DNA of 64,000 bases. Source: an uncultured archaeon. Lineage in GTDB: Archaea; Aenigmatarchaeota; Aenigmatarchaeia; GW2011-AR5. The stretch lies in NCBI GenBank assembly GCA_964373255.1, contig CAYJTG010000002.1:30481-94480 (forward strand). The letters are read 5' to 3'. How positions within the stretch are numbered: the stretch's first letter is position 1; each line of letters opens with the position of its first letter. Under the pieces are notes generated by a model. It saw only the letters and a list, made by a program, of their open reading frames with translations. It did no database searches and was not told where the DNA came from. Shown here piece by piece: positions 1-64,000 of the stretch. Both the position numbers and the translations under genes were made by a program.

Positions 1-198
1 GTTTTCGTAATGCTTCTTTATCTCTTCCCATTTGTAGCCGCACGCAACAACGATATTTTTTATGCCGTATGTCCTCAGCCAATCGATATGGTATTGTATC
101 ATAGGCTTCCCATTAACGGGTATCATGCACTTCGGCATATTGTCTGTTAGCGGTCTGAGCCTTTTTCCCTGACCACCTGCAAGAATTATTGCATCCAT
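1..198 (-). CDS. Sugar-phosphate nucleotidyltransferase (NTP-transferase family), N-terminal 66 codons; gene continues beyond window start
   Basis: Not in the ORF track because it is open-ended. Reverse translation from the ATG at 196-198 gives MDAIILAGGQGKRLRPLTDNMPKCMIPVNGKPMIQYHIDWLRTYGIKNIVVACGY. This carries the classic GxGxRLxPLT...PK signature. Confidence 0.8.
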   Translation of the reverse strand, partial: MDAIILAGGQGKRLRPLTDNMPKCMIPVNGKPMIQYHIDWLRTYGIKNIVVACGYKWEEIKKHYEN

Positions 199-267
199 AC
201 AAATCACAATTTATTGACCATAACTTTATAAGCGTCATTTTCGTAGATATCATTTGTGTGATTGAAA

Positions 268-813
268 ATGAAAGCGACTTCAGTTATTTTGTTACTGGCA
301 TTTGTTGTCTTCCTGGCCGGGTGCACCCAGCAGCAGGAACAGACAGACGTACAGATACCAGGCCATCCTGTTGTCTATTCGTTTTCCAACCCGATAAAGG
401 AGGCGCTGAAATACCCGGTGACGGAAAAAGACGAGATAAGAACCATGATTCTCTCGAGTCGTAATATGAATGTTATTTTTGACGGGTCGAGCGCAGAGGA
501 CAACAAATACTTTCAGGTTGTTCTCTACAATATTGTCACAAAAATACAGACATTTTTTGTTTACGAAGGAGTTCTGATGAGGTTCAACACTTATTATTTT
601 ATCGGAGACAAATGGTACAACTCGACTGACGAGACGGAAAGACCGGATTTGTCCGGACTGACGCTGTGGATAAAAGGCCCTGACACAGGCGCCACAGGCA
701 ATTCCGTAAGCTTCGCCGATAACACAATTTTTGTACAGGGCATGAACTACAAGAACCTGACGCTGGCGGGTGACAGGCTTGTTCTCCTGGTGATAGGTGT
801 AGAAAAAATTTAG
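268..813 (+). CDS. Secreted lipobox protein, function unknown
   Basis: The track ORF 262..813 starts at TTG. The first ATG (268) gives MKATSVILLLAFVVFLAGC, a signal peptide ending in an LAGC lipobox-like motif. Confidence 0.6.
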   Translation: MKATSVILLLAFVVFLAGCTQQQEQTDVQIPGHPVVYSFSNPIKEALKYPVTEKDEIRTMILSSRNMNVIFDGSSAEDNKYFQVVLYNIVTKIQTFFVYEGVLMRFNTYYFIGDKWYNSTDETERPDLSGLTLWIKGPDTGATGNSVSFADNTIFVQGMNYKNLTLAGDRLVLLVIGVEKI

Positions 814-927
814 AAATGATTTTGATGCACTGTTTTGGGGGACTTTTCTTTACTCTTGCTAGAAAACCTTTACAAAAGCATTGATGTAAAGGCATTGTCT
901 GAACAAATAGATACATTATGACAAATT

Positions 928-2517
928 TCATTTTTTCATGACTGAGAGTATCTTCTTCTCTGGATTGCGGTGATAGTGCCAGTACCCTATTCCAACTATT
1001 ACTACTAATACCACAATTATGTAGACTACCTCAGCTGAAATCGGTATAGCCGGTGCTTCTGTCTGCGGCGCCGAATAGCTTGGCGGTAATTGTCCTGTGC
1101 ATGCGCTTGTGTCAAACTTGCAGTCTGTACATTTGAGTGTACCGCCCTGGAAGTTCTTTGTTGAACAGGTCTGACCTGCAATGTCTGATCCATCGCACTC
1201 CTCGCTGCCCTCACGGACGTTATTTCCGCAGGCAGCTGCTGTGCCGTTTGTTACCGGCTGTGTTGTCGGCTGGGTTACGGTTTTTTCACCCACGATCGCG
1301 AATGTTGAAAAGCCTGGAGTCACTGACTCGTATTCAGCTTCTGCTGGACCTTCGGTCAACAGCGATGTCACCAGCTTTTCCCAGTTGCCGCCAGAAAATC
1401 TTCTTAGGGATACTTCGCTGATGGAGAAGCTGTTCTGTGTGAGCCATGACTTTGTGATGTTGAATTTTATTTTTCCCCTGTTCACGTTGTCACTGCTCAG
1501 GTTTGTGATATTTATATCAATGTACTGATAAACTGTTCCTGTGACAGTTTTCGTCACTGAAGCAGGCTGTCCGGCGAGCTTCAGGATTGTTATGGTGATG
1601 TTGTGCGCAGGGCTGTTGACCTCGATCTGTATTTCTTTTATCCCAAGGTCCTTGCTCGCGAATTTTGTTACGGCTGCTGCGCCTGGTGTAATGACCGACA
1701 GGGTCCTGTTCTCTTTGGTTACCGTGCTTGTGGCGTTGCTTCCGGTACTGCCGCCTCCGCCGGGTGTTGTTGTGGTGGTTGTTCCTGATGTGCAGCTTGA
1801 ATTGCCTGTCACGCTGACAGAGGCAGCGCCTGATGTGCTCCCAAGGTCAAATGTTATTGTCTTGCTTCCTGTAAAGCACGTGCTGTGTTGTACGGTGTAA
1901 GAAAGTGTTTTTGTGCTTGAAGCGTCGATTGTTGTACCTGATGAAGATGCTGGGTCGCCGCTGCTCCTTGTAAGGCCCGAAGGCAGGTTTAGCGCGTAAG
2001 ACGTTGTCACGCCGCTCGACTGCGGGTTCTGCACGCTTATGCTAAGCGAAAATGAATTGCCGGACGTCACGCTAGCTGATGAAGGCGAGGCTGTAACGGT
2101 CAGATCGCTGGGTGAAACAAATTCCAGTATCTGTGACGTCGAGTCGACAGACCCTGACGTTGTGGTTCCCTGCGCATAATAATTGTAAGTACCGCTTGTC
2201 CCTGCTGTAATGCTGAATGATTTTGTTGTACCCGCCGAAAAGCCGCCGTATTGGCCGCTAGAAGGGTCGTTAATTGTAAGAGAGGGCGAAGACACAAACG
2301 CAAGCGTGCTTATGGTACACGACGACCCTGTTGTGCTTACGGTTATTGTAACGCTCGTTCCAGTAGTCGCACGGGACGTGGACGTAGTTGTCGAGACGTC
2401 TGTAAGGCATTGTGACTGTGCCAACCCAACGGGCGAATAGGCGACCACGAATAAGAAAAATAAAAACACTGCTCCTACAATTCTAAAATTTGCACCTGAT
2501 ACTATCTTTTTATTCAT
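928..2517 (-). CDS. Surface protein: S/T-rich region, PGF-pre-PGF-like module, Cys-rich repeat, C-terminal TM anchor
   Basis: ATG start and N-terminal signal. The module ..VYQYIDINITN..KIKFNITKSWL..FSTFAIVG resembles archaeal PGF-pre-PGF surface domains. It is followed by CGNNVREGSEECDGSDIAGQTC..CTDCKFDTSAC and then a TM helix plus a GYWHYHRNPEKK tail. Confidence 0.8.
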   Translation of the reverse strand: MNKKIVSGANFRIVGAVFLFFLFVVAYSPVGLAQSQCLTDVSTTTSTSRATTGTSVTITVSTTGSSCTISTLAFVSSPSLTINDPSSGQYGGFSAGTTKSFSITAGTSGTYNYYAQGTTTSGSVDSTSQILEFVSPSDLTVTASPSSASVTSGNSFSLSISVQNPQSSGVTTSYALNLPSGLTRSSGDPASSSGTTIDASSTKTLSYTVQHSTCFTGSKTITFDLGSTSGAASVSVTGNSSCTSGTTTTTTPGGGGSTGSNATSTVTKENRTLSVITPGAAAVTKFASKDLGIKEIQIEVNSPAHNITITILKLAGQPASVTKTVTGTVYQYIDINITNLSSDNVNRGKIKFNITKSWLTQNSFSISEVSLRRFSGGNWEKLVTSLLTEGPAEAEYESVTPGFSTFAIVGEKTVTQPTTQPVTNGTAAACGNNVREGSEECDGSDIAGQTCSTKNFQGGTLKCTDCKFDTSACTGQLPPSYSAPQTEAPAIPISAEVVYIIVVLVVIVGIGYWHYHRNPEKKILSVMKK

Positions 2518-2535
2518 AACTATTCACTTTCCCGC

Positions 2536-5500
2536 CTAATAGCACGGTACCGATTGCGGACAGCCAACGCTTACGCTGCCCACTGTAAATTGTTCTGTTG
2601 ATCCTGAAGATGTTATGCTGGCCTTGATTTCATTGGAAAATCCAGCTGTCCATCCGTTTGTCCGTGAAACATTGAATGTTGCACATCCGCTCGGCCCTGT
2701 GAGCAAAGACGCTACAGAAGTTCCTGTAAATGGATTATACATCGTGAGGTTTTCTGTTGTCGGAGGGCCGCTGGATGTGAAGCTTCTTGTTATCAAGCTT
2801 GAAACGTTGGCGCCGATAACAGGCTTTGACGGCCTTGAAAATGTGAAAGCGCACGCACGCACAGTAACGTTAACATTCATGCGCAATGAACTGCCTGTGT
2901 TGAATATGTATGTGTTGAAGAATGAATTTGGATTGGCGATCAATATCCTTATGGTGTTCTCGTCAACGGTCAGCGTGCCGTCCACGGTAAACTTGTCGCC
3001 CATTATATTTCGCTGGGTTGGCTGGTCAGAGCCAAATGTATCGGTGAAGTTTCCATACAGCGGCCCGAATGGGTCGCCGCCGCCATCCATGCTGCTCGTG
3101 TTCAGGTTGCCGTCATTGTCAAGAACGATTTCTGTGAACGCGCCGCCAGGTATGGCTGTATAAGGCACACCCGGTATTAACTGCGTTACGTTTCTCAGCG
3201 CCATGTAATGATAGTAATTTGTTCCGTCATTCAACAGCACGCCGCTCGAAGATTCATTCCACACAGCCGAGTAGATAGGGCTGTTTGGAATTGTGGCATT
3301 TCTTGTTTCTGTCGAGTTCTTTACAAATGTTATAGAACGGAAGGTTGAAGGATGATTTCCCGTAAGTATGCCGCCTTCTGTCCTTAGGGCTTTTATCTCT
3401 ATAGGGATGCCCTCTGAGAAGTCACCTGTGTCAGAAGTGGCACCGTCTGTGAAATTCCAGATAATGCTGTATAGGCCGGCTCTTGAAACATTCAGCCGCA
3501 GGAATGCCATGCCATTGGAATCTGTGGTTGCTTGTGTTGCAACATAATTGCTTGCAGGCAGGGTTCCTGTGAATCCGAAGCCGCCACGGCCGCCGCCGAA
3601 ATCTTCCTGCTGCACAAGCTGGAAGACGTCTATTGTTACATTTACCTTGGCTGTGCTACCGCGGCGGACGATAAACGGTATTTGAGCAACTGTATTGACC
3701 TGGTGCTGGCCACCAAAGCCTGATCCAAAGCCGGTGCCATTTATCTGTGCGTTGGACACTGAGCCGAACTCGCAGCCATCTAATTTCATGAAATACAGGT
3801 AGCCAAATCCGGCCGACGCCAGCGAGCGGTTTCCTGCGTGCACCACGCCGATCTGCGTGCCCCCGTTCACACTAACTATAAGCGTGTCATAGTTGTTCGC
3901 GGTCAAGTTGTCCATCACAATAAAAGTAGTGTTAGTCAGATTCGAGTAGACAACCGTCTGCGACATAAACCCGAACCGCGTTGTATTGAATGTTCTGCCT
4001 ACGCAAACCCTGCCCGACTTTGAGTTGACATTAAATGTCGTGTTTATGGTTGTAAGGTTCACGCTGTACGTGCTCAAGAAGGTACTCACGTTGGCAGCGC
4101 TCGATACGTTCGCCTCAATAAAATACTCTGACGGGAAAACGCCTTCCATATCAGGGACAGATATAGACAGTGTCGCGGCTGTTCCGAATGTCATGATGTC
4201 TGTCGTTTCATTAAGATAATTATAGACCTTGATGGTTATCATGTTGCCGCCCTTTCTCAGGTTTGACGGCACGGTGAACGTAACATTCCATTTCTCGAAA
4301 TTGTCAAAGCCTGTGTGGCCTGTGTTGTTCCAGCCGTCTGATTTCAGCGAAAAGTTGACAACCGTCGCGTCAACCAGCGAGCCTTCCCACGGCATTCCGA
4401 TCTGAACGGTGAAATTAGTAACGTTTGTCCTGGCCATGATGTTGTAAGTAACATTAGTGCCTGTAACAAGCGATGTCTGGAATGCTCCCGCCATGAAGTC
4501 CTGGAATGCGTCGAAGGCGACGACCATGAATCCGCCGAAGCCTGTATCGCATGTCTGTGGCGACGTCGAATTGTCACAGACCTGTATGCGGAAATTATTG
4601 AATCCGTTGAACCATTTGCCGCTTAACCCTGAGAAGTTTGCTGGGAATAATGTAAACTGCGCAGCGCCATTGCTGAGCAGGAATGTCGATGACAGGCCTG
4701 GTATGAACTTCGGGCCCTTTGTTGGGTCGAAGCTCTCAAGCCTTAATATATTTACGGTGCCGTTTGAAACCTGGGCGCCTGTATTAAGGTTCCTTATACC
4801 GCTCAATGTTACATTTATGCCTGATGCAGGCGCGACAAAGAAGCCGCCTGTTCCGCTTGACCCTAATGCCTGTAACTGGGGGAAGAACGAGAGCTGGCGG
4901 CACTCAAATCCGCCTGGCAGCGAGTCTGACTTGCCGTCATTCGTAGTAATATTTATCAACATAAAATGGAATCCTGACATCGCGCCCGTGAAGTTTAGTG
5001 TAACGTTGCCTACGCCGTTGCTGTCAGTGCTTGTTGACGACACAATCGAGAGGGAGCTTGCTACGCTCTTTCCTGTCAATTCCTCGCGTGCTTCCTGGAT
5101 AGAATTGAAAGCAACGTTCCTTGCTGCCTGGCGCGTGCGGACGTCATATATCCGGGCTGTGAAATTCTGCACACCGCTGCAGCGGAAGCTCCCGCCTTCA
5201 AAGCCGCCGCCATCATGACCTGCGCCAAAACCGCCGCCAAAGCTTCCTGGGAATATAAAGCCTTCGACGTATCGTGCAAAGTAGAACGACGACCCTATTA
5301 TAGTTGACCCTGCCACCGTTGCCTTGAACTCGATTATATGAGGCCCTGTCCTGTTTTCAGGTACAGCAATCTTGAGCTTGGGATTTGCCGTGGCTGTGCC
5401 GTTTGTATATTCGAGGACTTGTATATTTGTTATATCCGATTGCCCGCCGCCTGTGAATGACATTGGTGTTATCTTTGTGACATTAAAGTTCGTTATCGAA

Positions 5501-6987
5501 TTGCCGGCAAGCGCTGCCCCGTTAGATGAAAGGTTTCTTACACTTATCTCGAATGTAGCGTTGTCGTTTGGCATCAGGAATGTAAGGAATTCATTTCCAC
5601 CCCCTATAGAGGAGACCGGATTCGGTTTCATGATGTAGCTTTGCACAGAGAAGTAACCGGTCGCAAGAACTGTGGTTGCCGCTCCTTCACCTACGCTTGT
5701 ATTTACAGTAATAGAATAAATGCCGTCAGAAGACGGTGCTGTGAATCTTATCTTGCACACGTTTTGCCCCAAAAATAAACTAACGCTTCTTGTGAGCGTT
5801 GGTGATGAGACAGTGCTTCCGTTTAACGTGTTTTTAAACTGCGTTACTGATATAGACGTGCAATTCACATTCGATCCGCCGCCTGCAAGGCTGCCGTTGA
5901 GCAACGTATCCGCACTTAGATTATAGACAAGCGCGTTGAACTCGACAGGACCGCCCGCCCTAAATGAAGAAGCGGATCCGAAATCGAAGAAAAAGTCCTT
6001 TACAATGTCAAGCACCCCTTCCAGTTTCTGCACGGTTATGCTTGAAGTAGATCGGACAACCCTCGTAGACGTGTTTGCAACAATCTCTATTGTATATTCT
6101 CCCGGGAGTGTGGTGCCTGAAAATGTGCCGTTGTATGTGCCGTTTGTTTCTGGTGAATGCGTTAACGTTATGTTTACAACGGTGCTATTAGGGGATGTAA
6201 TAAATGCGGTGACGCTCGCCGTAATTATTGGGCCTGAATCGTCACGGACCTTTCCGACTACCACGACCGTCTCGCCCTGGCCGAAACTTGTTGTCGTCGA
6301 GTTTGCAGAATCCTGTGTATTGGCTACTGCGATGACAGACGACTTAACAAATAATACAGTAGCGCCCGCGCCGTTCTCGAATTCCATCACGTACCTGCCC
6401 TCGGCGTTGCTCGGCACGGTTATATTGTATAAAATAGAATTTGCATTGGTTCGCGGTGTCAGGTTGCTTATCGTCCAGCCGGAAGAAATGCCGCTGTTTG
6501 GATTGAAAATATCGAGCGTTGGCGTGATTGTCAGTGTTCCCTTGAATGACACATTCGCAAGGAACGAAGAGCCGTTTGCGAATGGCGGCTTGGTGCTTGT
6601 AAAGTTGATGACAACGCTGGAAACATTGGAAATGTATACGCTGATATTCTTGATGACTGATGTATTTGTCGATAATGAAACATTGTAGTACCCCGTCGAG
6701 TTCGGCGAGGTGAGGTTGAAGACAAAGCAGCCCGAGGAATCAGAAACGATGCTGAAGTTAGAGCTGTTCAGAATGCCTGTCATATTGACATTATTTACGC
6801 CAGAGCCGTTGTCGAGCTTTATGCAGCCACGAACGGTGACGTTGGAGCTGTAGTTCGTGTAGTGCGAGGCACCGGCGTCAAGGTAGTCGGCGTACGCGAC
6901 TGGCAGGACTACAACAGCTAATAACACCAAGAATACGAGCGCAGATAAATTATTTTTAACGATGCCTTTACTGTTCAATGCAGACAA
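2536..6987 (-). CDS. Giant secreted sequon-rich surface protein (1483 aa)
   Basis: Uninterrupted 4.4-kb ORF. The in-frame start is TTG, with no in-frame ATG nearby. It has a hydrophobic signal (LSALVFLVLLAVVVLPVAYA), dozens of N-x-S/T sequons and Gly-rich patches (GGGFGAGHDGGGFEGG, GSGFGGQ, FGGGRGGFGF). There is no TM anchor. Confidence 0.85.
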   Translation of the reverse strand: MSALNSKGIVKNNLSALVFLVLLAVVVLPVAYADYLDAGASHYTNYSSNVTVRGCIKLDNGSGVNNVNMTGILNSSNFSIVSDSSGCFVFNLTSPNSTGYYNVSLSTNTSVIKNISVYISNVSSVVINFTSTKPPFANGSSFLANVSFKGTLTITPTLDIFNPNSGISSGWTISNLTPRTNANSILYNITVPSNAEGRYVMEFENGAGATVLFVKSSVIAVANTQDSANSTTTSFGQGETVVVVGKVRDDSGPIITASVTAFITSPNSTVVNITLTHSPETNGTYNGTFSGTTLPGEYTIEIVANTSTRVVRSTSSITVQKLEGVLDIVKDFFFDFGSASSFRAGGPVEFNALVYNLSADTLLNGSLAGGGSNVNCTSISVTQFKNTLNGSTVSSPTLTRSVSLFLGQNVCKIRFTAPSSDGIYSITVNTSVGEGAATTVLATGYFSVQSYIMKPNPVSSIGGGNEFLTFLMPNDNATFEISVRNLSSNGAALAGNSITNFNVTKITPMSFTGGGQSDITNIQVLEYTNGTATANPKLKIAVPENRTGPHIIEFKATVAGSTIIGSSFYFARYVEGFIFPGSFGGGFGAGHDGGGFEGGSFRCSGVQNFTARIYDVRTRQAARNVAFNSIQEAREELTGKSVASSLSIVSSTSTDSNGVGNVTLNFTGAMSGFHFMLINITTNDGKSDSLPGGFECRQLSFFPQLQALGSSGTGGFFVAPASGINVTLSGIRNLNTGAQVSNGTVNILRLESFDPTKGPKFIPGLSSTFLLSNGAAQFTLFPANFSGLSGKWFNGFNNFRIQVCDNSTSPQTCDTGFGGFMVVAFDAFQDFMAGAFQTSLVTGTNVTYNIMARTNVTNFTVQIGMPWEGSLVDATVVNFSLKSDGWNNTGHTGFDNFEKWNVTFTVPSNLRKGGNMITIKVYNYLNETTDIMTFGTAATLSISVPDMEGVFPSEYFIEANVSSAANVSTFLSTYSVNLTTINTTFNVNSKSGRVCVGRTFNTTRFGFMSQTVVYSNLTNTTFIVMDNLTANNYDTLIVSVNGGTQIGVVHAGNRSLASAGFGYLYFMKLDGCEFGSVSNAQINGTGFGSGFGGQHQVNTVAQIPFIVRRGSTAKVNVTIDVFQLVQQEDFGGGRGGFGFTGTLPASNYVATQATTDSNGMAFLRLNVSRAGLYSIIWNFTDGATSDTGDFSEGIPIEIKALRTEGGILTGNHPSTFRSITFVKNSTETRNATIPNSPIYSAVWNESSSGVLLNDGTNYYHYMALRNVTQLIPGVPYTAIPGGAFTEIVLDNDGNLNTSSMDGGGDPFGPLYGNFTDTFGSDQPTQRNIMGDKFTVDGTLTVDENTIRILIANPNSFFNTYIFNTGSSLRMNVNVTVRACAFTFSRPSKPVIGANVSSLITRSFTSSGPPTTENLTMYNPFTGTSVASLLTGPSGCATFNVSRTNGWTAGFSNEIKASITSSGSTEQFTVGSVSVGCPQSVPCY

Positions 6988-7020
6988 TCATGCCACCTGC
7001 CAGATTTGTTTTAAGCTAAA

Positions 7021-7062
7021 ATGTAAGTGTAATTGCCGTGTATGTAAGTGTAATTGCTATGT
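7021..7062. repeat. Tandem 21-bp direct repeat x2 in the leader of the 1483-aa gene
   Basis: atgtaagtgtaattgccgtgt / atgtaagtgtaattgctatgt. It lies 35-75 nt upstream of the TTG start at 6987. Confidence 0.8.
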
Positions 7063-7125
7063 GATTGAAGGAAAATTTATGTTAACAATATGGAGAAATG
7101 TAATATATAAAGTTTTTCGTATTTC

Positions 7126-7268
7126 GGCATTGTCAACTTAAGGAGCACATAGTGGAATCGAAGATTCCACTTGTGCAGGTGAAGCTTTGCTTCACCATGC
7201 ATTAGCCTTTGCTAATGCTCCAGAAAGGGGTGTTATCGATAGATAACACCCGTTAAGTTTACAATGCC
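7126..7268. mobile_element. MITE-like nested-hairpin element (terminal stem GGCATTGTCAACTTAA / TTAAGTTTACAATGCC)
   Basis: A 16-bp terminal inverted repeat encloses four perfect 8-10 bp hairpins (gtggaatc/gattccac, ggtgaagc/gcttcacc, gcattagc/gctaatgc, ggtgttatc/gataacacc). The flanking 9-mers tcgtatttc and ttgtatttc match at 8/9 positions. Confidence 0.7.
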
Positions 7269-7361
7269 TTGTATTTCTCAATATGTAAGATTGTGCTATA
7301 AAATCCTACTTTATGAAGTCGTAGGTTTTCAGAAGTAATCTTAAAAGGTTATATGTGCGAT

Positions 7362-8183
7362 CTATTCGGAATCTTTTATCCTGTCAGCTATGTCTCTCTG
7401 AAAGCGGGCGTCTTTTTCAAGCTCGAGAGACTGCAAAATTCTTCTCTTTGGCTTGTGATGGTAGTGCCAGTACCCTACAATTGCGATTACAGCCAGCACA
7501 AGCACTACGTAAATAATCTCAGCGGCCACTGGTATTTGTGGTATTCCTGTCCCTGGCTGGTAAGCCGACGGCAATTGTCCTGTGCACGAGCTTGTGTCGA
7601 ACTTACATGCGCTGCACTTCAGTGTTCCGCTGACGAAGCCTTTTGTGTTGCACGCTTGTCCTGCAAGGTCTGATCCATCGCATTCCTCTGTTCCTTCACG
7701 AATATTGTTGCCGCACACAGCTCCAGTTTCAGCAGGCTGTGTGGTCGTCTGTCCTACACTAAGGCTTGATGATTTTGTGTTGAACCCGCCTGGATACGTC
7801 CAGACAGCAATAAGCTCATAAGTGCCGACAGACGAAGGCGCTGCCATTGTATAGCTCAGCGTTATCGCCGAGGAGAGAGGCTTGCTGAATTTCCAGTGCA
7901 GCCCGTTTCTTGTTGCACCCTGATAAGATATAAGCTGGCTATCGAACGCAACGTCAGACTTCGTGTATCCGGATACAGACCAGTCCGCTACTGTCCACGT
8001 ACTGGGAACAAAATCAGCTAGGTCAAACGCTGTAAGCGCGCCCTCCGGGTTGATCGAAAACGAGACGGTAAATGAAGAAGACGGGCTTGCAGAAGACGGC
8101 ATGTTCCTGTCGACCGCAACTGCAAAGGCCGTTGTGCTAAAAAGTAAAAATGCCGCGAAAATCAGAATTATTTTTTTCATCAT
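7362..8183 (-). CDS. Surface protein with the same C-terminal Cys-rich repeat + TM anchor as 928..2517
   Basis: The track ORF starts at GTG 8189 and the ATG is at 8183 (MMKKIILIFAAFLLF signal). The C-terminus reads CGNNIREGTEECDGSDLAGQACNTKGF..CSACKFDTSSC...AEIIYVVLVLAVIAIVGYWHYHHKPKRR. Confidence 0.8.
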   Translation of the reverse strand: MMKKIILIFAAFLLFSTTAFAVAVDRNMPSSASPSSSFTVSFSINPEGALTAFDLADFVPSTWTVADWSVSGYTKSDVAFDSQLISYQGATRNGLHWKFSKPLSSAITLSYTMAAPSSVGTYELIAVWTYPGGFNTKSSSLSVGQTTTQPAETGAVCGNNIREGTEECDGSDLAGQACNTKGFVSGTLKCSACKFDTSSCTGQLPSAYQPGTGIPQIPVAAEIIYVVLVLAVIAIVGYWHYHHKPKRRILQSLELEKDARFQRDIADRIKDSE

Positions 8184-8192
8184 AAACACCTA

Positions 8193-9353
8193 TTATGACT
8201 TATAGTATAAATCTATCAGGCTCACGACGTCAAAGAAATTCACGCCGCCCTTGTAATATTGGTCGATCTTGCCTATGACATCAAAAAACGACACCTTCTT
8301 TGAGCTCGTGATTGCGTACACGGAGAATGATGTCGTGACTGCTTCAAACGTATAGTTTGTGCCGTCAAAACTCAGTTTCTGCGTAGGCAGCGACACCCAC
8401 TGGTTATTGACCAATTTCTTCAGAACGGTTGCCTCTGGCACTACGCTGTTGCTTGTAAACCATGATTTCGGGACCTTGAACTGAATCTTCACATCAGAAA
8501 TTTTGGTGCTTGGAAAGGAAGACGTGATATCAAGATATTTGTAGACAGTGCCCTGTGCTGAAGATATAGCCACGCTTGCCTCTGCCGGTTTTGTTGTTTC
8601 TTTGATTGTGATTGTCGCTGCTGTAATTGTTTCTGTTGCATTCAGGTCTATCTCTGTGATACTGAGGCTTGTGACATTTGCTGCAGATATCGTAAATGTT
8701 GCAGTTGAGCCAGCGCTGACGGTCTGCGGGGCTGTTGTCTCTGTAACCGTTGGCGTGGTCACGGCACCGCCGCCACCGCCACCTCCGGTGCTGCTTGTGG
8801 ATGTAGTCTGGCAGCCGCTTGTACACGCCTGCCCAGATGAGCAGGCTGAATCATCAGAAGAACAAGATTCGCCTGTGTCGCAAAATGCATCACCGCAGAA
8901 TGTTGATGCGGCCCGGCAGATGCTATGGACGCAGAACCCACCAGAACACCCGGATGCGAACGTGCACGCAACTGTGTTCGCCGACCGGTTGGCAGAAAGA
9001 TTGAAGTTCTCGACGACAATCTGTCCTGATAAAATTGTCTGCGCGGTTGTGTTTGTGCCGTTCATTGCAACAAGGGCTGCGCCATTTATCTTGAACGTTA
9101 CATTATCGCCTGAATTTGCCTCAAAAGAGATTACATACCTGCCCTGCGGCGTAACGCCAGCCAGTATGCCTTCTCCTATTGTCACGCCAGACGCAGCTGT
9201 GGACGCATTGTTTAAAAATGCCTGTATTATTGTACCGTTAGCAGCTGTCGCACCGTCTAAGAATGCGTAGCCACGATAGAAAACAGGCGATGCTGCGTAA
9301 GAAATAGATGTGAACAAAGTAAAGATCATTGCAAATATTAAAAAATTTTTCAT
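8193..9353 (-). CDS. Secreted Cys-rich protein with PGF-pre-PGF-like module and C-terminal tandem 17-aa motif
   Basis: ATG start and signal MKNFLIFAMIFTLFTSISYA. It has a Cys cluster (CTFASGCSGGFCVHSICRAASTFCGDAFC...), a poly-Gly stretch and the module ..VYKYLDITSS..KIQFKVPKSWF..FSVYAITS. It ends VSFFDVIGKIDQYYKG GVNFFDVVSLIDLYYKS. Confidence 0.8.
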   Translation of the reverse strand: MKNFLIFAMIFTLFTSISYAASPVFYRGYAFLDGATAANGTIIQAFLNNASTAASGVTIGEGILAGVTPQGRYVISFEANSGDNVTFKINGAALVAMNGTNTTAQTILSGQIVVENFNLSANRSANTVACTFASGCSGGFCVHSICRAASTFCGDAFCDTGESCSSDDSACSSGQACTSGCQTTSTSSTGGGGGGGAVTTPTVTETTAPQTVSAGSTATFTISAANVTSLSITEIDLNATETITAATITIKETTKPAEASVAISSAQGTVYKYLDITSSFPSTKISDVKIQFKVPKSWFTSNSVVPEATVLKKLVNNQWVSLPTQKLSFDGTNYTFEAVTTSFSVYAITSSKKVSFFDVIGKIDQYYKGGVNFFDVVSLIDLYYKS

Positions 9354-9457
9354 TTTTCACGACCCCATTATACCTTGTAACAGCCTAAATCTGCTTGTTA
9401 ATTCTTGTTAATATTTGAATATGAAATTATAAAAATCGAAAAAAGAACGGCTATTTC

Positions 9458-12400
9458 TTATATCGTGAACCTTGTGTTGCTTGCTGTTATGTTAATGAAG
9501 TAAGGCTTGTCGTTCGTGTTGTTCACAAACTTCAGCGTGGATCCGCCCGGGTCTGTCCTGGTCGCAAGCACCCAACCCGTGCTTGAGCCGTTGACATTGT
9601 AATACATGTAATTCCAGTTCGAACTTAGGCTGGACAATATGGATGTGAAGTTGAAGCTGCCTGTTGTGCCGGCTGTCTTGCCCGCTGATTCCATTATTGT
9701 CTGCGTCGGGATGAAGAGCGTGCTCCAGCCCACAGCAAAGTACCCTGTGCTTGGCTGCGTGTAATTGAAATTACCCCTCGTATCGATTTCAAACCATACA
9801 ATGCCCGACGCCGTCATCGTATTGCCGAACGTGTCTGCGCATCTTACATAGTAAGCGTACACGCCATCGTTCTGGCCAGACAGCGTGTAGTTGTGTGTTG
9901 TGCCTGTTCCTGTGAATGTATTAGCCATGCCCGAATAAGTCTTGTCTGAGTTGTCAAACTTGCACGTTGCTGCTTCGCTTGTATTTACCAAGAGGCTAGG
10001 CGAACTTGTTGTAACTTTAGCGGCCGTTGTTGGGGCTGTTGCTGTTATTGTCGGCGCGGCATTGTCGGTTGTTATATTAGATGTATTCGAACCCAACGTT
10101 GCTACGGTTGGCGTAATTGCTACGCCAGACGAACCGCCTGTTATTGTCATATTTGCTGCAGCTGTTGTAAACGCCAATGTCTTGTCGCCACCTGCTCCTG
10201 ATGATACATTTATAACCAAAAGCAATACTTGTGTTGTACCATTTGTTACCGTGAACAATGGCGCTGCTGAGAAGTTATAGACACTATTGGAAGGCGCAGA
10301 TAAGTTCCATCTGATCAACGTCTCTGTAGCGTTGAGAATTCCATCGTCGTTTGTTGCGTTGAATAAGCCGACTGCAACTATATCCGCGTCCCCGGCTGTT
10401 CCTGTCCTTGTTACGTTAAAGTTGGTTATGTTCATTGTTTCGCCTACCGCTGATAATGAATAGCTTATTACTGTGACGTTAGGCGTTCCTGATATTGTGA
10501 ATTGCGATATCCTGTTCGTTCCTGTGACCGTGACATTACCATTTATTGTAGATGTTACAGATATGCCTGTGGATATTGTTTCGCTGATTGATTGACCTGT
10601 AGCCCCCCCAGTTGTAACTATGTCAGCAGATACATTTATTCCTGCGCCGAATGTTCTGCCCCCGAATGCATTGTTGCTCAGGTTGACGACAACAAAAACT
10701 ATTTGCGAACCGCCTGACGCAACCCTGAATGAAAGGCTGGAGAAATTATATCTTCCATTTGTCGAAACCGACCTGTTGCCTATGAATGTTTCTGTGCCGT
10801 TCAGTACGCCATCGTTTATTGTATCATTGTACAATGATATTGTAGTAATGTCGGAATCGCCGATATTAGTGCCGTTTCTTGTGATTATTATCTCGGAAAT
10901 GTTCATCTGCTCACTTGTCGCAGAGAAGTTGAGCGTGACGACAACAATGCCCCCTGTTCCTACTGTTGCATTGGCAGGTGCCCGCGATGTCCCTGTTATT
11001 GTAAGTGTTCCTGCTATTGTAGACGTATTCGAGCCTCCTGATGTGAGTGTCTGCGGCGTAACAGCTGCGCCGCTTGTGGCTGACGTTACGCTCAGGTTAG
11101 AACTTCCTAATGAAGCGCCGAACGTCCTGCCGCCTGTTGCGGTGCCGGATATGTTGAATACGACAATAACGTGCTGATAGCTGCCTGACGATATGTTCAG
11201 AAGGCTGGCGCCTGTAAAGTTATAGACGCCACTGGAAGGTATGGAAGTGTTCCACCTAAGCAGCGTTGAGCTTGCCAGGTCAGTTGCAACAGAGTTATTG
11301 TATATTCCGACAGCAACAACGTCTGAGTCAACAGATGACCCTATCCTTGTTATGTTTATGGCGGTCAAATTCATTTGTTCTTCAACGGCAGTAATGTTAT
11401 AGACAATAACAGTAACATTATTTGCGCCTATGTCTGTAAGTGCACCAAGCTTATTGATGCCTGTAATGTTAAGCGTGCTTATTGCAAGCGTGGATGAATT
11501 TGTACCGGAAACAACAGGCGTAATTGCTATATTTGATGTTCCTCCCACCATTGTCAGGTTTGCTGTTGCAATGTTTGCGCCGAATGTCCTGCCGCCTGTT
11601 GCGGTGCTTGTTAAATTAAACACAACTATGATGTGATGATATCCACCTGCTGATACACTCAAAATCGGCGCGCCTGAGAAGTTGTAAACCAGGTTTGTTG
11701 GCGCAGAGGTATTCCATGCTATCAATGTAGCTGCTGCTAGTCCCGTACCAGCAGAATTATTGTATATTCCGACTGCTGCGATATCGTCACTATTTGCTGT
11801 ACCTAAACGTGTAATATTCAACCTTGTTATATTTGCTGCTTCGCCTGTCGCTGTAATATTGTAAACGATCATTGAGACATTGGATGTTCCGGCAACCTTC
11901 ACAGTAGTCAATTGATTAATACCTGTTATAGTTGCTGTGGCGAATATTGTGCTCAAGGATGAGTTTGTGCTTGTCAATGTTGGCGTTATGGCCTGGCCTG
12001 TTGTGCTGCTGATTATGCTCAAGTTTGCAGCTGCGATGTTAGCACCGAACGTGCGGCCGCCTGTTGCTGATCCAGATATATTAAATACAACAAGTACGTG
12101 CTGGTTGCTGCCTGATGATACATTGAGTATGCTAGGCCCGCCTTCTGCAGTAATATTAAATACATAAACACCGTTGACTGGCGCAGACGTGTTCCACCTT
12201 ATCAATGTCGCAGCTGCTAATCCTGTTCCTACAGAATTGTTGAACAATCCGACAGCAACGATGTCGGTGTTCTGTACTGTTCCTAATCTTGTTACGTTAA
12301 GCCACGTGAGGTTCATCTGTTCGCCTGTGGCTGTGATGTTGTAGACTATGACTGTTACATTCACAGAGCTTACGTTTGTCGTTGCAGATACCTGGCTGAT

Positions 12401-15400
12401 GCCTGTTATTGACGACGTGCCGATTATTGTTGACGTAGATGATGCAACAGAAGCAAGTGTTGGTGTTGCCTCGATGTTCGATGTTCCGCCACTTATTGTA
12501 AGGTTCGCCGTTGCAATGTTCGCCCCGAACGTATTGCCCACGGTTGCGCCGCTCGACACGTTAACAGCAATTATCAAATGATGATAATTGCCTGCTGCCA
12601 CGCTTATAATCGGCGATCCTGAGAACCTTACATTTATGCCAGACCGCGTGCCGTTGCCTGAAATAAGCGTTGCACCTGATACTGTTGTGCCTGTTGAAGA
12701 ATTGTACAACGCAACAGAGATCACGTCCGTTGCACTACCAGTACCCAGCATTGTCACATTAAATTCGGTCAAATTCATTGCCTCGCCTGTGGCTGTTATG
12801 TTGTAGACGATGACATTATTGTTATTGGTGCTCACGTTTGTCGTGGTGGCAATTTGGGTGATTCCTGTAATTGCTGCTGTGCCGAAGATTGTTTGTGTTG
12901 AAGAGTTTGTTGTTGCGAATGTCGGACCAATGCTTTGACCGGATGTCGCGCCGACAACACTTATGTTGGCTGCTGCTGTATCTGCGCCAAACGTACGGCC
13001 GCCGGTTGCACCGCTGGTGATATTGAACACGACGAGCAGGTGCGTGTTGTTGGCTGCAAGTATGCGCACAAGCGGCGCTGCCGAGAAGTTGTACACTCCT
13101 GCTGTGGGCGCGGAAAGGTTCCATGCGATAAGCGTAGCTGTCGCCAGTGCTGTTGAGACTGTATTATTGAATATGCCTACTGCTCCTATGTCTGAATTGC
13201 TGAATGAACCAAGCTTTGTTATATTAAAGTTGGTGAGGTTCATCGCCTCGCCTGTTGCTGTGATATTATAAATAATGACAGTGACATTGCTGGTGCTCAG
13301 GTTCCTGTTCGCCGTGTTCTGGTTTATTCCTGTTACAGCAGAAGTGCCGACTATCGATGCCAGTGATGAATTGGAGCTCGAGAGCGTTGGAGTAATTACA
13401 GAGCCCGATGCACTGCCAAGCATGCTCAGGTTTGCTGTTGCTATGTTCGCGCCGACTGTGTTGCCGAACGTGACATCAGCTGCACCAGATATATTAAATA
13501 CAACAATAAGGTGCTGATAGCTTCCTGAAGATATATTCAATATACTCGGACCACCGTCGGCAGTTACGTTGAATATGTAAACGCCATTTGTAGGGCTGGT
13601 TGCGTTCCATCTTATCAACGTAGAGCTTGCAAGACCAGTGCCAACTGAGTTGTTAAACAACCCGACTGCTGTAATATTAGTGTTTGCTGTGAGGAACGCG
13701 CCTGTACCAAGACGCGTTATATTTATCCACGTCAAATTCATCTGCTCTGCGCCTGCTGTTATGTTGTAAATTATTACCGTGACATTAGTCGCGCTGACAT
13801 TTACCGTAGAACTAAGCACGTTTATTCCTGTAATTGTCGAGTTGCCAAATATATTCGAATTCGTTGTCGACATGCCTGATGTTATTGTCTCTGCTATCGA
13901 CTGTCCGGAGACGGAACCGGTTGTTGCTACGTCGGCGGAAACATTTATGCCTGCGCCAAATGTGCGGCCGCCGGTTGCGCCTGAAGAAATATTAAATACA
14001 ACCAAGAGTATCTGCGAACTACCGTTTCCGATAACCAAACTAAGTCCTGAGAAATTGTACTTGCCATTTGTCGTGACAGAGCGGTTGCGTATGAATGTTT
14101 CTGTTGCGTTGAATACGCCATCGTTAAGTGTCTCATTGTATAAAGATACTGCAGATATGTCGGCGTCCGCTATGCTGGTGCCGTTCCTTTCGATAAGTAT
14201 TTCAGATATATTCATCTGCTCGCCGGCGCTTGTGAAATTTATTGTCACAACAGTGACGTTCCTTGTGCCCACAGCTGTAGTCGCGCCAACCCTGCTTGTT
14301 CCTGTAAGTGTAAGCGTACCGAATGTTGTCACGTTCGGTACTGATGAAAATATCGTATAGTTGCCGCCCGCAGAGCCGTTGACAGTTACTTCGAATGGTA
14401 TGACACCTGCTGTTGATGGCGCAAGCCAGTTCGCAATTATGACGCTTGCATTTGAACCAGAAGCCACTACGGAAGCACTGGAGTTCTTTGTACATTTCAC
14501 AATCTTTGTAGCAGCGGTTACGCTGCCGTCCCACGTGCCCGAACCTATGGTAGGACACGTAACGTTTGCCACTTCCGTGTCGGCGTAGCCAGTTGCCGTA
14601 TAGTTTATTCTTATCTCGTTTATGCTATCTCCACCAGAAGGATTTACAACCGTGAAATTGAAAGTCTTTCTCGTACTTATTTGCTGCGTTGTATCGTTGA
14701 CGCCTGCTGTTGCCGAGAGTGCAAGTATGTTTGAATTTGTTGCTGGGTTGAGAGGAAACGCCCCCAAAGTTGTAATTGCCACGCCTGTCGCGCCGCTGCT
14801 CACTGTAATATTCGCTGCTGCTGCGACATACGCGTCGACCTTGTTAGAAGCCGCCGCACTCGCATTTATAACAAATGTAACTATAAGCGTTCTTGTTGCA
14901 CCACTTGTTACATTAAATATGCCATCGGCTGAACCGGAACCGAAGCGTGCAATACTTCCGGTCAATGTCGCTGTTGCAATCAGCGAATCAGCCGGCGTGA
15001 ACAGACCGTCGTTTGTTGAGTCATTATACAGCCTTGCTGCGGTCACGTCGTTGTTGTTTGTGTTATTCATAGTAATGTTAATCTCCCTTATTTTCATGGC
15101 CTCGCCTGTTGCCACAAACGTAAGGTTGATTATTGCCGCCTCCTGGCTCTGGTCAACATTACTGGGCGTCATGTCTGCTGCGGTAACCGAAAGGTTGCCG
15201 AATATTGTTGACGTTGACGAATTCGAGTTTGATAATGCAGGTGTTACAGCTGTGGCTGACGTGCCGCCAGCCATCGTCAGGTTCGCTGTGGCTATGTCTG
15301 CGCCAAATGTATTTCCTCCAGCGGCGGACCCGGAAACATTGAACACGACTATCAGGTGCTGGTTGCTGCCTGATGCAACAGTTACCAGAGGCGACTCGGC

Positions 15401-17521
15401 TGTCCTTGTGAAATTAATACTTATGCCGGAACGCGTGCCATTTCCTGATACCAGTGTTGCACCTGCGATGGCAGTGCTTGTCGATGAATTGTACAATGCA
15501 ATAACAGGTATGTCGGCTGCCGTGGCGTTTCCAAGCATTGTTACGTTGAATTCTGAGAGGTTCATGGCCTCGCCTGTGGCCGTGATGTTGTAGACTACTA
15601 TTGAGACGTTAACAGAACCTATTACTGTTGTGTTTGCATTCTGGTTTATGCCTCTCATAGTTGAATTGCCAAATATTGTTGATGCAGTAGAAGCTCCTGT
15701 CGTGACTGTTTCCGTGATGGCCACGCCGGATACAGCTGCTGTTGTAGAAACATTTGCAGGGTTAATTTCAACGCCGAACGTCCTGCCGCCTGTTGCGGCG
15801 CCGGATATGTTGAACACGACAAATAACGCCTGATAATTCACACTTCCGTTCCTTACCACAAAACTCAGGCTCGTGAAATTATAAACGCCTGTGCTTCCTG
15901 TGGTGTTCCAGCCTATGAGCGTTTCCGTGCCGTTGAGCACGCCGTCATTGATTGCTGATTCGTTATATAAAGCGACTGCGACAATATCCGCAGCCGTTGC
16001 TGTTCCTGTCCTTGTTACCTGTATATTTGTAACATTCGCGTTCTCGCCTGTGGCCGTGAAGTTGTACGTGATGACCACAACATTCGTCCTGTTAATCTGC
16101 GTTGTCGTGGCGACCCTGTTCGTGCCTGTTACGTTCAGTGCACCAAATATCGTGACAGTTGAAGAACCAAAGTCAGTGCCTGTCGATGTTATGGCCTGTG
16201 AAGAATTGCCGCCTGTTGCCGTGACATTTGCACCGCCGACAGTTATTCTTAGTGTGTTGCCGCCAACGGCATTTGCAGAAATATTATACGCAACGATATA
16301 ACATTGCGCCAGTCCTTGGGGTATATTACCGCCGGACGGGAGCGTCAGTAACATGGACTGGTTCACGCTGTCGCTCACAAGAAGGACTTCGCTTGCAACA
16401 GCTCCGTCGCAGTTTGAGTCGTTGAAAACCATTATCCTGGAGATATCATTCCCGAGGTTTGTCGCTATTGTATTGACGCGCAGCTGGATCGAAGAAAGGT
16501 TCTCGCCTGTTGATGAAAGATTTATCTGCCCCATCACCTTGTTGCCAACGCCGATCTGGACTGTTGTGGCGCTTGACGCCCTGTCGACAGACGTCAATGC
16601 CATTGTGCCAAAAACAGTCACCGTCGGCCTGTCTGCCTGCAGCGTAAAGTTGCCGCCCAGCGCGCCCCTGATATCAACTTGAAATGTCCTTACCCCGCCT
16701 GTTGAAGGGGCATCAAAGCTTGCTATCGCCATTGTTGCAGACTGTGATGTTGTGAGGTCTTGCCCGTCTGCGGGAGAAGTACACGTCACTGTGTTTCCTC
16801 CTGCATCAGCACTAGCGTCCCAAGAGCCAGAGATAGAAGGACACGTTATATCTGCGAGGTTAGGGTCGCCGAACCCTGCATCGGTATAATTAATAATTAT
16901 TCTGTCTATGGCGTCTGTACCATTGTTTCTTACCGTGAAATTATAATTTTTCTCCGAGCTTATCGCTGCTGTTGTATCATTTACAGTCACATTTGCCGCC
17001 AGCTGCGACACCGTTATTCCGACGGTTGACGAATTTGTTATATTATTAAGGACACCTGACGTCGCGTTGACCTCTGTTGTGTTGGTTGTGAAATTGGATC
17101 TCACTGGATAAGCAGGTGCTGCTGTTCCAGAAACAGTAATATTGAATGTAGTTCCGCCGAAGGCGACCACCGAGAAATTAAAGCATCGTATTATACCTCC
17201 GCCTGGCAATGAAGAATTAAATCCGCTTGAACACGTTATTGAATTATTGGCGGCTGGTACGTCCCATCTTGCTGCTGTGAAGTTTATGTCAAAAATTGAA
17301 ATATTGGCCTCGGTTCCTGTCCTTGTTATTGTAAAATTCAGCTGTATCGCCTGTGACGTGTCCAGCGGGCCCGCAGGCACGACAGCCGTTGTCGTGTTGT
17401 GGAGCGCGAAAACAGGATACACATAACTGAAGGCAAATATCGCTACTACTGCTATAATTAACACTACGCCTGCCATCAATCCTTTCTGCGCGCCCTTCAG
17501 CAGCCCTTTCTTCCTTTCCAT
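9458..17521 (-). CDS. Giant repetitive surface glycoprotein candidate (2687 aa)
   Basis: 8-kb ORF with an ATG start and an N-terminal hydrophobic segment. It contains at least a dozen ~150-aa repeats (..VTVIVYNITATGEAMNLT.FN(V/I)T.LG....DI.AVGL(F/Y)NNS...GGRTFGANIATANL..). Sequons are extremely dense. The distinct C-terminal ~200 aa includes ATCKFDNSDKTYSGM...THNYTLSGQNDGVYAYYVRCADTFGN. Confidence 0.9.
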   Translation of the reverse strand: MERKKGLLKGAQKGLMAGVVLIIAVVAIFAFSYVYPVFALHNTTTAVVPAGPLDTSQAIQLNFTITRTGTEANISIFDINFTAARWDVPAANNSITCSSGFNSSLPGGGIIRCFNFSVVAFGGTTFNITVSGTAAPAYPVRSNFTTNTTEVNATSGVLNNITNSSTVGITVSQLAANVTVNDTTAAISSEKNYNFTVRNNGTDAIDRIIINYTDAGFGDPNLADITCPSISGSWDASADAGGNTVTCTSPADGQDLTTSQSATMAIASFDAPSTGGVRTFQVDIRGALGGNFTLQADRPTVTVFGTMALTSVDRASSATTVQIGVGNKVMGQINLSSTGENLSSIQLRVNTIATNLGNDISRIMVFNDSNCDGAVASEVLLVSDSVNQSMLLTLPSGGNIPQGLAQCYIVAYNISANAVGGNTLRITVGGANVTATGGNSSQAITSTGTDFGSSTVTIFGALNVTGTNRVATTTQINRTNVVVITYNFTATGENANVTNIQVTRTGTATAADIVAVALYNESAINDGVLNGTETLIGWNTTGSTGVYNFTSLSFVVRNGSVNYQALFVVFNISGAATGGRTFGVEINPANVSTTAAVSGVAITETVTTGASTASTIFGNSTMRGINQNANTTVIGSVNVSIVVYNITATGEAMNLSEFNVTMLGNATAADIPVIALYNSSTSTAIAGATLVSGNGTRSGISINFTRTAESPLVTVASGSNQHLIVVFNVSGSAAGGNTFGADIATANLTMAGGTSATAVTPALSNSNSSTSTIFGNLSVTAADMTPSNVDQSQEAAIINLTFVATGEAMKIREINITMNNTNNNDVTAARLYNDSTNDGLFTPADSLIATATLTGSIARFGSGSADGIFNVTSGATRTLIVTFVINASAAASNKVDAYVAAAANITVSSGATGVAITTLGAFPLNPATNSNILALSATAGVNDTTQQISTRKTFNFTVVNPSGGDSINEIRINYTATGYADTEVANVTCPTIGSGTWDGSVTAATKIVKCTKNSSASVVASGSNASVIIANWLAPSTAGVIPFEVTVNGSAGGNYTIFSSVPNVTTFGTLTLTGTSRVGATTAVGTRNVTVVTINFTSAGEQMNISEILIERNGTSIADADISAVSLYNETLNDGVFNATETFIRNRSVTTNGKYNFSGLSLVIGNGSSQILLVVFNISSGATGGRTFGAGINVSADVATTGSVSGQSIAETITSGMSTTNSNIFGNSTITGINVLSSTVNVSATNVTVIIYNITAGAEQMNLTWINITRLGTGAFLTANTNITAVGLFNNSVGTGLASSTLIRWNATSPTNGVYIFNVTADGGPSILNISSGSYQHLIVVFNISGAADVTFGNTVGANIATANLSMLGSASGSVITPTLSSSNSSLASIVGTSAVTGINQNTANRNLSTSNVTVIIYNITATGEAMNLTNFNITKLGSFSNSDIGAVGIFNNTVSTALATATLIAWNLSAPTAGVYNFSAAPLVRILAANNTHLLVVFNITSGATGGRTFGADTAAANISVVGATSGQSIGPTFATTNSSTQTIFGTAAITGITQIATTTNVSTNNNNVIVYNITATGEAMNLTEFNVTMLGTGSATDVISVALYNSSTGTTVSGATLISGNGTRSGINVRFSGSPIISVAAGNYHHLIIAVNVSSGATVGNTFGANIATANLTISGGTSNIEATPTLASVASSTSTIIGTSSITGISQVSATTNVSSVNVTVIVYNITATGEQMNLTWLNVTRLGTVQNTDIVAVGLFNNSVGTGLAAATLIRWNTSAPVNGVYVFNITAEGGPSILNVSSGSNQHVLVVFNISGSATGGRTFGANIAAANLSIISSTTGQAITPTLTSTNSSLSTIFATATITGINQLTTVKVAGTSNVSMIVYNITATGEAANITRLNITRLGTANSDDIAAVGIYNNSAGTGLAAATLIAWNTSAPTNLVYNFSGAPILSVSAGGYHHIIVVFNLTSTATGGRTFGANIATANLTMVGGTSNIAITPVVSGTNSSTLAISTLNITGINKLGALTDIGANNVTVIVYNITAVEEQMNLTAINITRIGSSVDSDVVAVGIYNNSVATDLASSTLLRWNTSIPSSGVYNFTGASLLNISSGSYQHVIVVFNISGTATGGRTFGASLGSSNLSVTSATSGAAVTPQTLTSGGSNTSTIAGTLTITGTSRAPANATVGTGGIVVVTLNFSATSEQMNISEIIITRNGTNIGDSDITTISLYNDTINDGVLNGTETFIGNRSVSTNGRYNFSSLSFRVASGGSQIVFVVVNLSNNAFGGRTFGAGINVSADIVTTGGATGQSISETISTGISVTSTINGNVTVTGTNRISQFTISGTPNVTVISYSLSAVGETMNITNFNVTRTGTAGDADIVAVGLFNATNDDGILNATETLIRWNLSAPSNSVYNFSAAPLFTVTNGTTQVLLLVINVSSGAGGDKTLAFTTAAANMTITGGSSGVAITPTVATLGSNTSNITTDNAAPTITATAPTTAAKVTTSSPSLLVNTSEAATCKFDNSDKTYSGMANTFTGTGTTHNYTLSGQNDGVYAYYVRCADTFGNTMTASGIVWFEIDTRGNFNYTQPSTGYFAVGWSTLFIPTQTIMESAGKTAGTTGSFNFTSILSSLSSNWNYMYYNVNGSSTGWVLATRTDPGGSTLKFVNNTNDKPYFINITASNTRFTI
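10070..16610 (-). repeat. In-frame tandem coding repeats, period roughly 450-480 nt
   Basis: The recurring antisense translation RFAVAMFAPNVLPPVA appears in track ORFs near 11.56, 12.03, 12.51, 12.99 and 13.45 kb. The sense motif GG(R/N)TFGA.IA.ANL recurs at least 12 times. The boundaries are approximate. Confidence 0.8.
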
Positions 17522-17584
17522 TCAATGAACCCCAAATAATGTAATATTCTTGGTTTTGCCCTCTATATATAATTTTTTGTCGTT

Positions 17585-17836
17585 TCAGTAGCTTTTTTCT
17601 GCAACCCGTCCTTTTGTAATATTAGTGCTTGTAAATTCTGTCTTTAGAGCAACTGTCCTGTAAACGTTGGACCTTCCTACGCGTATTTTCTCTAGTTTGC
17701 CCTGGTTGCGCAATGCTTCCAAATAGCCAGATACGGCATCGCGCCTCATGTTTATGCGTTTCGCAACCTCAGACGTAGAAAGAAGCTCCTCTGACAACAG
17801 ATCAAGTATCCTTTTTTCGATATTCTCGGCCTGCAT
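17585..17836 (-). CDS. Small winged-helix transcription regulator
   Basis: 83 aa with an ATG start. The segment LSTSEVAKRINMRRDAVSGYLEALRNQGKLEKIRVGRSNVY is a typical wHTH recognition helix plus wing. Confidence 0.7.
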   Translation of the reverse strand: MQAENIEKRILDLLSEELLSTSEVAKRINMRRDAVSGYLEALRNQGKLEKIRVGRSNVYRTVALKTEFTSTNITKGRVAEKSY

Positions 17837-17960
17837 TACATATTCATTACACTTGTAATGTATTTATACGTTAAATAGCGGCAATATTGCAACAATATGG
17901 TGACAATATTGCTGCAAGGAAAAAAAACAAAACGCATAACGAAATGTAGAATAAAATTAA

Positions 17961-18010
17961 TAGAAAAATGAAAGAAAAAAGAAAAAAAATTCAATTTCTC
18001 AGTTCTTGAC
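17961..18010 (-). terminator. Oligo-T tract terminator candidate after the S-layer gene
   Basis: The minus strand reads TTTTTTTTCTTTTTTCTTTCATTTTTC immediately after the stop at 18019. Archaeal termination typically uses T-runs. Confidence 0.5.
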
Positions 18011-18018
18011 TAAGATTT

Positions 18019-20751
18019 TTACGAGCTTAGCGTTGACGAGATGACCCCGTTCTTCCAAACAGCCAGGTTCTTGTTCATCAGGTCTGATTTGTATGCGTCG
18101 TAGTTCTGCAAGATTCCTGACACAAGTCTTGTGTCGGCCTTGGAGTGTCCTGCAACGACCAGTGCTGATTTGCCTGACGTGAACGCGTCTGCCACAAGGT
18201 TCAAGATTGCTGTTCCCGCTCCCTCTTGGACGTATTTGCTTGTTGCCCATGTCTTTCCAGCGTCTGCCAGTTCTTTTACCATTGAGTTTACCGCCGGTCC
18301 GCCCACTAGGATCAGGTTCTTGTTTGCCTTGTCAGCTGATGTGACTTCGCTGTCCAGCTTTGCGATGGACGTTTTTATCGGCGTAGCTGACCTTACAGTT
18401 CCGCCTCCGGTTGCTGTGCCGCCGCCTATTGTCGAGTCTTTTCCCAGAACAGCTATATTGGCTGTCACCTGCAGGTCTGGATAGTAGAGCCACACTTTGT
18501 CCTGGCTTGATGTTCCATGCTGCACAAAGGTGCCGTACCTGTCAACTGCCCATTGCACGTTGGAATCGCTTCCTAGCGCAACCTCAGATGCCAAGCCGTC
18601 AGAGAAGCTTATCGAGTTTACTGAAGCCTGTTGGTTGCTTCCTGATGCTTCTGTACCCAGAGACACGGTTATTGTGTAGATGTCCTTGTTGTCGTCCTCT
18701 TCTTCTACAAAGACCAGGGCTGGTTGTGTCAATCCAATGCCTCCTGAACCGCCGACTATTTTCAATGTGGCTGATGTACTGCTACCACTGGCACCACTTA
18801 TGTTATACACCAAACCGCCGTTGGATGTTTTACCCAACGTAAATGTAGCGTTTGCTCCTGCTGTCGCATTGAATCCTGTAGGCAGACTTGTTCCTACAGA
18901 TGTTGTTCCATCCTCATTTGCTGTTGCAGTGAAGTTCCATAAGCTACCAGAGTACAGCGTTGCTGTTACTGCGCCTGTTGGCAGCTGTAATTTGTTGCCG
19001 TTTGTCAGGGTCACTAGTGATTGGTTGTACAAGGCAAGGTATTGCCCCTTCTGTCCCTTGATTTTTGGGAATGCTGTTGTATAGTCTCCAACAGAGTTGT
19101 TTGCTGAACCTGCTCCCCACCAGACATTCATGCCTGCGCTGTTCGCCCAGATATAATATGTCTGGCCGTCGATGACTTTTGTGTCCTGGTTGTCGGTACC
19201 CAAGGTGACTTTTGTTGTTACGCCGCTGAAAACGTCTGTTATGTCGAGCGAAGCCGATGTCGATGCGTCTGCCGTCAGGCTTGTAAGCTCGAACAGGTGC
19301 GAGAAGTCTCCTGCGTCCACAACAAAGTACTCGTTTTGCGCGACCTGTGCCCCTTCAACAACTTCTATTCTGTCGCCAGAGCTGTCGCCCAACAGGAATG
19401 CGGTTCCTGATGATGTCGCCTTGTATGCCCAGTTAACAGCTTTTTCCTGACCCTTGTCATCTTTGTATACTACTGTAACAAGGTTGTCTCCAGAAGGCTC
19501 GATCTTTATCAAACCTCTTGAAGCAGCTTTCATGTCTTCTGAAAGCGATGGGAAAGCCATCTTGAATGTCTTCCACGTTGGATCCATGTATTCCCCGCCG
19601 AGTTTCAGGAAGTCTGAGCTTGAAGACTTTCCGCCAGCGTAGACTACAAAGGATGCCAGCTTGCCTGCAGAGACCGTCAGGTTCACGAATGTACCCTGCA
19701 CTGCTGTTTCGTCTGTTCCTATCTTGACTTTGCTTCCGTGCTGCAACACGACTTTGTTTGCGCCCAGCAAAACCTTTGCCGAGTTCTGTGTCTGGTCTGT
19801 GGTTGACAGGTGGAATACGTCGTCTAGGTATACATCAAGGCCGCCGATCTGTGTTTGCACGCCTTTTGTCAGCGTCTTCTGGTCAGCACCTACTTTTATG
19901 ACAGCCTGTGTTGTAGATGATGTACCAATCATGCTTACTTCGTATGTTGAGCTGCCTATTGTTACTGATGCAACCTCTCCTGATTTCATTACGCGTGTGT
20001 CTGCTCCGCCTGAGATGACCAGCTTGTTGCTTGTGAAAGGACTCGCCCCGGTGAATGTCGTGTCACTGTTAATTGTGTATATTCCACCAAAAAGAGTCAG
20101 CTTCTCTCCGACTGCTGTTGTTCCGTTGACTTCTTTGTCGAAGATTATCTGTGTTTGGTAGAACCACTCGTCGTCGTCAGGGCTTTGTGTGAACTCCCCG
20201 AAGCTGTATGTAGGGTCTTCATTGCTTATCGAAGAGTCTCCTGGTTTCTCGAATTGCAATCTGTAGCTGTTCAGGTTTGCTGTACCTGGTGTCACTTTTA
20301 TGTACTGAGTGTATTTGTGTGTTGTTCCAGCGTCAGAGTCCACGAGCGAGCCGTCTGCCAAGGTCGTTGGAAGGTCGTCCTTTGTCATCGTGTTTCTCAG
20401 GCCTGTTTTTCCCATTGTGTCGTTGAGGAAAATCTTTTTGTTTGCCGTTGCAACATTTTTTCCCTCGCCTGTTATGCTTGTGGCTGTTACAGTGCCTGCT
20501 ATTGCGACTTCTGTTGTTACTTCGCCGCCCAAACGGGCTGCTATGTCTATTGCGCCTGAAATGTCGCTTGCGAGACCTGCCGCGTCTGTACCCTGTGAGC
20601 CTACGACAATCAGCAGTTGAGGCCCTGCCGATGTGACGAATGGCGCCGGGTATGCGTCTAGTGCTGCAAATCCAATGCTAGAGCCTATCATGACCCCGGC
20701 AAGTGCACCTGCAGCAACGATTTTTCCTATTTTTCCTAATTGCATTTTCAT
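18019..20751 (-). CDS. S-layer protein (Methanococcales-type S_layer_N / S_layer_C architecture)
   Basis: 910 aa with an ATG start. The N-terminus has a signal followed by ..YPAPFVTSAGPQLLIVVGSQGTDAAGLASDISGAIDIAARLGG. The C-terminus has ..NLILVGGPAVNSMVKELADAG.. Both ends are conserved in this S-layer family. Confidence 0.85.
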   Translation of the reverse strand: MKMQLGKIGKIVAAGALAGVMIGSSIGFAALDAYPAPFVTSAGPQLLIVVGSQGTDAAGLASDISGAIDIAARLGGEVTTEVAIAGTVTATSITGEGKNVATANKKIFLNDTMGKTGLRNTMTKDDLPTTLADGSLVDSDAGTTHKYTQYIKVTPGTANLNSYRLQFEKPGDSSISNEDPTYSFGEFTQSPDDDEWFYQTQIIFDKEVNGTTAVGEKLTLFGGIYTINSDTTFTGASPFTSNKLVISGGADTRVMKSGEVASVTIGSSTYEVSMIGTSSTTQAVIKVGADQKTLTKGVQTQIGGLDVYLDDVFHLSTTDQTQNSAKVLLGANKVVLQHGSKVKIGTDETAVQGTFVNLTVSAGKLASFVVYAGGKSSSSDFLKLGGEYMDPTWKTFKMAFPSLSEDMKAASRGLIKIEPSGDNLVTVVYKDDKGQEKAVNWAYKATSSGTAFLLGDSSGDRIEVVEGAQVAQNEYFVVDAGDFSHLFELTSLTADASTSASLDITDVFSGVTTKVTLGTDNQDTKVIDGQTYYIWANSAGMNVWWGAGSANNSVGDYTTAFPKIKGQKGQYLALYNQSLVTLTNGNKLQLPTGAVTATLYSGSLWNFTATANEDGTTSVGTSLPTGFNATAGANATFTLGKTSNGGLVYNISGASGSSTSATLKIVGGSGGIGLTQPALVFVEEEDDNKDIYTITVSLGTEASGSNQQASVNSISFSDGLASEVALGSDSNVQWAVDRYGTFVQHGTSSQDKVWLYYPDLQVTANIAVLGKDSTIGGGTATGGGTVRSATPIKTSIAKLDSEVTSADKANKNLILVGGPAVNSMVKELADAGKTWATSKYVQEGAGTAILNLVADAFTSGKSALVVAGHSKADTRLVSGILQNYDAYKSDLMNKNLAVWKNGVISSTLSS

Positions 20752-20838
20752 GCAACCTCCATGTCGTATTTTTTACAAGTCGAAATTAATTGCCAAACAC
20801 AGGACGATCAAAAATAATTCCGAACAAGAAACCGCGAT

Positions 20839-20890
20839 TCGTGTTTATAATTTGTGTTTATATATTGTGTTTATATATTGTGTTTACTTT
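20839..20890. promoter_or_regulatory. Four tandem 13-bp units, each carrying a TTTATA(TA) TATA-box-like core
   Basis: The units are tcgtgtttataat, ttgtgtttatata, ttgtgtttatata and ttgtgtttacttt. They lie 90-140 nt upstream of the S-layer ATG (20751) and about 450 nt upstream of the divergent gene at 21339. Confidence 0.5.
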
Positions 20891-20968
20891 TGCTTTTACT
20901 TTATCGCGATTTTTCTTCAGTTTTACTTTAATCATCCGAATGTTTTTTCATTAACTTCAACAGTTCAT

Positions 20969-21076
20969 CAGAGACTTTTGGTCTCTGCATTTGATCCGGA
21001 TCAAATCGGTTAAAGACTTTTGAGGTCTTTTGATTTGAAAATCAAGCACAGATAGATTTTGATAGACCTATCTGTA
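20969..21076. repeat. String of five consecutive short perfect hairpins
   Basis: The hairpins are cagagac/gtctctg, atttgatcc/ggatcaaat, aaagac/gtcttt, tgattt/aaatca and acagata/tatctgt. They are back to back in the S-layer upstream intergenic region. Confidence 0.7.
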
Positions 21077-21338
21077 CATGCTATTTTTACTTACAGATAT
21101 GGATTTGCACCCTATATAAGGGTGACGGGAAACAGTTGCAGATTGAGCAAAATGGCTAAATCATGTATATTTTAAAGGTTTACATAGATTATATATTGTT
21201 AATGAACGTTTCAAAGGTAAATTTTAGGCTATTTAGATCAAAAAAGATCATTTTTAATCTTATTTTTCTTGCGTATTTCATTTTTGCACTTTGTATCGTT
21301 ATAACGTATTTTTAAGCATAAGCATAATTAGTTTATGC

Positions 21339-22262
21339 ATGAGAATGGTGGCATTTATTGCAATAGCGGCTATTTTACTGTTTTCGCCGCTTACAGCACA
21401 CGCGGCCCTTGTAAAATGGGACGTAGCTGTTTTGCTGAACGAAGACAGGACTGCAGAGTGGACAGTAGAGCTCGTGTATAACGAAACTGTGAAAAAAACC
21501 GATTATTTTCTGCTTGGAAAAATTGTAGATTACGAAGTCTTTGGAGACAACAAGCTTCTCGTCTGCTCCATAACTTATGAAATCGGGTCAACCATATTGT
21601 GCAATGACATAAGCGCCAGAAATATTGTCTACAAAATAAAAACATCACCGATGGTCAGCGACATCCAGCAAAATTTCAAGCTGTTTTCTTACAAATTTTC
21701 CGTTACCGCACCCGCGGGTGAATTTAAAGCGACAGTAAAATTGCCGCTTGGTTCTGTTCTTGCTGATCCCAAACTCCTTGGGGGCACAAGCGTAAAGGCT
21801 TTCGCGCCCGAAACAGGAAAGGAGGGCTCTGACGGAAGGCGCATATTTGTAGAATGGGCTATCATCAATCCAAAGCTCGGCGAAACACTAGACACCGTTG
21901 TTGTATATGAGCAGTTGTCGGAAAAGACGGAGTTTGCACTCTTTGGAGCAATAATAATAGTTATAATAATTCTGCTGGTATTGTTTTTGATATTTATCAG
22001 GCGCAGGACCGTGCGCGAAATACTCCCCGTGCTGACGCCAAGCGAGAGAAAGGTTGTTGAGATACTTTTGCGCGAGAAAGGCGACGTCGACCAGAGGGAA
22101 ATTGTCAGGGAGACCGATTTCAGCAAAACCAGCGTGTCCAGAATTATAACAAACCTCGTCAACAGGGGAATCGCCGAAAAGATTTCAAAAGGGAGAAAAA
22201 ACCTCATACGCCTCAAGAAATCCATAAAGCGAAAAGATGTAACGGCAAAAAAAGAACAATAA
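21339..22262 (+). CDS. Membrane-anchored wHTH regulator (extracytoplasmic domain - TM - cytoplasmic winged helix)
   Basis: The ATG at 21339 gives the signal MRMVAFIAIAAILLFSPLTAHA. A TM helix FALFGAIIIVIIILLVLFLIFI follows, then PSERKVVEILLREKGDVDQREIVRETDFSKTSVSRIITNLVNRGIAEK (MarR/TrmB-like wHTH). Confidence 0.7.
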   Translation: MRMVAFIAIAAILLFSPLTAHAALVKWDVAVLLNEDRTAEWTVELVYNETVKKTDYFLLGKIVDYEVFGDNKLLVCSITYEIGSTILCNDISARNIVYKIKTSPMVSDIQQNFKLFSYKFSVTAPAGEFKATVKLPLGSVLADPKLLGGTSVKAFAPETGKEGSDGRRIFVEWAIINPKLGETLDTVVVYEQLSEKTEFALFGAIIIVIIILLVLFLIFIRRRTVREILPVLTPSERKVVEILLREKGDVDQREIVRETDFSKTSVSRIITNLVNRGIAEKISKGRKNLIRLKKSIKRKDVTAKKEQ

Positions 22263-22380
22263 AATCCCCTTTATAACCACTCGCCAAAAGACTTTGTCTT
22301 TTGCACGAAGTCGGTGGTTTCCTTGAGGGTTTCTTTTCGAATTCATTTGCAGGTTTTCTGATGAATTCAAAAATAAATAA

Positions 22381-22824
22381 TTATTTTTTCTTTTCTTCAG
22401 GCGTTATGACGATGCCGCCGACGCCTGCGGCCGCGAACTGGTGCACGAGCCCGGCCAAAACATTGGATATTTCCTGCACCTCGCCAACATCGACATCCTT
22501 TTTGTGCGGCCCCAATATTTCTATCGCGGAAGGGCCATACGTGAGGACTGTATTCAGCAGGGTGGACAGCGTCTTTGCAAGAAATTTAATGCTGACAACG
22601 TAGGAATAAGCGCTGTCTATGCCCTTCAACGGGGTCTCCACTTTTTTTATTTCCTTGAACTGCTTTTCGTAGACAAATACGTCCCTTACGTGAGAAAGCT
22701 TTTCTGCGTGCTTTTCCAGCGCGCTCTTTACGGTAGACTCGTCAACGGCGAGCGCCTCGATGCTGAACCACACGTCAAACCAGTTTTCCTTGCGCCGCCT
22801 GTTTATTTCGTCTTTCATTTCCAT
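22381..22824 (-). CDS. Hypothetical cytoplasmic protein
   Basis: Track ORF with a TTG start at 22830 and an ATG at 22824 (MEMKDEINRR...). No motif was recognised. Confidence 0.5.
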   Translation of the reverse strand: MEMKDEINRRRKENWFDVWFSIEALAVDESTVKSALEKHAEKLSHVRDVFVYEKQFKEIKKVETPLKGIDSAYSYVVSIKFLAKTLSTLLNTVLTYGPSAIEILGPHKKDVDVGEVQEISNVLAGLVHQFAAAGVGGIVITPEEKKK

Positions 22825-22986
22825 AGACAAGACACCTACGGTTTCTTTTCCTCGATATCTTCCCTCTTAATTGGAAGAAAAGGTCTCCCACAATGTATAA
22901 TATCTGAAATCTTAAGTTGTTTAGCTATAACCTTTAAATCTTCACAAAAGAAGTTAGAATAAAACAATAAATTTGTTGTGATATCG

Positions 22987-23565
22987 ATGTGTATTGACAT
23001 ACTAAAAAATCCCGTTGCGGCTGTCATGAAGGCAAAAAAGAAGAACATGGGCAAGACCGCTGTCACGCTCATAGAATCATGCATTTTGTTTGGGCTGACC
23101 GCAGCTATCGTTATCATGCAGACGGGAGGCCTCTCACAGACCGCTGTTTTCTTAGCTGCTGTTTCGTTCACCTATCTGTTTGTCCTTGTGCTTGTTGCGT
23201 CAATAGTGTTCGGCTACGTACTCAAGATTATTGCAACCACCTTGGGCGGAAGCGGGAAATACTATGAGGGCCTTACGGTTGTTGCATACACTCTGGTGCC
23301 GATATCGGCCGCCATGTTTGTTGCGTCTATTTTGTCGTTTTTGCCCGTCGTGGGCGTTTTGCTAAATATTATTGTGCTTTCGGTCGGCTTTGCCTTGGGC
23401 GTAAGCCTGCTCTACAGATCGATAAAGGAGCTTTTCAGGACGGACATGGTTGTGGCCTTGGTGGCTGTCTCAGTTCTCGTAATCGTGCTATTCATCGCTG
23501 CGACGGTTTCTTTCGGCTTGTCAACGTTGACACAGCTTGGTGGAATTCTTCCTATGGGTGCCTGA
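22987..23565 (+). CDS. Polytopic membrane protein (Yip1-domain-like)
   Basis: GTG at 22978 and ATG at 22987 (MCIDILKNPVAAV..). It has five hydrophobic helices, and the N-terminal motif and topology resemble Yip1-family proteins. The family call is weak. Confidence 0.55.
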   Translation: MCIDILKNPVAAVMKAKKKNMGKTAVTLIESCILFGLTAAIVIMQTGGLSQTAVFLAAVSFTYLFVLVLVASIVFGYVLKIIATTLGGSGKYYEGLTVVAYTLVPISAAMFVASILSFLPVVGVLLNIIVLSVGFALGVSLLYRSIKELFRTDMVVALVAVSVLVIVLFIAATVSFGLSTLTQLGGILPMGA

Positions 23566-23566
23566 T

Positions 23567-23848
23567 ATGAAAATATTAGACGTTGTTTTTGTTGTCATAG
23601 GCATAATAGCATTTATCGGTGGGCTGGTCGCTGCCTACATATTTGTCCAGACCGGGGCAGCCCTGGACGTGCTCAAGGAGCGCGTGGCGGCAGGCACTGC
23701 AACCGGCGCTATTGACGTGCAGAACTTCCAGTACGTCATGGATACGTTCAACGCGTTCCTGGTTGCCGGGTGGATATGGATCGTTGCTGTTCTTCTTTCT
23801 TCCGGCTACGCGATCTGGTCTGGCGTGCAGAAGATAAGAGAAAAATGA
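23567..23848 (+). CDS. Small two/three-TM membrane protein
   Basis: The ATG at 23567 lies 1 nt after the upstream stop. Sequence MKILDVVFVVIGIIAFIGGLVAAYIF... Confidence 0.5.
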   Translation: MKILDVVFVVIGIIAFIGGLVAAYIFVQTGAALDVLKERVAAGTATGAIDVQNFQYVMDTFNAFLVAGWIWIVAVLLSSGYAIWSGVQKIREK

Positions 23849-23854
23849 AAATGA

Positions 23855-24066
23855 AGCCCCAGGGGAGCATCGAACTCCCGACCTCCTGTTTTCTTGTTTC
23901 TTACTTGATTTTCTTTCTAAAAGAAAATCATACGAGACAGGTGCTTTCGGCTTTTTCTACCAATCTCCCCGATCCTTTCTAAATATTTGTGAAATCTATA
24001 GTTTCTTTGGGGTGAAACCTAGACCTTTCTTTACAAAGAAAGGGATCGGTGCTGAGCTACTGAGGC
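23855..24066 (-). tRNA. tRNA-Thr(CGU) with 2-3 introns (212 nt gene)
   Basis: Acceptor GCCTCAG/CTGGGGC (one G-U pair) and T arm GGGAG-TTCGATG-CTCCC. The anticodon arm is CCTGT-CTCGTA[40-nt intron]A-ACAGG. An 86-nt intron sits in the D loop after GCTCAGC. A possible 11-nt insert splits the D-stem 3' strand (GA|AAAAGCCGAAA|GC). The lengths add up: 75+86+11+40=212. Confidence 0.8.
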
Positions 24067-24261
24067 GTTTTGCTACTCTATTTCTCAATATTCACTATTA
24101 CTTTTTAAGCATTTCTTTTAAAGTAAATCAAACATTTCGCAAAAGAAGGTCTTGAATCCTCTATTTATGGTATATAAAGAATTTTTAAGGGGAGATAGTA
24201 CGGTAAGAAGAACAGACTGAAGTTGCTTTGCAACTTCTATGTATATGAGGTGTCTTGCGTT

Positions 24262-24552
24262 ATGAAAGAAGTATTTCTGGTAAAAACCGAGAACAAGCAG
24301 AAGGTTGAAGACCTGCTGAAAAAGGACGATGTTGTAAGCAGGGGCAGCATAACTATAAGGACGGCTGCATCCCTGGATATAAAGGAAGAAGGCTATTTTT
24401 TCATACTGGATATGCCCGAATCGTCGCTCAAAATAGCAGAGGGACTTACAAAAGGCATTGCTGAAAAATACAAACACGGAGAAAATATAATAAAAAAAGT
24501 CCAGGAACAGGAAGATTCTGCAATAGAAGGCTTCGGAAATATCCTGGGATAA
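24262..24552 (+). CDS. Hypothetical small protein
   Basis: ATG at 24262 (MKEVFLVKTENKQ...EDSAIEGFGNILG). No family was recognised. Confidence 0.45.
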   Translation: MKEVFLVKTENKQKVEDLLKKDDVVSRGSITIRTAASLDIKEEGYFFILDMPESSLKIAEGLTKGIAEKYKHGENIIKKVQEQEDSAIEGFGNILG

Positions 24553-24565
24553 TTATGGTGGCGCT

Positions 24566-25057
24566 ATGACTTCTGACATATTTGACAATTTGCCTGTGAG
24601 CTCTCTTGACAACTTTCACAAATTTCGCGAGTCGACTTACAATTTTCTCTATTTGTGCAAAGCTTGCGCACGCACCTTCGACTCTGAAAAGTCCATGGAA
24701 ACCTGCAAGTTCTGCGGCAATCCTGTGACAGAGCTGAGAAGCGTAAAAAGAAATAGAGAAGCCTTGAAGGACGGATTCAGAAAAAATATTCGATATAGAT
24801 ATTATTGTCCGACGTGCGAGAAAAATTTCGTAACGACGGAAAAGCTTGCGTTGTGCAATACGTGCCGGACAGACTACCTGCACGTTTATACGTGGGACCT
24901 GCTAAGAAAAAGGGACAGGCTCTACATAAAACTGAACAAAGCGCTGAAGACCGTATTTGAGAATAAGGCCAACAAAGCACAGACAAAGATAACTATAAAA
25001 CGCCCGGTATTTTCTGTTAATTTTTCGAGACCAAAAGAAGAGGTTCCTACTTTTTGA
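24566..25057 (+). CDS. Double zinc-ribbon protein
   Basis: Two CxxC...CxxC pairs are present: CKAC..CKFC and CPTC..CNTC. Confidence 0.55.
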   Translation: MTSDIFDNLPVSSLDNFHKFRESTYNFLYLCKACARTFDSEKSMETCKFCGNPVTELRSVKRNREALKDGFRKNIRYRYYCPTCEKNFVTTEKLALCNTCRTDYLHVYTWDLLRKRDRLYIKLNKALKTVFENKANKAQTKITIKRPVFSVNFSRPKEEVPTF

Positions 25058-25083
25058 TCAAATTTTTTCTAAAGAAGTTTGGA

Positions 25084-25173
25084 TGGGTCCGGGCGGATTC
25101 GAACCGCCGGCCTTCTGCACGTCAAGCAGACGTCATCTGTGGTCTTTGCAGATAACCACTAGACTACGGACCC
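25084..25173 (-). tRNA. tRNA-Val(GAC) with a 17-nt D-loop intron
   Basis: The gene reads GGGTCCG TA GTCT AGTGGTTAT[CTGCAAAGACCACAGAT]GAC G TCTGC-TTGACGT-GCAGA AGGCC GGCGG-TTCGAAT-CCGCC CGGACCC A. The intron forms an ATCTG/CAGAT helix. Confidence 0.85.
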
Positions 25174-25506
25174 TAGTTCTATTTTCATACCGATTCTTAT
25201 TTTTAAATCCGTATTTTTCAGTTCCAGGCAGTATTTTGCTTTCTTGTTTTTGTAAACTTTCCAGGTTTCTGGATTCAACGTAATTGGGACAGCTATCTCG
25301 TTTCCTACTATTCTCATTTTATCATCAAGAAATACCAGATTTAATTTTTTCTTTACAAAAGGCATCCATATAGAATTTGCATAAATCAAGGCACCGTCTT
25401 TATCTTCCAGCTTGTCAAACGTCAAGCCGCGCAAAGAAGAGGCTCCTTTGCAATCCTTTATTTTTAAAATCTTGTTATTTATCTTTAATGCTAGAAACGA
25501 CATCAT
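25159..25506 (-). CDS. DUF192-like protein
   Basis: ATG start. The stretch ..GLTFDKLEDKDGALIYANSIWMPFVKKKLNLVFLDDKMRIVG...YCLELK matches the DUF192 pattern (GL..r....gmlF....fwM.n...pLD..fld..g.i). The last ~15 nt overlap the tRNA-Val 5' end. Confidence 0.65.
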   Translation of the reverse strand: MMSFLALKINNKILKIKDCKGASSLRGLTFDKLEDKDGALIYANSIWMPFVKKKLNLVFLDDKMRIVGNEIAVPITLNPETWKVYKNKKAKYCLELKNTDLKIRIGMKIELGSVV

Positions 25507-25536
25507 AATAATTGTCTACAAAAGAATTAATTATAT

Positions 25537-25627
25537 AGTATCTCCGAAAGTGAGGTATACGCCTCTTGGCGTATACCTCGGTAGAGGATTACTGCCAACA
25601 GGCAGTAATCCAACTTTCGGAGATACT
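25537..25627. repeat. 91-nt three-way nested-hairpin element
   Basis: The outer stem is AGTATCTCCGAAAGT/ACTTTCGGAGATACT. It encloses GAGGTATACGCC-TCTT-GGCGTATACCTC and GGATTACTGCC-AACA-GGCAGTAATCC, all perfect. It sits 30 nt upstream of tRNA-Gly(CCC). Confidence 0.7.
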
Positions 25628-25657
25628 GTTATAGCTCTGTAGAAAACCTATGCAAGA

Positions 25658-25818
25658 GCATCTGTGATCTAGTGCACCTTTCCAGAAAGCTGCACCAAAG
25701 CGGTGAAAGGTGTGGATATTGGTATGATACAAGCTTCCCACAAGCTTTCCAGAAAGCTTGAGCAAAGCGGAAGGCTTGGAGTCAGCTTGATATGCGGGTT
25801 CGATTCCCGCCAGATGCA
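25658..25818 (+). tRNA. tRNA-Gly(CCC) with two introns (D loop ~45 nt; anticodon loop 43 nt)
   Basis: Acceptor GCATCTG/CAGATGC and T arm GCGGG-TTCGATT-CCCGC. The anticodon arm is CAAGC-TTCCCA[43 nt]A-GCTTG. The D arm is ATCT..GGTA TGAT. The two introns share TTTCCAGAAAGCT..AAAGCGG..AAGG. Confidence 0.75.
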
Positions 25819-25895
25819 TCAAGAAAACTGGAAGATGGTTGATCAAGAAAGGTGGAAAAAACTGATTATTAAAATATTGTATAGAAACTATTTGC

Positions 25896-28217
25896 ATGCA
25901 AATCGCTGATCTGCAACTGCACAGCAAGTACAGCCGCGCCACGTCTGGGAAGATGGTTCTCGACGAGCTTGCGAAGTACGCGAAGATCAAGGGCGTCGAT
26001 ATATTAGGCACAGGGGACTTCACACACCCAATTTGGCTGCAAGAGCTGAAGGGCAAATTAGCTGAAAAGAATGCAGGCGTTTACGAATACGACGACGTGA
26101 TGTTTGTTCTTACCGGTGAAATATCCCTGATTTATACGCAGGACGGCAGGCAGAGGCGCGTGCACCATGTAATATTAGCACCTAATTTCTCTGTGGTCGA
26201 CCAGATCAACGAGTGGCTGGACAAAAAAGGCCGCAGGGACTATGACGGCCGGCCTATCTTTGGATTCTCATCAATAGAATTTGTCGAAGCGATGATGTCC
26301 ATATCGAAAGATATAGAAATAATCCCCGCACATTGCTGGACTCCGTGGTACGGAATATTTGGGTCGATGTCAGGTTTCGATTCTCTGGAGGAATGCTTCC
26401 GCGAAAAGGCAAAATACATACACTGCATCGAGACAGGGATGTCTTGCTACGATACCGAGACAGAAGTGCTGACAAATAATGGATGGAAAAAAATCTCGAG
26501 TGTCGGACATTCCGATGAAATTTGTACTTTAGACATTAATACAAATAGAATTGAACTCCAGAAGCCAATTAAATTGTTTAAATATAGTTACAAGGGCAAG
26601 ATGTATAGGTTAAAGACCAAAAGAATTGATCTTTTGGTAACTCCTAACCATAAACTTCTATGTAGCCCTTGTGATTTTAGAAAAAACCCTTCTTTTTCTC
26701 TTAAAGAAGCAGAATTTTTATTTAACAAATCAAAGCGATTTAAGAAAGATGGTATTTGGATTGGTGACAATCCAGAATATTTTGTTATTCCGGCTGTCAA
26801 AATAAAGCATGGAAGCAGATTTTATTCTGGATTTCGAAATAAAGGTGAAAAAAAGTGTCCGATCAAGCCTTGGTTAAGATTCTTCGGTTTTTGGTTGGCA
26901 GAAGGCTGGGCAACAGAAAGCAAAAATGGTGACTATGGGATTTATCTTGCGAATTCGAATCCGGAGATAATTTCTGAGATGAAAAAAATTCTTGAAAGCT
27001 TCGACTACACGGTATATCAATATAAAAATAGAAGCATGGACACAATTAGAGTAAGAGATTATCAATTATTTTCTTATCTTAAACAATTTGGAAAAGCCTC
27101 CGAAAAATTTATTCCTTCAGACATAAAATCATTATCAAAAGAGTTCTTAGAAATCTTATTTGAATTTTACATAAAGGGTGATGGACATAGGTACGGTAGA
27201 AATGGGAAAGGTCTTTCGGCTACCACAATCTCAAAACGTCTTCGTGACGATCTGCAGGAAATCGCGCTAAAAATTGGTATTTCAGCATATTATAAATTGC
27301 ATAACAAGAAAGGTACACCAATTACTTCTCTTCCAAAAGCCAAACTAAAAGGCTATAAACAATCCGAAGATTCGTGGGTAATATATTTCATCAGAAATAA
27401 CATTCATACTGTTTTGCCTTCCACTATCAAGAAATATAATTACATCGAATCTTGGGTCGACTACGACGGTTTTGTATATTGCGTTGAAGTCCCAAACCAT
27501 GTAATTTACATTAGAAGAAATGGTATTCCTGTTTGGTGCGGAAACTCGAATCCTGCGATGAACTGGCGCATTTCTGCTTTGGACAACATCACTCTGACAA
27601 GCAACAGCGACGCGCACTCGCCGTACCCGTGGCGGCTTGGCCGGGAGGCCAATGTATTTGATTTCAAAGAAGTGAATTTTGAAAATATCATAAACGCGTT
27701 TCGTAACAGGAAGGATTTTGCTTACACGATTGAAACAAGCCCGAACTATGGAAAATATCATTATGACGGACACCGGGCGTGCAATTTCTCATGCTCGCCA
27801 GACGAGACAAAGAAGCTCAGTGACGTATGCCCGAAGTGCGGCAAAAAATTAGTTATAGGCGTGCTCAACAGAGTGGAACAACTTGCAGACCGTGATGAAG
27901 GGTTCGTACCAAAGGACGCGATCCCGTTCAGGACTCTGATACCTCTGAGCGAAGTCATCGCTGCCTTTCACGACACTGATGTGTTCACAAAAAAGGTGTG
28001 GGAAATTTACAACAGGCTGATCGACCGTTTTGGCGATGAATTCAATATCCTTCTTAATACGGAAAAAAACGAACTTGAAAAGACGATCGACGAAAAACTG
28101 GCGGCGCTCATAATAAAGAACCGCGAGAACAAGCTGCACGTCGAGCCTGGTTACGATGGTGTATACGGAAAATTAGTTGTCAAAGAGGAAACGGGATTGA
28201 GAAGATTTATAAAATGA
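25896..28217 (+). CDS. PHP-domain endonuclease Q-like protein (EndoQ family) interrupted by an intein
   Basis: The N-extein reads MQIADLQLHSKYSRATS...GTGDFTHP...HHVILAP...PAHCWTPW...ETGMS. The C-extein reads SNPAMNW...LTSNSDAHSPYPWRLGRE...GKYHYDGHRAC...CPKCGKK...PGYDGVYG. This gives PHP metal motifs, a Zn finger and a C-terminal domain, as in archaeal EndoQ. Confidence 0.75.
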   Translation: MQIADLQLHSKYSRATSGKMVLDELAKYAKIKGVDILGTGDFTHPIWLQELKGKLAEKNAGVYEYDDVMFVLTGEISLIYTQDGRQRRVHHVILAPNFSVVDQINEWLDKKGRRDYDGRPIFGFSSIEFVEAMMSISKDIEIIPAHCWTPWYGIFGSMSGFDSLEECFREKAKYIHCIETGMSCYDTETEVLTNNGWKKISSVGHSDEICTLDINTNRIELQKPIKLFKYSYKGKMYRLKTKRIDLLVTPNHKLLCSPCDFRKNPSFSLKEAEFLFNKSKRFKKDGIWIGDNPEYFVIPAVKIKHGSRFYSGFRNKGEKKCPIKPWLRFFGFWLAEGWATESKNGDYGIYLANSNPEIISEMKKILESFDYTVYQYKNRSMDTIRVRDYQLFSYLKQFGKASEKFIPSDIKSLSKEFLEILFEFYIKGDGHRYGRNGKGLSATTISKRLRDDLQEIALKIGISAYYKLHNKKGTPITSLPKAKLKGYKQSEDSWVIYFIRNNIHTVLPSTIKKYNYIESWVDYDGFVYCVEVPNHVIYIRRNGIPVWCGNSNPAMNWRISALDNITLTSNSDAHSPYPWRLGREANVFDFKEVNFENIINAFRNRKDFAYTIETSPNYGKYHYDGHRACNFSCSPDETKKLSDVCPKCGKKLVIGVLNRVEQLADRDEGFVPKDAIPFRTLIPLSEVIAAFHDTDVFTKKVWEIYNRLIDRFGDEFNILLNTEKNELEKTIDEKLAALIIKNRENKLHVEPGYDGVYGKLVVKEETGLRRFIK
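26445..27545 (+). mobile_element. Intein (367 aa) with LAGLIDADG homing-endonuclease domain
   Basis: Block A is CYDTETEVLTNNGW and block B is LLVTPNHKLL. The LAGLIDADG motifs are LRFFGFWLAEGWA and LEILFEFYIKGDGH. The C-terminus is VYCVEVPNHVIYI..GIPVWCGN followed by the +1 Ser. It is in frame (26445 and 27546 share the host frame) and visibly more AT-rich than the exteins. Confidence 0.85.
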
Positions 28218-28225
28218 ATGCCTTT

Positions 28226-28357
28226 GATTGAATTCCATGTTCGTATGATGATCGTCAGCGTAGCGATATACGTCTTTTGACGTATACCGCAGCTAGCACC
28301 ATCGCCAGAAAGGCGATGGTGCTCACGCTGACGATCATACTTTAATGGAATTCAATC
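28226..28357. mobile_element. MITE-like nested-hairpin element with 8-bp TSD ATGCCTTT
   Basis: The termini are GATTGAATTCCAT.../...ATGGAATTCAATC. The second stem is GTATGATGATCGTCAGCGT/ACGCTGACGATCATAC. The internal hairpins are GATATACGTC-TTTT-GACGTATAC and AGCACCATCGCC-AGAA-AGGCGATGGTGCT, joined by AGCT. Exact ATGCCTTT copies lie at 28218-28225 and 28358-28365. Confidence 0.8.
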
Positions 28358-28364
28358 ATGCCTT

Positions 28365-29621
28365 TTAAACAATACCAGGCCCTGACAATCCTTCGACGCC
28401 AGTGACCATAACGTTGACTGTCCTGTCGACGTAATACCTGTACCACAGGCTTATTGTGAATGTTATGGTACCGGCAGGTTTTGTCGCCCATGTTGCGCGG
28501 TCTATTCCTATGGTGCAGCCGACGGGCACTGTCTGATCGGCACGGAGCTTCACAAGGCTGCCTATGACGTCAGAGCCCACAAAAACTTCTGTGCCTGTCT
28601 GGCCAAGGCACTCGGACAAGTATACGCCTGGGCCGTCTACTGCAAGTGTGGCAACCAGGAAGCCTGAAGATCCTGGAAAAGCAACATTATCCAGCGACAG
28701 CGGAAAGCCCTCGCCGGTGTTCACGAATTCAAAGCGGTAATTCTCGAAATGCACAGGCCCTGAAAGAGAGTATGGGTCAACAACTACAGGGTTCGACCCG
28801 CGTGTTACAAGAACCTGTATCGGCGCTGCAAAAGAATTCTGAACAGCCAGCGGAAAGACGGTTGGCTGTCCAATCTTTGATCTTGTTTGAAATTCTTCTT
28901 TGTTTAATGCCTGCACATTAATATGCGCATTTGTTGTGTAGAAAAATGATGTGCGCGCGGTCACAGGATAGACCAGGCTTGCGCGCTCAAGCAGGACAGG
29001 CGGCCTCAGTGTCCAGTCCCGTATGAACGACTGGCCCGCCCTTCCGGTGTTTGGATCAGGTGGAAGGAGCTCTGGCTGGAATTTTGTGAGCAAAAATCGC
29101 TGGTTTGCCGAATCATAGCTGTTGCAGAACTGGTTTGAGAATTCAAGGAACGACGAGCCTATAAATCCTGACAATGTCGTGCCACGATCTCTAACATAAT
29201 TTACACAGACGCTCCCAAGCTCTACATTCCTGTAGCACCCGCTGAATATGCCGTTTATGAAATCGAGGTTGAACCCAAGGCCCTGCGTAGGTATGATGGG
29301 TCCGAAGACCGATATGGGCTGGCCGTCTATGGTGCGCCAGGTGTCAACGCCGAACAGCTCTGTGGTTACGCATCTAGCTGTAGTGCCGCCGACGTTCTCG
29401 GCGTCTATGAAAAAACGGACAGGGTCTGTGGCCTCGGCAACAGGAGGGTCGGCTGAGAAGTCGTTGACATTCAAACCATTATTTGCATTGACGTTTGACT
29501 GGGCAGTGCAGCCTGAAAGAAATACAATCATCACAACGAGAAGAAGTATTTTTGAATTCGTTAACAACTTCAGAGAACGAATTCGATTTGTGAGTAACAT
29601 AAAGGATTTCGTTTTTTTCAT
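28365..29621 (-). CDS. Lipobox surface protein, paralog 1 of a four-member family
   Basis: ATG at 29621 (TTG at 29627) and signal ..ILLLVVMIVFLSGC. The first domain is NDFSADPPVAEATDPVRFFIDAENVGGTTA (CARDB-like). The C-terminus is ..ISLWYRYYVDRTVNVMVTG. Confidence 0.75.
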   Translation of the reverse strand: MKKTKSFMLLTNRIRSLKLLTNSKILLLVVMIVFLSGCTAQSNVNANNGLNVNDFSADPPVAEATDPVRFFIDAENVGGTTARCVTTELFGVDTWRTIDGQPISVFGPIIPTQGLGFNLDFINGIFSGCYRNVELGSVCVNYVRDRGTTLSGFIGSSFLEFSNQFCNSYDSANQRFLLTKFQPELLPPDPNTGRAGQSFIRDWTLRPPVLLERASLVYPVTARTSFFYTTNAHINVQALNKEEFQTRSKIGQPTVFPLAVQNSFAAPIQVLVTRGSNPVVVDPYSLSGPVHFENYRFEFVNTGEGFPLSLDNVAFPGSSGFLVATLAVDGPGVYLSECLGQTGTEVFVGSDVIGSLVKLRADQTVPVGCTIGIDRATWATKPAGTITFTISLWYRYYVDRTVNVMVTGVEGLSGPGIV

Positions 29622-29699
29622 ATTCAATTATTGTGGATTCGCAAATATAAACACAATCCACAATGATTTGGTTGTGTTCAGAAAGAACAAGAATCAAAA

Positions 29700-29954
29700 T
29701 TATTGGTCAAACTCGAGCTCGACGCCACCGACTTTTCCTGCAATGAGGTTATACAGGAATGCGCCGATTGCGCCAAAAATAAATCCGATAATTCCGAAGT
29801 ATATCGGAAGGATAATGATTACAAGTACGCCAAGCCCGGCGCCTACAAACGGTACGCCGAGAAGCCCGCCTACGGCTGTGCCTATGGCAGCAAAGTTGCC
29901 AGTGATAAAACACCAATATGTCTCAAAACTGCCTTCTCTGTCATTTTTATCCAC
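29700..29954 (-). CDS. Small Gly-rich two-TM membrane protein
   Basis: 84 aa with a GTG start. Sequence GNFAAIGTAVGGLLGVPFVGAGLGVLVIIILPIYFGIIGFIFGAIGAFLY. Confidence 0.45.
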   Translation of the reverse strand: MDKNDREGSFETYWCFITGNFAAIGTAVGGLLGVPFVGAGLGVLVIIILPIYFGIIGFIFGAIGAFLYNLIAGKVGGVELEFDQ

Positions 29955-29981
29955 CTGCTGATTTTAGAAATTATTTAGAAC

Positions 29982-30953
29982 TTATTTTCCCTGCACACTG
30001 ACCGTTGCGGTTGCGTCAACGTAGTACCTGTAAAACAGCTCGAACACGAGCTGTACCCTGTCTTCCGGCCTGCTGCCCCACGCTGACTTGTCTATACCTA
30101 TCATGCAGCCAATGGTGTACGTCCCGTCCTGGCGCAGCCTCACCAATATATCAGTGGAATCAAGATCGATTTCATTTCCGCTTGTTACGCCAAGGCATTC
30201 ATCAAAGTGCGGGTTGCCTGCGCCCAGCAATGTTATCTTTCCGCTGATCTTACCGCCTGTGCCACGAATGGCCGGGTCGTCCTCCAGCGTGATTGGGAAG
30301 CCGTCGCCGCCGTTGCTGAATATTATGCGCAGAGGCCATTCCTGGTCGTCACTTTCCGTGTCTGCGGTATCGACGTGTATGGGTAAGAAGCCTTTCGCAC
30401 TGTCAACCAAAATTTTTATAGGGCCTGCACTGCCCGAGAATGTGGGCGACGGCAGCGCCTGGTTGTTTGATTCTCTTATCGTTATTTCATTCTCGCTCAG
30501 CGCCGGTATATCGATGATGCCGTTTGTGGCATAATCATAAGTCACGCGCGCCGTTACAGTAGCAGCGTACGGGATTCCCTGAGGCACGTCAGGCGTCATG
30601 AGCCGATACTGGACAAGCTTGAACTGGCCTGGAACGCCACGTCCGACATCAGGCGGCTTCAAAGTCCCGAGCTCTTTTGTCAGCGTGTCTGGTATAGGAT
30701 TGCCTGTGGAATCTCTCCACTGATTTTCAACGCCGTACAGGTCTATCTGCGCTTCTTTTGCAGTTGTCCCGCCTATATTTTCAACCTCGATATCAAAAAG
30801 CACCAATTCGCCGGACCTGACAGACGCCGGGTCTGCGTTGAAGCTGTTTATGGTGAGCCCGCGGTTCGGGTCAGTAGTGACAGGCCTGTCTCCTCCGGTG
30901 CAGCCGGAAATAATCACAACCGCAGCAAGAAGAACCAACAGGTATTTTTTCAT
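29982..30953 (-). CDS. Lipobox surface protein, paralog 2
   Basis: ATG start and MKKYLLVLLAAVVIISGC. Sequence NSFNADPASVRSGELVLFDIEVENIGGTTA...RVTYDYATNGIIDIPAL...FELFYRYYVDATATVSVQGK. Confidence 0.8.
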   Translation of the reverse strand: MKKYLLVLLAAVVIISGCTGGDRPVTTDPNRGLTINSFNADPASVRSGELVLFDIEVENIGGTTAKEAQIDLYGVENQWRDSTGNPIPDTLTKELGTLKPPDVGRGVPGQFKLVQYRLMTPDVPQGIPYAATVTARVTYDYATNGIIDIPALSENEITIRESNNQALPSPTFSGSAGPIKILVDSAKGFLPIHVDTADTESDDQEWPLRIIFSNGGDGFPITLEDDPAIRGTGGKISGKITLLGAGNPHFDECLGVTSGNEIDLDSTDILVRLRQDGTYTIGCMIGIDKSAWGSRPEDRVQLVFELFYRYYVDATATVSVQGK

Positions 30954-31067
30954 TTAATCGCCCAAATAGACTATTATAATTTCCCTTACTTTATGTATGA
31001 TTCCGACCCCTTAAATAATTTTTGATGTGCGATTTCTGAAGTAATGCAAGGTAAATGCTTATTCACC

Positions 31068-31200
31068 GGCTCTGTTGAAATGCTCAATAAAAGCATCGAC
31101 GTGAGAGCTATTGTCTTTTGACAATAGCTCTAGCTGACCCTTACGTCGATAAGACGTAAGGGTCTACGTCGATGCTTTTTCATAGGTTTTCAACAGAGCC
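31068..31200. mobile_element. MITE-like nested-hairpin element with 8-bp TSD TATTCACC
   Basis: The termini are GGCTCTGTTGAAA.../...TTTCAACAGAGCC. The second stem is GCATCGACGT/ACGTCGATGC. The hairpins are GAGAGCTATTGTC-TTTT-GACAATAGCTCT and GACCCTTACGTC-GATAA-GACGTAAGGGTC, joined by AGCT. TATTCACC occurs at 31060-31067 and 31201-31208, and the right copy contains the stop codon of the next gene. Confidence 0.85.
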
Positions 31201-31203
31201 TAT

Positions 31204-32277
31204 TCACCTGATTACTGTAATCTCTGTTTTGCCGCGCACTTCATACCTGTACTTCAGCGCTATTTCAAGGCCGTAGTTCTCGACGACGGTGACGCCTGTC
31301 GGAAGCTCAAGACGGCAGGCTACGCGCGGGAATTCTTTGCCCTGCAACTTCAACGACCAACCGGACTTGATGATTTCGTCGCAGCGGGCAATATTCGCAT
31401 TGTTGTATCCGACGGGGCTCACGCGCAAGTTAGTGTCATCGATATCGCCGATAAAGCCGTTGCCAATATTCTTTATAGTAATATACATCAAATACTCGCG
31501 GTCGGGTCTGACAACAATCGGCATTTCATCGCTGAACTCTACAATAATCTCCACGTTCTTGTCACGATACACGAACGAAGAGGGCTTTTTTGCGAGCTGG
31601 CCGCGCTCTAAGCGCGTTATGTATTCGCTCTCGGTCATCATCTCTATCAGCTGGACGACTGGCAGCTCTGTGGTGTAACTGACCCTTGAACTCACGACAG
31701 ATTTTTGCGTGTCTTCAGCAAGGTCTGTTTTCTGCGGCGCCATCAACAGGCACGAAAGTGTCTTGAAGTCATCGGGCAGCATGAATTCTATGAACTTGCC
31801 GCACGCGCCTGGTGTGATGTATTCACCGGATTGCGTGTAGTCAGCAGTGCCAAGAATGTTGAATATTCCAGCGTCAAAGATGTCCGCCTCGACGTCTGTG
31901 ACGCGGCGCGGGTTCTGGTTGTCGATATCCACGTTAACACGAACCTCGCCTGACGCAAAGACCTTTGACGGGTCTGGCGTTAGCGTAACAAAAAGCCCGC
32001 CACCTACTGTCTGCGGCTGTATGCAGCCGCTTATGAAAATTATAACAACAAATAATAAAGCAAGAAGAAGCGATTTGGAATTTTCTTTAACTAGCTCTGT
32101 AAAAATGCTCGATAAAGAGCATCGACGTAGACCTATATGTCTCTTGACGTATAGGTCAGCTAGAGGCATTGTCTGAACCGTTAGACGCACTTCGTGCGTC
32201 AGTTTGTTACAATGCCTCTCACGTCGATGCTCTTGCATAGGTTTTCTACAGAGCACTTTAACTATTTTAAATATCAT
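31204..32277 (-). CDS. Lipobox surface protein, paralog 3, carrying an in-frame MITE insertion in the signal-peptide n-region
   Basis: ATG at 32277. Removing 171 nt (element plus one TSD) restores MIFKIVKENSKSLLLALLFVVIIFISGC. The C-terminus is ..LKYRYEVRGKTEITVIR. Internal ATGs at 32238 and 32169 are alternative starts. Confidence 0.7.
   Translation of the reverse strand: MIFKIVKVLCRKPMQEHRRERHCNKLTHEVRLTVQTMPLADLYVKRHIGLRRCSLSSIFTELVKENSKSLLLALLFVVIIFISGCIQPQTVGGGLFVTLTPDPSKVFASGEVRVNVDIDNQNPRRVTDVEADIFDAGIFNILGTADYTQSGEYITPGACGKFIEFMLPDDFKTLSCLLMAPQKTDLAEDTQKSVVSSRVSYTTELPVVQLIEMMTESEYITRLERGQLAKKPSSFVYRDKNVEIIVEFSDEMPIVVRPDREYLMYITIKNIGNGFIGDIDDTNLRVSPVGYNNANIARCDEIIKSGWSLKLQGKEFPRVACRLELPTGVTVVENYGLEIALKYRYEVRGKTEITVIR
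32094..32255. mobile_element. MITE-like nested-hairpin element (same family as 31068) with 9-bp TSD CTTTAACTA, inside a CDS
   Basis: The termini are GCTCTGTAAAAA.../...TTTTCTACAGAGC. The second stem is GAGCATCGACGT/ACGTCGATGCTC. The hairpins are AGACCTATATGTC-TCTT-GACGTATAGGTC and AGAGGCATTGT...ACAATGCCTCT. CTTTAACTA occurs at 32085-32093 and 32256-32264. Confidence 0.85.
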
Positions 32278-32555
32278 ACATCTCGAATTCTATTTGTCCT
32301 GCGTGGTTTAAATTTATCTCAGAAATTGGCTGAATCAGATAGAACACATTATTAAGTCTTTATAATGAAACCAGAAAAGAATCTGGACATGTTTTTCTGG
32401 TTTCACTTACATGGCGAAACTTTGTTTCGCCTGTACAGAAATCGATAGTTTCTTGAAGCAGAGCTCTTTCAAAGCCTGTGTTCGTGCTCGAAGCCAACAA
32501 TTCATCCGCTTGCTGAAGCAATAGGCATTCTTGTTGATGATAGTAAATTCTTCAA

Positions 32556-33719
32556 TTAGCCGACGTTGTAGAACGGATTCACCGTAACTTCAATGGATTT
32601 CCTCAGCTCATAGTTGTACCCGACGTATGCGCGGATTGTGAATGACTTGAACGGCACGCCTTCCGGCACATTGGTGTTGACTTTGAACCGCAGCGATGTG
32701 CGGGATTCGTCGCGGAACAATTCTATTGGCTCGACGTTGAAGCAGTCCGTTGTGCCGTCGTTATTCAACGCACAGTTGAAGCCTTTTTCTTCCGAGTTTC
32801 CGTCGGGCATGGTGCAGATTCCGGTCGTGCGATCAGCGTTGCACCCAGGCCATTCCACGACCTGCGTGTCCTGCGGGAACTTTATGGTCATGCCGTGAAA
32901 GACGACCTCTTGTAATCCCTGTCCTTTAAGAAACCTGTCAAGTATGTCTCCGATTGAGCTTATGGAAATTATTTCCTGCTCGATCTGAACTTCTTTTGCT
33001 GTATCAATTTTTGAATTAAACACGGTCCCGCTCCCGACGTTCTTTATCTTGAACACGAGTATAGCGGGCTGGCCGGCTAAAACGTAAGTCGGGCCAACAA
33101 GCGAGACGTCGATTTTTACAGGACCGGAGCTCTGGGCCTTTGAGAACTGGATTTCTGTTTTTTCGTTCCCACGCTGGCGCGCGCGGATTTCTTCGAGATT
33201 TACAGCAGGCATGGTGTACACAAGGGCGCCGACAAAGTCGTAGTTTGCCTTGAAGTCGATGGCTGTCTTTGTTATGATGCCTGCGATGTCCGTTTCCCGT
33301 GGGGTCTTCATCTCCACTGATATCTGCTTCTCCTCGCCAGGCAGTATGCTGCACTTGCTTGTTCCGGTGCAGTATTCTACACCTGCTTGATCAACCGGTT
33401 TGCAGCCGATCTGATTGCACAATTGACCAGCAGAATCACGGAACAGCGGGGCGTTGAATATATCTGTCGACGTCAGTGCTGTCTTTACGTCGTCCTTGTT
33501 GACGAGATTAAACAGCAGATCGACATTCTGGTCCGGAAATACAGTATTGCCCTTCGAGGCTGGCGAGATCTGTGCGTTCTCAATAACAATGACGTCCTTC
33601 GGGTTCTCTGTGGTTATGACGTTCTGTATGTTGAGCACATCAGAGCCTGGCAGGAATGGTATGCTTGTGCAGCCTGCTACGAATATCACTAGAAAAACCA
33701 GCAAGAATGATCTTTTCAT
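32556..33719 (-). CDS. Lipobox surface protein, paralog 4 (divergent)
   Basis: ATG start and MKRSFLLVFLVIFVAGC. Sequence ..IDFKANYDFVGALVYTMPAVNLEEI... with C-terminus ..AYVGYNYELRKSIEVTVNP. Confidence 0.7.
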   Translation of the reverse strand: MKRSFLLVFLVIFVAGCTSIPFLPGSDVLNIQNVITTENPKDVIVIENAQISPASKGNTVFPDQNVDLLFNLVNKDDVKTALTSTDIFNAPLFRDSAGQLCNQIGCKPVDQAGVEYCTGTSKCSILPGEEKQISVEMKTPRETDIAGIITKTAIDFKANYDFVGALVYTMPAVNLEEIRARQRGNEKTEIQFSKAQSSGPVKIDVSLVGPTYVLAGQPAILVFKIKNVGSGTVFNSKIDTAKEVQIEQEIISISSIGDILDRFLKGQGLQEVVFHGMTIKFPQDTQVVEWPGCNADRTTGICTMPDGNSEEKGFNCALNNDGTTDCFNVEPIELFRDESRTSLRFKVNTNVPEGVPFKSFTIRAYVGYNYELRKSIEVTVNPFYNVG

Positions 33720-33868
33720 GGCATCACTATAAACATATAATTCTGCCGATTAATAAAGATAAAGTATAATTTATCAAATGAATTTTTGTTTTGCAAAAAC
33801 ACGAAAATAGGTTATACATATATCTTTATATACATATATTTATATATCTAATATAAAAGGTGATCCGT

Positions 33869-34174
33869 ATGGAAACGATAGAAAGCAAAAGACCTGTAAA
33901 AATAAGACTATACAAAAATATTCATCACTGGCCAACACTCAAGACGATGCTCATGGTAGAAAAAACACTGAAGGACGTTGATGGACCTATTTCCCTTGAA
34001 GAATTAAAGAGAAGGCTGAAGACCAAAGTAATGGACCAAACATTAAGGATTATTCTAGCTTACTTGGAAGATAAAGGATCCGTATTAATAGGCCCAAAAG
34101 GCGTATCGTGGATAGAGAACAAAAGCCCCAAATTCCTGAAATTCATCGAAAGAAGCAAGGTAATAGAATTATGA
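33869..34174 (+). CDS. Hypothetical small protein (possible winged helix)
   Basis: ATG at 33869 (GTG at 33860). Sequence ..PISLEELKRRLKTKVMDQTLRIILAYLEDKGSVLIGPKGVSW. Confidence 0.45.
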   Translation: METIESKRPVKIRLYKNIHHWPTLKTMLMVEKTLKDVDGPISLEELKRRLKTKVMDQTLRIILAYLEDKGSVLIGPKGVSWIENKSPKFLKFIERSKVIEL

Positions 34175-34237
34175 AGCCTATAAGAGTTTCGATAACAATT
34201 AAAAAGTATCGAATGAATTTATTGGAAGGCGAGGCAT

Positions 34238-34456
34238 ATGAAATTTAAAATCGTATTAGAAAGGGGAGAAGATGGATACTATACAGCAACAGTACCATCT
34301 CTTCCAGGCTGCATATCGCAGGGAAAGACAGAAGATGAAGCCAAAAAGAATATAAAAGAAGCTATAGAATTGCACCTTGAAAGCCTGGTAGAAGATGGCG
34401 TACCTATTGTTAAGAAAAAAGATACAAAAGAATACGAGCTTCAGGTTACATTATGA
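34238..34456 (+). CDS. hicB: HicB-family antitoxin
   Basis: MKFKIVLERGEDGYYTATVPSLPGCISQGKTEDEAKKNIKEAIELHLE is the hallmark HicB/UPF0150 N-domain. It overlaps the next gene by ATGA. Confidence 0.85.
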   Translation: MKFKIVLERGEDGYYTATVPSLPGCISQGKTEDEAKKNIKEAIELHLESLVEDGVPIVKKKDTKEYELQVTL

Positions 34457-34674
34457 AATTGCCAGTAGTTTCAGGTATGGAAACCATAAAAGCGCTTTCT
34501 AAAATTGGTTATTACGTACGCAATCAGAAAGGTAGTCATGTCCATCTTCGCCATCCAATCAGAAAACCTCTTACGGTTCCGATGCATTCAACAATAGCCA
34601 AAGGTACGCTTAAAGAAATAATCAAAAGTGCTGGCATTACTGAAGAAGAGTTCTTGGAACTTTTGAAAAAGTGA
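34453..34674 (+). CDS. hicA: HicA-family mRNA interferase toxin
   Basis: The stretch ..ETIKALSKIGYYVRNQKGSHVHLRHP...TVPMHS.IAKGTLKEIIKSAGI fits the YcfA/HicA pattern (GSH.h...p). Confidence 0.85.
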   Translation: MKLPVVSGMETIKALSKIGYYVRNQKGSHVHLRHPIRKPLTVPMHSTIAKGTLKEIIKSAGITEEEFLELLKK

Positions 34675-34681
34675 TTTAATC

Positions 34682-35656
34682 ATGCCAGGTTTTTTCCAGA
34701 CGTATTTCATCGACCCGATTTACTACGGCACCGGATATAACATCGTGAATACAGCTGTTTTTGCCGCAATACTGATCGTAGCTGCATTGCTCACGTACAA
34801 GTTGCTAAGAGCGCTGAAGATAAGGATCGACAAAAATTTCTTCTTCGGGATTATTCCATTCATAGCATTAGGCGGCATCCTGAGGAGCTGGGAAGACCTT
34901 TTAGAGTCTGCTGGCGCAACAAGTCTGCTCAATTCTTTGCTTGGAAATTTCGTTCTTGTCGATGCGACAGGCACAGCAAGAAATCTGCTTCTGGTATCAC
35001 CATTGATTTATGTCACCATGTTCTTTGTCGCATTAATTCCGTTATTAATAGCAAAGCTGGCTGAAAAATATTGGAAAATAGCTTATTGGAAATCATGGTT
35101 CACTATAGGAATAATATTAGATGCGATTGTCCTGTCGCAGCTAAGGTTCATCAATACATTTGGTTTCGTGGCGATGGTAGGAATAACGATTTTCTGGGTT
35201 GTTGCCATAATGGCCGTTAAGAAAATTTCAATATGGAAATCTACAAAATTAACAGAAGATAAAAATCCTGCTTTTGCTTCGTCTAAGATCAAGGCGAATT
35301 CTGATAAATCCAGGATTTCTCACTCACATTATTTAAAATTAAGAAATTTCTTCTCGAACGAAAACGTGTTTATCCTGGATGTGCATATGTTTGACGCCAC
35401 AACGACATTTGTATCGCTTTCTTACTTCAGTTACTTTGAGCAGCACGTTTTGCCGAGCTTCTTGATAGGCATTTTTGGACCTGGCATTATGTTTATACTC
35501 AAATTTGTTGTTGTTTCTATTGTCCTTTATTTCTTCGACAAGGAATTAAGCAAAGAAGAAGACCTAGAAAAGCGGACATTCCTCAAGATCGTTGTCCTGA
35601 TTTTAGGCATGGGACCTGGATTAAGGAACTTCTTGAGGCTGGCGATGGGGGTTTGA
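34682..35656 (+). CDS. Polytopic membrane protein (possibly DUF63 family)
   Basis: 324 aa with about 7 TM helices. The N-terminus FIDPIYYGTGYNIVNTAVFAAILIVA resembles archaeal DUF63 proteins. The family call is tentative. Confidence 0.6.
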   Translation: MPGFFQTYFIDPIYYGTGYNIVNTAVFAAILIVAALLTYKLLRALKIRIDKNFFFGIIPFIALGGILRSWEDLLESAGATSLLNSLLGNFVLVDATGTARNLLLVSPLIYVTMFFVALIPLLIAKLAEKYWKIAYWKSWFTIGIILDAIVLSQLRFINTFGFVAMVGITIFWVVAIMAVKKISIWKSTKLTEDKNPAFASSKIKANSDKSRISHSHYLKLRNFFSNENVFILDVHMFDATTTFVSLSYFSYFEQHVLPSFLIGIFGPGIMFILKFVVVSIVLYFFDKELSKEEDLEKRTFLKIVVLILGMGPGLRNFLRLAMGV

Positions 35657-35702
35657 TGATAATTGTCAAACTATTTAAACGTATGTAAATAATATTTAAC
35701 AC

Positions 35703-36206
35703 ATGTTAAAAATAATTAACGATTTACGCCCGTTCTTTGAGGACTGCTACAGGCGAATAAATGTAAGGGAATACGCAAAGATTGTGCGTATATCACCGCC
35801 GACTGCGTCTTCTATTTTAATGAGCTACAGGTCTGAAGACCTGCTTGTCATGGAAAGGTACAAAAACTATATGCTATTCTTTGCCAATAAAGACAGCAAG
35901 GACTTTATAGATCTGTCGAGGATGTACTGGAGACACAAATTAAACGAACTAATTCGGCTCATCGAGAAGAATTCCATTGATTCTACAATAATCCTGTTTG
36001 GCTCGCTTTCAAAAGCAGAAGTTAAAAATGATTCTGATGCAGACATAGCTATTATTGGCAAAAAGGGGGAGCTGGCTATAAAGCACATTGAAAAAAAGCT
36101 AAAAAGAAAAATACAGCTGTTCTGGTTTGATTCGATAAACAGTATAAAAAACAAGGATCTTGCAAAAAATGTCGTGAACGGTTATGTTTTGTCGGGAAGG
36201 CTATGA
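35703..36206 (+). CDS. Minimal nucleotidyltransferase with N-terminal wHTH (MNT-type antitoxin candidate)
   Basis: IILFGSLSKAEVKNDSDADIAIIG carries the GS...DxD polymerase-beta-type NTase motif. Confidence 0.7.
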   Translation: MLKIINDLRPFFEDCYRRINVREYAKIVRISPPTASSILMSYRSEDLLVMERYKNYMLFFANKDSKDFIDLSRMYWRHKLNELIRLIEKNSIDSTIILFGSLSKAEVKNDSDADIAIIGKKGELAIKHIEKKLKRKIQLFWFDSINSIKNKDLAKNVVNGYVLSGRL

Positions 36207-36631
36207 ATATGGACTGGAAAGAATGCTGCAATAAACAGCTGGTCAAAGACGTAAAGACCGACACAAATATGATAAAATCGCTTGTAAAATCAAGCGACAA
36301 CAAGCTTGAATCAGAAAAAATGCTTGCGATGAATGAAACAACGGCTGCATCCAAGCTTTCTCTTGCGTATGATTCGCTAAGGGAACTTTTGGAAGCTTTG
36401 GCACTCAAAAATGGCTACAAGATCTACAACCATGAATGCTATACGGCATTTCTTAAAGAGATTCTAAAAGAGAGCAACAAAGGAGATGAATTTGACGATA
36501 TCAGAAAAATAAGAAATGCTGTAAATTACTATGGAAAAGAAATATCGGCAAAAGAGACACAAAAAATTATAGACAGGATAAAGACACTAAGAAATTTCGT
36601 ATATAATTTGATTACTATAAATCGCTCATAA
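36203..36631 (+). CDS. HEPN-like protein, partner of the upstream nucleotidyltransferase
   Basis: It has a 4-nt ATGA overlap with the NTase gene, is all-helical, and contains ..IRKIRNAVNYYGKE.. in the position of the HEPN R-x4-6-H motif, but the His is not evident. Confidence 0.5.
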   Translation: MNMDWKECCNKQLVKDVKTDTNMIKSLVKSSDNKLESEKMLAMNETTAASKLSLAYDSLRELLEALALKNGYKIYNHECYTAFLKEILKESNKGDEFDDIRKIRNAVNYYGKEISAKETQKIIDRIKTLRNFVYNLITINRS

Positions 36632-36699
36632 GGAACTTTTTGAGGCTGGCGATGGGGGTTTAAAGTAATTGGAAGGGTTATCTGACAGTTTTTTATTTT

Positions 36700-39600
36700 T
36701 TACACGACCGTCGAAATACAGTCGGGATTTATATCGCTCACAAAACCTCTATGATAATAATCAAAATTAGTAATAATTGTATTTTCGCCTGCTATTCCAA
36801 GTCCTAATATATCGTTAGCTGTAACGTCGCTCATGTGCTGTGGAGTTAATTTGCTAGATATAGGCTTATAGCTCCAGTGCCAAGGTTCTGTTTTTACAAG
36901 CTTGTCCATATCGTAAGGCTGGCAGAAACCGTAATTTTTTGCATTTGTCTTCAGCCATTCGTAAACAGCTACCTGACACGCGTTCCCCACACATCCTTGC
37001 TGCCACTCAGCAGGATCCACAGAATTTATGTCTACCTCTGTTCCCCAGTGATGTCTTGATAATCCTGGAATAGCTGAATATTCTGCAACCTTGTTCACTT
37101 TTTCTTGTTCTGTGCCTTGTGCAGATGCGAATTTGCTGTTCCATATGCCCAACTGGTCAGTAAACGAACGGTAGCCTGATACTATTACAAAATCGAACCC
37201 TGCCTGTTTTGCAGCAGTTTTCATTGAGTCGAATGCCACCTGGACTTCTGGTTTAAGTCCTGTAAGTATCCCACGTCCCATCAAGTCGGGGTTCTTGGCT
37301 ATTACAGGTGGCAATCCACTATATATGCTGTCAATCAGCGTTCTAAACCTGCTTACGTCCTGTCCCTTAACGTTATCGACATAATTTTTATCGCCTACAG
37401 AGCAGTCGGTATTCCAGCCGTTGTAATACCTGTAAATAGCGTCCCAGCCGCTGTATGAAATGCTGAGACACGTATACAATTTTGCCGGATCGTTTGCGTA
37501 ATCTGTTTTTAGATTAAGGATGTAGTTCACGCCCAGGAATATGTTACAGTCCAAATCGTATGGAAGCTCGCCGTTGCAGCCGTTTGATGATGTGTCGTAC
37601 CACGAAGGATGCGCGACCTGGTTGAGCTGGAATACGCCATAGCCCTTTCCATCGGATGCGCCCAAAACATTGTCTTGGTTCGTGTTCCCGCAGTTAAGCG
37701 TTCCGTCTTTGCAGTGCCTCAGTCCTGATTCCTGAGCTGCTATTTTTAGTATGTTCTCCGCCTCGTTCTTGTCAAAGCCTGCTTCCTTGGCCTGCCTGAT
37801 TATTTTTTCTGCAATATCTCCTGAAAATCGCGTGAACGTTAGTGTTATTCTGTCTGCTGGCGCTGACTCGCATCTTTGTACAGGTATGCCGCGCTCATTC
37901 ACGGCATTTGCATTCCACTTACAAGTCAATTTGCATGCCGCATCTTCTCCTTCGCATGAATTTTCGTTCGGAAACATTGAACACGATCTTACGCCTTCTA
38001 GTCCGCACGAATGGCACACATTACCAACCAATCTCCGCGGTGTGTTCGTAGCTGATTCAAAGGGATCTAATGTTATCTCCCCAGAATACCAGCACTTATT
38101 AGAACCTTCTGAAAAACTATGACATTCATCTGCATCACAGATATTTGTACGACCATCGCCACATTTATTGCACACCTTCTCAAACGGGTCGTATAGAATG
38201 CCCAATCGCGGCGTCACGGGCACGTCCTTTGTCTGCTCCAAGCGGAAGATGTAGCGCGGGAGCTCGGCTGTGATGAAGCTCGACGTGACTGTATTTATTT
38301 CTGTATCGGGCTGGGTTGCGAATTCGCAGATAAAGCCATAGATGGAATTGAACTCGAACGGAAGGACCTCGACTGCGTTCTGGCCTTCCTGTGGCAGTAT
38401 CTCATAAGCAATGGTATCAAAGCCTTCTTTGTAGTACGGATTATTTGGTGCTGCGCGTACTGCCTGCTCGCCGCAGCGCAGGCTGTCGAGCACAGCAATT
38501 TCATGAGGAACACGAATTATGACCTTTGTGCCCCTTGGCAGGACAACCTTGCTTTTATCGCGCGTATTTGATATTGACACAAGCAGCAAAGCGCCCTGGC
38601 CTGTTTGCAACGGCTGCGGCCCGACATTCAGCGACAGCCGCGCAGGCGTGCCCTTGTCGACGGCAAGTACGGGCTTGAACACGGCCTGCCCTTCGCGGAA
38701 CAATCTTTGCAATTCCTGGCTGTTTATCACGCTTACCTGCAGCGAGGAATTTGTCGCGTATGCATAGCTCACGTTGAAGTTTATCTTTGCAAAGTTCGTC
38801 AATCCTCTCTGCTGAGGGAAAAACGATGCTGCCAAAGACTTCACGGTAATTATCTCGCCTGTGCCGCGCGGAAGGTTATCTTTTATATAGAATAACCTGC
38901 CGTTTTTTATGTCGCTGATAATCTTATCCCCAGCAATCCCGTATCTTTCTTTCAGCTCGTTCAGCCTTGCGTCATCCTCAATAGGCACTGGCGAAGTTAG
39001 TTGCACAGATCTTGAGTTACACCACTGGTTGGTGCAGTCGACAGAAACCAAAACGTCTTTTGCGTCCAGAATGCCGTCGTTCTTTATTATAGCCGCCAGC
39101 GCGAATTCCTGGCCGCTTGGCACAGACGGCGGCAGGGCCTCTAAGCTCGCTAATTCAATGCCTTTCGGAAAGTCCAATGGCCGTTCGGGCCTGACGTTGA
39201 CCAACTGCTGCCGTGCGTACCATTCTGTCGGGTTCGTAGCAAGCAGCCAGACGTCTGTTATGGCATTAGACGCGTATCTGTACGCCAGCTCGACAGGCGC
39301 CTTGACCTGGCCGACTGCCTGGTGGAAATATGCGCTGTACGGGCCGAACGCCAGGTAAGAAAGCAGAAGTATGATTATTCCGCCCTGTAGCACGATCTTC
39401 CATCCGCCGTGCTGGTAGAACTGGAAGAGCCCTATGAACCCAAGTATTGCCCACCAGATCCAGAAGCCGGTACTCCCCACGCCATTCATGCCTATGAATC
39501 CCCAATTCTCTGCGCCGAACGCCAGCAAGAAGAGGGCAGCACTGTACCCCATGATTGCTCCTGATGACAGATGTGTTACCCAGTCCAGTGGCTGGAATGA

Positions 39601-42114
39601 ATCTGAGAAATTGAGCAGGAACGTAAATCCAGCGCCTATAATGGGCATCATCCACAGGATCTGGACGTTGTAGCCCACAAACGTGAGCGTGAAGAAGAAC
39701 AAAAGAAGCGTGAACAGCGTTGTTATCGTCCACGGCCCGAATATGAACTGGAAGATGTTGTAAAGTATGTTCGTGCCGGCTGCTCCGCCTGTCTCCAGAG
39801 CGTTGGATGTTATACCAAGACCGCGCATGAATGCATGTCGCATTGTTCGGCCGCGCAGGACAAACTTCTGGGCTATATCGGTTGCATATCCATCTAATGC
39901 AGTTCCCAAGTCAACCTCGTCCGCAGAACCTATAGGCATGCGGTACCTGCGTGCAATACTGACCATTAGAGTTTTTGCCATGTTTTTGAGATAATTTTCA
40001 AGCTCTGCTGCGGCTGATTCTACTCGTTCTGTATAGTCTTTATCTAGAGAGTCACGTGCCTTAATAAAAAGTTCAAGATTTTGTCGTGCTGTGCTTAATG
40101 CATCCAGCATTGCCGGATCATTTCCTGAACTTGTGAGTTGTTCGATAAGAGTACTAGCACCATTTAATAGATCGTTATCTCCCCGTATCTGCCGTCGGCC
40201 AAGGCCTGTTGCTTGTCTGTTTTGTCTTATCATTCTTCTTAGATTTCGCCTAGCTGTTGTTGAGGCTTCTCTTAATTGCTCAGTTTGTTCTCTTCTTGTT
40301 TCGAACTCTGCATTAAGCGGATTAAATATGCTCGAATATTTTGCTCTTGCATATCTGTTCAACATTCTTTTGCCCCTGTTTATGGCTGCAAGCAGATATG
40401 GGTCGCGCTTTAATTCACGCCTTTCAACATCCGTAAGACCTCCTTTGATCCTTTCTCTAACACCTCGTGTCCCTACTGCCGCAGCAGCAGCTCCACGGAT
40501 TCCTCCCTGACTGAGAGGAGACCCTGTCTGATATCGAGCAGCCTGGCCTGGTCTGCGAGTCTTGTCAATACTGGCTTCCTTGTGGTAGAAAGCAACGAGC
40601 TTTACATTGCTTGCGAGATCTATTTCGAGTGTAGGATCCCAATGTGTAACGACATTGTTGCGCACAGATCTTACAAGTCTCTCTTCCTCTGGTTTTGTAG
40701 GATTGTGCATTCTTATGTCGTACATATTTCCAAGGTTTGGAGCTCCCTCGCCCGAATAAGTGATTTCCCAATGATGGAATTTGGCACCAGCAGCTTCTGT
40801 GTCAGCCTTGAAACGATATTTTTGAGGTCCTATATTTAGTGCAGTTCCAGGTAAGCTGAGATAGAAGATCGTGTATGTATTTCTCTCGACAATTTTGTCG
40901 TCAAGGCCCGCCGACTCTAAACCTATGCCGTAATAAGTGCCTCCAAATACTTCTCTGTACCGGGGCGTGAGCCTATCACCTTCTGCTTTTGTTGCCAGAT
41001 ATTGTGTTGTGCGCGCAAGGCTGAAAGGAACTGGACCTTCTGCATCCAAAGAGTCCGATCGCCATTTATCTAAAGTAATCCACTTGGGTTCTCCTCCGTA
41101 ATAAGTATCTAAAATAAGTTTCGTTAAATCTTCATCAGTTATTCCGACTCTTGACAATATTCCTAACAAAGCAACCTCAGCCGCAGCTCTATCTGGATAT
41201 GGACCACTGTTTGCGAATGCCGTAGCTCCTCGCATAGCATGTGATACGCTAGGATGATTTGTATCCACACCGAGGGCAGTCGCATAATTTTTTGGCTTTA
41301 AGGTGCCATGCATTCTGGTAGTGGTTTTTACTTCAACATTTACATGTACCTCTTGCATAGGAGCAGAATCTACCGTGACCATAAAACGAGGCCGTTGTGG
41401 TGGTGTAGGTGGTGGAGGCGGTGGGGGTTCTGGAAATCTTCTTTCTGGATATCGTATTGCAAGCGGATAGGGACCTCTTCTTGCTAGCGGATACTTGCCC
41501 TTTGTTCCTTCTGTTAATTGCTTTGGCGCTTCCCGTCTCTGGTACGGTTGCATATTAGCAGCTGTCACAGGGCCTGCCCGGGCTTCTGGCAGTCTTAATG
41601 GCTCTTGATGCGCTGGCAACAACGCTATGGGTTGCCGACCTGCTGTGAGACGTTTTGCTTCTTCGTGTGCAGGCAACATTAATGGTTCTTCCTGCCTCTG
41701 GTACGGCTCCATGTTAGCAGGTGTCATAGGGCCTGCCCGGGCTTCTGGCAGCTGCCTTGGCGCTCTTGCGTATCTTTGCTGCGCCAGATACTCGGAAGGC
41801 ACGATCATAATTTTTTTGTATGTTATCGGCTTGTCGCCCGCTTTTGTAGAATATAAAGCAGCATAATATTCGTCTTTTTCTTGGATAACTTTTACGCGAT
41901 CTATCGGGTATTTTGTATCGCGCTTGGGTTCGCCGAAAACGACGCCCTCGTCCTCTGTGCCTGGCTGACCGACCCTTACAGGCACGACCTTCATGTTCTT
42001 GCCAAGTATGCCCTTTTCTGGATTTAATTCTTCTGCTACCCGGAAGCCCATTTTAGCCAGGTGCTTAAGCAAAGTCAGGCTCTCTATGGCTGTTAATTCT
42101 TTATCGTCTGCCAT
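36700..42114 (-). CDS. Giant polytopic membrane protein with C-terminal lytic transglycosylase and M15 (VanY-like) peptidase domains
   Basis: The track ORF starts at GTG 42123 and the ATG is at 42114 (MADDKEL). See the sub-features for domain evidence. The order is a ~780-aa cytoplasmic region, a ~6-TM block, two beta-rich modules related to the lipobox paralogs, a Cys-rich region, SLT and then M15. Confidence 0.9.
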   Translation of the reverse strand: MADDKELTAIESLTLLKHLAKMGFRVAEELNPEKGILGKNMKVVPVRVGQPGTEDEGVVFGEPKRDTKYPIDRVKVIQEKDEYYAALYSTKAGDKPITYKKIMIVPSEYLAQQRYARAPRQLPEARAGPMTPANMEPYQRQEEPLMLPAHEEAKRLTAGRQPIALLPAHQEPLRLPEARAGPVTAANMQPYQRREAPKQLTEGTKGKYPLARRGPYPLAIRYPERRFPEPPPPPPPTPPQRPRFMVTVDSAPMQEVHVNVEVKTTTRMHGTLKPKNYATALGVDTNHPSVSHAMRGATAFANSGPYPDRAAAEVALLGILSRVGITDEDLTKLILDTYYGGEPKWITLDKWRSDSLDAEGPVPFSLARTTQYLATKAEGDRLTPRYREVFGGTYYGIGLESAGLDDKIVERNTYTIFYLSLPGTALNIGPQKYRFKADTEAAGAKFHHWEITYSGEGAPNLGNMYDIRMHNPTKPEEERLVRSVRNNVVTHWDPTLEIDLASNVKLVAFYHKEASIDKTRRPGQAARYQTGSPLSQGGIRGAAAAAVGTRGVRERIKGGLTDVERRELKRDPYLLAAINRGKRMLNRYARAKYSSIFNPLNAEFETRREQTEQLREASTTARRNLRRMIRQNRQATGLGRRQIRGDNDLLNGASTLIEQLTSSGNDPAMLDALSTARQNLELFIKARDSLDKDYTERVESAAAELENYLKNMAKTLMVSIARRYRMPIGSADEVDLGTALDGYATDIAQKFVLRGRTMRHAFMRGLGITSNALETGGAAGTNILYNIFQFIFGPWTITTLFTLLLFFFTLTFVGYNVQILWMMPIIGAGFTFLLNFSDSFQPLDWVTHLSSGAIMGYSAALFLLAFGAENWGFIGMNGVGSTGFWIWWAILGFIGLFQFYQHGGWKIVLQGGIIILLLSYLAFGPYSAYFHQAVGQVKAPVELAYRYASNAITDVWLLATNPTEWYARQQLVNVRPERPLDFPKGIELASLEALPPSVPSGQEFALAAIIKNDGILDAKDVLVSVDCTNQWCNSRSVQLTSPVPIEDDARLNELKERYGIAGDKIISDIKNGRLFYIKDNLPRGTGEIITVKSLAASFFPQQRGLTNFAKINFNVSYAYATNSSLQVSVINSQELQRLFREGQAVFKPVLAVDKGTPARLSLNVGPQPLQTGQGALLLVSISNTRDKSKVVLPRGTKVIIRVPHEIAVLDSLRCGEQAVRAAPNNPYYKEGFDTIAYEILPQEGQNAVEVLPFEFNSIYGFICEFATQPDTEINTVTSSFITAELPRYIFRLEQTKDVPVTPRLGILYDPFEKVCNKCGDGRTNICDADECHSFSEGSNKCWYSGEITLDPFESATNTPRRLVGNVCHSCGLEGVRSCSMFPNENSCEGEDAACKLTCKWNANAVNERGIPVQRCESAPADRITLTFTRFSGDIAEKIIRQAKEAGFDKNEAENILKIAAQESGLRHCKDGTLNCGNTNQDNVLGASDGKGYGVFQLNQVAHPSWYDTSSNGCNGELPYDLDCNIFLGVNYILNLKTDYANDPAKLYTCLSISYSGWDAIYRYYNGWNTDCSVGDKNYVDNVKGQDVSRFRTLIDSIYSGLPPVIAKNPDLMGRGILTGLKPEVQVAFDSMKTAAKQAGFDFVIVSGYRSFTDQLGIWNSKFASAQGTEQEKVNKVAEYSAIPGLSRHHWGTEVDINSVDPAEWQQGCVGNACQVAVYEWLKTNAKNYGFCQPYDMDKLVKTEPWHWSYKPISSKLTPQHMSDVTANDILGLGIAGENTIITNFDYYHRGFVSDINPDCISTVV
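36859..37281 (-). other. M15/VanY-type (LAS) zinc peptidase domain
   Basis: IVSGYRSFTDQ is followed by SRHHWGTEVD (the S-x-H-x-x-G-x-x-x-D zinc motif at 37030-37059) and then EPWHW (E-x-x-H). YGFCQPY lies between them. All three metal ligands are present. Confidence 0.85.
37399..37821 (-). other. Family-1 lytic transglycosylase (SLT) domain
   Basis: IAAQESGLRH (catalytic E-S, nt 37713-37740), GYGVFQLN (GLMQ-equivalent) and RYYNGWN (AYNAG-equivalent) occur in the canonical order and spacing. Confidence 0.8.
39319..39771 (-). other. Hydrophobic block of about six TM helices
   Basis: ILYNIFQFIFGPWTITTLFTLLLFFFTLTFVGY...IILLLSYLAFGPYSAYF. Confidence 0.8.
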
Positions 42115-42255
42115 TATTCTCACGACTAGACAAATCTAGCTACATCTATAATCAGCCAGATTCTCTGTAAACCTATTGTAATGGGCGAAATATAAAGTTT
42201 AGAGAAGAAAATCGTTTTAGAAACAGCGCTTATGAATATACTATTACTTTTTGAT

Positions 42256-43662
42256 TTATAATTCTCTTTGTCGGAAAAGCCCTTTTGAGCCGCAGAAAAT
42301 CAGGCCTTTTACGTCATCGCCATATTCTCCTTTGTCTATGGCGTCCTGTACGCGGTCTGCTGCCCTTAAGTAAGGCAGGGGCGTTTCATGTTGCTTGAGA
42401 AATGCTACACTACGCTCGTAGAAACCAAGGATTTCTTGCAGCCTAGGGTAATCAACCCGTTCCAATAAGTCGAAAGTTTTGTTGACAGCCTGCGCATATT
42501 TGGAGACTATTTCAGCAAACTTTCCTTTCTGTTGATGTATTTCAGGGTTTTTATCGAGCTCAAAAAATACAGTCCTTAAAAATGCAGTTTCGTAATTTAT
42601 TGAATTAATGTAATTATACTGGATATTTTTTTCTGAAAGTGGAAGCCCGTCAAATGCGTCTGAAAAAAGCTTGGACATGTCCTGTATGACATCTGAAGAA
42701 TTGAAATCAATGTCGTATTTTGAATGGTCCGCAGGCTGCTCTTCGCGTTTAATTGTTGTTGACTCGGTTACTTTGGGTTGTTCAGGTGTCTGGATTTGTT
42801 TTTCATTGGTATTTGCAACATAATCTTTATCCTCAGGAAGTTGTTTTGCTGCATCTGGAATAGTTAATCCACCATATTTTTGTTCACTTCTAGATGTTTC
42901 ACTAAGAACACCTTGAATGATCTTCTTTACTTTTTCTGGAATATTTCCTATATAATTAATTTGTTCTTCTGAATCTTGTGTTTCGTTTCCTTTTGTGATT
43001 TTTTCCTCTGCAGCCTTTTTCCCAATCAGCTTTTCAAAATCAACATTAAGGTCGCTTTCAGAAATGCTTAGAACGTAATCATTGCTTGCAAGTATTTCTG
43101 CGTGGCGCTTCAGCCTTTCGTCTTCGTTTCCAATGACCTGATTTGCGTATTTCTTGACATTTTCAATATAATCTTTCATCTGATTTTTCTTTATCGCTGC
43201 TGTGTTTTCCGACTTGCATATTGCCGCCATGAACGCCTCTTCGACGCCCATTTCTTCGGCAAGTATATTGTAAGCTTCCATCATTTCGTCGTAATCGACA
43301 TTATAGGATTTTTTGTAATTTTCTTTTATTTCAGCATCAGCCTTTGCGTTTTTTACAAATCCTGCGAAATTTATTTCTGCTTCTGAAGGATTAGTGAAGT
43401 AGGGCTTTGCGTTTTTTGTTATTTCTATGACAGGGCTTTGAAAAACACGGGCTTTCCCTGTAACTCCGGGGATTTCCTTGTCGTTTCTTATAATAACGCC
43501 ATAATGAAAGTTGCCATGGTAATCGACAAGCATGCCAAGAGATTCGAGAATTTTTGATTCATCCACTGTGATAGAATTTTTATAGTCGGGATTAAACAGA
43601 TGCATGCCTCTTATTCCGCGCTTTTCTTCTTTCTCTACTTTTGTATCTGTTGCTTCTGTCAT
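42256..43662 (-). CDS. Hypothetical cytoplasmic protein (468 aa), upstream neighbour of the giant gene
   Basis: ATG start, acidic and Lys-rich, with no TM helix or recognisable motif. Confidence 0.6.
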   Translation of the reverse strand: MTEATDTKVEKEEKRGIRGMHLFNPDYKNSITVDESKILESLGMLVDYHGNFHYGVIIRNDKEIPGVTGKARVFQSPVIEITKNAKPYFTNPSEAEINFAGFVKNAKADAEIKENYKKSYNVDYDEMMEAYNILAEEMGVEEAFMAAICKSENTAAIKKNQMKDYIENVKKYANQVIGNEDERLKRHAEILASNDYVLSISESDLNVDFEKLIGKKAAEEKITKGNETQDSEEQINYIGNIPEKVKKIIQGVLSETSRSEQKYGGLTIPDAAKQLPEDKDYVANTNEKQIQTPEQPKVTESTTIKREEQPADHSKYDIDFNSSDVIQDMSKLFSDAFDGLPLSEKNIQYNYINSINYETAFLRTVFFELDKNPEIHQQKGKFAEIVSKYAQAVNKTFDLLERVDYPRLQEILGFYERSVAFLKQHETPLPYLRAADRVQDAIDKGEYGDDVKGLIFCGSKGLFRQREL

Positions 43663-43719
43663 AAACGATCACGTTCAAAATATAAAAAGAATTTAAATTG
43701 CCAAAACATGCGCTTGGAT

Positions 43720-44091
43720 TTATCTGTAATACCGCATCGGCAGGGATTTTTTTACTCTTTGCACGGCAGCTGCTACTTCTTTGCCATCTTCTGTATCTTT
43801 TGCTCCTTCATAAATGTAGCCTCTTGGCTTGCCCCAGCATATGTCGAATAATCCAAATCTCCACACAGGTCCTGCAAGAGGCGCAACCTTGCCTATGTAC
43901 ACGTCACGATTGGTGTTTTGGTAGTTGCGCGGATTATCTACCTGATCTTGCCGAACGTTTTTGTTAAGTGTGTAATTACGATCACTGAATATATGCCAGA
44001 CGCGGTTGCCACTTGAGTCTTCTGTTCGAGCTAAATCAAATCCTGCCCTTCTGAGAGCTCTTAACATTTTGTGTGTATCTCCAATAGCCAT
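43720..44091 (-). CDS. Hypothetical protein (123 aa)
   Basis: ATG start. The N-terminus KMLRALRRAGFDLA weakly echoes LLKHLAKMGFRVA at the N-terminus of the giant protein. Confidence 0.5.
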   Translation of the reverse strand: MAIGDTHKMLRALRRAGFDLARTEDSSGNRVWHIFSDRNYTLNKNVRQDQVDNPRNYQNTNRDVYIGKVAPLAGPVWRFGLFDICWGKPRGYIYEGAKDTEDGKEVAAAVQRVKKSLPMRYYR

Positions 44092-44155
44092 AATTCATCA
44101 CTATTCAGTAACTTTATATTTATAAGTATTTAAAGATTTCGCCACTTAAAAGTAG

Positions 44156-44446
44156 TTAAATATACCTATACAGGCTTTGGCTGTACACCGCCCGCTTTTT
44201 CTCATTCAGTATTCTCATCTCTATGCTGTCGTCGGTGATGCGCCTTGTTGCCATGTACGTCGCTATCAGATTGATTGGCAACAGGGCCGTGAGCAAGATG
44301 AGTTCGACGTCTGCTTCGCCGTAGCTGTTTATATCGATACGAACGGCCTTTGCAGGCGACCAGTAGGCTGTGATAAATGTTATGTAAAGGACTAGAAAGA
44401 CGGCGAACATCGATAATATTCCTAATACGGCTGCTGATGTTTTCAT
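44156..44446 (-). CDS. Two-TM membrane protein (96 aa)
   Basis: ATG start. Helices AAVLGILSMFAVFLVLYITFITAYW and LILLTALLPINLIATYM. Confidence 0.5.
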   Translation of the reverse strand: MKTSAAVLGILSMFAVFLVLYITFITAYWSPAKAVRIDINSYGEADVELILLTALLPINLIATYMATRRITDDSIEMRILNEKKRAVYSQSLYRYI

Positions 44447-44525
44447 GCATTACCACACCACAAAAATGAAATTAATCTGAATATAATGGAATCGTAACTT
44501 GTGAATATTTTTCGTGTATCTGTTT

Positions 44526-45404
44526 TTAATATACCGTCATGCCTGTGTACGGCTGCATAGCTGTGACAACGCCTGTCTGATTGATCGTCTCTGGAAATTG
44601 TGCAAGGAACACGACAACTACGGCAGCAGAGCCGCTGAACATGGAGTTGTCGCCTGCCTTGAACGTGATTATGTTGTCGCCCAGTCTCAGGTCTGATTTG
44701 TCCAATCGTATGCTCTGCAGGTCGGCGACAGGGCTTTCCCAGACGTTTATTCCGTTAATATCAACTACCAGCGTGCCTACGTTCTCTGTCATGTTCAAAT
44801 CTATTTTCGAGAACTGAAGATTGAGATACTCTTCGCCTAAGTAAAACCTGAACTGGCTGAAGTCATTTTCGAAGCTTGCGTAGTTTACAGTAACGTCGCT
44901 AAGCTTGTATAAATTAGGTGCCCAGATACGCCAGAAAGATGATTCTGGAAATACCTCTATCACGGCTTTTTCTGATAACATGCTGCTGTCTATGGATATT
45001 TCATAGTCGCCAGGGTCGAAAACCCTGCTTTCGATAATTTTCCCGTTGACGCTGATTATGAGCTTGCCGATGTCGTTATTGGACAAAACGGTGAATTTTA
45101 CAGAAGCCGCCTGCAGTCCGGACTTTCTCAGTTCGTACGTTATTTTCTCTTCGCCAAACAGCAGACCGTTCTTTAATTCCTTGTCGCCCAGGTCGATGGA
45201 ATTTGCCTGCAAAACGTCACTTGCTGCGAAAGCTGGTATATAGAAGACCTTTACCGCCTCGATTATGCCTAGATTCCTTGTCTTGTTTTCCGGGCATCTG
45301 TCACTGGTGCACGTACCAACGTATGCGCTGAATGCAGCCAGAAGTATCGCTAATATCATCAGGCCAACTACAAGAAAATACACAAATTCATTATTGCCTT
45401 TCAT
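44526..45404 (-). CDS. N-terminally anchored extracytoplasmic protein (possible class-III/pilin-like signal)
   Basis: ATG at 45404 (TTG at 45410). MKGNNEFVYFLVVGLMILAILLAAF has a short charged head ending in KG followed by a long hydrophobic helix. Confidence 0.55.
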   Translation of the reverse strand: MKGNNEFVYFLVVGLMILAILLAAFSAYVGTCTSDRCPENKTRNLGIIEAVKVFYIPAFAASDVLQANSIDLGDKELKNGLLFGEEKITYELRKSGLQAASVKFTVLSNNDIGKLIISVNGKIIESRVFDPGDYEISIDSSMLSEKAVIEVFPESSFWRIWAPNLYKLSDVTVNYASFENDFSQFRFYLGEEYLNLQFSKIDLNMTENVGTLVVDINGINVWESPVADLQSIRLDKSDLRLGDNIITFKAGDNSMFSGSAAVVVVFLAQFPETINQTGVVTAMQPYTGMTVY

Positions 45405-45410
45405 TACCAA

Positions 45411-45472
45411 TCCCTTTTCTTAAAAGAAAAGGTCTAGGTTTTATCCCAAAAGAATGGGGGTTCTTCTAGACC
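45411..45472. repeat. Intergenic copy of a tRNA-intron-like sequence
   Basis: TCCCTTTTCTTAAAAGAAAAGGTCTAGGTTTTATCCCAAAAGAA compares with the tRNA-Thr D-loop intron TCCCTTTCTTTGTAAAGAAAGGTCTAGGTTTCACCCCAAAGAAA (about 80% identity over ~44 nt by eye). Confidence 0.75.
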
Positions 45473-45593
45473 TTGTCTTCAAAAATTATTGTGAGTCTAT
45501 ACCATATTATTTTATTTTGATACAACGTTGTAATGTAACTACTTTACAGTAAATATATACCATAAGCTTTAAAAAGGTTTGGTTTAGCAACTT

Positions 45594-46781
45594 ATGATGG
45601 ACAGAAGAGAATTTCTGAACTATATGTGTGCACTTGTAGCGACGACGCCGGCTGCGGCTATGGCGTCACCTGTTAGGAATACGGCTGTGTACGCCGCTGC
45701 AAGAAGATACGATTTTCTGACAACTCCTGTATATGATTCGATATACGATCCTATAGGAGAGAACGCAGAAAATATAGCCATGGAGCTCTATCCGAACTCA
45801 TTGCAGGACCTCGTCAGCAAGGGAATAATTACATCGGGCATAAAAGACCTTTCGTTTCCACTTGGGATAAGATACCAGCACAATGGCGGGGAAAGGAAAA
45901 GGGTGGATTTCTACCGCGGGATGCGCGACATGTGGAACGCGAAGCCGGGAATAAAAGGCAGCAGGGCGCTGAAAAGCCAGAGGGATGGGTTCCTGAAAAA
46001 AATCAAGCATGAAAAAAAATCAAGCCTTCGCGAATACAGAAGGAATGAAATAGCGCACGGCATTGAAGTTGCCGGGGAGATCCGGAAAAATATAGACCAA
46101 ACCTATAAAGGCGAGATGGCAAGATTTGCAAGAAACGCTGCAGAAAAGCTTTCGTCAAACGTTTTGCTGGGGTACAATATACATGAAATAACGCCGCCAA
46201 GCTACAACGGCAGGCAGATAAACCCTGTCTTCAAGGCTTATTTTGTCGACCGCTTATTCAAGGAAGCCGGCAAGGAGTTCATAGAAGGCTATCCGGCAAG
46301 GTACGACCCTTACATGAGCTTCGGGCCGTTCCAGATGACAAACTTTGCAATGCCTGTTGCAGCCGGCTTAAACCGGCATGTCGGCAAAGAAGATAGGATT
46401 CCGTATAATGTGCAGGACTTAGAAGGGCTGCAGGACCACGTAAACGCAGCTGTCATGTTTGCACTGTCAAATTTCGTGTCGCTTGGAAATCATCTTTCAG
46501 GGCGCAAGCTCCTGAAAAAGTTCAACGACGGCTTTGAGAAGATGGACGAGCGCAGCCAGCAGATAGTTATATCGGGCACAACGGCCTGCATGCACCACCA
46601 GCCTTCAATAACAAAAAAAAGGATAGGATTCTACGTCGACAAAAAGCCTATGGATGACATGTTCTACAAGATACGTCCATCGCTGACAGACCAGTTGCAA
46701 AAGTACTACGACAGCGCAGCAGAGGCGTATCTGCTGATGAAGGTATTTCACGACCTTGAAGACAAATATTCCAGAGACTAG
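45594..46781 (+). CDS. Secreted protein with twin-arginine (Tat) signal
   Basis: MMDRREFLNYMCALVATTPAAAMASP contains the RREFL Tat motif. The mature part was not recognised. Confidence 0.65.
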   Translation: MMDRREFLNYMCALVATTPAAAMASPVRNTAVYAAARRYDFLTTPVYDSIYDPIGENAENIAMELYPNSLQDLVSKGIITSGIKDLSFPLGIRYQHNGGERKRVDFYRGMRDMWNAKPGIKGSRALKSQRDGFLKKIKHEKKSSLREYRRNEIAHGIEVAGEIRKNIDQTYKGEMARFARNAAEKLSSNVLLGYNIHEITPPSYNGRQINPVFKAYFVDRLFKEAGKEFIEGYPARYDPYMSFGPFQMTNFAMPVAAGLNRHVGKEDRIPYNVQDLEGLQDHVNAAVMFALSNFVSLGNHLSGRKLLKKFNDGFEKMDERSQQIVISGTTACMHHQPSITKKRIGFYVDKKPMDDMFYKIRPSLTDQLQKYYDSAAEAYLLMKVFHDLEDKYSRD

Positions 46782-46792
46782 TTTCTGATTAG

Positions 46793-47082
46793 TGCGAGGG
46801 GGCGGATTCGAACCGCCGAACGGACTAACCGACAAGATAGCTCAAACGGTCATATAATAATCGTTTGCTAATAAATCGATTTCTTGAGTTTCACAGTCAT
46901 CTAAGCTTCTTTAGAAAAGAAGCTTAATCAAGAAACTTCTTTTCTTTCAACGCTTATCTTAACTCAATGACACTTGCGCCTTTGACCAGATTTCCATACC
47001 TTCTCTTCATAATACAGCTTTACCATAATTTCTTTTGGTATAGCTTTTCTTTTGAAAGAAAAGGTATCTTGGCTACCCTCGC
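46793..47082 (-). tRNA. Class II tRNA, probable tRNA-Leu(CAA), with three introns (290-nt gene)
   Basis: The 5' part is GCGAGGG TA GCC AAG[77 nt]TCTGGTCAAA GGC G CAAG[83 nt]. Next come ACTCAAGA[44 nt]TCTTG and T CGGTTAGTCCG TTC. The 3' part is GGCGG-TTCGAAT-CCGCC CCCTCGC A. The lengths add up (86+204=290). The isotype depends on an 8-nt micro-exon. Confidence 0.7.
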
Positions 47083-47140
47083 AATGTCCTTGTTTCATAT
47101 TGACAACACAATTTATTAAACTATTAGAAAAAGCTTAGGC

Positions 47141-47602
47141 TTACTTTGCACCCTGGAGGTGCTGCCTGAGGTTTGAAATCTGCTTCTGCATGTCTGTCAG
47201 AGTATTCTCGAGCTGCATTATTTCAGGGGTAGCGCCACCCATCTCGCTGATGCTGATGCCTTTTGGCCTCAGAAGTTCTGTGTCTATTTCTGTTATCGAT
47301 TTTTCAACGCGCTGTATGGTGGCTTGCATGATACTAATGGCGTTTGATTTAACAGCCTCGGCCTCGTGTATAACAGCAAAAAACTGCTTGAGAACGGAAA
47401 TAAAGAGCTTTATCTCTTGCACAGTGGACAGGACCTCTTTGTACTTGTCGACCTTGATAAAAAGCGGGGCGCTAAAATCCTGCCGAACAGCGCTGCTGGC
47501 GATGTGCGGCTGACTCGTTGGGATCTCTTCCAGGGGCTCTTCCATTATATCTTTGATGTCCTGCATTTCTGATCGGTAGTCGTCCTTTTTCCTGAACAGC
47601 AT
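47141..47602 (-). CDS. Hypothetical coiled-coil protein
   Basis: ATG start, 153 aa, heptad-like C-terminal half. Confidence 0.5.
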   Translation of the reverse strand: MLFRKKDDYRSEMQDIKDIMEEPLEEIPTSQPHIASSAVRQDFSAPLFIKVDKYKEVLSTVQEIKLFISVLKQFFAVIHEAEAVKSNAISIMQATIQRVEKSITEIDTELLRPKGISISEMGGATPEIMQLENTLTDMQKQISNLRQHLQGAK

Positions 47603-47663
47603 CTATAATCATCCCTGAAGTTTATTATGGACTATGAAATATATATAGCTAAATGAATGTTGA

Positions 47664-47778
47664 CATTATCAACTTAACGGCTGTTGTCAAAGCATATAGA
47701 CGCACTTCGTGAGTCAGTTTGTTTCAACAGCCTTTTCTGGGTGATTAGCTGTTGCTAATCACCCTTAAGTTGATAGTG
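47664..47778. mobile_element. MITE-like nested-hairpin element (CAACTTAA family, inverted relative to 49480)
   Basis: The terminal stem is CATTATCAACTTAA/TTAAGTTGATAGTG. The hairpins are GGCTGTTG..CAACAGCC and GGGTGATTAGC-TGTT-GCTAATCACCC. The first contains TAGACGCACTTCGTGAGTCAGTTTGTT, which is shared with 32180. No clear TSD was found. Confidence 0.65.
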
Positions 47779-47785
47779 TTATAAA

Positions 47786-47932
47786 TGCGGTAGCCGGGAT
47801 TCGAACCCGAATCGCAACCTTGGCAAGGTTGTATCCTACCATTATCCATTTTCTTGGTTCTGTTGGTTCTTTTGGTTCTGTTGGTTCTTTTGATTAAACT
47901 TTTCTTCCAAGAAAAGTTTAGACTACTACCGC
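47786..47932 (-). tRNA. tRNA-Gly(GCC) with a ~75-nt D-loop intron
   Basis: Acceptor GCGGTAG/CTACCGC. The D arm is GTCT AA[intron]TGGTA GGAT. The anticodon arm is CAACC-TTGCCAA-GGTTG and the T arm TCGGG-TTCGAAT-CCCGG. The intron contains a tandem 18-nt repeat. Confidence 0.8.
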
Positions 47933-48029
47933 TGTTTGAAAACAGTGGAATGCAAGATTTAAATATAGAAATAAATTGTAAATCTAAAATCTAAAGAAAT
48001 CAAAACCAAAAATAAAATAAAAAACAAAA

Positions 48030-48662
48030 CTACTTTATGCTGAGATTTTTCACGTATCTCTTCGATACGTCACTAACTGCTTCCCTTAGCCCAAGCCCAA
48101 GCGCTATGGCAACCCCAAGACCGATCGATCCTATTATGACAAGCAGGATGTTGTTGACCAGCGTTGCGGATATACCCAGAACAGGCAGAGCCAGTGCAAT
48201 TGAGACGTATATAATGAAGAAGAACAGTATCTTTGCGACCAGTATTCCCCACAAGGACTTTGTGGCTTTTATGTGGCCTTTTATGTATTCTCCCAGTGCG
48301 TAGCCCACAACTAGTATAACGGATGCGCCTATTATTCTAGGTATGAATGCGTTTATCTCCGCTACCCATATTGCAAGCTGTGTTATTCCAAGAACCTCTC
48401 TGGACAGTGCTGCAGCAACAAATGCTAGATAGATCCACCATCGTGCAACTACTGAAAACAATTTGCTGAGATGCACGACTGGCTTCTGCGTTTCTGAAAC
48501 GTAGTAGTCCAGCTTCATCTTGTCGAGAGCCTCATTTACGACCCTGCCCACTACTTTTCCTACTACAAGACCTATTACGAGCAGAATCACAGCGCTTACG
48601 AGATTCGGGAGAAACTCCACCGCTCCTGTGGTTAGGTTGGTCAGTACGTCTGCTAATACCAT
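48030..48662 (-). CDS. Polytopic membrane protein with repeated TM-helix motif (mechanosensitive-channel-associated 'conserved TM helix'-like)
   Basis: ATG start. The stretch FLPNLVSAVILLVIGLVVGKVVGRVV recurs as IPRIIGASVILVVGYALGEYI and again later. The family call is tentative. Confidence 0.55.
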   Translation of the reverse strand: MVLADVLTNLTTGAVEFLPNLVSAVILLVIGLVVGKVVGRVVNEALDKMKLDYYVSETQKPVVHLSKLFSVVARWWIYLAFVAAALSREVLGITQLAIWVAEINAFIPRIIGASVILVVGYALGEYIKGHIKATKSLWGILVAKILFFFIIYVSIALALPVLGISATLVNNILLVIIGSIGLGVAIALGLGLREAVSDVSKRYVKNLSIK

Positions 48663-48793
48663 TTTTAAGCCTCCTGACGAACCACACCTAATTTGTTTTG
48701 ACTCTTTCTTTATTGTTCTTGATTCTGGTCGGTTAATAAAGGTTTTGATACGCCAAAGAATAGAATTTTATAGAGAAAAACAGTCAAAAATTA

Positions 48794-49285
48794 CTACTTT
48801 TTTACAATCTCGAACTTTCCTGGAGATTCCTTTATTTCTGCAAGCCCGTTAGCCTTCAGCTTCAGGGCCCAGTACTTTACCTTGCCTTCGGCTACGCCAA
48901 GCTCCCTTGAAGCAGCTTTGGCCGTTAGTTTTTTCTTTTTTAGAACGAGCTCGAACAGGTCGTCTGCGCCTTTTTTTTCAGGCATGATGTCCATGCCCTC
49001 GAGAACAAGGTCTTTCATCAGATTAACGTTCTCGCCGATCTTATCCTTTACCTGCACTATGCCCGGTGTACTAAATTTTCGCATGAATTCCTTGTACTTT
49101 TCCAGCAGAAAGTCCCGGTCGCGCCTGAGTTCGGCATTCTCCTGCTGAAGGTTTAGTATAATTTTCCTGAACGTCTCGAACGACTCGTCCGTCCTGGCGA
49201 AATTCCTCTCTATCTTAGTATCCATTTCCTTTATCTTTTTGTCCAATTTCTCGATTCTCTCGTCCTTTGAAAGTATGATGTCCAT
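48794..49285 (-). CDS. Coiled-coil protein with C-terminal helix-turn-helix
   Basis: ATG at 49285 (TTG at 49309). Sequence ..LTAKAASRELGVAEGKVKYWALKLKANGLAEI. Confidence 0.5.
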   Translation of the reverse strand: MDIILSKDERIEKLDKKIKEMDTKIERNFARTDESFETFRKIILNLQQENAELRRDRDFLLEKYKEFMRKFSTPGIVQVKDKIGENVNLMKDLVLEGMDIMPEKKGADDLFELVLKKKKLTAKAASRELGVAEGKVKYWALKLKANGLAEIKESPGKFEIVKK

Positions 49286-49337
49286 AACAGATATATGGAA
49301 AACAGGCAAATAAATAGAATAAGGTGCTTGTTGTATT

Positions 49338-49505
49338 ATGAAAAAATATTCAAAGCAGTGTCCGGTTTGTAAATCCGTGAATATTACGTGGTACGCAGGT
49401 GGTGTAACTGGGAATTACGAATGCAAGGGGTGCGGGTACGTTGGAATTCTTGTTCTGGAAGTTGTAGAAGACGACAAAAGGCAACGTCAACTTAAGGGTG
49501 GTTAG
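49338..49505 (+). CDS. Zinc-ribbon mini-protein (55 aa)
   Basis: It falls below the track cutoff. Sequence MKKYSKQCPVCKSVNITWYAGGVTGNYECKGCGYVG... The last 26 nt and the stop lie inside the element at 49480. Confidence 0.4.
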   Translation: MKKYSKQCPVCKSVNITWYAGGVTGNYECKGCGYVGILVLEVVEDDKRQRQLKGG

Positions 49506-49568
49506 CTGTTGCTAACCACCCAGAAAAGGCTGTTGCCGATAGGCAACAGCCGTTAAGTTGACGATGCC
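49480..49568. mobile_element. MITE-like nested-hairpin element (CAACTTAA family)
   Basis: The terminal stem is GGCAACGTCAACTTAA/TTAAGTTGACGATGCC. The hairpins are GGGTGGTTAGC-TGTT-GCTAACCACCC and GGCTGTTGCC-GATA-GGCAACAGCC, joined by AGAAAA. The flanks match only weakly. Confidence 0.7.
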
Positions 49569-49619
49569 TTGAAAAAAGAAAACTTAAGAAGAGAAGAAAA
49601 ATTAGATGATTATTAAGAA

Positions 49620-49779
49620 GCCGGCGTAGTCTAACCTGGTAAGTCGCTAGTCTCGAAAACTAGTGCCCTTCGGGGCTTGCAGGTTCAAAGCCGAGGAAGG
49701 ATATCCTTCCTAAGGCATTACCATCCTTAGGTGGGCTCCGCAGATATTATCTGACTCGGGGGAATTCCTGCCGCCGGCG
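49620..49779 (+). tRNA. tRNA-Ser(CGA) with a 76-nt T-loop intron
   Basis: Acceptor GCCGGCG/CGCCGGC with discriminator G. The anticodon arm is CTAGT-CTCGAAA-ACTAG and the long variable arm is TGCCCTTCGGGGCTT. The T arm is GCAGG-TTCAAA[76 nt]T-CCTGC. Confidence 0.8.
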
Positions 49780-49847
49780 CTTTCTTTTTAAAATACTAAT
49801 TCTAATTTACTGTAAACCCACTAAATAATCAGGACATAATTCCACAT

Positions 49848-49972
49848 GCCGGCTTGGCAGAACTAGGTAAATGCACGTGCCTTGAGTAAATTTTTTAGAA
49901 AAAAGTTTAATCAAAAAACAAGGTCAGCACGAGTGGCTCCGCCACACGCAGGTTCAAATCCTGCAGCCGGCG
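49848..49972 (+). tRNA. tRNA-Ser(UGA) with a 39-nt canonical (37/38) intron
   Basis: Acceptor GCCGGCT/AGCCGGC. The anticodon arm is CGTGC-CTTGAG[39 nt]A-GCACG. The variable arm is AGTGGCTCCGCCACAC and the T arm GCAGG-TTCAAAT-CCTGC. The lengths add up (86+39=125). Confidence 0.85.
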
Positions 49973-50037
49973 CTTATAATCCCAAGAATCCCAAGAAGGG
50001 GCAAGGAACAAAGCTTTTAAAAATAGAAATTTGTATT

Positions 50038-50565
50038 ATGAGTATGGAAAATGATTTTTACCGCCAGCTGGGAACAGGCGTTGCCAGCCTAACATTCGGT
50101 GTAGCGCTTTCGATATTTATTTATGCGGCTGCGTCTGGAATAGCAAGCACGACGCAAGCGTGGCTGCTTTTCGGGGCTTCGTTTTTGATTATGCTCAGGT
50201 TCTGGTGGCGATACAATGAACTCTTTGTGCAGTTTTTGCCATCAAAAACATTCTGGCATTTCCTGTTTGATTTCTTGATTTCATTTTTTGGCATACTGGC
50301 CGTGCTTTCTGTAAACAATATACAGACGTGGGCCGTGATCGGGATGCTGGCAATGATATCCTCTGCTGTCAGATGCGGGCTATCGTGGGATGCCAAAAAA
50401 GACGCAAAGCAAAGGCTTCAAAGGACGCTCTACGGGGCTGTCGGAATGCTTATTATATTTGGCATTGTCTATAGCCTTGCGTCTATCATTGAACACGTTC
50501 TACTGGCAGAAGCCATCTTCGTGATAGTCTTAATTTTTGTTATTTACTCCTCTAAAAAGAACTAA
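50038..50565 (+). CDS. Polytopic membrane protein
   Basis: The track ORF (49882) overlaps tRNA-Ser(UGA). The ATG at 50038 gives MSMENDFYRQLG.. followed by about five TM helices. Confidence 0.6.
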   Translation: MSMENDFYRQLGTGVASLTFGVALSIFIYAAASGIASTTQAWLLFGASFLIMLRFWWRYNELFVQFLPSKTFWHFLFDFLISFFGILAVLSVNNIQTWAVIGMLAMISSAVRCGLSWDAKKDAKQRLQRTLYGAVGMLIIFGIVYSLASIIEHVLLAEAIFVIVLIFVIYSSKKN

Positions 50566-50876
50566 ATCGTTTTTGTATTTTGTTTTATGAGAAATCTGCA
50601 TATACTGTAGAGTTCTGTCTCCAGCGCTGGCTTGTCTATTTTCCCGTTTATGAGCTGCTCGCACAACTGCCTTATTTTACCGGCTAAATTCTGATCAGAC
50701 ATCATTTTATTCGCGCCGCGGATCTGCCGCAGGTACTGTGAAACAGCGGGCTGCGTTACGCCAAGCATGTTAGAGATCTCTGTCTGATTCAGTTTGTAAG
50801 AATTAGCTAATTCTCGGGCCATCTTAGCCCTCACAGAAGGCAGCAATTCTGCGATTTTCTCGATTTCAAGCTTCAT
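50562..50876 (-). CDS. XRE-type helix-turn-helix regulator
   Basis: ATG at 50876 (MKLEIEKI..). LNQTEISNMLGVTQPAVSQYLRQIRG is a classic HTH. The longer TTG-start version would run into a repeat remnant. Confidence 0.7.
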   Translation of the reverse strand: MKLEIEKIAELLPSVRAKMARELANSYKLNQTEISNMLGVTQPAVSQYLRQIRGANKMMSDQNLAGKIRQLCEQLINGKIDKPALETELYSICRFLIKQNTKTI

Positions 50877-50916
50877 AGCTATCGTAAATGTTATTGGTGG
50901 CAGAACTTTTTTATAA

Positions 50917-50952
50917 GCAATTGATGCTATTTCACAGGTTTTCAACAGAGCC
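50917..50952. repeat. Remnant (one arm) of the GGCTCTGTTGAAA MITE family
   Basis: ..gcaattgatgctatttcacaggttttcaacagagcc compares with acgtcgatgctttttcataggttttcaacagagcc at 31166-31200. No partner arm is present. Confidence 0.6.
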
Positions 50953-50959
50953 GTTTCTA

Positions 50960-51787
50960 TTACTCTTCAAATCTAGAAAAAAGCTTTATAGCGAAATGTG
51001 TGAACAACCCGCCTATGTTTGAGAAGACAAGATTTCGAAAGAACTCCATGATTACCCAGAAGCTGAACCCGGAAATCAGCGGTAGCCAGCGGAAATAGGC
51101 ATTGAAAATTTTGGAATCTTCGATGGACGATGATATTTGGTTCTCAACAAGGTCTTTCCCCAATAACTGCGCCTCTGGTGGCAATGACTCCAGGGCGATG
51201 GTCGTCATGGTCTCTGTGAGATCCTGGCGAAAGCTTGCCTGATAGTACTGCATGCCGAGAAGCACAGCAAACAATATGCCCAACGCCATCAGTATATTGG
51301 TTACAAGGAGCGCCTTGCTTACTGAATTCGAGCCGACGCGAAACAAAACCCATTTTTTCAATTCTTTACCGTACGTATTTGAAAGCGGAATCAGAAAAAC
51401 AAACGAAACAAAGGCAGAAGCGGCTATGAACAACCCCATTACCGTAGGAAACAGGATAACGGTCAGCACAACACAGATAGCGCCAATGACAGCGCCGATC
51501 CTTTTGTCTGCTGAGAAGTAACCGTAGCTGCTCACGAACGAAAACGACAGCACAAGAACAATAACAGCAAGGAAGATAGTCGAGAAAGGCGCCAGAACGT
51601 GCAGCAGCGACGAGGCAGTGCCGAGATCTGAGGAGCCCACTATCATCGATTTCAGCAGGGAGTTCTGGAGATTTACGATATAGCCGACAGAGATTCCGCT
51701 ATGCTTCAGAAGAAAAAGGAAAACTACGTAAGCTGCAACGGGCAATACTATTGAAATCTTTTCCAGTGTTTCTAATTTCATGCTCAT
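50960..51787 (-). CDS. Polytopic membrane protein (275 aa)
   Basis: ATG start with about seven hydrophobic helices. No motif was recognised. Confidence 0.6.
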   Translation of the reverse strand: MSMKLETLEKISIVLPVAAYVVFLFLLKHSGISVGYIVNLQNSLLKSMIVGSSDLGTASSLLHVLAPFSTIFLAVIVLVLSFSFVSSYGYFSADKRIGAVIGAICVVLTVILFPTVMGLFIAASAFVSFVFLIPLSNTYGKELKKWVLFRVGSNSVSKALLVTNILMALGILFAVLLGMQYYQASFRQDLTETMTTIALESLPPEAQLLGKDLVENQISSSIEDSKIFNAYFRWLPLISGFSFWVIMEFFRNLVFSNIGGLFTHFAIKLFSRFEE

Positions 51788-51807
51788 TTCCTCAAATTGT
51801 TAATGTT

Positions 51808-53052
51808 TTACTTGGACGACACAGAAACCTTTTGCTGCTTAGCTGTAAACAGCGTTTGCTTCTTTGACGGCCAAAACAAATAAACAATAACTGCTATAGC
51901 AGCTATCACAACAACGTACACCCATATTGGGAGCGGCTCGCCTGCAGACGGCGGTTGACCTGTGTCGTCAATCGCCTCTTGGAATCTTACGTTTGCAACC
52001 TTATCGTTAAACTCGGACATCAGGTTTTTTACCTCGTCCAATACAAGCTTTGCGTTGAAGTAATCGCCGTTGTCTATGTACGCCTGGCTCTGGTTCATCT
52101 TGCTCCTGATTGTATCAAGCAGTGACCTCAGGGCCTGGACGTCCTCGGCAGTGGCATTTCTGTTTTCAAGGTCGGTAATATTTGTGTCAAGCGGGTCTGT
52201 TAGCAGCTTATAATCTAGATACGTCTGGTTAATGACAACGTACGTACTGGCGCTTGGCGTGACATTTATGCCCAGCGTGGTCGAATTCCTGGCGCCTGTC
52301 TCATTCGTTGTGACATTTATGACTGCAACGTAAGCCTTTACTTCTGCGTCTATAGGGACAGCAATGCTTATGTTGAACGACCTTGAACCACCAAGCGGTA
52401 TAGAAGGGATGGATGATGGGTCTATGCTGTACCACGCGGTGCTTACGCCTGTTATGGAAAGTATCGCAGATGATAATGCCCTGGAACCGGTGTTCTTCAC
52501 CGTTGCCGACACGGCTGCTGATTTGCCCTGAACAATGGTAAGCGATGACGCATTAAGCGTCAGGCTGATCGACGCCTTTGTAGTCGTTGTGTTTGTGGTT
52601 GTTGATGAAGATGTCGTGGTTGTTGTGGTCGACGATGGCGTTGAACACGTGCCAGAACTGCACGTCTGCCCGGATGAACAGCTTGTCACAGAAGACCAGG
52701 TACCGCTTGAGCACGACCTGTATGTCGTGTTTGTTATGCATATATTGCTGCCGGTGGACGTGGCATTCCCATCGTGGTAGCAGCCCGTCGTAGAAGACGG
52801 GTAGCACCATCCGACGCTTGAGCCGCTTGCTGTGCCGTCGTAGTCTGAGAAGCATTTGTACGAACTGCAGTCTGCGTCGGAATTGCAGAACTGGACAGTA
52901 TAGCCAAGCAGTCCTGTAACAATCGTCACGTTGGAAACAGAATTTCCACTGGCGTTCAATACGCCGACCACTTCTGATAAAGAAGGGGAAGAAAATGCAA
53001 GTATTGACAAAAGAACGTATAGGACCTGATATGGTTTATGCATAATTACCAT
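51808..53052 (-). CDS. Surface protein: Cys-rich N-domain, poly-Ser/Thr linker, C-terminal TM anchor
   Basis: ATGs at 53052 and 53043 (TTG at 53067). Signal ..VLYVLLSILAFSSPSLS, Cys cluster CNSDADCSSYKC...CSSGQTCSSGTC, linker PSSTTTTTTSSSTTTNTTTT, anchor PIWVYVVVIAAIAVIVYLFW. Confidence 0.75.
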   Translation of the reverse strand: MVIMHKPYQVLYVLLSILAFSSPSLSEVVGVLNASGNSVSNVTIVTGLLGYTVQFCNSDADCSSYKCFSDYDGTASGSSVGWCYPSSTTGCYHDGNATSTGSNICITNTTYRSCSSGTWSSVTSCSSGQTCSSGTCSTPSSTTTTTTSSSTTTNTTTTKASISLTLNASSLTIVQGKSAAVSATVKNTGSRALSSAILSITGVSTAWYSIDPSSIPSIPLGGSRSFNISIAVPIDAEVKAYVAVINVTTNETGARNSTTLGINVTPSASTYVVINQTYLDYKLLTDPLDTNITDLENRNATAEDVQALRSLLDTIRSKMNQSQAYIDNGDYFNAKLVLDEVKNLMSEFNDKVANVRFQEAIDDTGQPPSAGEPLPIWVYVVVIAAIAVIVYLFWPSKKQTLFTAKQQKVSVSSK

Positions 53053-53110
53053 CTCTATGCAAGGCAATAAGAAATTCGGATCAAAACTTTCCTGATCAGC
53101 CTCGAAAATC

Positions 53111-54406
53111 TTAAGCAGCTGACCTAAATAACATGCTGTAAGTCGTGTACCACGTAGCTGATATTGGTGTGCTTGTCGGAATAATCATTCTCAAGAATAT
53201 TGTAATCAGGCCAGACGTGCTTGTGTACGACAGGCCCTGAGTAAGATTATATTCATTTGTAATGTTGAATTTGCTTGTTGTGTTGAAGTCCGACGATGAC
53301 CGCAGGGTAGCGTAGGACGTATTGCCGCTCGACAGCGACATATTCTGCCCGCTGGAATCGCTCCAGTTTGTCATCTTGAACTGCAGAAGGCCCGTGACCG
53401 TGTCTGTTACATTTACAGTGAAATTGAATTCCCAGTAATCTGTGTTATTGACGATGGCGGCGACTTTCATCGCGCCCACGCTTGTCACATTAAGAAGCTG
53501 CTTTGTCGTGACGTTTGTCTGGTTGTTATTTACTGGGTCTGTGGCGACATTAGTAAGATTTGAACCTGTGATGGTTGATGTAAACAAACCGGAAGCTGCT
53601 CCAGATGTATTTACTGTGAAATACAACTTTACAGGACTTGGCGTAGGTGTATTAAGCGTGACATTTATCTGGGATGCTGTTGTGGCGTTTGAAACGCCGG
53701 TTGTAGAGTTCGTTCCATCGTGCTCTATAATGCTTAGTGCAACAAGCGGGTACGATGTTGGCAAAGCCAGCGTTAGGTTGCTAATCGTATCTGTACCTGT
53801 AGGCGTGAACGTATAAACAAAACTCTGGTTAATCACATTTGTGTCCACAATTCTCGGCGTTATCGACGCATTTGCATGAACGTCCTGTATCTGCGATGCA
53901 GAAGAATTTGAGAATCCTGACACTATCGTAACATTTGTTCCGTTATCTACCTGCACTATCCCGATTTCCACTGTGCCGTTTATCTGGACCGATACAACGG
54001 TACGTGGCGTTGCAGTCGAAGACACGTTTATTGCAATTATCAACGACCTGTTTGTCCCGCTTGTAATATTTAATCCATTTGGTATGTAAAGAGTAAATTT
54101 TGCCATTGTGTTATTTGTAGCACTGGCGGCGGTGGAATTTGCTATCAATACCGCACCGGTTGAATTTACGATTGATACAGCTGATATATTACCTGTTGAT
54201 AGGTTTCCGATAGATACATTTATTGCAGTTAGATTAGAGTCGCCGCCGTAAGAGCCAAACGTGAGGTTTAACATATTCGTTTGGTTTCTTGTATTGATGT
54301 ATGCCGGAGCCATATTTGCACTGCTGACGTTCAGGTTGCCGGCTGCGAAGACCGGTGAAACAGCAAGAACGAACAAAGCCGCTGCTAAAATTATTACGAA
54401 TCTCAT
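53111..54406 (-). CDS. Secreted sequon-rich protein related to the repeat unit of the 2687-aa protein
   Basis: The ATG at 54406 gives MRFVIILAAALFVLAVSPVFA. The stretch ..NLTAINVSIGNLSTGNISAVSIVNSTGA..NRSLIIAINVSSTA.. resembles the NIT..G...DI.AV.L.N.S repeat logic. Confidence 0.75.
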   Translation of the reverse strand: MRFVIILAAALFVLAVSPVFAAGNLNVSSANMAPAYINTRNQTNMLNLTFGSYGGDSNLTAINVSIGNLSTGNISAVSIVNSTGAVLIANSTAASATNNTMAKFTLYIPNGLNITSGTNRSLIIAINVSSTATPRTVVSVQINGTVEIGIVQVDNGTNVTIVSGFSNSSASQIQDVHANASITPRIVDTNVINQSFVYTFTPTGTDTISNLTLALPTSYPLVALSIIEHDGTNSTTGVSNATTASQINVTLNTPTPSPVKLYFTVNTSGAASGLFTSTITGSNLTNVATDPVNNNQTNVTTKQLLNVTSVGAMKVAAIVNNTDYWEFNFTVNVTDTVTGLLQFKMTNWSDSSGQNMSLSSGNTSYATLRSSSDFNTTSKFNITNEYNLTQGLSYTSTSGLITIFLRMIIPTSTPISATWYTTYSMLFRSAA

Positions 54407-54470
54407 TTCAATCAAGTAAATTATATGCCCAGATTAATATAAAGCTAATTCTATATTTGTAATTATTAAG

Positions 54471-54689
54471 CGCTCCCGGCGCGAATATCGACAAATCTCT
54501 GTTCTTTTTTTCCTTTTCTTTAGGACATACAAAGACCTTTCTTTTTGGAAAAGAAAGGGATTTGTTTTCGAACGCGCGACCCCTTGCTTTCACACTTGAC
54601 GGAGTCATCATTTCGCAGCAAAGCTGCGATCTGTTCACCTCCGTGTCAAGTAGGAGGCAAGTGCTCTATCCAAACTGAGCTACGGAAGC
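54471..54689 (-). tRNA. tRNA-Arg(CCU) with two introns (62 nt at 37/38; 82 nt in the T loop)
   Basis: The 5' part is GCTTCCG TA GCTC AGTTTGGATA GAGC A. The anticodon arm is CTTGC-CTCCTA[62]A-GCAAG, followed by GGGTC. The T arm is GCGCG-TTCGAA[82]T-CGCGC, followed by CGGGAGC G. The lengths add up (75+144=219). Confidence 0.8.
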
Positions 54690-54743
54690 ACTATTAAAAT
54701 AAACACAGAAAACTAATTATACATAACGCTAATAAATGTAACT

Positions 54744-54989
54744 ATGGCGGTCGAATTTGTTGGCGTAGTCATAATTTTAGCCGCGTGGATAGTAGAAATG
54801 AACGAAAATCTGAAGGAAAAAGAACACAACAAAAACCGCCATAAGTTCCTGATTTTCTACATAATTGGATTTTTATCGCTTGCCTACTATTCGTCGCAGA
54901 TCAACAGCCTTGTTCTTACGTTCTTTTTCGGGTTGCTTGCATTAATCAACCTGATAGAGTTTGCATTTTTGATGATAAAACGCAAATAG
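54744..54989 (+). CDS. Small membrane protein (81 aa)
   Basis: ATG start with three hydrophobic segments. Confidence 0.4.
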   Translation: MAVEFVGVVIILAAWIVEMNENLKEKEHNKNRHKFLIFYIIGFLSLAYYSSQINSLVLTFFFGLLALINLIEFAFLMIKRK

Positions 54990-55111
54990 ATAATCTTGAG
55001 GAAACGTAATGGTGCTTCCCGCTTAACAGGTCTCCAACTCCTTCGACTATACCAGCATAACCCGCGACTCTGTTTCCTATGTTGTATTTCAATTCTTTTC
55101 CTTCCCATTAA

Positions 55112-56944
55112 TCACACAAATATCTTCAGGTCATTTTTTATCAGGGCGTGCATGACGTCCTTTCCGACGTCGCTGTTCTTTGCGACGCGGATTTGAGAGT
55201 TTTTGCCGATTGTTGCCGAGAACAGGTACTGCCCAGAAACGTAAAAGTTTGCGATCTTTACAGGTTTTTCATTGACGGTGAAAACGATGTAGGCGCCTGT
55301 CTCTTCTTTTTCAAAAGTAATTTCCTTGCCCATTGTAGCTACCTTCGGGCTTACCTCTATGCTTATACCCAGCTTTTCCTCGAGTTCCTTTATGGTCTTG
55401 CCCTGCCTTCCGATCAGGCGTGGTATGACGTCGTTCTCCACCCTTACAACAACCTTGTTGTCCGATACCATGTCGACGGCAACATTCCTGTCAAAATGTC
55501 TGAGCTCTGATACAATTTGCCTCTTTGCAAGTTTAATTAATCCTGATTCTTTTGCCTTTGCTTCAACGGGTATTATCACATTTTCTTCTCCGTACGTGTA
55601 TATTTCGTACTCGAGCTTGTTTGTCATAAAATCGCGCACCTCGACAACCGGCCTTGCCAGGTCTGCTTCGGTCATGCCCGTTGGCGTCCTCACGACTAGC
55701 TTCAAGAAATAGACCTTCTCTATGCGACCGGCTTTGATGAAGACTATTGTATCGATTATGTGGGGCACCATACCAAGCTCGATACGCCCCATGAACCTCT
55801 GCACGGCATCAATGGGGTCGCTTGCGTGCACAACACCGATCATGCCTATGCCTGAAAGGCGCATGTCAGAAAATATTATAAATTCCTCTGTTTTTCGCAC
55901 TTCGTCAAACACGGTGTAGTCCGGCCGAACGAGCAAAAGGAGGTCAGCCGTATTTTCAAAGCTGCCCCGCAATTTTGAATACTGTGTTATTTCAGGCCTG
56001 ACCTGAAGGTCGCGGGGCGATTCCATTGTTTTTACGATCTTGCCGTTATTTTCATAGAACTCGGCGATTGAAGCGGCAAATGTCGATTTGCCAGAGCCTG
56101 GCGGGCCCGCTATAATAATTCCTTCTGCGCTTTTTGTCAGCCTTTCCCTTAATTTATCAGGAACGTTGTAATCGTCCAGCGCGAGCTTTGTAATAGGGCG
56201 AACGACAGTTATTTCAACACCGTCTGAAAATGGTGGCCTCGCTATTGCTATTCTCATGTCGCCCATTTGTATAACAGATGCCATATGTCCGCCTAGCTCT
56301 ATGAACGTATCCTCTTCATAGCGGGCTGCATCGGTGACTTCTTTTATAATTTCCTCAAGACCTTCAGCCGTAAGCAGCTCTTCGCGGATTTTAACAAGCT
56401 GGAAATTTCCGGGTACGCCGCGCTTCGCCATCGGCAGCGTTCCTTCTTTTAGATGAAGGCTCATCGTGTCTTTTGTCATGAATGACGCCAATTTTGTTTC
56501 GGTCTTCTTCTCGTATGATTTGAAGTATTTTGTCGGGACGCCTTCCGCCTCGCTTACCTGCGCCTGGACGTAGTCAGAAGTATAGAGTGTTGCTTTCTCT
56601 TCGCGAGCCACATCGAGAATTAAGGCGTCGATACGGCCGTATTTTGCAAGCTGTATCTCTTCCATGGTCTGCCTTCTGCCCATCTTGGTAACCGTCACGC
56701 CCTTCCCGCCGAACTCGCGCAATTTCTTGATCTCTTCGATGCCCTTGAAGCCGACCTCACGCCCTTTGGATGCCTGTGCGCGAAGCTCCTCGACAACGAA
56801 TTCTGGTATAATCACTTCTGTATCCTTAAACTCGCCTTTCTGCACGAGGTCAGACAATATTCCGGCTATCAGAACAGACGTATCCGCTACTATCCGGTTT
56901 GTCTTATTTTCATTTTTATTCTCATTTTTATTTTCTTTTGTCAT
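55112..56944 (-). CDS. PIN-domain / PilT-like ATPase / KH-domain protein (archaeal PINc-KH ATPase)
   Basis: The PIN N-terminus is [12 protein letters not shown]. Walker A is [14 protein letters not shown]. The KH GxxG motif is [21 protein letters not shown]. Confidence 0.85.
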
Positions 56945-57307
56945 AAATTTTCACCTATTTTAATAAGACAAAATGATGATACACGTTTTGTTTTACTTTA
57001 ATTATTTTTGAATCTTCTGAAAGATTCGAAAAGAAATCCTCAAGTTAGTCACAGGTTATATAAAGGATTTCATTTTTACTATAAATCTTCCTCAGAAAGA
57101 AGTAAGAGTCTTTTACTTGTTGATTGCAAAGATATTTAAACGTTTGTATTTTCGTCTCTTCTTTGTGGTTATGGATAAAAACATTTCGCCGATCGAAAGA
57201 ATATAATGGATCGAAGAAAATTCTTTATAAAGCAAAACCGATAGATATCTTTAGGGGTAGGTCGGCACCACTTTTTATCATGTTCAAAGGTCATAGTGGT
57301 GAATTTC

Positions 57308-57415
57308 ATGCACTGCACAGACTGCGGATCTGACCATATAGCCTACGATCCAATGAGCGAGGACAGGTTCTGCAGGGAGTGTGGGCTTGTGGTCGAGGAG
57401 ATAAGATTCAGGTGA
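57308..57415 (+). CDS. Stand-alone TFB/TFIIB-type zinc-ribbon mini-ORF (35 aa)
   Basis: MHCTDCGSDHIAYDPMSEDRFCRECGLVVEEIRFR matches the C-x2-C..(I/V)YD...GE.VC..CG.V..E pattern of the TFB N-terminal ribbon. No B-reader or cyclin folds follow. Confidence 0.4.
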   Translation: MHCTDCGSDHIAYDPMSEDRFCRECGLVVEEIRFR

Positions 57416-57511
57416 AGATAAATCTCTGACGAGCATTACAAACGGCTTTTTCTTACGTCTGGGGCTATGCAAAATATAAATAAACTGAACGCCATTGGTG
57501 GTTTTTTTCTC

Positions 57512-58786
57512 TTACTTTATCAATTTCTTCACTTCTTCAAGATCATTAAGATTGACCTCGGTTTCCTGGCCGGTCTTCATGTTCCTTAGTTTTGCCTTTC
57601 CGGATTTGAGCTCTTTCTCGCCGAGAACAATCACATACGGAACGCCTTTAGAGTTAGCGTAATCCAATTCCTTGCTCAATGATCGTTTCATGAGATCGAA
57701 TTCAGTCGGCACGCCGAGAGAAATGAGACTTCTTGCCAGCATTATTGCCTCTTTTACAGCCGTGTCGACAACAGGCGCTATGTAGATCTTCGTGTTTGTC
57801 TTTTCTGTTTTGATCAGTTTCTTTCCATCCAATGCAAGGATAAGTCTGTCGATGCCAAAAGATATGCCCGTGGCAAGAGTAGGCTTGCCGCCGAAACTTT
57901 CTATAAGATTGTCGTAACGGCCGCCGCCCCCAACGCTGACATCCAGGCCGGCATTTATCTCAAAAACCGGCCCTGTATAATATTCCAGACCGCGCACCAG
58001 GCTGATGTCAAACTTGACAAAGTCTGAAAAGCCAAAATTATCTATGTAATCGAGTATCGTTTCCAGCTCCTGAACGCCCTGTTTTCCGAGCTCTTCCTTC
58101 TCGACAATTTTTTTAACATCCGGCAATTTCCTTATTTTTACGAAATCCATTATCTTCTTTATCTTCTCGTTCGCTACGCCTTTTTCTTTCAGCTCTTTTC
58201 CGACGTTGTTTTCGCCTATCTTTTCCAGCTTATCAATGCTGCGCATGACATCAATAACTTCTTTTTTCAGACCTATAGAAATAAGAAACGCTTCGACAAT
58301 TTTTCTGTTGTTGATTCGTATAAAGAAATCAGTAAACCCCAGCGATCGCATCGAATCGCAAGCGACTGCTACGCACAATGCATCGGCTTCGCCTGCAGGA
58401 GCGCCCACAACGTCTACGTCGGCCTGCCAGAACTCTCTGTAACGACCGGATCCGGGCCGGTCGTATCGCCACACAGGGCCATACTGGTATCTGCGGAATG
58501 GCTTCGGTAATTGTGGATTGTTGACAATCACCCTTGCCAGCGGAACAGTAAAATCGAACCGTAGACCAAGCTCGCGATCAGATTTGTCCTTGAAATAATA
58601 TATTTCATTCTTGATCTCGTCTCCGCCCTTTGCCGCCAAGAGCTTCCAGTCCTCAAAGGCGGGCGTCTGCAATGGGTCGAAGCACCATTTCTCGAAAATA
58701 GAAATAATCCTGTTCAAGACGTACTGCCGTTTGATCATGTCCTCTGGCAGAAAATCGCGCGTTCCACGGGGTGGTTGGTATTCCAT
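57512..58786 (-). CDS. hisS: Histidyl-tRNA synthetase
   Basis: The ATG at 58786 gives MEYQPPRGTRDFLPED. The motif-2-like stretch is RRYQYGPVWRYDRPGSGRYREFWQADVD. GGGGRYDNL and a C-terminal anticodon-binding domain follow. Confidence 0.92.
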   Translation of the reverse strand: MEYQPPRGTRDFLPEDMIKRQYVLNRIISIFEKWCFDPLQTPAFEDWKLLAAKGGDEIKNEIYYFKDKSDRELGLRFDFTVPLARVIVNNPQLPKPFRRYQYGPVWRYDRPGSGRYREFWQADVDVVGAPAGEADALCVAVACDSMRSLGFTDFFIRINNRKIVEAFLISIGLKKEVIDVMRSIDKLEKIGENNVGKELKEKGVANEKIKKIMDFVKIRKLPDVKKIVEKEELGKQGVQELETILDYIDNFGFSDFVKFDISLVRGLEYYTGPVFEINAGLDVSVGGGGRYDNLIESFGGKPTLATGISFGIDRLILALDGKKLIKTEKTNTKIYIAPVVDTAVKEAIMLARSLISLGVPTEFDLMKRSLSKELDYANSKGVPYVIVLGEKELKSGKAKLRNMKTGQETEVNLNDLEEVKKLIK

Positions 58787-58855
58787 ATTTATCAACTTCT
58801 TTTACTTATTTTCTATCCTTAAAATCATTAAAATGTGGGACGTACTTCAGCATAT

Positions 58856-58949
58856 TGTAAACCCAGTAAATAATCAGGTATTATAACTGGGTTTACATAT
58901 AGCGAACAACAAAAGTAATATGTCCAAAATCTTTTGTTGATTCGCTATA
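58856..58949. repeat. Two adjacent nested perfect hairpins; the first shares a 24-nt motif with 49811-49834
   Basis: The first hairpin is TGTAAACCCAGT..ACTGGGTTTACA. The second is TATAGCGAA-CAACAAAAG..CTTTTGTTG-ATTCGCTATA. TGTAAACCCA(G/C)TAAATAATCAGG also lies upstream of tRNA-Ser(UGA). Confidence 0.65.
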
Positions 58950-58975
58950 AAAGGTTTTTGCCTTAATTAATTAAA

Positions 58976-59134
58976 ATGGCAGGCGGCAGTTATCTTAGAT
59001 TTTTCATCGGGCTGATTCTCTCGCTATCCGTACTAATATCCTTTTTCTCAGGTGACAGAACTACACCCGTTTCTGCGATACTGTCAATTCTTTTCCTCAT
59101 TCTCGCTGTGCTCTGGGCTATTTTCAGGTTTTAA
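58976..59134 (+). CDS. Small two-TM membrane peptide (52 aa)
   Basis: It falls below the track cutoff. Sequence MAGGSYLRFFIGLILSLSVLISFF...ILSILFLILAVLWAIFRF. Confidence 0.3.
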   Translation: MAGGSYLRFFIGLILSLSVLISFFSGDRTTPVSAILSILFLILAVLWAIFRF

Positions 59135-59146
59135 TAGATTTCTGTT

Positions 59147-59560
59147 ATGGTAAAAATCATGATGAACGAATCAGATTTTTATACGTTAGATTCCGACACT
59201 GAAACTGATACCATACTAGAAGAAATACCAAAAGGTGCGGAAGTGAGCACTAGCCAAGAAGGCACAAGAATAGACGCCTACCGAAGCCATGGGAATAGCC
59301 TATATAGCGTTGCTTTTTACGAGCTTGAGAGGGAAGAGCATATGAGAAATAAACTCGGAATAGCTCCAGAACTAACCATAGCGATTCCGGGAATACCTTT
59401 CAATGAAACAGAGAATAAATTCAGGTCAAAGGCACAGTACAAAATAGGATTGCGGAGCAGAAAAGATGAAGTGGAATATATTGTAGACATATTTGAGTTT
59501 TATCAGAAAAGGCTTGTTGGTGACATCATCGAGGAAATAAAAAAGGAATTTATGTCGTGA
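59147..59560 (+). CDS. Hypothetical protein (137 aa)
   Basis: ATG start and tight spacing to the downstream parvulin gene. No motif was recognised. Confidence 0.5.
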   Translation: MVKIMMNESDFYTLDSDTETDTILEEIPKGAEVSTSQEGTRIDAYRSHGNSLYSVAFYELEREEHMRNKLGIAPELTIAIPGIPFNETENKFRSKAQYKIGLRSRKDEVEYIVDIFEFYQKRLVGDIIEEIKKEFMS

Positions 59561-59564
59561 TTTT

Positions 59565-59840
59565 ATGCCGTCAAAAATACGCTGCTCTCATATTCTTGTA
59601 AAGACAGAGCAAGAGGCATTGGAAATTCTGGAAGACCTGCACAATGGAGTTAGCTTTGCCGCTTTAGCAGAGATGAAGTCGCAATGCCCGTCGCGTAAGA
59701 AAGGCGGGGACCTTGGTGTTTTTGGCCATGGGCAAATGGTCAAGCCGTTCGAGAAGGCTGCGTTTGCACTGGAGGTTGGCAAGATTTCCGGCCATGTCAA
59801 GACCGAGTTCGGCTGGCATATTATTAAGAGGACTGGATAA
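59565..59840 (+). CDS. Parvulin-type peptidyl-prolyl cis-trans isomerase (PpiC domain)
   Basis: CSHILV...CPSRKKGGDLGVFGHGQMVKPFEKAAFAL..G.IS..VKTEFGWHIIKR is the single-domain archaeal parvulin pattern. Confidence 0.85.
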   Translation: MPSKIRCSHILVKTEQEALEILEDLHNGVSFAALAEMKSQCPSRKKGGDLGVFGHGQMVKPFEKAAFALEVGKISGHVKTEFGWHIIKRTG

Positions 59841-59847
59841 ATAAAAG

Positions 59848-59980
59848 GGCTGGTATCGGGATTTGAACCCGACCGAAAGGATCCACAGTCCTGTACATCA
59901 GAATCTATTAACAGAATCTGTTTATGCTACCACTATAGCTATCTGTCTATGTGGCAAATAGCAGCTACATCATACCAGCC
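59848..59980 (-). tRNA. tRNA-His(GUG) with encoded G-1 and two introns (32 nt D loop; 29 nt in the 5' anticodon stem)
   Basis: G-1 precedes acceptor GCTGGTA/TACCAGC, with discriminator C opposite G-1. The D arm is ATGT AG[32]TGGTA GCAT. The anticodon arm is AA[29]AGGA-CTGTGGA-TCCTT and the T arm TCGGG-TTCAAAT-CCCGA. The lengths add up (72+61=133). Confidence 0.8.
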
Positions 59981-60135
59981 ATGAAATAAAACAAAATAAG
60001 CTTCGCTTTCTATTTATCTCTTTTGTGGGAAGGCTTAAAAGTAAGCAAAACAAAAAGAATGCTTAATGATTTCGATGAAAAAGAAATCAAGCGCTACGCT
60101 AATTTCTATCAGCATCGATAATTTATCGTGATACC

Positions 60136-62970
60136 ATGAACAATGAAAAAGAGCAGGAAATAATAAACTTCTGGGAAAAAAAGCATATCTATCAGAAGTT
60201 AAAGCACGCCTCCGCTAAAAACAAGAAGTTTTACTTTCTGGACGGCCCGCCTTATGCGACGGGCTCGATTCACATAGGCACCGCATGGAACAAGATCCTG
60301 AAAGACGCTTACATCAGGTTCTGGCGAATGATAGGTTTTAATGTATGGGACCAGCCTGGATACGACACACACGGATTGCCAATCGAGAATAAGGTCGAGA
60401 AGCAGCTTCAGATCAAATCAAAGGCCGATATAGAAAGGCTTGGAATAGAGAAATTCATAGTTGAGTGCAGGAACTTCGCAACAAAATTTATTTCTACGAT
60501 GAACAGTCAGTTCGCTAACTTAGGGGTGTGGATGGACTGGAACAGTCCTTACATCACACTGTCCAATGAATATATAGAAGGCGCGTGGCACACGTTCAAG
60601 ACCGCATACGACAAGGGGTTTCTTTACCGAGGTTTGTATCCGGTGCATATATGCCCGCACTGCGAGACAGCCGTGGCTTATAATGAAATAGTATATGAAA
60701 ATGTTACAGACCCATCGGTATACGTAAAGTTCAGGGTGAGGTCCGACGAATCTATTCCAACCTACCTTGTTATTTGGACGACGACGCCGTGGACACTGCC
60801 TGCAAATACAGGCGTCATGGCGAAGCCCGGTGCTGATTATGTAAAGGTAAAAGTAAACGATCAGATGCTCATTATCGCAAAAGATCTCCTAGAAGGCACA
60901 ATGCAAAAAATAGGTGCACCGGACTACCAGATAATTTCTGTCGTTAAGGGAAAGGATATTGGAGGCCTCGAATATGAGCACCCGATGAGGGATATATTTG
61001 AATTTCAGAGAAGCCTCAAGAATGCACATAGAATTGTTCTGTCCGACCAGTTCGTTACATTGGACACAGGCACGGGACTTGTTCATACAGCCCCTGGTCA
61101 TGGCCAGGAGGACTATAAAGTAGGCGTAGAAAATGCCCTGCCTGTAATTTCACCGGTCAATCTTAATGGAACGTTCAACAGCGAGTGTGGCGATTTGTCA
61201 GGTATATTTGTAAAAGCAGCGGACCGCCTAATTATCGACAAATTAAAGGAGCGCGGTCTGTTACTGCATGAGGAAAAAATAACCCACGAATACCCACAGT
61301 GCTGGCGGTGCAGCTCGCCACTGCTTCTAATATCGGTGCAGCAGTGGTTTTTCCGCGTTACAAAGATCAGGAACAAGCTCATCGGAGAGAACAAAAAGGT
61401 CAACTGGTTTCCGAAATGGGCCGGCCAGAGATTCGAGAACTGGCTGGAAAACTTAGGCGACTGGCCTGTAAGTCGCCAGCGCTACTGGGGTATACCGCTG
61501 CCCATATGGGTGTGCGGGGACTGCCACTATATCCGCGTAATAGGCTCTGCGAAAGAATTGAAAAAAGTAAAAGACCTGCACAGGCCTTACATAGACAACG
61601 TAACGCTAAAATGCAAGTGTGGGGAAAGGATGAAAAGGATACCTGACGTTTTGGACGTCTGGTTTGACGCCGGCCTTGCTTCGTGGGCATCGCTTGGGTA
61701 CCCAAAGAACAAGACACTATTCAAAAAATTGTGGCCTGCTGATTTAAACATAGAAGGCCCTGACCAGATACGCGGGTGGTGGAACGCTGAGCTTATAACG
61801 AGCGTGATAACCTTTGATAAAGCGCCTTTCAAAAACATCCTGTTTCACGGCTTCGTTCTGGATGCACACGGCACAAAAATGGCAAAAAGTGTGGGAAATA
61901 TAGTAGCACCCGAAGAGATTATAGAAAAATACGGCCGTGATGTTTTGCGGTCTTACTTCTTATCGTCGGCGCCCTGGGACGACTTCTATTTCAAATGGTC
62001 TGACGTCGAAACGCTGGCGAAATCTTTTGTTATAATAGAAAATACGTTCAATTTTGTGAAATCGTATTGCCAGAAGCCAAAAAAGGCAAAACTAAACGTG
62101 GAGGACAGGTGGATACTGTCAAAACTAAATTCCCTGATCGTAAGCGTCACGAGCGACATGTCGTCTTATAATATCCACAAGGCCGCAACGGAGATACAAG
62201 AATTTATTGTAAATGACTTCTCGAGGTGGTACATAAAAATTATCAGGAACCGCGTCTGGCCGACATACAAAAAAAGAGACCGTCACGCCGCGTTTTATAC
62301 ACTACACGAAACAACAAAGTCCCTGTCACTGCTGATGGCACCGCTGACGCCATTTCTGTCAGAACACATCCATCAAAACATCCTGAGGCATTTCGGCGAA
62401 AAATCAGAAAGCGTACATATGTGCAAATGGCCGAGACCTGACAAAAAAATGATCGACAAAAGTACCGAGTCTATGATGGAAACTGTCAAAGAAATCATAG
62501 AAACTGTGAATTCTACAAGAAAGGAAAACAACCTAAACCAGAGATGGCCGGTAGATAAAATAATCGTAGAGAGCAAGGACGCGATCGTGAAAAAGGCTGC
62601 AAAGGAATTCGCTCGTGTATTGACAGACATGGTCAATGCAAAAAAAATCGAATTTGGCCACGGTGAGAAGGATTTTGCCGAAAAACAATTTTCAAGGGGA
62701 AAAATATACGTAAGCAAAAATGTACTGAAGGACGAGGCGTTACTGAGAGAGCTTCTGCGTGAAATACAAAACGAGAGGAAAAAAAGAAAACTGGTTGTCA
62801 AAGATAAAATACTGCTGCATCTAGACAACGAAGCGATGAAAAAATTCGTGCGTGAAATAAAGGAAAAGGTCGGCGCAAAGAAAATTCAGTTTGGAAGCGT
62901 TGAGGGTGAATTCAGCAGGGTCAAGCTTGACGACAGCACAGTTAAGTTTAAATTCATGCTGGTGAAATGA
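60136..62970 (+). CDS. ileS: Isoleucyl-tRNA synthetase (archaeal type)
   Basis: The N-terminal class-I motif is FYFLDGPPYATGSIHIGTAWNKILKD. It is followed by PGYDTHGLPIE, a CP1 editing region and the zinc motifs CPHC/CWRC. The KMSKS equivalent is GTKMAKSVGN. Confidence 0.9.
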   Translation: MNNEKEQEIINFWEKKHIYQKLKHASAKNKKFYFLDGPPYATGSIHIGTAWNKILKDAYIRFWRMIGFNVWDQPGYDTHGLPIENKVEKQLQIKSKADIERLGIEKFIVECRNFATKFISTMNSQFANLGVWMDWNSPYITLSNEYIEGAWHTFKTAYDKGFLYRGLYPVHICPHCETAVAYNEIVYENVTDPSVYVKFRVRSDESIPTYLVIWTTTPWTLPANTGVMAKPGADYVKVKVNDQMLIIAKDLLEGTMQKIGAPDYQIISVVKGKDIGGLEYEHPMRDIFEFQRSLKNAHRIVLSDQFVTLDTGTGLVHTAPGHGQEDYKVGVENALPVISPVNLNGTFNSECGDLSGIFVKAADRLIIDKLKERGLLLHEEKITHEYPQCWRCSSPLLLISVQQWFFRVTKIRNKLIGENKKVNWFPKWAGQRFENWLENLGDWPVSRQRYWGIPLPIWVCGDCHYIRVIGSAKELKKVKDLHRPYIDNVTLKCKCGERMKRIPDVLDVWFDAGLASWASLGYPKNKTLFKKLWPADLNIEGPDQIRGWWNAELITSVITFDKAPFKNILFHGFVLDAHGTKMAKSVGNIVAPEEIIEKYGRDVLRSYFLSSAPWDDFYFKWSDVETLAKSFVIIENTFNFVKSYCQKPKKAKLNVEDRWILSKLNSLIVSVTSDMSSYNIHKAATEIQEFIVNDFSRWYIKIIRNRVWPTYKKRDRHAAFYTLHETTKSLSLLMAPLTPFLSEHIHQNILRHFGEKSESVHMCKWPRPDKKMIDKSTESMMETVKEIIETVNSTRKENNLNQRWPVDKIIVESKDAIVKKAAKEFARVLTDMVNAKKIEFGHGEKDFAEKQFSRGKIYVSKNVLKDEALLRELLREIQNERKKRKLVVKDKILLHLDNEAMKKFVREIKEKVGAKKIQFGSVEGEFSRVKLDDSTVKFKFMLVK

Positions 62971-62971
62971 T

Positions 62972-64000
62972 ATGAAATATTTTAACGAAGCTGTACAATT
63001 TCTGAAGGACATCAACGTGAAGGACGAGATAATCATAGTTTTTAACAACGACGGGGACGGAATTTCATCATGCGCCATACTGATGAAATACCTAGAAACG
63101 ACGGGAAAAAAGAAACCTTACATCATATCACAGCCCATGCCCATGGACAAGAACCTTGTAAACAGGATAAAAACAGCATTGCCGAACAAAATAATATTTC
63201 TCGACCTTGTGGTTGACCAGCAGGAGGATATTTTGAAAAGGGTGCGGGGGTTTTCTGACATACTTATCGTAGACCACCACCAGATCATAAAAAATCTCAA
63301 CGGCAATAACGTTGTCATGTTCAATCCGAGGTTTACACGCCCGACGATATACCAATCAACAACGTACCTCGTATACAAAGTCTGCTCCGAGCTCGTTGAC
63401 CTCTCGGATTATTTATGGCTGGCTGGCATAGGCATCGTTTCTGACTACAATCTGGAAGACTCGACAGATACGGTGGAAAAAATAGCAAAAAAATATAAAA
63501 TAGAAGTTCTGTATGAATCGTTTATGGGCAGAATCGCAGACATGATAAGCGCGACGCGCGCGACAAAAATGATGAGCTGTGAGGAAATGGTACCATTTTT
63601 CATGCGTGTAGTTGATCCGACAAAGATAGAAGACGAAAAAGACGGGGATAAGCTTGTAAAATCATACCATATTGTGGAAGACGAGCTCAGTTCTCTTCTG
63701 CTAGACGCCCAGGAAAACTGCACAAAGGATGGCAACATAATACTGTACAATGCAAAATCAAAGTACAACCTCGATTCTTCTTTGTCGACAAAATTGAGCG
63801 AGAAGCACATGGATAAATTAGTCATCGTCTACAGCAAGAAGGGATCGCGGTACAAGATTTCAGCAAGAAACCAAAAGAAAAAAATCAACGCCGGCAAGGT
63901 CATGAAGCTTGCATCAAAAGGCCTGAAGGCTTCTGGCGGTGGGCACGAGGCTGCGGCCGGGGCGACCGTTGACGAAAAAGACTGGGAGAAATTTTTAAAA
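62972..64000 (+). CDS. DHH/DHHA1-family phosphoesterase (RecJ/GAN-like), 3' end outside window
   Basis: Open-ended ORF that is not in the track. Motifs are MKYFNEAV..IIVFNNDGDGISSCA (motif I), ILIVDHHQ (DHH) and SGGGHEAAAGA (DHHA1 GGGH). Confidence 0.85.
   Translation, partial: MKYFNEAVQFLKDINVKDEIIIVFNNDGDGISSCAILMKYLETTGKKKPYIISQPMPMDKNLVNRIKTALPNKIIFLDLVVDQQEDILKRVRGFSDILIVDHHQIIKNLNGNNVVMFNPRFTRPTIYQSTTYLVYKVCSELVDLSDYLWLAGIGIVSDYNLEDSTDTVEKIAKKYKIEVLYESFMGRIADMISATRATKMMSCEEMVPFFMRVVDPTKIEDEKDGDKLVKSYHIVEDELSSLLLDAQENCTKDGNIILYNAKSKYNLDSSLSTKLSEKHMDKLVIVYSKKGSRYKISARNQKKKINAGKVMKLASKGLKASGGGHEAAAGATVDEKDWEKFLK

Follow-up and report, generated by a model that had tools for sequence, protein, structure and literature searches.

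The BIME/REP sequences of enterobacteria, the pneumococcal BOX elements and the Correia elements of Neisseria are small, high-copy elements put together from hairpin modules in varying arrangements. Terminal repeats and duplications are further features of the Correia elements; the mobility of REPs depends on Y1 (RAYT) enzymes, and no duplications arise. The elements described here resemble these mosaic repeats in combining hairpin modules variably within small, high-copy units, yet we know of no archaeal representative of the three groups, nor of any with sequence in common with ours. Rickettsia palindromic elements (RPE) are mobile, and some of their insertions in protein-coding genes keep the reading frame and are still translated; to our knowledge no transposase has been assigned to these bacterial elements, and they lack clear terminal repeats and duplications. 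A further relevant structure is the T-shaped ITR of adeno-associated virus, a viral replication origin served by the Rep nickase, in which an outer stem closes two small perfect palindromes that occur in flip and flop orientations.

Archaeal MITEs have been described in Halobacterium. According to extracts of one report (PMC7002104), elements such as MITEHsal2 are tied to insertion sequences (IS) by end homology and show insertion polymorphism between strains, and one MITE has inserted in the N-terminal signal-sequence region of bop. Insertion sequences of the ISH1 subgroup measure 900-1150 bp and make 8-bp direct repeats (PMC6352166, Table).

We analyzed a window of 64,000 nucleotides (the whole stretch of DNA under study) from an Aenigmarchaeota-like DPANN genome, in which seven hairpin elements of 89-163 nt, without a transposase gene, lie dispersed (E1-E7, Table 1). 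These hairpin elements are very likely non-autonomous DNA transposons (MITEs) that belong to several families. The kind of element is genuine but already familiar, and its nested hairpins are unusually perfect. A close likeness is to IS5-derived MITEs of the ISH1 type, with which they share terminal inverted repeats starting with GGC, 8-bp AT-rich duplications, the lack of an ORF, a size of ~120-160 nt, multiple copies and, in one family (that of E4 and E5), both ends matching those of a 1.0-kb IS with an IS5-family DDE transposase. In contrast, the near-perfect nested palindrome cassette seen here is missing in methanogen MITEs with the same ends. The Halobacterium MITEs belong to other IS families and hosts, are ~400 nt long, and no nested perfect-hairpin cassette is mentioned in the extracts cited above (PMC7002104), although the insertion in bop resembles that of E5 in a lipoprotein gene.

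Ends and target-site duplications

All eight coordinates given in the earlier note, for seven elements and a one-armed remnant, match the sequence described there, and the shared termini and modules that it pointed out were reproduced with blastn-short and a repeat finder. The outer arms of the terminal inverted repeats of E1-E7 are 13-35 nt long and 83-100% complementary. Four end types can be distinguished: GGCTCTGT(T/A)GAAA (E4, E5 and two solo arms), A (GGCAWYGTCAACTTAA), E3 (GATTGAATTCCAT) and E2 (AGTATCTCCGAAAGT), the last three having hairpin modules in common with the GGCTCTGT group.

Table 1. Hairpin elements and associated features of the window (z, RNA-fold z-score; depth, read depth)
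Feature	Coordinates	Strand	Description
E1	7126..7268	.	end type A (GGCATTGTCAACTTAA); z -12.1; depth up to ~10x unique
E2	25537..25627	.	end type AGTATCTCCGAAAGT; z -13.2; depth 1250-2740 vs 15
Solo End-1 arm, IS5-type MITE	25634..25662	+	GCTCTGTAGAAAACCTATGCAAGAGCATC
E3	28226..28357	.	end type GATTGAATTCCATG; z -14.0; 12x depth
E4	31068..31200	-	IS5-type MITE; z -15.0; ~37x depth
Lipoprotein-like gene	31204..32277	-	SGC lipobox; carries E5
E5	32093..32255	-	IS5-type MITE, in frame in lipoprotein gene; ~41x depth
Nested module in E5 hairpin loop	32173..32208	.	36 nt
Separate repeat family copy	32358..32440	.	GAAACCAGAAAAGAATCTGGACATG..TTTCTGGTTTCAC + second hairpin; ~11x depth
E6	47664..47778	.	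end type A, degenerate ends; z -9.7; 12x depth
E7	49480..49568	.	end type A, minimal form; z -12.4; 11-28x depth
Solo End-1 arm, IS5-type MITE, truncated	50917..50952	-	stops just after ..AGCATC

Exact direct repeats had been reported around three elements, and all three are there: ATGCCTTT around E3 (8 bp; 28218-25 and 28358-65), TATTCACC around E4 (8 bp; 31060-67 and 31201-08) and CTTTAACTA around E5 (9 bp; 32085-93 and 32256-64). With the alternative limits used in Table 1, E5 can equally be read as a 163-nt element with the 8-bp duplication CTTTAACT; its duplication, CTTTAACT(A), is thus of 8 or 9 bp. The flanks of E1 (tcgtatttc / ttgtatttc) form the imperfect, 8/9 pair that was claimed. 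No clear target-site duplication was seen at E6, E7 or E2, the boundary of which may reach 25632.

The elements occupy a variety of settings. E3 is located between two convergent stop codons, and its type of terminus is also found at the end of a further contig (L145). The stop codon of the gene upstream of E4 lies within the duplication TATTCACC, and End-1 of this element is at the right on the + strand. E6 and E7 have opposite orientations. A tRNA-like sequence was seen by eye beside E6; ARAGORN and Rfam do not detect it. Downstream of the remnant at 50917-50952 lie a TTATAAAAAA box and a gene for an HTH protein. A second solo arm, additional to the one listed in the earlier note, adjoins E2 and directly borders a tRNA gene with several introns, at its 5' end. 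The small isolated hairpins that the same note had called perfect turned out to be imperfect, and one of them (32366-32432) is a member of a different repeat family, likewise multi-copy (32358-32440), that is not part of the elements with terminal inverted repeats.

E5 is an in-frame insertion of 57 codons at codon 7, in the signal peptide of the lipoprotein gene. The 57-aa insert is absent from eight homologues of the lipoprotein, and the N-terminus without it reads MIFKIVKENSKSLLLALLFVVIIFISGC. E5 and another copy (in P0015) are apparently in frame and translated, which resembles the in-frame insertion of RPE. Here, however, in-frame copies are exceptional and most copies are intergenic.

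Copy number and empty sites in relatives

Further copies of the elements exist: in four metagenome runs, read depth over them was ~10-140 times that of unique sequence (~15), reaching 80-140x for E2, the most abundant type, and 11-28x for E6/E7 (other elements in Table 1). There are also chimeric copies, with an E5-like core under an E3-type terminus.

Two contigs of a relative ~90% identical (X6 and X7) skip E2 with its adjoining solo arm, E3, E4 and E5. At two syntenic loci (L129 and L131) there is no insertion where E3 and E5 would lie, and L131 also lacks one at the position of E4. The absence of E2, E3, E4 and E5 from these orthologous sites marks the four as recent insertions. We see almost no chance that the elements are old regulatory structures that have become fixed, as the earlier note had considered, or palindromes arisen by chance. 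For E2-E5 the empty sites already refute this; exact duplications, multi-copy depth and an excess of perfect hairpins (16 of at least 9 bp in the window, against 1.05 expected in first-order Markov random sequences) also speak against it. The one sequence that behaves as it would predict is the 32358-32440 repeat, which has a copy at the orthologous spot in a distant relative (L131) and a further copy elsewhere (L124). The MITE interpretation that had been proposed is instead supported by the multi-copy depth, the duplications, the empty orthologous loci and, for the GGCTCTGT group, by a cognate autonomous element.

An IS5-family partner of the GGCTCTGT group

Scanning genomes for the ends of the GGCTCTGT group returned seven loci, against an estimated ~1 expected by chance; one of them, in a related MAG, is a 133-nt copy with the same architecture and the duplication ATTATTCT. 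The same scan of metagenomes returned 120 loci. In methanogen and other metagenomes, the same asymmetric ends and perfect 8-bp duplications bound both MITEs of ~120-130 nt and elements of ~1.0 kb, and the GGCTCTGT MITEs have retained both ends, slightly unlike each other, of this ~1.0-kb insertion sequence. Perfect 8/8 duplications were found in 27 of the 63 distinct same-end elements from other genomes and metagenomes, with 82% A+T in the duplicated sequences, so that the target-site duplications in the window are not coincidental.

Three of the long elements (L085, L095 and L128) are 1003-1009 bp in length, share these ends and are flanked by perfect duplications of 8 bp, and a fourth (L045) has the same ends with no clear duplication. 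Intact proteins of 294-300 aa are encoded in L085, L128 and L045, while L095 has only a truncated ORF. The L128 protein matches Pfam DDE_Tnp_1 (1.4e-25) and NCBIfam transpos_IS5_2 (NF033579; 220 bits for a cut-off of 140), and its homologues, in Methanoregula and others, are annotated as IS5 family transposases. The search for a cognate transposase recommended in the earlier note thus produced an autonomous element with a DDE transposase, and the GGCTCTGT(T/A)GAAA group (E4, E5 and the two solo ends) is a MITE of such an insertion sequence of the IS5 family. The size of the partner and the length of its duplications match the ISH1 subgroup, a putative assignment made on these two features only; no named ISfinder element matched. 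When the L128 insertion sequence was compared with the source runs, only 39 nt of conserved motif matched, the contig being at the genome's depth, and no transposase could be linked to the genome of the window.

The GGCTCTGT MITEs would then be moved in trans by the IS5-family DDE transposase, through the usual DDE mechanism and with AT-rich sequences as targets. Types A, E3 and E2 seem to behave likewise, with multiple copies, insertion polymorphism and, for A and E3, direct repeats of 8-11 bp. An autonomous element for these three end types was not found; most likely each is a MITE served by some other DDE transposase yet to be seen.

An IS200/IS605 (TnpA/TnpB) partner had been suggested. 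On such a reading the elements would be of the IS200/IS605 or REP/PATE hairpin-end type, moved as ssDNA by a Y1 (HUH) transposase that recognizes internal hairpins. The predominance of perfect hairpins would fit it, as would E2, with no clear duplication, and one same-end element in Methanosphaera carries a TnpB gene. Nonetheless, E3, E4, E5 and dozens of relatives have exact duplications of 8 bp as well as terminal inverted repeats, and IS200/IS605 elements do not generate such duplications. The enzyme encoded by the full-length partner is a DDE transposase and not a Y1 enzyme, the two hairpins of one element are unlike in sequence, and the Rfam match to IS605-orfB scores 21 bits for a threshold of 94. 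A Pfam scan of 40 window ORFs detected no transposase domain, Y1 included, in agreement with the earlier observation that the window has no transposase. The suggestion was not borne out, and we regard it as very improbable. Membership of the IS200/IS605 (PATE/REP) class was rejected for all elements except E2, as terminal repeats and 8-bp duplications of variable sequence contradict it.

Structure and probable upkeep of the hairpin interiors

Six elements gave RNA-fold z-scores between -9.7 and -15.0, a stability that none of 200 shuffled versions reached, and 10 of the 16 perfect hairpins of the window fall in the listed elements. The cassette layout, which is the unusual trait of these elements, consists of an inner stem closing two perfect hairpins of 10-13 bp, which differ in sequence within one element and have homologues under different ends; E3 holds the version that is common to E4 and E5. 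In E2, a 15-bp outer stem is combined with two hairpins, both perfect, of 12 and 11 bp. E7 is bounded by 16-bp ends; inside, an AGAAAA linker joins an 11-bp hairpin with a TGTT loop to one of 10 bp with a GATA loop. In E1, the outer stem measures 16 bp and the first hairpin is composite, with three hairpins nested in it; an AGAAA linker then leads to a 10-bp hairpin with a GATA loop.

The stem-preserving substitutions described earlier are real, with compensatory changes at 20 of 53 pairs among five copies, but the stems, which are strand-symmetric and almost free of G-T pairs, agree better with pairing in DNA than with selection on one RNA strand. Among the predicted stem pairs of 12 elements, 595 are Watson-Crick and 18 G-T on the + strand, and 592 and 10 on the - strand, compared to a G-U share of 14% in random windows; fold energies are nearly equal on the two strands. 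Together with the compensatory changes, an inverted interior and a nested module, these Watson-Crick-pure, strand-symmetric stems favor palindromes maintained in DNA over a strand-specific RNA, and the pair statistics on the 12 copies suggest that this is probably what the stems are. RNA selection on both strands, or a very recent common origin, could be alternative sources of perfect stems.

A related proposal is that the cassette is selected as RNA (a terminator, an insulator or a stable small RNA), that insertions are harmless or useful to the host, and that the transposon ends are a mere vehicle. The extreme stability of the folds and their compensatory changes are in its favor, as are the position of E3 between stop codons and of E4 directly after one, the presence of different MITE types in the same two intergenic spacers of two relatives, and the recurrence of terminator-like hairpin sequences in these genomes. 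The near absence of G-U pairs and equal folding on both strands are difficult to reconcile with it, and so are the occurrence of elements in either orientation to genes, the capacity of the interior to flip, and the lack of a cassette in same-end methanogen MITEs. Among curated RNA families (Rfam 15), only two tRNAs in the window reached the gathering score; the MITEs were unmatched, and matches near E2 were below threshold and at chance level. We consider this proposal unlikely.

The E5 interior aligns with the reverse complement of that of E4 in 45 of 63 columns (3 gaps), versus 42 of 70 with many gaps in direct orientation, while the ends of the two elements align better in the same orientation. 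Taking this one pair of copies, with E4 as comparison, the E5 interior appears inverted relative to its ends. This recalls the flip and flop of the adeno-associated virus ITR, as a structural analogy only: nothing in our elements points to replication primed by hairpins, and recombination of the inverted arms with each other may be enough to account for the inversion. Besides, the 36-nt module in the E5 loop (32173-32208) recurs as 38 nt in a hairpin loop of E6 (47687-47724), and a copy without it exists (joint 32152->32211).

Such modules could alternatively be tiny mobile or templated insertions into hairpin loops, by which interiors grow through nesting and not through recombination between MITEs. 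This reading, to which we give a minor but real chance, would explain why the module sits in loops of elements with different ends (IS5-type in E5, type A in E6), and why the first hairpin of E1 and of the L129 element carries three extra hairpins where E7 has a simple TGTT loop. Just one module is known from two contexts, though, it showed neither duplication nor defined ends, and isolated copies outside MITEs were not found in the window.

Our preferred model is that the interior would be a palindromic DNA cassette, swapped through recombination between one MITE family and another, or brought along when one element inserts within another. Its perfect self-complementarity would be kept by intrastrand DNA pairing, as a fold-back or cruciform with templated correction, or else because only perfect fold-backs are able to propagate, and now and then the cassette would be inverted between its inverted arms.

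Possible roles of the cassette and the occurrence of shared ends

The lack of a cassette in same-end methanogen MITEs indicates that the transposase does not need it. It is conceivable, if somewhat doubtful, that the cassette is a unit in its own right that has spread over at least three unrelated MITE end types in Aenigmarchaeota-like genomes for some function. It might fold the element back and unite, for the transposase, ends that are only ~100 bp apart; it might permit a hairpin or single-strand copying step, which would account for the flipped interiors as well as for the perfect stems; or, as a terminator working in both directions, it could help a very compact genome to tolerate insertions. 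Finally, the same ends in insertion sequences of methanogens and in MITEs of DPANN archaea may mark a traffic of DNA between episymbionts and methanogen hosts.

Hairpin-rich elements and their insertion sites

All elements listed in the earlier note lie at the coordinates given there, with flanking direct repeats exactly as quoted, and blastn-short together with a repeat finder confirmed their shared ends and internal modules and revealed a second solo arm. These elements are MITEs, a well-known kind of element, inserted with duplication of the target. Single-strand folding of six of them gave minimum free energies between -54 and -85 kcal/mol (z-scores of -9.7 to -15.0, with 0/200 dinucleotide shuffles equally stable). 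The window has 16 perfect hairpins whose stems reach 9 bp or more, against a mean of 1.05 expected from first-order Markov random sequences, and 10 of the 16 fall within the listed elements. Rfam contained no family for any of the elements.

Position, end type and read depth of elements and neighbouring features (window coordinates unless a contig from another genome or metagenome, L###, is named; depth in four metagenome runs, unique depth ~15)
Feature	Position (strand)	End type	Depth
E1	7126-7268	A	up to ~150
E2	25537-25627	E2	1250-2740
E3	28226-28357	E3	~180
E4	31068-31200	IS5-type	~580
E5	32093-32255	IS5-type	~700
E6	47664-47778	A	155-390 (E6, E7)
E7	49480-49568	A	155-390 (E6, E7)
Second solo arm	25634-25662	IS5-type, End-1	
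Other solo arm	50917-50952	IS5-type, End-1	
MITE in spacer of L004	5014-5146	IS5-type	
MITE at E4 site of L129	7950-8093	A	
Element with TnpB gene, L007	1995-3498	IS5-type	
Element with 212-aa ORF, L127	933-2017	IS5-type	
Lipoprotein-like gene	31204-32277 (-)		
Apparent tRNA gene	25657-25817 (+)		
D-loop-region insert of that gene	25672-25719		
Gene of 773-aa protein	25896-28217 (+)		
2687-aa ORF	9458-17521 (-)		
Separate repeat family	32358-32440; 58856-58949; L131 890-990; L124 2459-2497		
..CTTCTTT-loop-AAAGAAG.. hairpins	23906-23930; 46902-46926; 47895-47920; 54536-54558; L129 13801, 15813; L004 6851, 6925; L019 2387		

That the elements exist in further copies, as the earlier note implied, was borne out by four metagenome runs containing the window almost completely: depth over the elements is far above the unique value, and metagenome contigs end at them. 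Among RNA runs, none was found that covers the region. Their density of ~0.14 per kb in the window would amount to roughly 1-3% of a 1-Mb genome. The recurrent perfect hairpins of the form ..CTTCTTT-loop-AAAGAAG.. are identical when read on either strand and look like bidirectional terminators.

The insertions are polymorphic between relatives. In a ~90% identical relative (runs X6 and X7) the flanks are joined without E3, E4 and E5, with 39 nt of diverged spacer at the E4 site, and E2 is skipped together with the adjoining solo arm. We also compared syntenic contigs of more distant relatives, L129 (same MAG as L004) and L131: the E3 and E5 sites are empty in both, with a 28-nt convergent spacer at the former in L129, and the E4 site is empty in L131. 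The alternative that the elements are ancient fixed structures, or products of chance, is refuted by these empty orthologous sites and by the hairpin and fold statistics, and the insertion reading of the earlier note stands. In L129 the E4 site is occupied by another MITE, a type-A element with a 10-11-nt direct repeat CGGGTCGCAG(A) on its flanks, while L004, syntenic with window positions 7.3-17.5 kb, carries an IS5-type MITE in the spacer that holds the type-A E1 in the window. Since different MITE types occupy the same two orthologous spacers, these spacers were hit independently, and the presence of unlike MITEs there in both genomes suggests either hot spots of insertion or some advantage to carrying an element at these places.

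An IS5-family partner for one MITE family

Judged by its ends, the GGCTCTGT family (E4, E5 and the two solo arms) consists of MITEs that belong to an insertion sequence of the IS5 family. Scanning one genome per species with GCTCTGTWGAAAACCTRTRMAA gave 7 loci against ~1 by chance (our estimate). L004, an archaeal MAG from 0.1-µm-filtered groundwater, has a 133-nt element of E4 architecture with duplication ATTATTCT, and loci of Methanosarcinales and Methanococcoides have elements of 123-131 nt, flanked by the duplications AAATAAAT and CAAATATG. In metagenomes, GGCTCTGTWGAAAACCTRT matched at least 120 loci; among the matches listed there were 63 distinct elements, each hit paired with the opposite end, and 27 of these 63 had perfect 8/8 duplications, which were 82% A+T. 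The IS5-type end had 0 matches in a scan of viral contigs.

Four elements of 1003-1009 bp carry the same ends (L085, L095, L128 and L045), with perfect 8-bp duplications at all except L045. Intact proteins of 294-300 aa are encoded by L085, L128 and L045, and L095 has only a truncated ORF. Domain searches with the L128 protein gave DDE_Tnp_1 in Pfam (1.4e-25) and transpos_IS5_2 in NCBIfam (220 bits; cut-off 140), and its many homologues named IS5 family transposase come from Methanoregula, Methanoregulaceae and Mesotoga. The size and duplication length of these elements agree with the values that PMC6352166 lists for the ISH1 subgroup. Their two ends diverge past about position 13 (End-1 ...GAAAACCTAT, End-2 ...GAAATCCTCA), and the MITEs, E4 and E5 included, retain both, identical to those of the IS5-family element. 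The earlier note had named an IS200/IS605-type transposase as one example of a possible partner; this, like a REP-type mechanism, fails the defining tests for all elements except possibly E2, and the 1.0-kb partner encodes an IS5-family transposase. An IS6 or IS1595 origin, at first considered in view of the GGCnnTG ends and 8-bp duplications, was dropped as the full-length elements encode IS5-family transposases.

Within the window, Pfam found no transposase domain of any kind among 40 ORFs, as the earlier note had claimed. Compared with the source runs X2-X4, the L128 IS matches over only 39 nt (262-300), a conserved C-terminal motif of IS5 transposases. The X2 contig bearing this match has a depth of 15.3, that of the window's genome, and the match may stem from an autonomous element of that organism that has diverged in sequence. 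The IS5-type MITEs would be mobilised in trans by an IS5-family transposase in this host.

Ends of this type also bound other contents. L007, from a Methanosphaera stadtmanae MAG and one of the 7 loci of the genome scan, has nothing between its IS5-type ends (8-bp duplication TAAATAAA) but a TnpB gene with a frameshift (NCBIfam guided_TnpB, 274 bits) and the region downstream of that gene, which looks like TnpB riding in a DDE-type non-autonomous element. In L127, ends of this type with a perfect duplication, AAAATTAC, surround no transposase but an ORF of 212 aa that has a hydrophobic segment at its N-terminus, apparently a cargo-carrying derivative.

Other end types

Type A (ends GGCAWYGTCAACTTAA; E1, E6, E7 and the L129 element) is multi-copy, with flanking repeats of 8/9 and 10-11 nt. 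Type E3 (ends GATTGAATTCCAT) has a perfect 8-bp duplication, ~12x depth and empty sites, and type E2 (ends AGTATCTCCGAAAGT), the most abundant, is missing in X6 and X7 and has no definable duplication. Blastn of the three types against ~130 loci from other genomes and metagenomes returned only one type-A copy (L129/L130) and one E3-type terminus, which ends contig L145 of a relative with 75% IleRS identity. No autonomous partner of these types was found among those loci or in scanned viral contigs, where E2 and E3 ends had 0 matches each; 13 viral matches to a short type-A pattern were rejected as chance, their interiors being unrelated. From their behaviour, we infer that all three types are MITEs as well, and that they would be moved by DDE partners other than the IS5-family one.

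A separate repeat family (table) has a hairpin GTGAAACCAGAAA..TTTCTGGTTTCAC, then ACATATAG, then a second, variable hairpin, at ~11x depth. Its copy at 32366 had two matching copies among the ~130 loci, and the family is nearly identical in the orthologous spacer of a relative in which the protein encoded alongside shares only 52% identity.

Architecture of the hairpin cassette

One plan is common to E3, E4, E5 and elements of L004, L058, L019 and L124: between the outer ends, the two strands of an inner stem (10-14 bp) enclose a pair of hairpins, the first of 12-13 bp with a loop of 4 nt and the second of 12 bp, joined by a short AGCT or AACT linker. Type A has 16-bp ends around two hairpins that an AGAAA(A) linker connects; the loop of the second is GATA. 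Both solo arms stop right after ..AGCATC, the foot of the inner stem; a promoter role of solo End-1 arms, considered over five oriented cases, is conceivable. The hairpin TATACGYC-TYTT-GRCGTATA is common to E2, E3 and E5, with near variants in L004 and L058. E5 and E6 share a 36-38-nt module, in each case placed within a hairpin loop, and the community also contains a copy without it, copies lacking the two apical hairpins (31092 joined to 31176) and chimeras of an E3-type terminus and an E5-like core, a mosaic reminiscent of BIME and BOX elements. Among loci placed taxonomically, the cassette occurs only in Aenigmarchaeota-like contigs. Methanogen MITEs of ~122 nt with the same ends have ordinary interiors (-0.2 to -0.3 versus -0.5 to -0.6 kcal/mol per nt), and hence the transposase does not need the cassette.

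In five IS5-type copies, 20 of 53 pairs changed on both sides with pairing kept. The cassette could have an RNA function, as terminator, insulator or small RNA, and this might coexist with a DNA-level reading. However, the predicted stems of 12 elements contain 595 Watson-Crick and 18 G-T pairs on one strand and 592 and 10 on the other, against a G-U share of 14% in random windows, and folding energy is almost equal on both strands; this symmetry and the near absence of G-U pairs oppose selection on one RNA strand. The E5 interior matches the reverse complement of the E4 interior in 45 of 63 columns (3 gap columns) and the direct E4 interior less well (42/70, many gaps), whereas the asymmetric ends of both align better in the same orientation. 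In this one pair, therefore, the core was inverted between copies. The AAV terminal repeat, with its T-shaped core in two orientations, is alike in shape only.

Tentatively, and with somewhat less than even confidence, we read the cassette as a DNA palindrome. Either intrastrand pairing, with correction from the paired template, or a filter that lets only some forms propagate would keep it perfect; recombination between its own arms would invert it, and recombination or nesting would pass it among MITE families. It is unlikely that the cassette has a function or copying mechanism of its own.

Effects on genes and genomic setting

E5 interrupts codon 7 of the lipoprotein-like gene and, together with its duplication, lengthens it by 171 nt. 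Of the six reading frames of E5, a single one is stop-free, and it is the one used: an in-frame insertion lengthening a signal peptide, reminiscent of Rickettsia RPEs. Without the insert the N-terminus reads MIFKIVKENSKSLLLALLFVVIIFISGC, and a similar short signal peptide is found in 8/8 homologues. With a start at an ATG inside E5, the N-region would be long and positively charged, and the gene may therefore still work. Removal of E5 from the mRNA as a bulge-helix-bulge intron was considered, but no such motif was seen by eye at the E5 borders. In P0015, a TPM-domain protein of another genome, a 74% identical N-terminal peptide derives from an E5-like copy and may partly be a gene-calling artefact. 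E3 parts two convergent stop codons otherwise 7-8 nt apart, and the E4 duplication includes the stop codon of the upstream gene.

The isoleucyl-tRNA synthetase of the window is closest to proteins named Candidatus Aenigmarchaeota (58-71% identity). Many window ORFs have no Pfam match; others encode housekeeping functions typical of archaea, or surface proteins of very large size. Without a Pfam match, the 2687-aa ORF, made of tandem units of roughly 462-480 nt, is presumably a giant surface protein. The 773-aa protein carries an intein (LAGLIDADG and intein-splicing domains); its L129 homologue and several IleRS homologues of the lineage have inteins too. Rfam found two tRNAs in the window, both with introns, and ARAGORN in bacterial mode found none because of these introns. 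Both programs missed what appears to be a further tRNA gene, interrupted by at least two introns (5' GCATCTG, T-arm GCGGGTTCGATTCCCGC, 3' CAGATGC), whose 48-nt D-loop-region insert is missing in X6 and X7. Its intron sequences are over-represented 4-10x in read depth and share a CCAGAAAG motif with MITE linkers; the tRNA introns here behave as if they were mobile repeats.

Relation to known elements and significance

High MITE densities in some DPANN genomes already appear in bulk censuses (PMC11602168). Assigning archaeal MITEs to IS families through end homology is established, and one MITE so assigned lies in a signal-sequence region (PMC7002104). A limited literature search found no account of this family, of its architecture or of a perfect-hairpin cassette common to several MITE end types. 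For annotation, these repeats disrupt short-read assemblies and yield spurious N-terminal ORF extensions. With one MITE family tied to an IS5-family transposase shared with methanogens, the elements offer a concrete, testable case of transposon dynamics in a DPANN archaeon. The same ends, with or without a perfect palindromic core, are a clean natural system in which to ask whether DNA fold-backs help transposition or just accompany it.

Follow-up and report, generated by a model that had tools for sequence, protein, structure and literature searches.

Nine interrupted tRNA genes in 64 kb of an Aenigmatarchaeota genome: short, mostly non-canonical introns and a shared hairpin module

In the 64-kb stretch of archaeal DNA analysed here (the window), all of the tRNA genes (9/9) are interrupted, with a total of 16 inserts of 11-88 nt. 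Removal of these 16 segments yields a canonical cloverleaf, with a 7-nt anticodon loop, for Thr-CGU, Val-GAC, Gly-CCC, Leu-CAA, Gly-GCC, Ser-CGA, Ser-UGA, Arg-CCU and His-GUG, and ARAGORN recognises each of the nine as a tRNA once spliced (scores of 113-123), with the anticodons originally proposed. The exons retain the conserved features of the D-, anticodon- and T-loops as well as intact 7-bp acceptor stems in every case. These are very probably nine functional tRNA genes of an Aenigmatarchaeota archaeon, whose precursors would contain one to three short introns spliced at bulge-helix-bulge motifs. The original prediction, that all nine genes form a cloverleaf only after removal of 15-16 mostly non-canonical introns, is confirmed, with the count now at 16, of which 11 lie at non-canonical positions: 15/16, 16/17 (four introns), 20a/21, 22/23, 27/28, 30/31 and 59/60 (two introns).

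Standard searches mostly miss these genes in unspliced form. Default ARAGORN finds 0 tRNAs in the unspliced window, and Rfam at gathering score recovers only tRNA-Val (25084-25173, minus strand; 59.9 bits, with the D-loop insert read as 19 nt) and tRNA-Ser(UGA) (49848-49972, plus strand; 46.1 bits, with the anticodon-loop insert read as 42 nt), whereas all nine are called once spliced, as the original prediction would have it. A scan for a T-arm plus a 7-bp acceptor, run also in a form that allows the T-loop to be split, recovers 9/9 genes at the coordinates and lengths first assigned to them; no further T-arm or 5' half was found in the window, and no intact tRNA was found within the 64 kb. 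The inserts have no ribozyme core and no ORF, and at E ≤ 10 Rfam gives no match to a group I or group II intron anywhere in the window. A split or permuted arrangement was rejected for these genes, as the exons of every gene are colinear, within 90-290 nt. When the solutions of a blind motif-plus-cloverleaf search were ranked by ARAGORN score and compared with the curated solutions, the curated one came first in only 4 genes, tied for His and was second of two for Ser-CGA, while those for Gly-CCC and Leu ranked low and that for Arg was missed. Curation thus contributes part of the basis for the intron models.

Junctions placed solely by the cloverleaf coincide with the archaeal splicing motif far more often than neighbouring offset positions, which served as the null. 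The central 4-bp helix (H) of the 3-4-3 bulge-helix-bulge is perfect (4/4) in 9/16 introns versus 3.1% in the null (binomial p = 2e-10) and reaches at least 3/4 in 15/16 introns versus 17.7% (binomial p = 7e-11), with exactly 3/4 in 6 introns. The canonical intron of tRNA-Arg has an H of only 2/4, and in the minimum-energy fold its 5' splice site is hidden within a helix; as modelled, it is the one doubtful case for the motif. An inner helix is lacking in the 11-nt intron of tRNA-Thr and, in strict register, in the third Thr intron and the Ser-UGA intron. Some introns contain T5-T6 runs resembling archaeal termination signals.

The gene for tRNA-Thr(CGU) (23855..24066, minus strand, 212 nt; ARAGORN 120.1 spliced) has exons at 24066-24051, 23962-23957, 23945-23931 and 23890-23855, which would form a mature tRNA of 73 nt, and three introns. 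Intron 1 (23963..24050), at D-loop position 16/17, carries the full hairpin module described below (H 3/4, h' 7 bp) and scores 64.5 bits with the module model, this copy being part of the training set; it is 88 nt long and not 86 nt as first proposed, while the lengths of the other two were correct. Intron 2 (23946..23956) is an 11-nt mini-intron of the bulge-helix-loop type in the D-stem at 22/23, with an H of 4/4 (TGGT/GCCG) and no h' helix, and is absent in the Thr-CGU orthologues L071 and L116. Intron 3 (23891..23930, 40 nt), at the canonical 37/38 (H 3/4, h 5 bp), has only the pyrimidine/purine hairpin of the module and partially matches its model. tRNA-Val(GAC) (25084..25173, minus strand, 90 nt; ARAGORN 122.2) contains a single 17-nt intron (25137-25153) in the D-loop at 20a/21 (H 4/4, h 2, h' 3), and tRNA-Gly(CCC) (25658..25818, plus strand, 161 nt) contains two with strict motifs: one of 45 nt at 16/17 (25674-25718; H 4/4, h' 8 bp) and one of 43 nt at 37/38 (25741-25783; H 4/4, h' 9 bp).

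The three introns of tRNA-Leu(CAA) (46793..47082, minus strand, 290 nt) have the anticipated lengths of 77 nt (46991-47067, at 15/16), 83 nt (46890-46972, at 30/31) and 44 nt (46839-46882), the third now placed at the canonical 37/38; intron 1 matches the module model from outside the training set (24.8 bits, E = 0.0017). So does the one intron of tRNA-Gly(GCC) (47786..47932, minus strand, 147 nt; model score 21.6 bits, E = 0.0087), a D-loop intron as expected, refined from about 75 to 74 nt (47843-47916, at 16/17; H 4/4, h' 9 bp). Two serine genes on the plus strand have one intron each: that of tRNA-Ser(CGA) (49620..49779, 160 nt) lies in the T-loop at 59/60 (49690-49765, 76 nt; H 3/4, h 5, h' 5) and that of tRNA-Ser(UGA) (49848..49972, 125 nt) at 37/38 (49887-49925, 39 nt; H 3/4, h 5). 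tRNA-Arg(CCU) (54471..54689, minus strand, 219 nt) has a canonical 62-nt intron at 37/38 (54589-54650) and an 82-nt T-loop intron at 59/60 with the full module (54485-54566), so that the two T-loop introns indeed occupy the identical site. Finally, tRNA-His(GUG), with G-1 (59848..59980, minus strand, 133 nt), has a D-loop intron at 16/17 (59932-59963) and a 29-nt intron (59893-59921). The latter, formerly assigned to the anticodon stem, is placed at 27/28; the former may be 32, 30 or 28 nt long, these being nested registers that all fit the splicing motif, and the 30-nt register gives a D-loop AGCTTGGTA, as in the AR5 orthologue.

The closest relatives of the IleRS in the window are from Aenigmatarchaeota MAGs, at 71% identity and below, and by this measure the host is an Aenigmatarchaeota (DPANN) archaeon. 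Membership in Thermoproteales was rejected on the same ground, leaving, of the proposal that the genome belongs to or converges on that class, the convergence. In related Aenigmatarchaeota loci, 20/24 tRNA genes are also interrupted; the 9/9 rate stands, but not as an oddity of the window. Syntenic tRNA-His, tRNA-Arg and tRNA-Thr genes of the relatives have the same exons, with introns that are missing, different or differently placed. The tRNA-His adjoining IleRS is intronless in L002 (AR5), L011 and L012, while L005 has exons identical to those of L002 with a D-loop intron added, and the remaining loci have different introns. In the alignment of tRNA-Arg(CCU) from the window with four orthologues, no exon column varies; the window alone has the 82-nt T-loop insert, and an insert at 8/9 occurs only in L002 and L016. 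At the tRNA-Thr(CGU) locus, syntenic with Yip1 and zinc-ribbon genes, the module sits at 16/17 in the window, at 37/38 in L116 (a junction read by eye, as the automatic search gave a wrong solution there) and in the T-loop in L107 (by eye); Thr-CGU genes with the module at 37/38 are also found in L071 (predicted, H 4/4) and L087 (by eye). Orthologues with the same exons and no inserts, together with the bulge-helix-bulge at the junctions, bear out the original assignment to archaeal endonuclease-type introns.

Several introns in the window resemble one another closely. Local-alignment z-scores identify the two Gly-CCC introns as paralogues (z = 12.4) and pair the Gly-GCC intron with that of Ser-UGA (z = 8.8) and Thr intron 1 with Arg intron 2 (z = 7.8). 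What is new here is a conserved hairpin module as the base of several of these introns, consisting of a covarying 4-bp helix, an invariant AUC/UCU internal loop, a 9-bp pyrimidine/purine helix (CCUUUYYUU/AARRAAAGG) and then a CCCCAAAGAA box. Across an alignment of 85 copies, 96.5% of cells are paired, and covariation is 0.350 versus 0.135 in shuffled alignments (reached in 0/500 shuffles) and at most 0.139 with the partners slid. In the window the module model matches 4 introns, each in a different gene, at three positions (15/16, 16/17 and 59/60), of which Leu intron 1 and the Gly-GCC intron were outside its training set; it also finds a D-loop intron in AR5, and metagenomes contain more than 120 copies, including D-, anticodon- and T-loop introns. 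Copies in tRNA introns carry an inverted repeat of their own 5' end at the terminus. Judged by these similarities, introns are homologous across tRNA species and insertion sites and bear a transposition-like signature of the kind known from Thermoproteales.

We infer the actual splicing of the introns, the type of enzyme and the mechanism of spread from sequence. Each gene would be transcribed as a precursor with one to three short introns, and each intron-exon junction would fold into a strict or relaxed bulge-helix-bulge, with two 3-nt bulges around a 4-bp helix, within which EndA, the archaeal tRNA splicing endonuclease, would cut before an RtcB-type ligase joins the exons. As 11/16 introns lie outside 37/38 and several motifs are relaxed, the enzyme would need broad substrate specificity. 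No EndA or RtcB gene was found in the 64-kb window with Pfam, and tblastn of the window gave no match to the EndA of M. jannaschii, whose use as a query had been validated on PDB 1a79. The intron set is probably evolutionarily dynamic, with many introns derived from one module-based family that may have moved from one tRNA to another and among sites in the D-, anticodon- and T-loops.

Could the nine loci instead be pseudogenes broken by a small MITE-like repeat, with functional intact copies elsewhere in the genome? The module common to several inserts is also found outside tRNA genes, direct repeats flank some of its metagenome copies (L047, L074, L119 and L123), and a Logan contig from the same genome as the window stops inside a copy, as is often seen with repeats. 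Like MITE- or REP-like elements, the module is a hairpin repeat that is short, strongly conserved and present many times in a community, with an inverted-repeat end in its tRNA-intron copies, some direct repeats and assembly breaks within a copy. Unlike them, its tRNA copies are embedded in a splicing motif, others keep a fixed distance of 4-5 nt from start codons, and we found no link to a transposase. The intact exons, with conserved loops and 7-bp acceptor stems, the placement of inserts in splicing-competent motifs far beyond chance, the nine different isoacceptors affected with 0 intact tRNAs in 64 kb, and the syntenic single-copy orthologues that are likewise interrupted, at other places, make such decay very unlikely. 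Chimeric joins or other assembly artefacts, conceivable in a metagenome contig in which repeated modules can mislead assemblers, have a negligible probability: independent Logan assemblies from four runs are 100% identical across the left end of the window, and one of these runs also has a contig identical over the right end, including tRNA-His and both introns. For tRNA-His, the identical sequence is that of L044, an independent Logan assembly. Genes built in this way are found again in many independent genomes and metagenomes, and precise splicing motifs are not expected from an artefact.

Somewhat less improbable, and still unlikely, is that some inserts are kept, the 11-nt Thr and 17-nt Val inserts as expanded D-arms, or that some long inserts provide a terminator and a promoter such that exons are transcribed separately and joined in trans, as in cis-adjacent split genes. 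The Val gene still scores 59.9 bits in Rfam with its insert in place, the 11-nt Thr insert has no inner helix, and T-runs and TTTAAT-like boxes in introns are similar to the A/T boxes upstream of tRNA genes. The motif of the Val insert is nevertheless strict (H 4/4, h 2, h' 3), the Thr mini-insert, with all 4 bp of its helix formed in the correct register, is absent in Thr-CGU orthologues, and an insert left in place would disturb the D-stem or D-loop. The spacing of the A/T boxes is not consistent, and splicing in cis is the simpler account of exons that lie side by side in colinear order.

The intron of tRNA-Arg(CCU) at the canonical position contains a D'-hairpin-C'-like motif (CAGA/CUGA ... 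RUGAUGA). Its core, GGAGGTGAAC(A/C)GA-hairpin-RATGATGA, is kept with covarying stems in 5 Aenigmatarchaeota genomes, a sample of five sequences only, and a stretch conserved in the five, GGAGGUGA, could pair with nt 28-35 of the tRNA in which the intron lies. The window's 62-nt version shows a single evident box pair. The N+5 rule predicts nucleotide 31 as the target and, to our knowledge, position 31 is not a known methylation site. In Euryarchaeota, the intron of tRNA-Trp contains a box C/D guide RNA; the C/D-like boxes and the complementary stretch in the Arg-CCU intron may be a counterpart, in a different tRNA.

Archaeal introns at 20/21, 22/23, 30/31 and 59/60, with a maximum of three per gene, are already known (PMC4090602, PMC4033280), and in Thermoproteales tRNA genes with several introns occur and introns have transposed on a large scale (Sugahara 2008; Fujishima 2010; both as reviewed in PMC4033280, PMC4090602), with more than half of the genes containing multiple introns in extreme cases (PMC4033280, PMC4090602). 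The window shares with Thermoproteales up to three bulge-helix-bulge introns per gene, these same sites, and similar intron sequences in different tRNAs and positions. It differs in lineage, Aenigmatarchaeota (DPANN) rather than Crenarchaeota, in the dominance of D-loop sites 15/16-16/17, and in a structured module with a covarying helix that is shared among introns and also lies next to housekeeping start codons, for which we found no description in Thermoproteales. In this trait the small-genome archaeon of the window resembles Thermoproteales. Small genomes with non-canonical and multiple tRNA introns are also shared with DPANN that have broad-specificity enzymes, the epsilon2 EndA of ARMAN (PMC3239211, PMC3488258) and the alpha4 form with an L3 loop (PMC5829648). 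DPANN lineages with an EndA insertion loop have more disrupted tRNA genes, in an analysis whose genomes did not include Aenigmatarchaeota (PMC5829648). As in other DPANN, standard tRNA finders miss many genes; split or permuted genes were not seen in the window.

The module also occurs outside any tRNA. A free-standing copy at 45405..45495 (plus strand; 67.1 bits, in the training set) lies 5 nt from the start codon (45404-45402) of an ORF on the opposite strand, and about 25-29 metagenome copies are arranged likewise, with the module 4-5 nt from the start codons of ribosomal-protein and RNA-polymerase genes. This fixed distance suggests function rather than random insertion. We tentatively raise the possibility that the intron core is an undescribed, widespread structured element of Aenigmatarchaeota, and perhaps other DPANN, with a double life as splicing cassette and start-codon element. 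With an inverted copy of its own 5' end beside it, the module would be a self-contained, position-independent splicing cassette that may have moved among the D-, anticodon- and T-loops of tRNA genes, while alone it would abut, always 4-5 nt away, the start codons of translation and transcription genes with high expression. If true, mobile tRNA introns of archaea would be connected with an element of gene expression or with a site bound by a protein or RNase, which may act as a leader hairpin, as a promoter-proximal element or as a site of processing from which leaderless mRNAs arise.

ARAGORN, which the original prediction proposed as a check, reports no tRNA gene in the 64 kb of the window under default settings, and a blank default run is thus unusable as a negative test for tRNA genes of this kind. 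At the gathering score, Rfam recovers tRNA-Val at 25084-25173 (-), with a D-loop insert of 19 nt, and tRNA-Ser(UGA) at 49848-49972 (+), with an anticodon-loop insert of 42 nt; the 3' part of tRNA-Gly(GCC) is a third, partial match under threshold. We then looked for T-arms with a 3' acceptor strand behind them whose 5' partner, paired 7/7, lies at most 400 nt away; a second version of the scan tolerated a split T-loop. The two scans combined yield exactly nine genes, the same nine and of the same lengths as originally predicted, and no additional T-arm or tRNA 5' half was found in the window. With the internal segments removed, ARAGORN calls all nine (scores of 113-123).

These genes contain 16 introns, 11 of which lie away from the canonical site (37/38). 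Three are found in tRNA-Thr(CGU) (88 nt at 16/17, 11 nt at 22/23, and 40 nt at 37/38) and in tRNA-Leu(CAA) (77 nt at 15/16, 83 nt at 30/31, and 44 nt at 37/38), and two each in tRNA-Gly(CCC) (45 nt at 16/17 and 43 nt at 37/38), tRNA-Arg(CCU) (62 nt at 37/38 and 82 nt at 59/60), and tRNA-His(GUG) (32, or 30 or 28, nt at 16/17 and 29 nt at 27/28), with single introns in tRNA-Val(GAC) (17 nt at 20a/21), tRNA-Gly(GCC) (74 nt at 16/17), tRNA-Ser(CGA) (76 nt at 59/60), and tRNA-Ser(UGA) (39 nt at 37/38). The predicted predominance of non-canonical positions therefore holds, as does the identical site of the two T-loop introns (59/60 in Ser-CGA and Arg-CCU), and nearly all of the predicted intron lengths stand, a few being off by a few nt (the Thr D-loop intron is 88 rather than 86 nt and the Gly-GCC intron 74 rather than about 75 nt). 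Minor deviations tolerated by ARAGORN are a U11:U24 mismatch in the D-stem of tRNA-Ser(CGA) (49629-49644 (+)) and U13:U22 in the D-stems of Val and Gly-CCC.

The original prediction had also made the introns depend on bulge-helix-bulge motifs, and such motifs are present. With junctions set by the cloverleaf alone and a 3-4-3 geometry cleaved after nucleotide 2 of each 3-nt bulge, all 4 pairs of the central helix form in 9 of the 16 introns and at least 3 of the 4 in 15, compared with 3.1% and 17.7% of 4,417 neighbouring offset positions (p = 2e-10 and 7e-11, respectively). An inner helix of 3-12 bp is present too in most introns. The canonical Arg intron is weak, with 2 of 4 central pairs and a 5' site buried in the minimum-energy fold, the 11-nt Thr intron takes a helix-plus-loop form resembling a bulge-helix-loop, and in strict register the inner helix is absent from Thr intron 3 and from the Ser-UGA intron. 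In a blind search with relaxed motifs, a cloverleaf filter, and solutions sorted by ARAGORN score, the curated solution comes out on top for Thr, Val, Gly-GCC, and Ser-UGA, is tied among three nested registers for His, and takes the lower of two places for Ser-CGA. It falls well down the list for Gly-CCC and Leu, the ARAGORN score alone favouring spurious three-intron solutions, and Arg is missed because one of its introns has only the two central pairs. Intron models were thus chosen by motif quality, parsimony, and orthologues, and are curated rather than fully automatic. Comparison of tRNA upstream regions with introns for a common promoter box gave only loose A/T boxes with inconsistent spacing.

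The nearest relatives of the IleRS at 60136-62970 (+) come from Aenigmatarchaeota MAGs, with identities of 71% (a Lac Pavin MAG) and 64% (GW2011_AR5, hereafter AR5), and by this protein sequence the host is a DPANN archaeon and not a member of the Thermoproteales. The proposal that the genome belongs to or converges on a Thermoproteales-like class consequently survives only in its second part: membership is contradicted, while the intron pattern is a resembling one, with homologous introns across genes and positions. The rate of 9/9, which had been thought unusual, is typical of the phylum, since related loci have 20 of their 24 tRNA genes interrupted. The window also encodes very large ORFs of 2687 aa (9458-17521 (-)), 1807 aa (36700-42123 (-)), and 1483 aa (2536-6987 (-)), and a 910-aa protein with an S-layer domain (18019-20751 (-)), all four probably surface proteins; an ORF beside tRNA-Gly(CCC) (25896-28217 (+), 773 aa) contains an intein with a LAGLIDADG domain.

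Orthologous genes differ in which introns they carry and where. The HisRS gene (57512-58795 (-)), tRNA-His (59848-59980 (-)), and the IleRS gene are adjacent, and the tRNA-His/IleRS neighbourhood is kept in several Aenigmatarchaeota loci. This syntenic tRNA-His is intronless in AR5 and in the related loci L011 and L012, has a D-loop intron added to exons identical to those of AR5 in L005, two introns in L013, a canonical intron in L003, L010, and L016, and a 61-nt D-loop intron in L018. When tRNA-Arg(CCU) of the window is aligned with four orthologues, the exon columns are invariant and the canonical intron occurs in all five genes; the 82-nt T-loop insert is found in the window only, and an insert at 8/9 in AR5 and L016 only. 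In tRNA-Thr(CGU), syntenic with Yip1 and zinc-ribbon genes, we observe one conserved hairpin core, hereafter the module, at three positions: in the window at 16/17 of the D-loop, in the metagenome locus L116 at 37/38 with the D-arm uninterrupted (junction set by eye, the automatic solution being wrong), and in L107 in the T-loop (by eye) with the anticodon arm uninterrupted. The Thr-CGU genes of two further loci have it at 37/38, namely those of L071 (predicted, with 4 of 4 central pairs) and L087 (by eye).

Introns of different genes and positions are homologous, as judged by local alignment of Gly-CCC introns 1 and 2 (z = 12.4), the Gly-GCC and Ser-UGA introns (z = 8.8), and Thr intron 1 and Arg intron 2 (z = 7.8). 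The Gly-GCC intron (47843-47916 (-)) contains two copies of an 18-nt tandem duplication, AACCAACAGAACCAAAAG, and has an identical 16-nt stretch (the AAAGTTTAATCAAAAG region) in common with the Ser-UGA intron. The window has 8 occurrences of a pyrimidine/purine hairpin, CTTTTCTT...AAGAAAAG, 6 of them within tRNA introns, which make up 2.4% of bases. A seventh copy (45405-45495 (+)) lies outside the tRNAs, and its homology to Thr intron 1 and Arg intron 2 starts at the equivalent of intron position 1. At least 120 metagenome contigs match the core pattern of 23 specified bases. A blastn-short search of the introns against related loci gave mostly low-complexity noise except for one copy in L001 (5793-5848 (-)).

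An alignment of 85 copies resolves the structure of the module. An outer helix of 4 bp, in which the 4 nt preceding ATC pair with the 4 nt that follow TCT, leads into an invariant internal loop (AUC/UCU), an inner 9-bp helix (CCUUUYYUU/AARRAAAGG), a variable loop, and (A)CCCCAAAGAA. Compensatory changes occur at all four outer-helix pairs, 96.5% of cells are paired, and the covariation score of 0.350 is reached by none of 500 shuffles (0.135) and exceeds that of slid partners (at most 0.139). A covariance model built from this alignment, with three window copies in its training set, picks up two further window introns, scoring Leu intron 1 at 24.8 bits (E = 0.0017) and that of Gly-GCC at 21.6 bits (E = 0.0087). 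In AR5 it matches the intron in the D-loop of a tRNA-Val gene that has several introns (43.6 bits). This gene of the published AR5 genome (about 21490-21680 (-), GGGCTTGTAGTCTAGT|ACAGATCCC...), on which ARAGORN is silent, has further inserts and probably a T-loop intron (TTCGAA|AGCTGT). The model also finds a truncated copy (6956-6985) about 2.9 kb right of the window on L044, an independent Logan contig of the same genome; that this contig ends inside the module hairpin suggests that the repeat breaks short-read assemblies. The established taxonomic range of the module comprises the window genome, a Lac Pavin MAG, and AR5. No Rfam family matches at the module places, and a literature search turned up nothing specific on the module or on Aenigmatarchaeota tRNA introns.

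The module occurs in two contexts. Among 82 distinct metagenome copies, assigned approximately by flank patterns and reading by eye, 17 lie in T-loops, 12 in D-loops, and at least 7 in anticodon loops (by eye; Met-CAU, Thr-CGU, and Cys-GCA), and about 25-29 lie 4-5 nt from a start codon, with the gene on the opposite strand. The free-standing copies in the window (45405-45495 (+)) and in L001 share this arrangement, the metagenome ones being among loci L045-L124. The adjoining genes include S12, S17e, S3Ae, aIF5A, RpoD, Rrp41, and SBDS by Pfam, and others that, from their N-termini alone, look like RpoA', L39e, L40e, and aEF-1beta. In tRNA copies, the intron ends in (A)AAGGGAT plus the complement of the 4 nt preceding ATC, an inverted repeat of the intron 5' end that supplies the splicing motif with its long inner helix, in competition with the local 4-bp helix. 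In gene-adjoining copies, another conserved hairpin and a CCTTGTCTTCAAtATTA box take the place of the inverted repeat; candidate roles there are as leader hairpin or processing site, as protein-binding site, or as small mobile repeat. Direct repeats of 12-21 nt flank some copies (L047, L074, L119, and L123; e.g., ATGCGTATTCGCGCCAAGTAT in L119), and in L047 the 5' part of a tRNA is duplicated and followed by a Gly-CCC-type intron, which may reflect the mode of insertion or partial tRNA genes in tandem.

Some introns carry features reminiscent of box C/D RNAs. The canonical intron of tRNA-Arg(CCU) keeps a core in five Aenigmatarchaeota genomes (window 54589-54650 (-); AR5 3144-3352; L003 2053-2228; L016 3819-3958; L010 86-201) that consists of GGAGGTGAAC(A/C)GA, a hairpin with covarying stems, and RATGATGA, and resembles a D'-hairpin-C' motif of the K-turn, box C/D-like kind. 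Within this intron, GGAGGUGA is complementary to nt 28-35 of its own tRNA. Fibrillarin and Nop5 genes lie immediately right of the window (L044 5143-6737). In the Leu-CAA gene of a relative, L022 (19342-19607 (-)), a 141-nt D-arm intron with GUGAUGA ... CUGA ... CUGA could represent a complete box C/D RNA in a non-canonical intron position.

By analogy with archaeal tRNA splicing (PMC5829648, PMC4090602), the splicing endonuclease EndA would cut in both bulges and RtcB would join the exons, and the many non-canonical and relaxed sites would require an enzyme of broad specificity. Such specificity in DPANN archaea has been associated with either alpha4 enzymes carrying an L3 loop or the epsilon2 type (PMC5829648, PMC4090602). 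A tblastn search with the M. jannaschii enzyme found no EndA in the window, related loci, or metagenome loci, a weak match in L085 being rejected as it lacks the catalytic signature, and a Pfam scan of 29 window ORFs found no splicing endonuclease and no RtcB. The comparative pattern would be explained by a cassette-like intron that is repeatedly gained, lost, and relocated, the same pattern as the "intron transposition" of Thermoproteales (PMC4033280).

Alternatively, the interrupted loci could be pseudogenes with intact copies elsewhere in the genome, but this is unlikely given that the exons are intact, the motifs precise, nine isoacceptors affected, and syntenic orthologues interrupted too. 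Retention of short inserts or separate transcription of exons is possible in individual cases and is not the simplest reading. For practical purposes an assembly artefact can be dismissed: the left end of the window recurs with 100% identity in Logan contigs of four sequencing runs, and a further contig from one of these runs matches the right end, including tRNA-His with both introns. The organism occurs in runs ERR4904390-92 and ERR3478686.

Introns that differ between orthologues extend the rapid proliferation of non-canonical tRNA introns known from Thermoproteales to a DPANN lineage, which bears on how intron load and the specificity of the endonuclease evolve together. Seven of the nine genes are missed by standard tRNA finders, and unless searches are intron-aware, inferences of completeness and codon usage will be wrong for Aenigmatarchaeota and similar DPANN genomes. 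Found at varied positions in orthologous tRNAs and also beside the start codons of housekeeping genes, the module offers a testable handle on how archaeal tRNA introns spread.

Follow-up and report, generated by a model that had tools for sequence, protein, structure and literature searches.

The window (the whole 64,000-nucleotide stretch of DNA analysed here), from a small DPANN archaeon (Candidatus Aenigmatarchaeota), holds nine tRNA genes interrupted by 16 BHB-type introns, mapped by hand, raising the question of whether these introns share an origin and how they came to occupy such varied positions. Most of the sequence blocks common to them belong to one element conserved far beyond the host genome, and homology, structural covariation, three genomic settings, and gain, loss and replacement among orthologues are directly observed. 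It is likely that the host introns represent a few families of structured elements copied among tRNA genes and positions, the main module possibly also co-opted as a leader at start codons. On this reading, the tRNA introns of the window are mostly copies of one DPANN-wide folded element, which in the host lineage also precedes, in inverted orientation, the start codons of ribosomal genes and other core genes.

Interrupted tRNA genes of the window

Run with default settings, ARAGORN detects no tRNAs in the window, and Rfam detects only two; once the introns are removed, ARAGORN recognises every one of the sequences as a tRNA. Most introns have a 3–4 bp central helix and an inner helix at BHB positions, with boundaries precise to ±1–2 nt; the splicing endonuclease would be expected to cut them out there.

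tRNA-Thr(CGU) (23855..24066, minus strand; spliced product tRNA-Thr(cgt); BHB scoring, boundaries ±2 nt) carries three introns, in the D-loop (23963-24050, 88 nt), the D-arm (23946-23956, 11 nt) and at 37/38 (23891-23930, 40 nt). A 17-nt D-loop intron (25137-25153; BHB central helix GTGG/CCAC) interrupts tRNA-Val(GAC) (25084..25173, minus strand; Rfam tRNA 59.9 bits), and tRNA-Gly(CCC) (25658..25818, plus strand; BHB scoring) is interrupted in the D-loop (25673-25719) and at 37/38 (25741-25783). The three introns of tRNA-Leu(CAA) (46793..47082, minus strand; spliced product tRNA-Leu(caa)) lie in the D-loop (46991-47067), at position 30/31 (46890-46972) and at position 38/39 (46839-46882); the second has a central helix CGCA/TGTG and an inner helix of 5–6 bp (five pairs by hand, GTCAT/ATGAC; six by the scan), and the third a central helix CTCA/TGAG. 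A Leu(UAA) identity for this gene was rejected, the TAA 'anticodon arm' being a hairpin within the second intron.

Single introns are found in tRNA-Gly(GCC) (47786..47932, minus strand; 74-nt D-loop intron 47843-47916; BHB scoring), tRNA-Ser(CGA) (49620..49779, plus strand; 76-nt T-loop 59/60 intron 49690-49765) and tRNA-Ser(UGA) (49848..49972, plus strand; 39-nt 37/38 intron 49887-49925; Rfam tRNA 46.1 bits), and two in tRNA-Arg(CCU) (54471..54689, minus strand), at the anticodon loop (54589-54650) and T-loop 59/60 (54485-54566). tRNA-His(GUG) (59847..59980, minus strand; BHB scoring), outside the range covered by the first-pass annotation, has introns in the D-loop (59933-59962) and at ~26/27 (59893-59921), with boundaries set by comparison with the orthologue in L123, whose D-loop, AGCTTGGTA, is uninterrupted; neither contains the element described below.

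Element copies in the window

A hairpin common to the Thr, Arg and Leu introns had been reported in the first-pass annotation, and covariance model R1 recovers copies in each, with three full and two degenerate copies in the window as a whole. Two full copies are found at intron 5' ends, one in the Thr D-loop (23999..24054, minus strand; 59.4 bits, E 3e-11), with P1 ACCGA/TAGGT, P2 CCTTTCTTT-GTA-AAGAAAGG and third tract CCCCAAAGAAA, and one in the Arg T-loop (54512..54569, minus strand; 64.7 bits, E 2e-12; P1 ACAAA/TTTGT); the third is intergenic. Copies in L013 and L108 match the Thr copy at 94% identity over 54 nt, and the Arg copy is matched at 93–96% identity over 53–58 nt in L089 (a tRNA trailer) and in L097 and L048 (set against the start codon of S6e). 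The degenerate copies lie in the Leu D-loop intron (47027-47068, minus strand; 27.2 bits, E 5e-4) and, as a short form, within the Gly(GCC) D-loop intron (47843-47916, minus strand; 20.3 bits, E 0.02), where CTTTTCTT-GG-AAGAAAAG ... TCAAAAGAAC is followed by AGAACCAAC-type tandem repeats.

Decayed short forms make up the Ser(UGA) intron (TTTTTT-AG-AAAAAA ... AAAAAA) and lie in the tRNA-Val 3' trailer (25051..25080, minus strand; blastn-short to the Ser(UGA) intron, 30 nt, 87%, E 1e-4), a setting matching the 'trailer' copies of other DPANN genomes. The 37/38 intron of tRNA-Thr is probably a further decayed copy, and the second Leu intron carries a short form in opposite orientation, breaking the orientation rule. 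Element sites in the window thus include the D-loop (Thr, Leu, Gly(GCC)), T-loop (Arg) and anticodon loop (Ser(UGA) and probably Thr 37/38). The two Gly(CCC) introns represent a second family (family C), with a common core TTTCCAGAAAGCT-N-CAAAGCGG found in at least eight tRNA types, at D-loop, anticodon-loop and T-loop positions, on 22 metagenome contigs; the Ser(CGA) intron represents a third (family B).

Anatomy and covariation of the main element

Read in the tRNA sense, the main family is a ~55-nt module of P1, the P2 hairpin, the P1 return strand, a linker, and a C-run with a purine tract. P1 is a variable but covarying 5-bp helix, and P2 a 9–10 bp pyrimidine/purine hairpin (CC-TTTCTTT or CC-TTTTCTT, a free loop, and AAAGAAA-GG or AAGAAAA-GG), with the third tract, CCCC-AAAGAAA, downstream. 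Among the matches listed, P1 occurs in 64 distinct combinations with 85–97% Watson–Crick pairing; both-side changes number 198 in alignment A1 against 82 in shuffles, none of 500 shuffles scoring as high, although counts of G.U versus A.C do not discriminate the strand under RNA-level selection.

The purine tract is the position-by-position complement of the P2 pyrimidine arm, not its reverse complement, the register expected of a third strand lying on P2. The third tract lay outside the search pattern used to collect copies, and among the matches listed it agrees with the P2 arm in 91 of 91 cases with none discordant, TTTTCTT accompanying AAAAGAA in 51/51 copies and TTTCTTT accompanying AAAGAAA in 40/40; a further variant combines TTCTTTT with AAGAAAA and is likewise concordant. 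Retention of the third tract in 56 of 67 intron copies and 22 of 34 start-codon copies, among the matches listed, indicates that it is kept equally well in introns, where the element is therefore not undergoing simple decay.

Genomic settings across DPANN archaea

The pattern TCCCTTTYYTT-N2-8-AARRAAAGGTCT matches GTDB species representatives at more than 114 loci, where base content would predict ~2–7 by chance; the sample favours exact matches to a single pattern. With two exceptions, the matches listed are from DPANN or unclassified archaeal MAGs. Three settings, assigned by simple rules and reading by eye, are evident: within tRNA introns at their 5' end, chiefly those at T-loop 59/60; immediately 3' to tRNAs; and inverted at start codons. 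Among the matches listed, ~67 copies are tRNA-associated, all in tRNA sense, 51 of them at T-loop 59/60. For at least 34 copies, a start codon on the opposite strand lies 5–6 nt away, and these copies share a conserved A/T-rich upstream box AATAATATTGAAGACAAGGTCT; the genes concerned include (by Pfam) S3, S6e, S12, S17e, S3Ae, L2, L19e and L21e, along with Rpb4, Rpb5, Spt5, aEF-1beta, prefoldin, RFC and others. Micrarchaeota-labelled MAGs account for 40 tRNA and no start-codon copies and Aenigmatarchaeota-labelled MAGs for 15 and 20, respectively, the inverted setting being seen in Aenigmatarchaeota-like genomes only, among the matches listed. Subfamilies defined by P1 and linker are common to tRNA and start-codon settings.

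The 5' parts of the host BHB introns are probably built from a small number of families of short, structured elements, which in the course of evolution have been copied to various tRNA genes and sites. At the DNA level the module would spread in one piece, persisting where it is harmless, spliced or trimmed from the pre-tRNA, or where it is co-opted as a leader. In Aenigmatarchaeota-like genomes the inverted module follows the A/T-rich box and precedes the start codons of highly expressed genes by 5–6 nt; read on the mRNA strand, it would make a 5' leader that could fold into a canonical U.A-U / C+.G-C triplex.

Gain, loss and replacement in relatives

In relatives, the orthologues of these tRNAs (Arg, Ser, His and Gly) vary in whether, where and with what content they carry introns, supporting the duplicative spread between tRNA genes and positions that had been suggested from the window alone. 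Among syntenic orthologues, the tRNA-Arg(CCU) T-loop site is empty in L121, holds a 30-nt intron in L118, and bears the element in the window and L039. The T-loop intron of L120 tRNA-Arg is homologous to the window Ser(CGA) intron (43 nt, 88%, E 1e-7), and its D-loop intron is ~89% identical over 62 nt to the window Thr D-loop intron. The tRNA-Arg anticodon-loop intron, common to the window, L118, L120 and L121, is vertically inherited; the T-loop and D-loop sites differ. In L126, Ser(UGA) has a short-form element in the T-loop, not at 37/38, and the orthologous Gly(GCC) intron has an identical P2 hairpin. Duplicative spread of tRNA introns has been described in Thermoproteales, which the spread here resembles.

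Gene conversion could account for part of this spread, as could strong functional constraint acting on copies that remain where they are. No mobility signature of the element (transposase, target-site duplication or other) was found.

The intergenic copy

An intergenic block resembling the Thr intron, placed at 45411-45472 immediately upstream of the first gene of the hydrolase cluster, had been taken for a rare case of an intron element caught outside a tRNA. The similarity holds (45 nt, 80%, E 2e-6 by blastn-short); the placement does not, since this full copy (45402..45472, start approximate, plus strand; R1 61.6 bits, E 1e-11) is inverted relative to the minus-strand gene 44526-45404, whose 292-aa call is confirmed in L001 and L002, abuts its ATG at 45404, and is separated by 120–140 nt from the plus-strand gene at 45594, on the upstream side of that gene. 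It has the conserved box GACCTTGTCTTCAAAAATTATT (gene strand: AATAATTTTTGAAGACAAGGTC) common to the stereotyped start-codon class, to which it belongs, and no BHB brackets it in a scan that is itself non-discriminating; it is probably not an escaped intron.

Similarity among introns

A common ancestry of introns and hairpin MITEs, also proposed, finds no support, as the introns had no blastn-short match at E <=5 to the MITE-like hairpins at 25540-25625, 47660-47770 and 49490-49560. Chance resemblance is rejected, 0/300 dinucleotide shuffles per pair reaching the observed score for any tabulated pair: Thr D-loop/intergenic copy (z 11.6), second Leu/Ser(UGA) in reverse orientation (z 9.0), the two Gly(CCC) introns (z 8.9), Thr D-loop/Arg T-loop (z 7.1), Thr 37/38/Leu D-loop (z 6.7), Gly(GCC)/Ser(UGA) (z 6.7) and Leu D-loop/intergenic copy (z 6.5). 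Mutual relatedness, as first claimed, is thereby upheld, and the best non-self matches of introns are other introns (blastn-short, both strands of the window, 128 kb), including Gly(CCC) D-loop against 37/38 (26 nt, 88%, E 1e-4), second Leu against Ser(UGA) (E 3e-4) and Gly(GCC) against Ser(UGA) (E 4e-4 to 9e-4). The first-pass alignments of the last pair and of the Gly(CCC) pair are borne out by an exact 16-mer, AAAAGTTTAATCAAAA, and by closing stems that compensate (CACC..GGTG vs AAGC..GCTT, read in the sequence), respectively. The strings it quoted are all present, at or near the positions it reported, and the shared blocks are intronic after splicing and BHB mapping. The assignment of the window to Candidatus Aenigmatarchaeota is supported by a PIN-KH ATPase, whose best named matches are in Aenigmarchaeota MAGs, at 70–76% identity.

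tRNA genes and introns of the window

The best named relatives of the PIN-KH ATPase encoded at 55112–56944 (minus strand) are found in Candidatus Aenigmarchaeota/Aenigmatarchaeota MAGs (70–76% identity), and many other ORFs of the window have no Pfam match. Standard finders are nearly blind to the tRNA genes, with ARAGORN returning none at default settings, only two when introns are allowed for and noise once the threshold is lowered, and Rfam recovering only Val and Ser(UGA); the genes were therefore mapped by hand, through locus reading, scoring of bulge–helix–bulge (BHB) geometry and in silico splicing, with intron boundaries precise to ±1–2 nt. Nine tRNA genes with 16 introns were defined in the window: three introns each in Thr(CGU) and Leu(CAA), two each in Gly(CCC), Arg(CCU) and His(GUG), and one each in Val(GAC), Gly(GCC), Ser(CGA) and Ser(UGA). 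The spliced forms of all nine and of four orthologues are recognised as tRNAs by ARAGORN under default settings, indicating that the cloverleaf is restored. At 13 of the 16 introns a central 4-bp helix with 3–4 pairs and an inner helix of 3–12 bp lie at canonical BHB spacing, and a relaxed BHB is seen at Arg_i1, Thr_i3 and SerUGA_i1 (introns are designated by tRNA and number); excision would be by the splicing endonuclease.

An assignment to Leu(UAA), with four introns, was ruled out by the BHB helices CGCA/TGTG and CTCA/TGAG: the Leu gene is a three-intron Leu(CAA), and what looks like a TAA anticodon arm is a hairpin within its second intron. At the Arg T-loop, a strict BHB cut leaving an apparent 9-nt T-loop was replaced by a central helix shifted to TTCG/CGAT, and the junction is confirmed by an Arg orthologue (locus L121; L-numbers denote loci in other genomes or contigs) with an uninterrupted T-loop, TTCGAAT, at the predicted position 59/60. 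The ninth gene, tRNA-His(GUG) (59847–59980, minus strand), lies beyond the range covered by the first-pass annotation, has an encoded G-1 and carries two D-arm introns, both without the element described below. Beside tRNA-Gly(CCC), a 773-aa ORF (25896–28217, plus strand) combines LAGLIDADG and intein-splicing domains, so that its product contains an intein; an upstream large tRNA synthetase likewise has an intein in the relatives L120 and L123.

A general rise in tRNA disruption in DPANN archaea, linked to endonuclease loop insertions (PMC5829648), and broad-specificity splicing endonucleases of the ARMAN epsilon2 type and of the alpha4 type with an L3 loop (PMC3239211, PMC5829648) have been described. 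The genes described here share with those disrupted tRNAs the DPANN host and a marked increase of non-canonical and multiple introns (PMC3239211, PMC5829648); the sections on endonuclease classes and intron positions in the same two papers describe neither conserved intron sequence families nor the present element.

Architecture of the element

A search of one genome for each GTDB species with a degenerate pattern drawn from the Thr, Arg and intergenic copies in the window, TCCCTTTYYTT-N2-8-AARRAAAGGTCT, retrieved more than 114 loci, with ~2–7 expected by chance from base content; among the matches listed, all but two lie in Aenigmatarchaeota, Micrarchaeota, Pacearchaeota, Woesearchaeota, Nanoarchaeota or unclassified archaeal MAGs. 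Exact matches to the pattern are over-represented in the resulting sample, whose counts are those among the matches listed. Alignment of 93 copies, which are homologous, yields a module of ~55 nt composed, in order, of the variable helix P1, whose last pair is a conserved A:T; an internal loop; a pyrimidine/purine hairpin P2 with a free loop of 2–8 nt; the P1 return strand; a linker of 3–4 nt; and (C/T)CCC followed by a purine run, the third tract. P1 occurs in 64 distinct combinations with its variable positions 85–97% Watson–Crick paired, and changes on both sides number 198 versus 82 in shuffles, a value reached in none of 500 shuffles. The counts of G.U and A.C pairs in P1 favour neither strand as the one selected at the RNA level.

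The third tract, which was left out of the search pattern, covaries with P2: among the matches listed, TTTTCTT/AAGAAAA hairpins are followed by AAAAGAA in 51 of 51 copies and TTTCTTT/AAAGAAA hairpins by AAAGAAA in 40 of 40 (91/91 over the two main variants), with a rarer TTCTTTT/AAAAGAA copy followed by AAGAAAA and no discordant case. This concordance marks the tract as a parallel complement of the pyrimidine arm (a mirror of the purine arm) and not as a second Watson–Crick partner. Its register reaches 1–2 nt into the loop side of P2, its distance from the P1 return strand is constant at 7–8 nt, and tract and spacing are retained equally well in introns and in leaders; primary sequence, beyond structure, is conserved across all copies and DPANN phyla.

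A homopurine/homopyrimidine helix is thus combined with a covarying third tract in Hoogsteen/reverse-Hoogsteen register; the register is that of a triple helix, and a triplex of the third tract with P2 is predicted from this covariation. On the strand opposite to tRNA sense, canonical U.A-U and C+.G-C triples are predicted, and in tRNA sense the purine tract has the same direction as the pyrimidine arm, as in a purine-motif triplex or the A-rich loop 3 of an H-type pseudoknot. [quoted passage not shown] The element resembles the former, in its mRNA-sense strand, by a pyrimidine/purine helix with a third tract in exact U.A-U/C+.G-C register, and the latter by the parallel purine strand in tRNA sense; unlike them, it has an archaeal host, many dispersed copies, no sequence or Rfam relation, and a triplex predicted from covariation only. 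No match in Rfam 15 overlaps 23999–24054, 45402–45457 or 54512–54569, even at E up to 10, and no description of the element was found in the literature on the motif and on DPANN intron families. The element is, as such, a candidate natural triple helix in archaea.

R1, a covariance model built for the element and applied unfiltered to the whole window, recovers three full copies, in the second Arg intron (Arg_i2, T-loop; 64.7 bits), in the intergenic copy at 45402–45472 (61.6 bits) and in the first Thr intron (Thr_i1, D-loop; 59.4 bits), and two degenerate copies, in the first Leu intron (Leu_i1; 27.2 bits, E 5e-4) and in the Gly(GCC) intron (GlyGCC_i1; 20.3 bits, E 0.02), matching only P2 in Thr_i3. 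Nearly all of these genes escape standard tRNA finders; such a model could aid the detection of disrupted tRNAs in DPANN. The block common to the Gly(GCC) and Ser(UGA) introns, AAAAGTTTAATCAAAA, belongs to a short form of the element, of which it spans the 3' arm, the return strand of P1, the linker and the third tract; this short form also occurs, in the opposite orientation, in Leu_i2. A decayed short form outside the introns, directly 3' of tRNA-Val (25051–25080, minus strand), surfaced in a search of the introns against the window, and this trailer and SerUGA_i1 look like further decayed copies (TTTTTT/AAAAAA/AAAAAA). The separate intron families of the first-pass annotation accordingly reduce for the most part to one superfamily, from which two remain distinct: family B, the Ser(CGA) intron, and family C, formed by the two Gly(CCC) introns.

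Some copies elsewhere are extended. In a Micrarchaeota genome, MAG085 (L012, L081, L085, L096), the element lies within a longer repeated unit (…GGGGAGGG…CCCTCCGCGGTTCGGTCCATA-element-…GGGGGAGGGTCAGGA…) on several contigs, which may represent a larger repeat family or array. Seven T-loop introns, mostly from Micrarchaeota (L021, L037, L045, L047, L055, L086, L106), have the third-tract module, (A)ACCCCAAA(A)GAAA, duplicated deeper in the same intron, sometimes accompanied by GGTCT and the return strand of P1. In the window, a short tandem array, AGAACCAACAGAACCAAAAGAACCAACAGAACCAAG, makes up the 3' half of the Gly(GCC) intron (47843–47890, minus strand) and is missing from the orthologous intron of L126.

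Gain, loss and replacement among relatives

Among the matches listed, from the exact-pattern sample, ~117 distinct copies fall into three recurrent settings: tRNA introns, tRNA trailers and start codons. At least about 67 are tRNA-associated, all in tRNA sense; at least 51 stand at the 5' end of T-loop introns, directly after GTTCRAA (59/60), others in D-loop or anticodon-loop introns. At least ~8 copies lie 1–8 nt past a tRNA 3' end, the trailer setting (e.g. L015, L024, L046, L083, L089) into which the tRNA-Val copy of the window fits.

The turnover of these introns is evident at tRNA-Arg(CCU), which is syntenic downstream of the PIN-KH ATPase gene in four relatives. At T-loop position 59/60, an element-bearing intron is present in the window and in L039, a 30-nt intron without the element in L118, and a 108-nt intron homologous to the Ser(CGA) intron of the window in L120 (43 nt, 88%, E 1e-7), the site being empty in L121; the D-loop is empty in the window and in L118, holds an intron ~89% identical to the Thr D-loop intron of the window in L120, and holds other D-arm introns in L121. 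Ser(UGA) in L126 has no 37/38 intron and bears a short-form element in the T-loop instead, and His in L123 has neither of the D-arm introns and an intron elsewhere. Four syntenic ~20-kb regions of relatives hold one full copy in all, versus several in the window. Similar introns are thus found in different tRNAs and positions, with presence, absence and replacement at orthologous sites, as in a transposed-intron family, and the earlier proposal that these introns are duplicative and move between tRNA positions is supported by the absences, replacements and relocations among relatives. Settings outside introns are drawn in as well, Arg_i2 sharing 93–96% identity with a trailer copy (L089) and with one at the S6e start codon (L048), and subfamilies defined by P1 and linker being shared between settings. 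The module would spread as a DNA unit, and would persist where RNA processing removes it or where it has been co-opted as a leader.

An alternative in which nothing moves, all copies being old and held by function, with their likeness due to constraint and vertical descent only, is considered unlikely. The function might be a protein-binding hairpin or a triplex needed for pre-tRNA processing and in mRNA leaders, and such a role would be in keeping with the very strong sequence conservation across DPANN phyla, with the retention of third tract and spacing in both settings, and with introns that do persist: the D-loop intron of Gly(GCC) is kept in L126, the Arg anticodon-loop intron is homologous in all syntenic relatives, and L039 keeps the T-loop intron of the window with a compensatory change in P1. 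Vertical descent, however, is at odds with four T-loop and three D-loop states in orthologous tRNA-Arg genes, with the homology of both L120 introns to introns of other tRNAs in the window, with the different positions of the Ser(UGA) element in two relatives, and with the single copy in the syntenic regions.

To our knowledge, intron ‘transposition’ has so far been documented only in Thermoproteales, and spread of this type is, as far as found, new for DPANN. The pattern of transposed and duplicated tRNA introns reported for Thermoproteales (Fujishima et al. 2010, as cited in PMC4033280) is matched here in the multiple non-canonical BHB introns per tRNA, in the occurrence of similar introns in different tRNA species and positions, and in intron sets that vary between related genomes. 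The present case differs in that the host here is a member of DPANN (Aenigmatarchaeota) and not of Crenarchaeota, that the main family is conserved over several phyla with a defined P1/P2/third-tract architecture, and that it also occurs outside introns, in trailers and, inverted, beside start codons. A second, very distant lineage with the same dynamics bears on the origin and spread of archaeal tRNA introns, and the conserved, recognisable architecture of the moving unit makes it traceable across hundreds of DPANN genomes.

The start-codon class and the intergenic copy

At least 34 copies among the matches listed lie directly against the start codon of a gene encoded on the other strand, with a CAT-to-TCCC spacing of 5–6 nt in nearly all. 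By Pfam, the genes concerned encode ribosomal proteins (S3, S6e, S12, S17e, S3Ae, L2, L19e, L21e), Rpb4, Rpb5, Spt5, aEF-1beta, prefoldin, RFC, an OB-fold protein, PFOR and a few enzymes; genes for pilin-like MKG… proteins, such as the window gene 44526–45404 (minus strand), also occur in this setting. On the gene strand, a conserved box ~75 nt upstream of the ATG, AATAATATTGAAGACAAGGTCT (also given as AATAATATT), is plausibly the TATA region, in which case the element would form a leader of ~60–70 nt. The start-codon copies among the matches listed (34) are confined to Aenigmatarchaeota-labelled or unlabelled archaeal MAGs, and those labelled Micrarchaeota contribute 40 tRNA copies and none at a start codon to the same matches, so that intron use looks DPANN-wide and leader use lineage-specific. 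Two other roles were rejected: a loop acting as the TATA box of leaderless mRNAs does not fit the covariation of P1 or the free variation of the loop sequence (GAAA, CCCG, GCG and others), and a Shine–Dalgarno role for GGGA or GGGGTGA does not agree with the lack of conservation in the flanking bases.

The intergenic copy at 45402–45472 is a real, full copy with every feature of this class: it lies 6 nt from the opposite-strand ATG at 45404, its P2 is of the TTTTCTT type, and it has both the conserved tail and the box. The first-pass annotation had seen in it a rare snapshot of the element outside a tRNA, a view not supported by an anatomy recurrent in at least 34 sampled copies; from its sequence, the copy is read as a member of the start-codon class, not as an escaped intron. 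It is improbable that it represents a mobile tRNA intron recently escaped or not yet captured. Its 80% identity over 45 nt to the Thr D-loop intron, beginning with the first nucleotides of that intron, and the subfamilies common to tRNA and non-tRNA settings would suit such an origin, and the latter imply that movement between settings happened at some time; against it stand the 6-nt spacing, the TTTTCTT type and an GACCTTGTCTTCAA-ATTATT tail that the intron copies lack, the kindred copies preceding other pilin-like MKG… genes in four other MAGs, and the presence of the same sequence in three independent Logan assemblies. No full-BHB match brackets the copy on either strand, in a scan that matches background as often as tRNA loci. 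Among the MKG… genes beside similar copies, only those of L006 and L051 match each other, and no detectable orthologue of the window gene was found among similar genes in other MAGs.

Taken together, the data are tentatively read as a previously undescribed, DPANN-wide element of a hairpin with a covarying third strand (triple helix) that may spread as the core of BHB introns and that, in Aenigmatarchaeota, may have been co-opted, inverted, as a common 5' leader of ribosomal-protein, RNA-polymerase and other highly expressed genes. The presence of the same module beside start codons of genes central to expression links the evolution of introns to signals of gene expression; if this reading is correct, one sequence would be both a selfish intron core and a gene-expression element, and intron RNA and leader RNA might interact.

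A further proposal, that excised intron and trailer RNAs act in trans and couple tRNA transcription to ribosome synthesis, appears improbable as well. Such RNAs could pair with ribosomal-protein and other mRNAs, being the reverse complement of the leader next to the start codon, or could titrate a protein that binds the P2 hairpin, identical in both orientations. The proposal is favoured by the tRNA sense of tRNA-linked copies and the opposite strand of start-codon copies, by primary sequence conserved in all copies beyond structure, and by the enrichment of neighbouring genes for translation and transcription functions; yet P1 and loops differ among copies, Leu_i2 in the window carries the element in the other orientation, the 40 versus 0 copies of Micrarchaeota-labelled MAGs among the matches listed mean that tRNA copies exist without a leader target, and the idea is purely inferential.

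Intron similarity, further families and hairpin elements

The relatedness of introns across tRNAs and positions, as asserted in the first-pass annotation, withstands 300 dinucleotide-preserving shuffles, which never reach the scores of the top pairs: Thr_i1/intergenic copy (z = 11.6), Leu_i2/SerUGA_i1 in reverse orientation (9.0), GlyCCC_i1/GlyCCC_i2 (8.9), Thr_i1/Arg_i2 (7.1), Thr_i3/Leu_i1 and GlyGCC_i1/SerUGA_i1 (both 6.7) and Leu_i1/intergenic copy (6.5). When each intron is compared with both strands of the window, the best non-self matches are again introns or the intergenic copy (E 2e-6 to 9e-4). Introns make up less than 1% of the search space, and they match each other rather than the other ~127 kb. 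The shared blocks are clearly intronic rather than exonic, and the closing stems of the Gly(CCC) intron pair do differ by compensating changes.

That the blocks are chance low-complexity A/T/C-rich hairpins or kin of the compound-hairpin MITEs of the window is scarcely credible and already contradicted by the present data, for although they are rich in homopurine/homopyrimidine, and introns and MITE-like elements alike are mosaics of perfect hairpins, the scores are never matched by shuffles, the introns match each other and not the remaining sequence, the independent third tract is concordant in all 91 copies, and no intron matches the MITE-like hairpins. The shared ancestry with these hairpin MITEs that had been suggested earlier finds no counterpart in the window search, in which the introns have no sequence similarity to the three hairpins concerned. 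REPs, PATEs (IS200/IS605 type) and MITEs are short, hairpin-based, multi-copy elements, and the present element is likewise short, hairpin-based and multi-copy, with dispersed subfamilies; unlike them, it lacks terminal inverted repeats apart from P1, which is variable and 5 bp long, no transposase or reverse transcriptase was noticed with the copies, its primary sequence is conserved across phyla, its positions are stereotyped to splice sites and start codons, and no flanking direct repeats of the target-site-duplication kind are visible in 120 copies.

The core of family C is found on 22 metagenome contigs, in D-loop, anticodon-loop and T-loop introns of at least eight tRNA types. Within it (L127–L148; window 25673–25783), the 5 nt before TTTCC recur, covarying, before AAAGCGG (GCACC..GCACC, TAACC..TAACC, CAAGC..TGAGC); as TTTC is matched by AAAG as a parallel complement, as in the main element, both families may share one architecture.

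The compound perfect-hairpin elements designated MITEs in the first-pass annotation lie at 25540–25625, 47660–47770 and 49490–49560 (e.g. CAACTTAA-GGGTGGTTAGC..GCTAACCACCC-..-GGCTGTTGCC..GGCAACAGCC-TTAAGTTG), and a similar compound hairpin occurs downstream of tRNA-Arg in L118. About a dozen copies of the main element (L025, L052, L060, L064, L070, L076, L090, L092, L095, L098, L110, L116) contain one or two extra perfect hairpins of 20–30 nt in the linker between P1 return strand and third tract (e.g. CTCGAGGAAAGCAAAGCTTTCCTGAG), which suggests a separate process of hairpin insertion in these genomes; a similar extra hairpin distinguishes the tRNA-Arg T-loop intron of L120 from the Ser(CGA) intron of the window.
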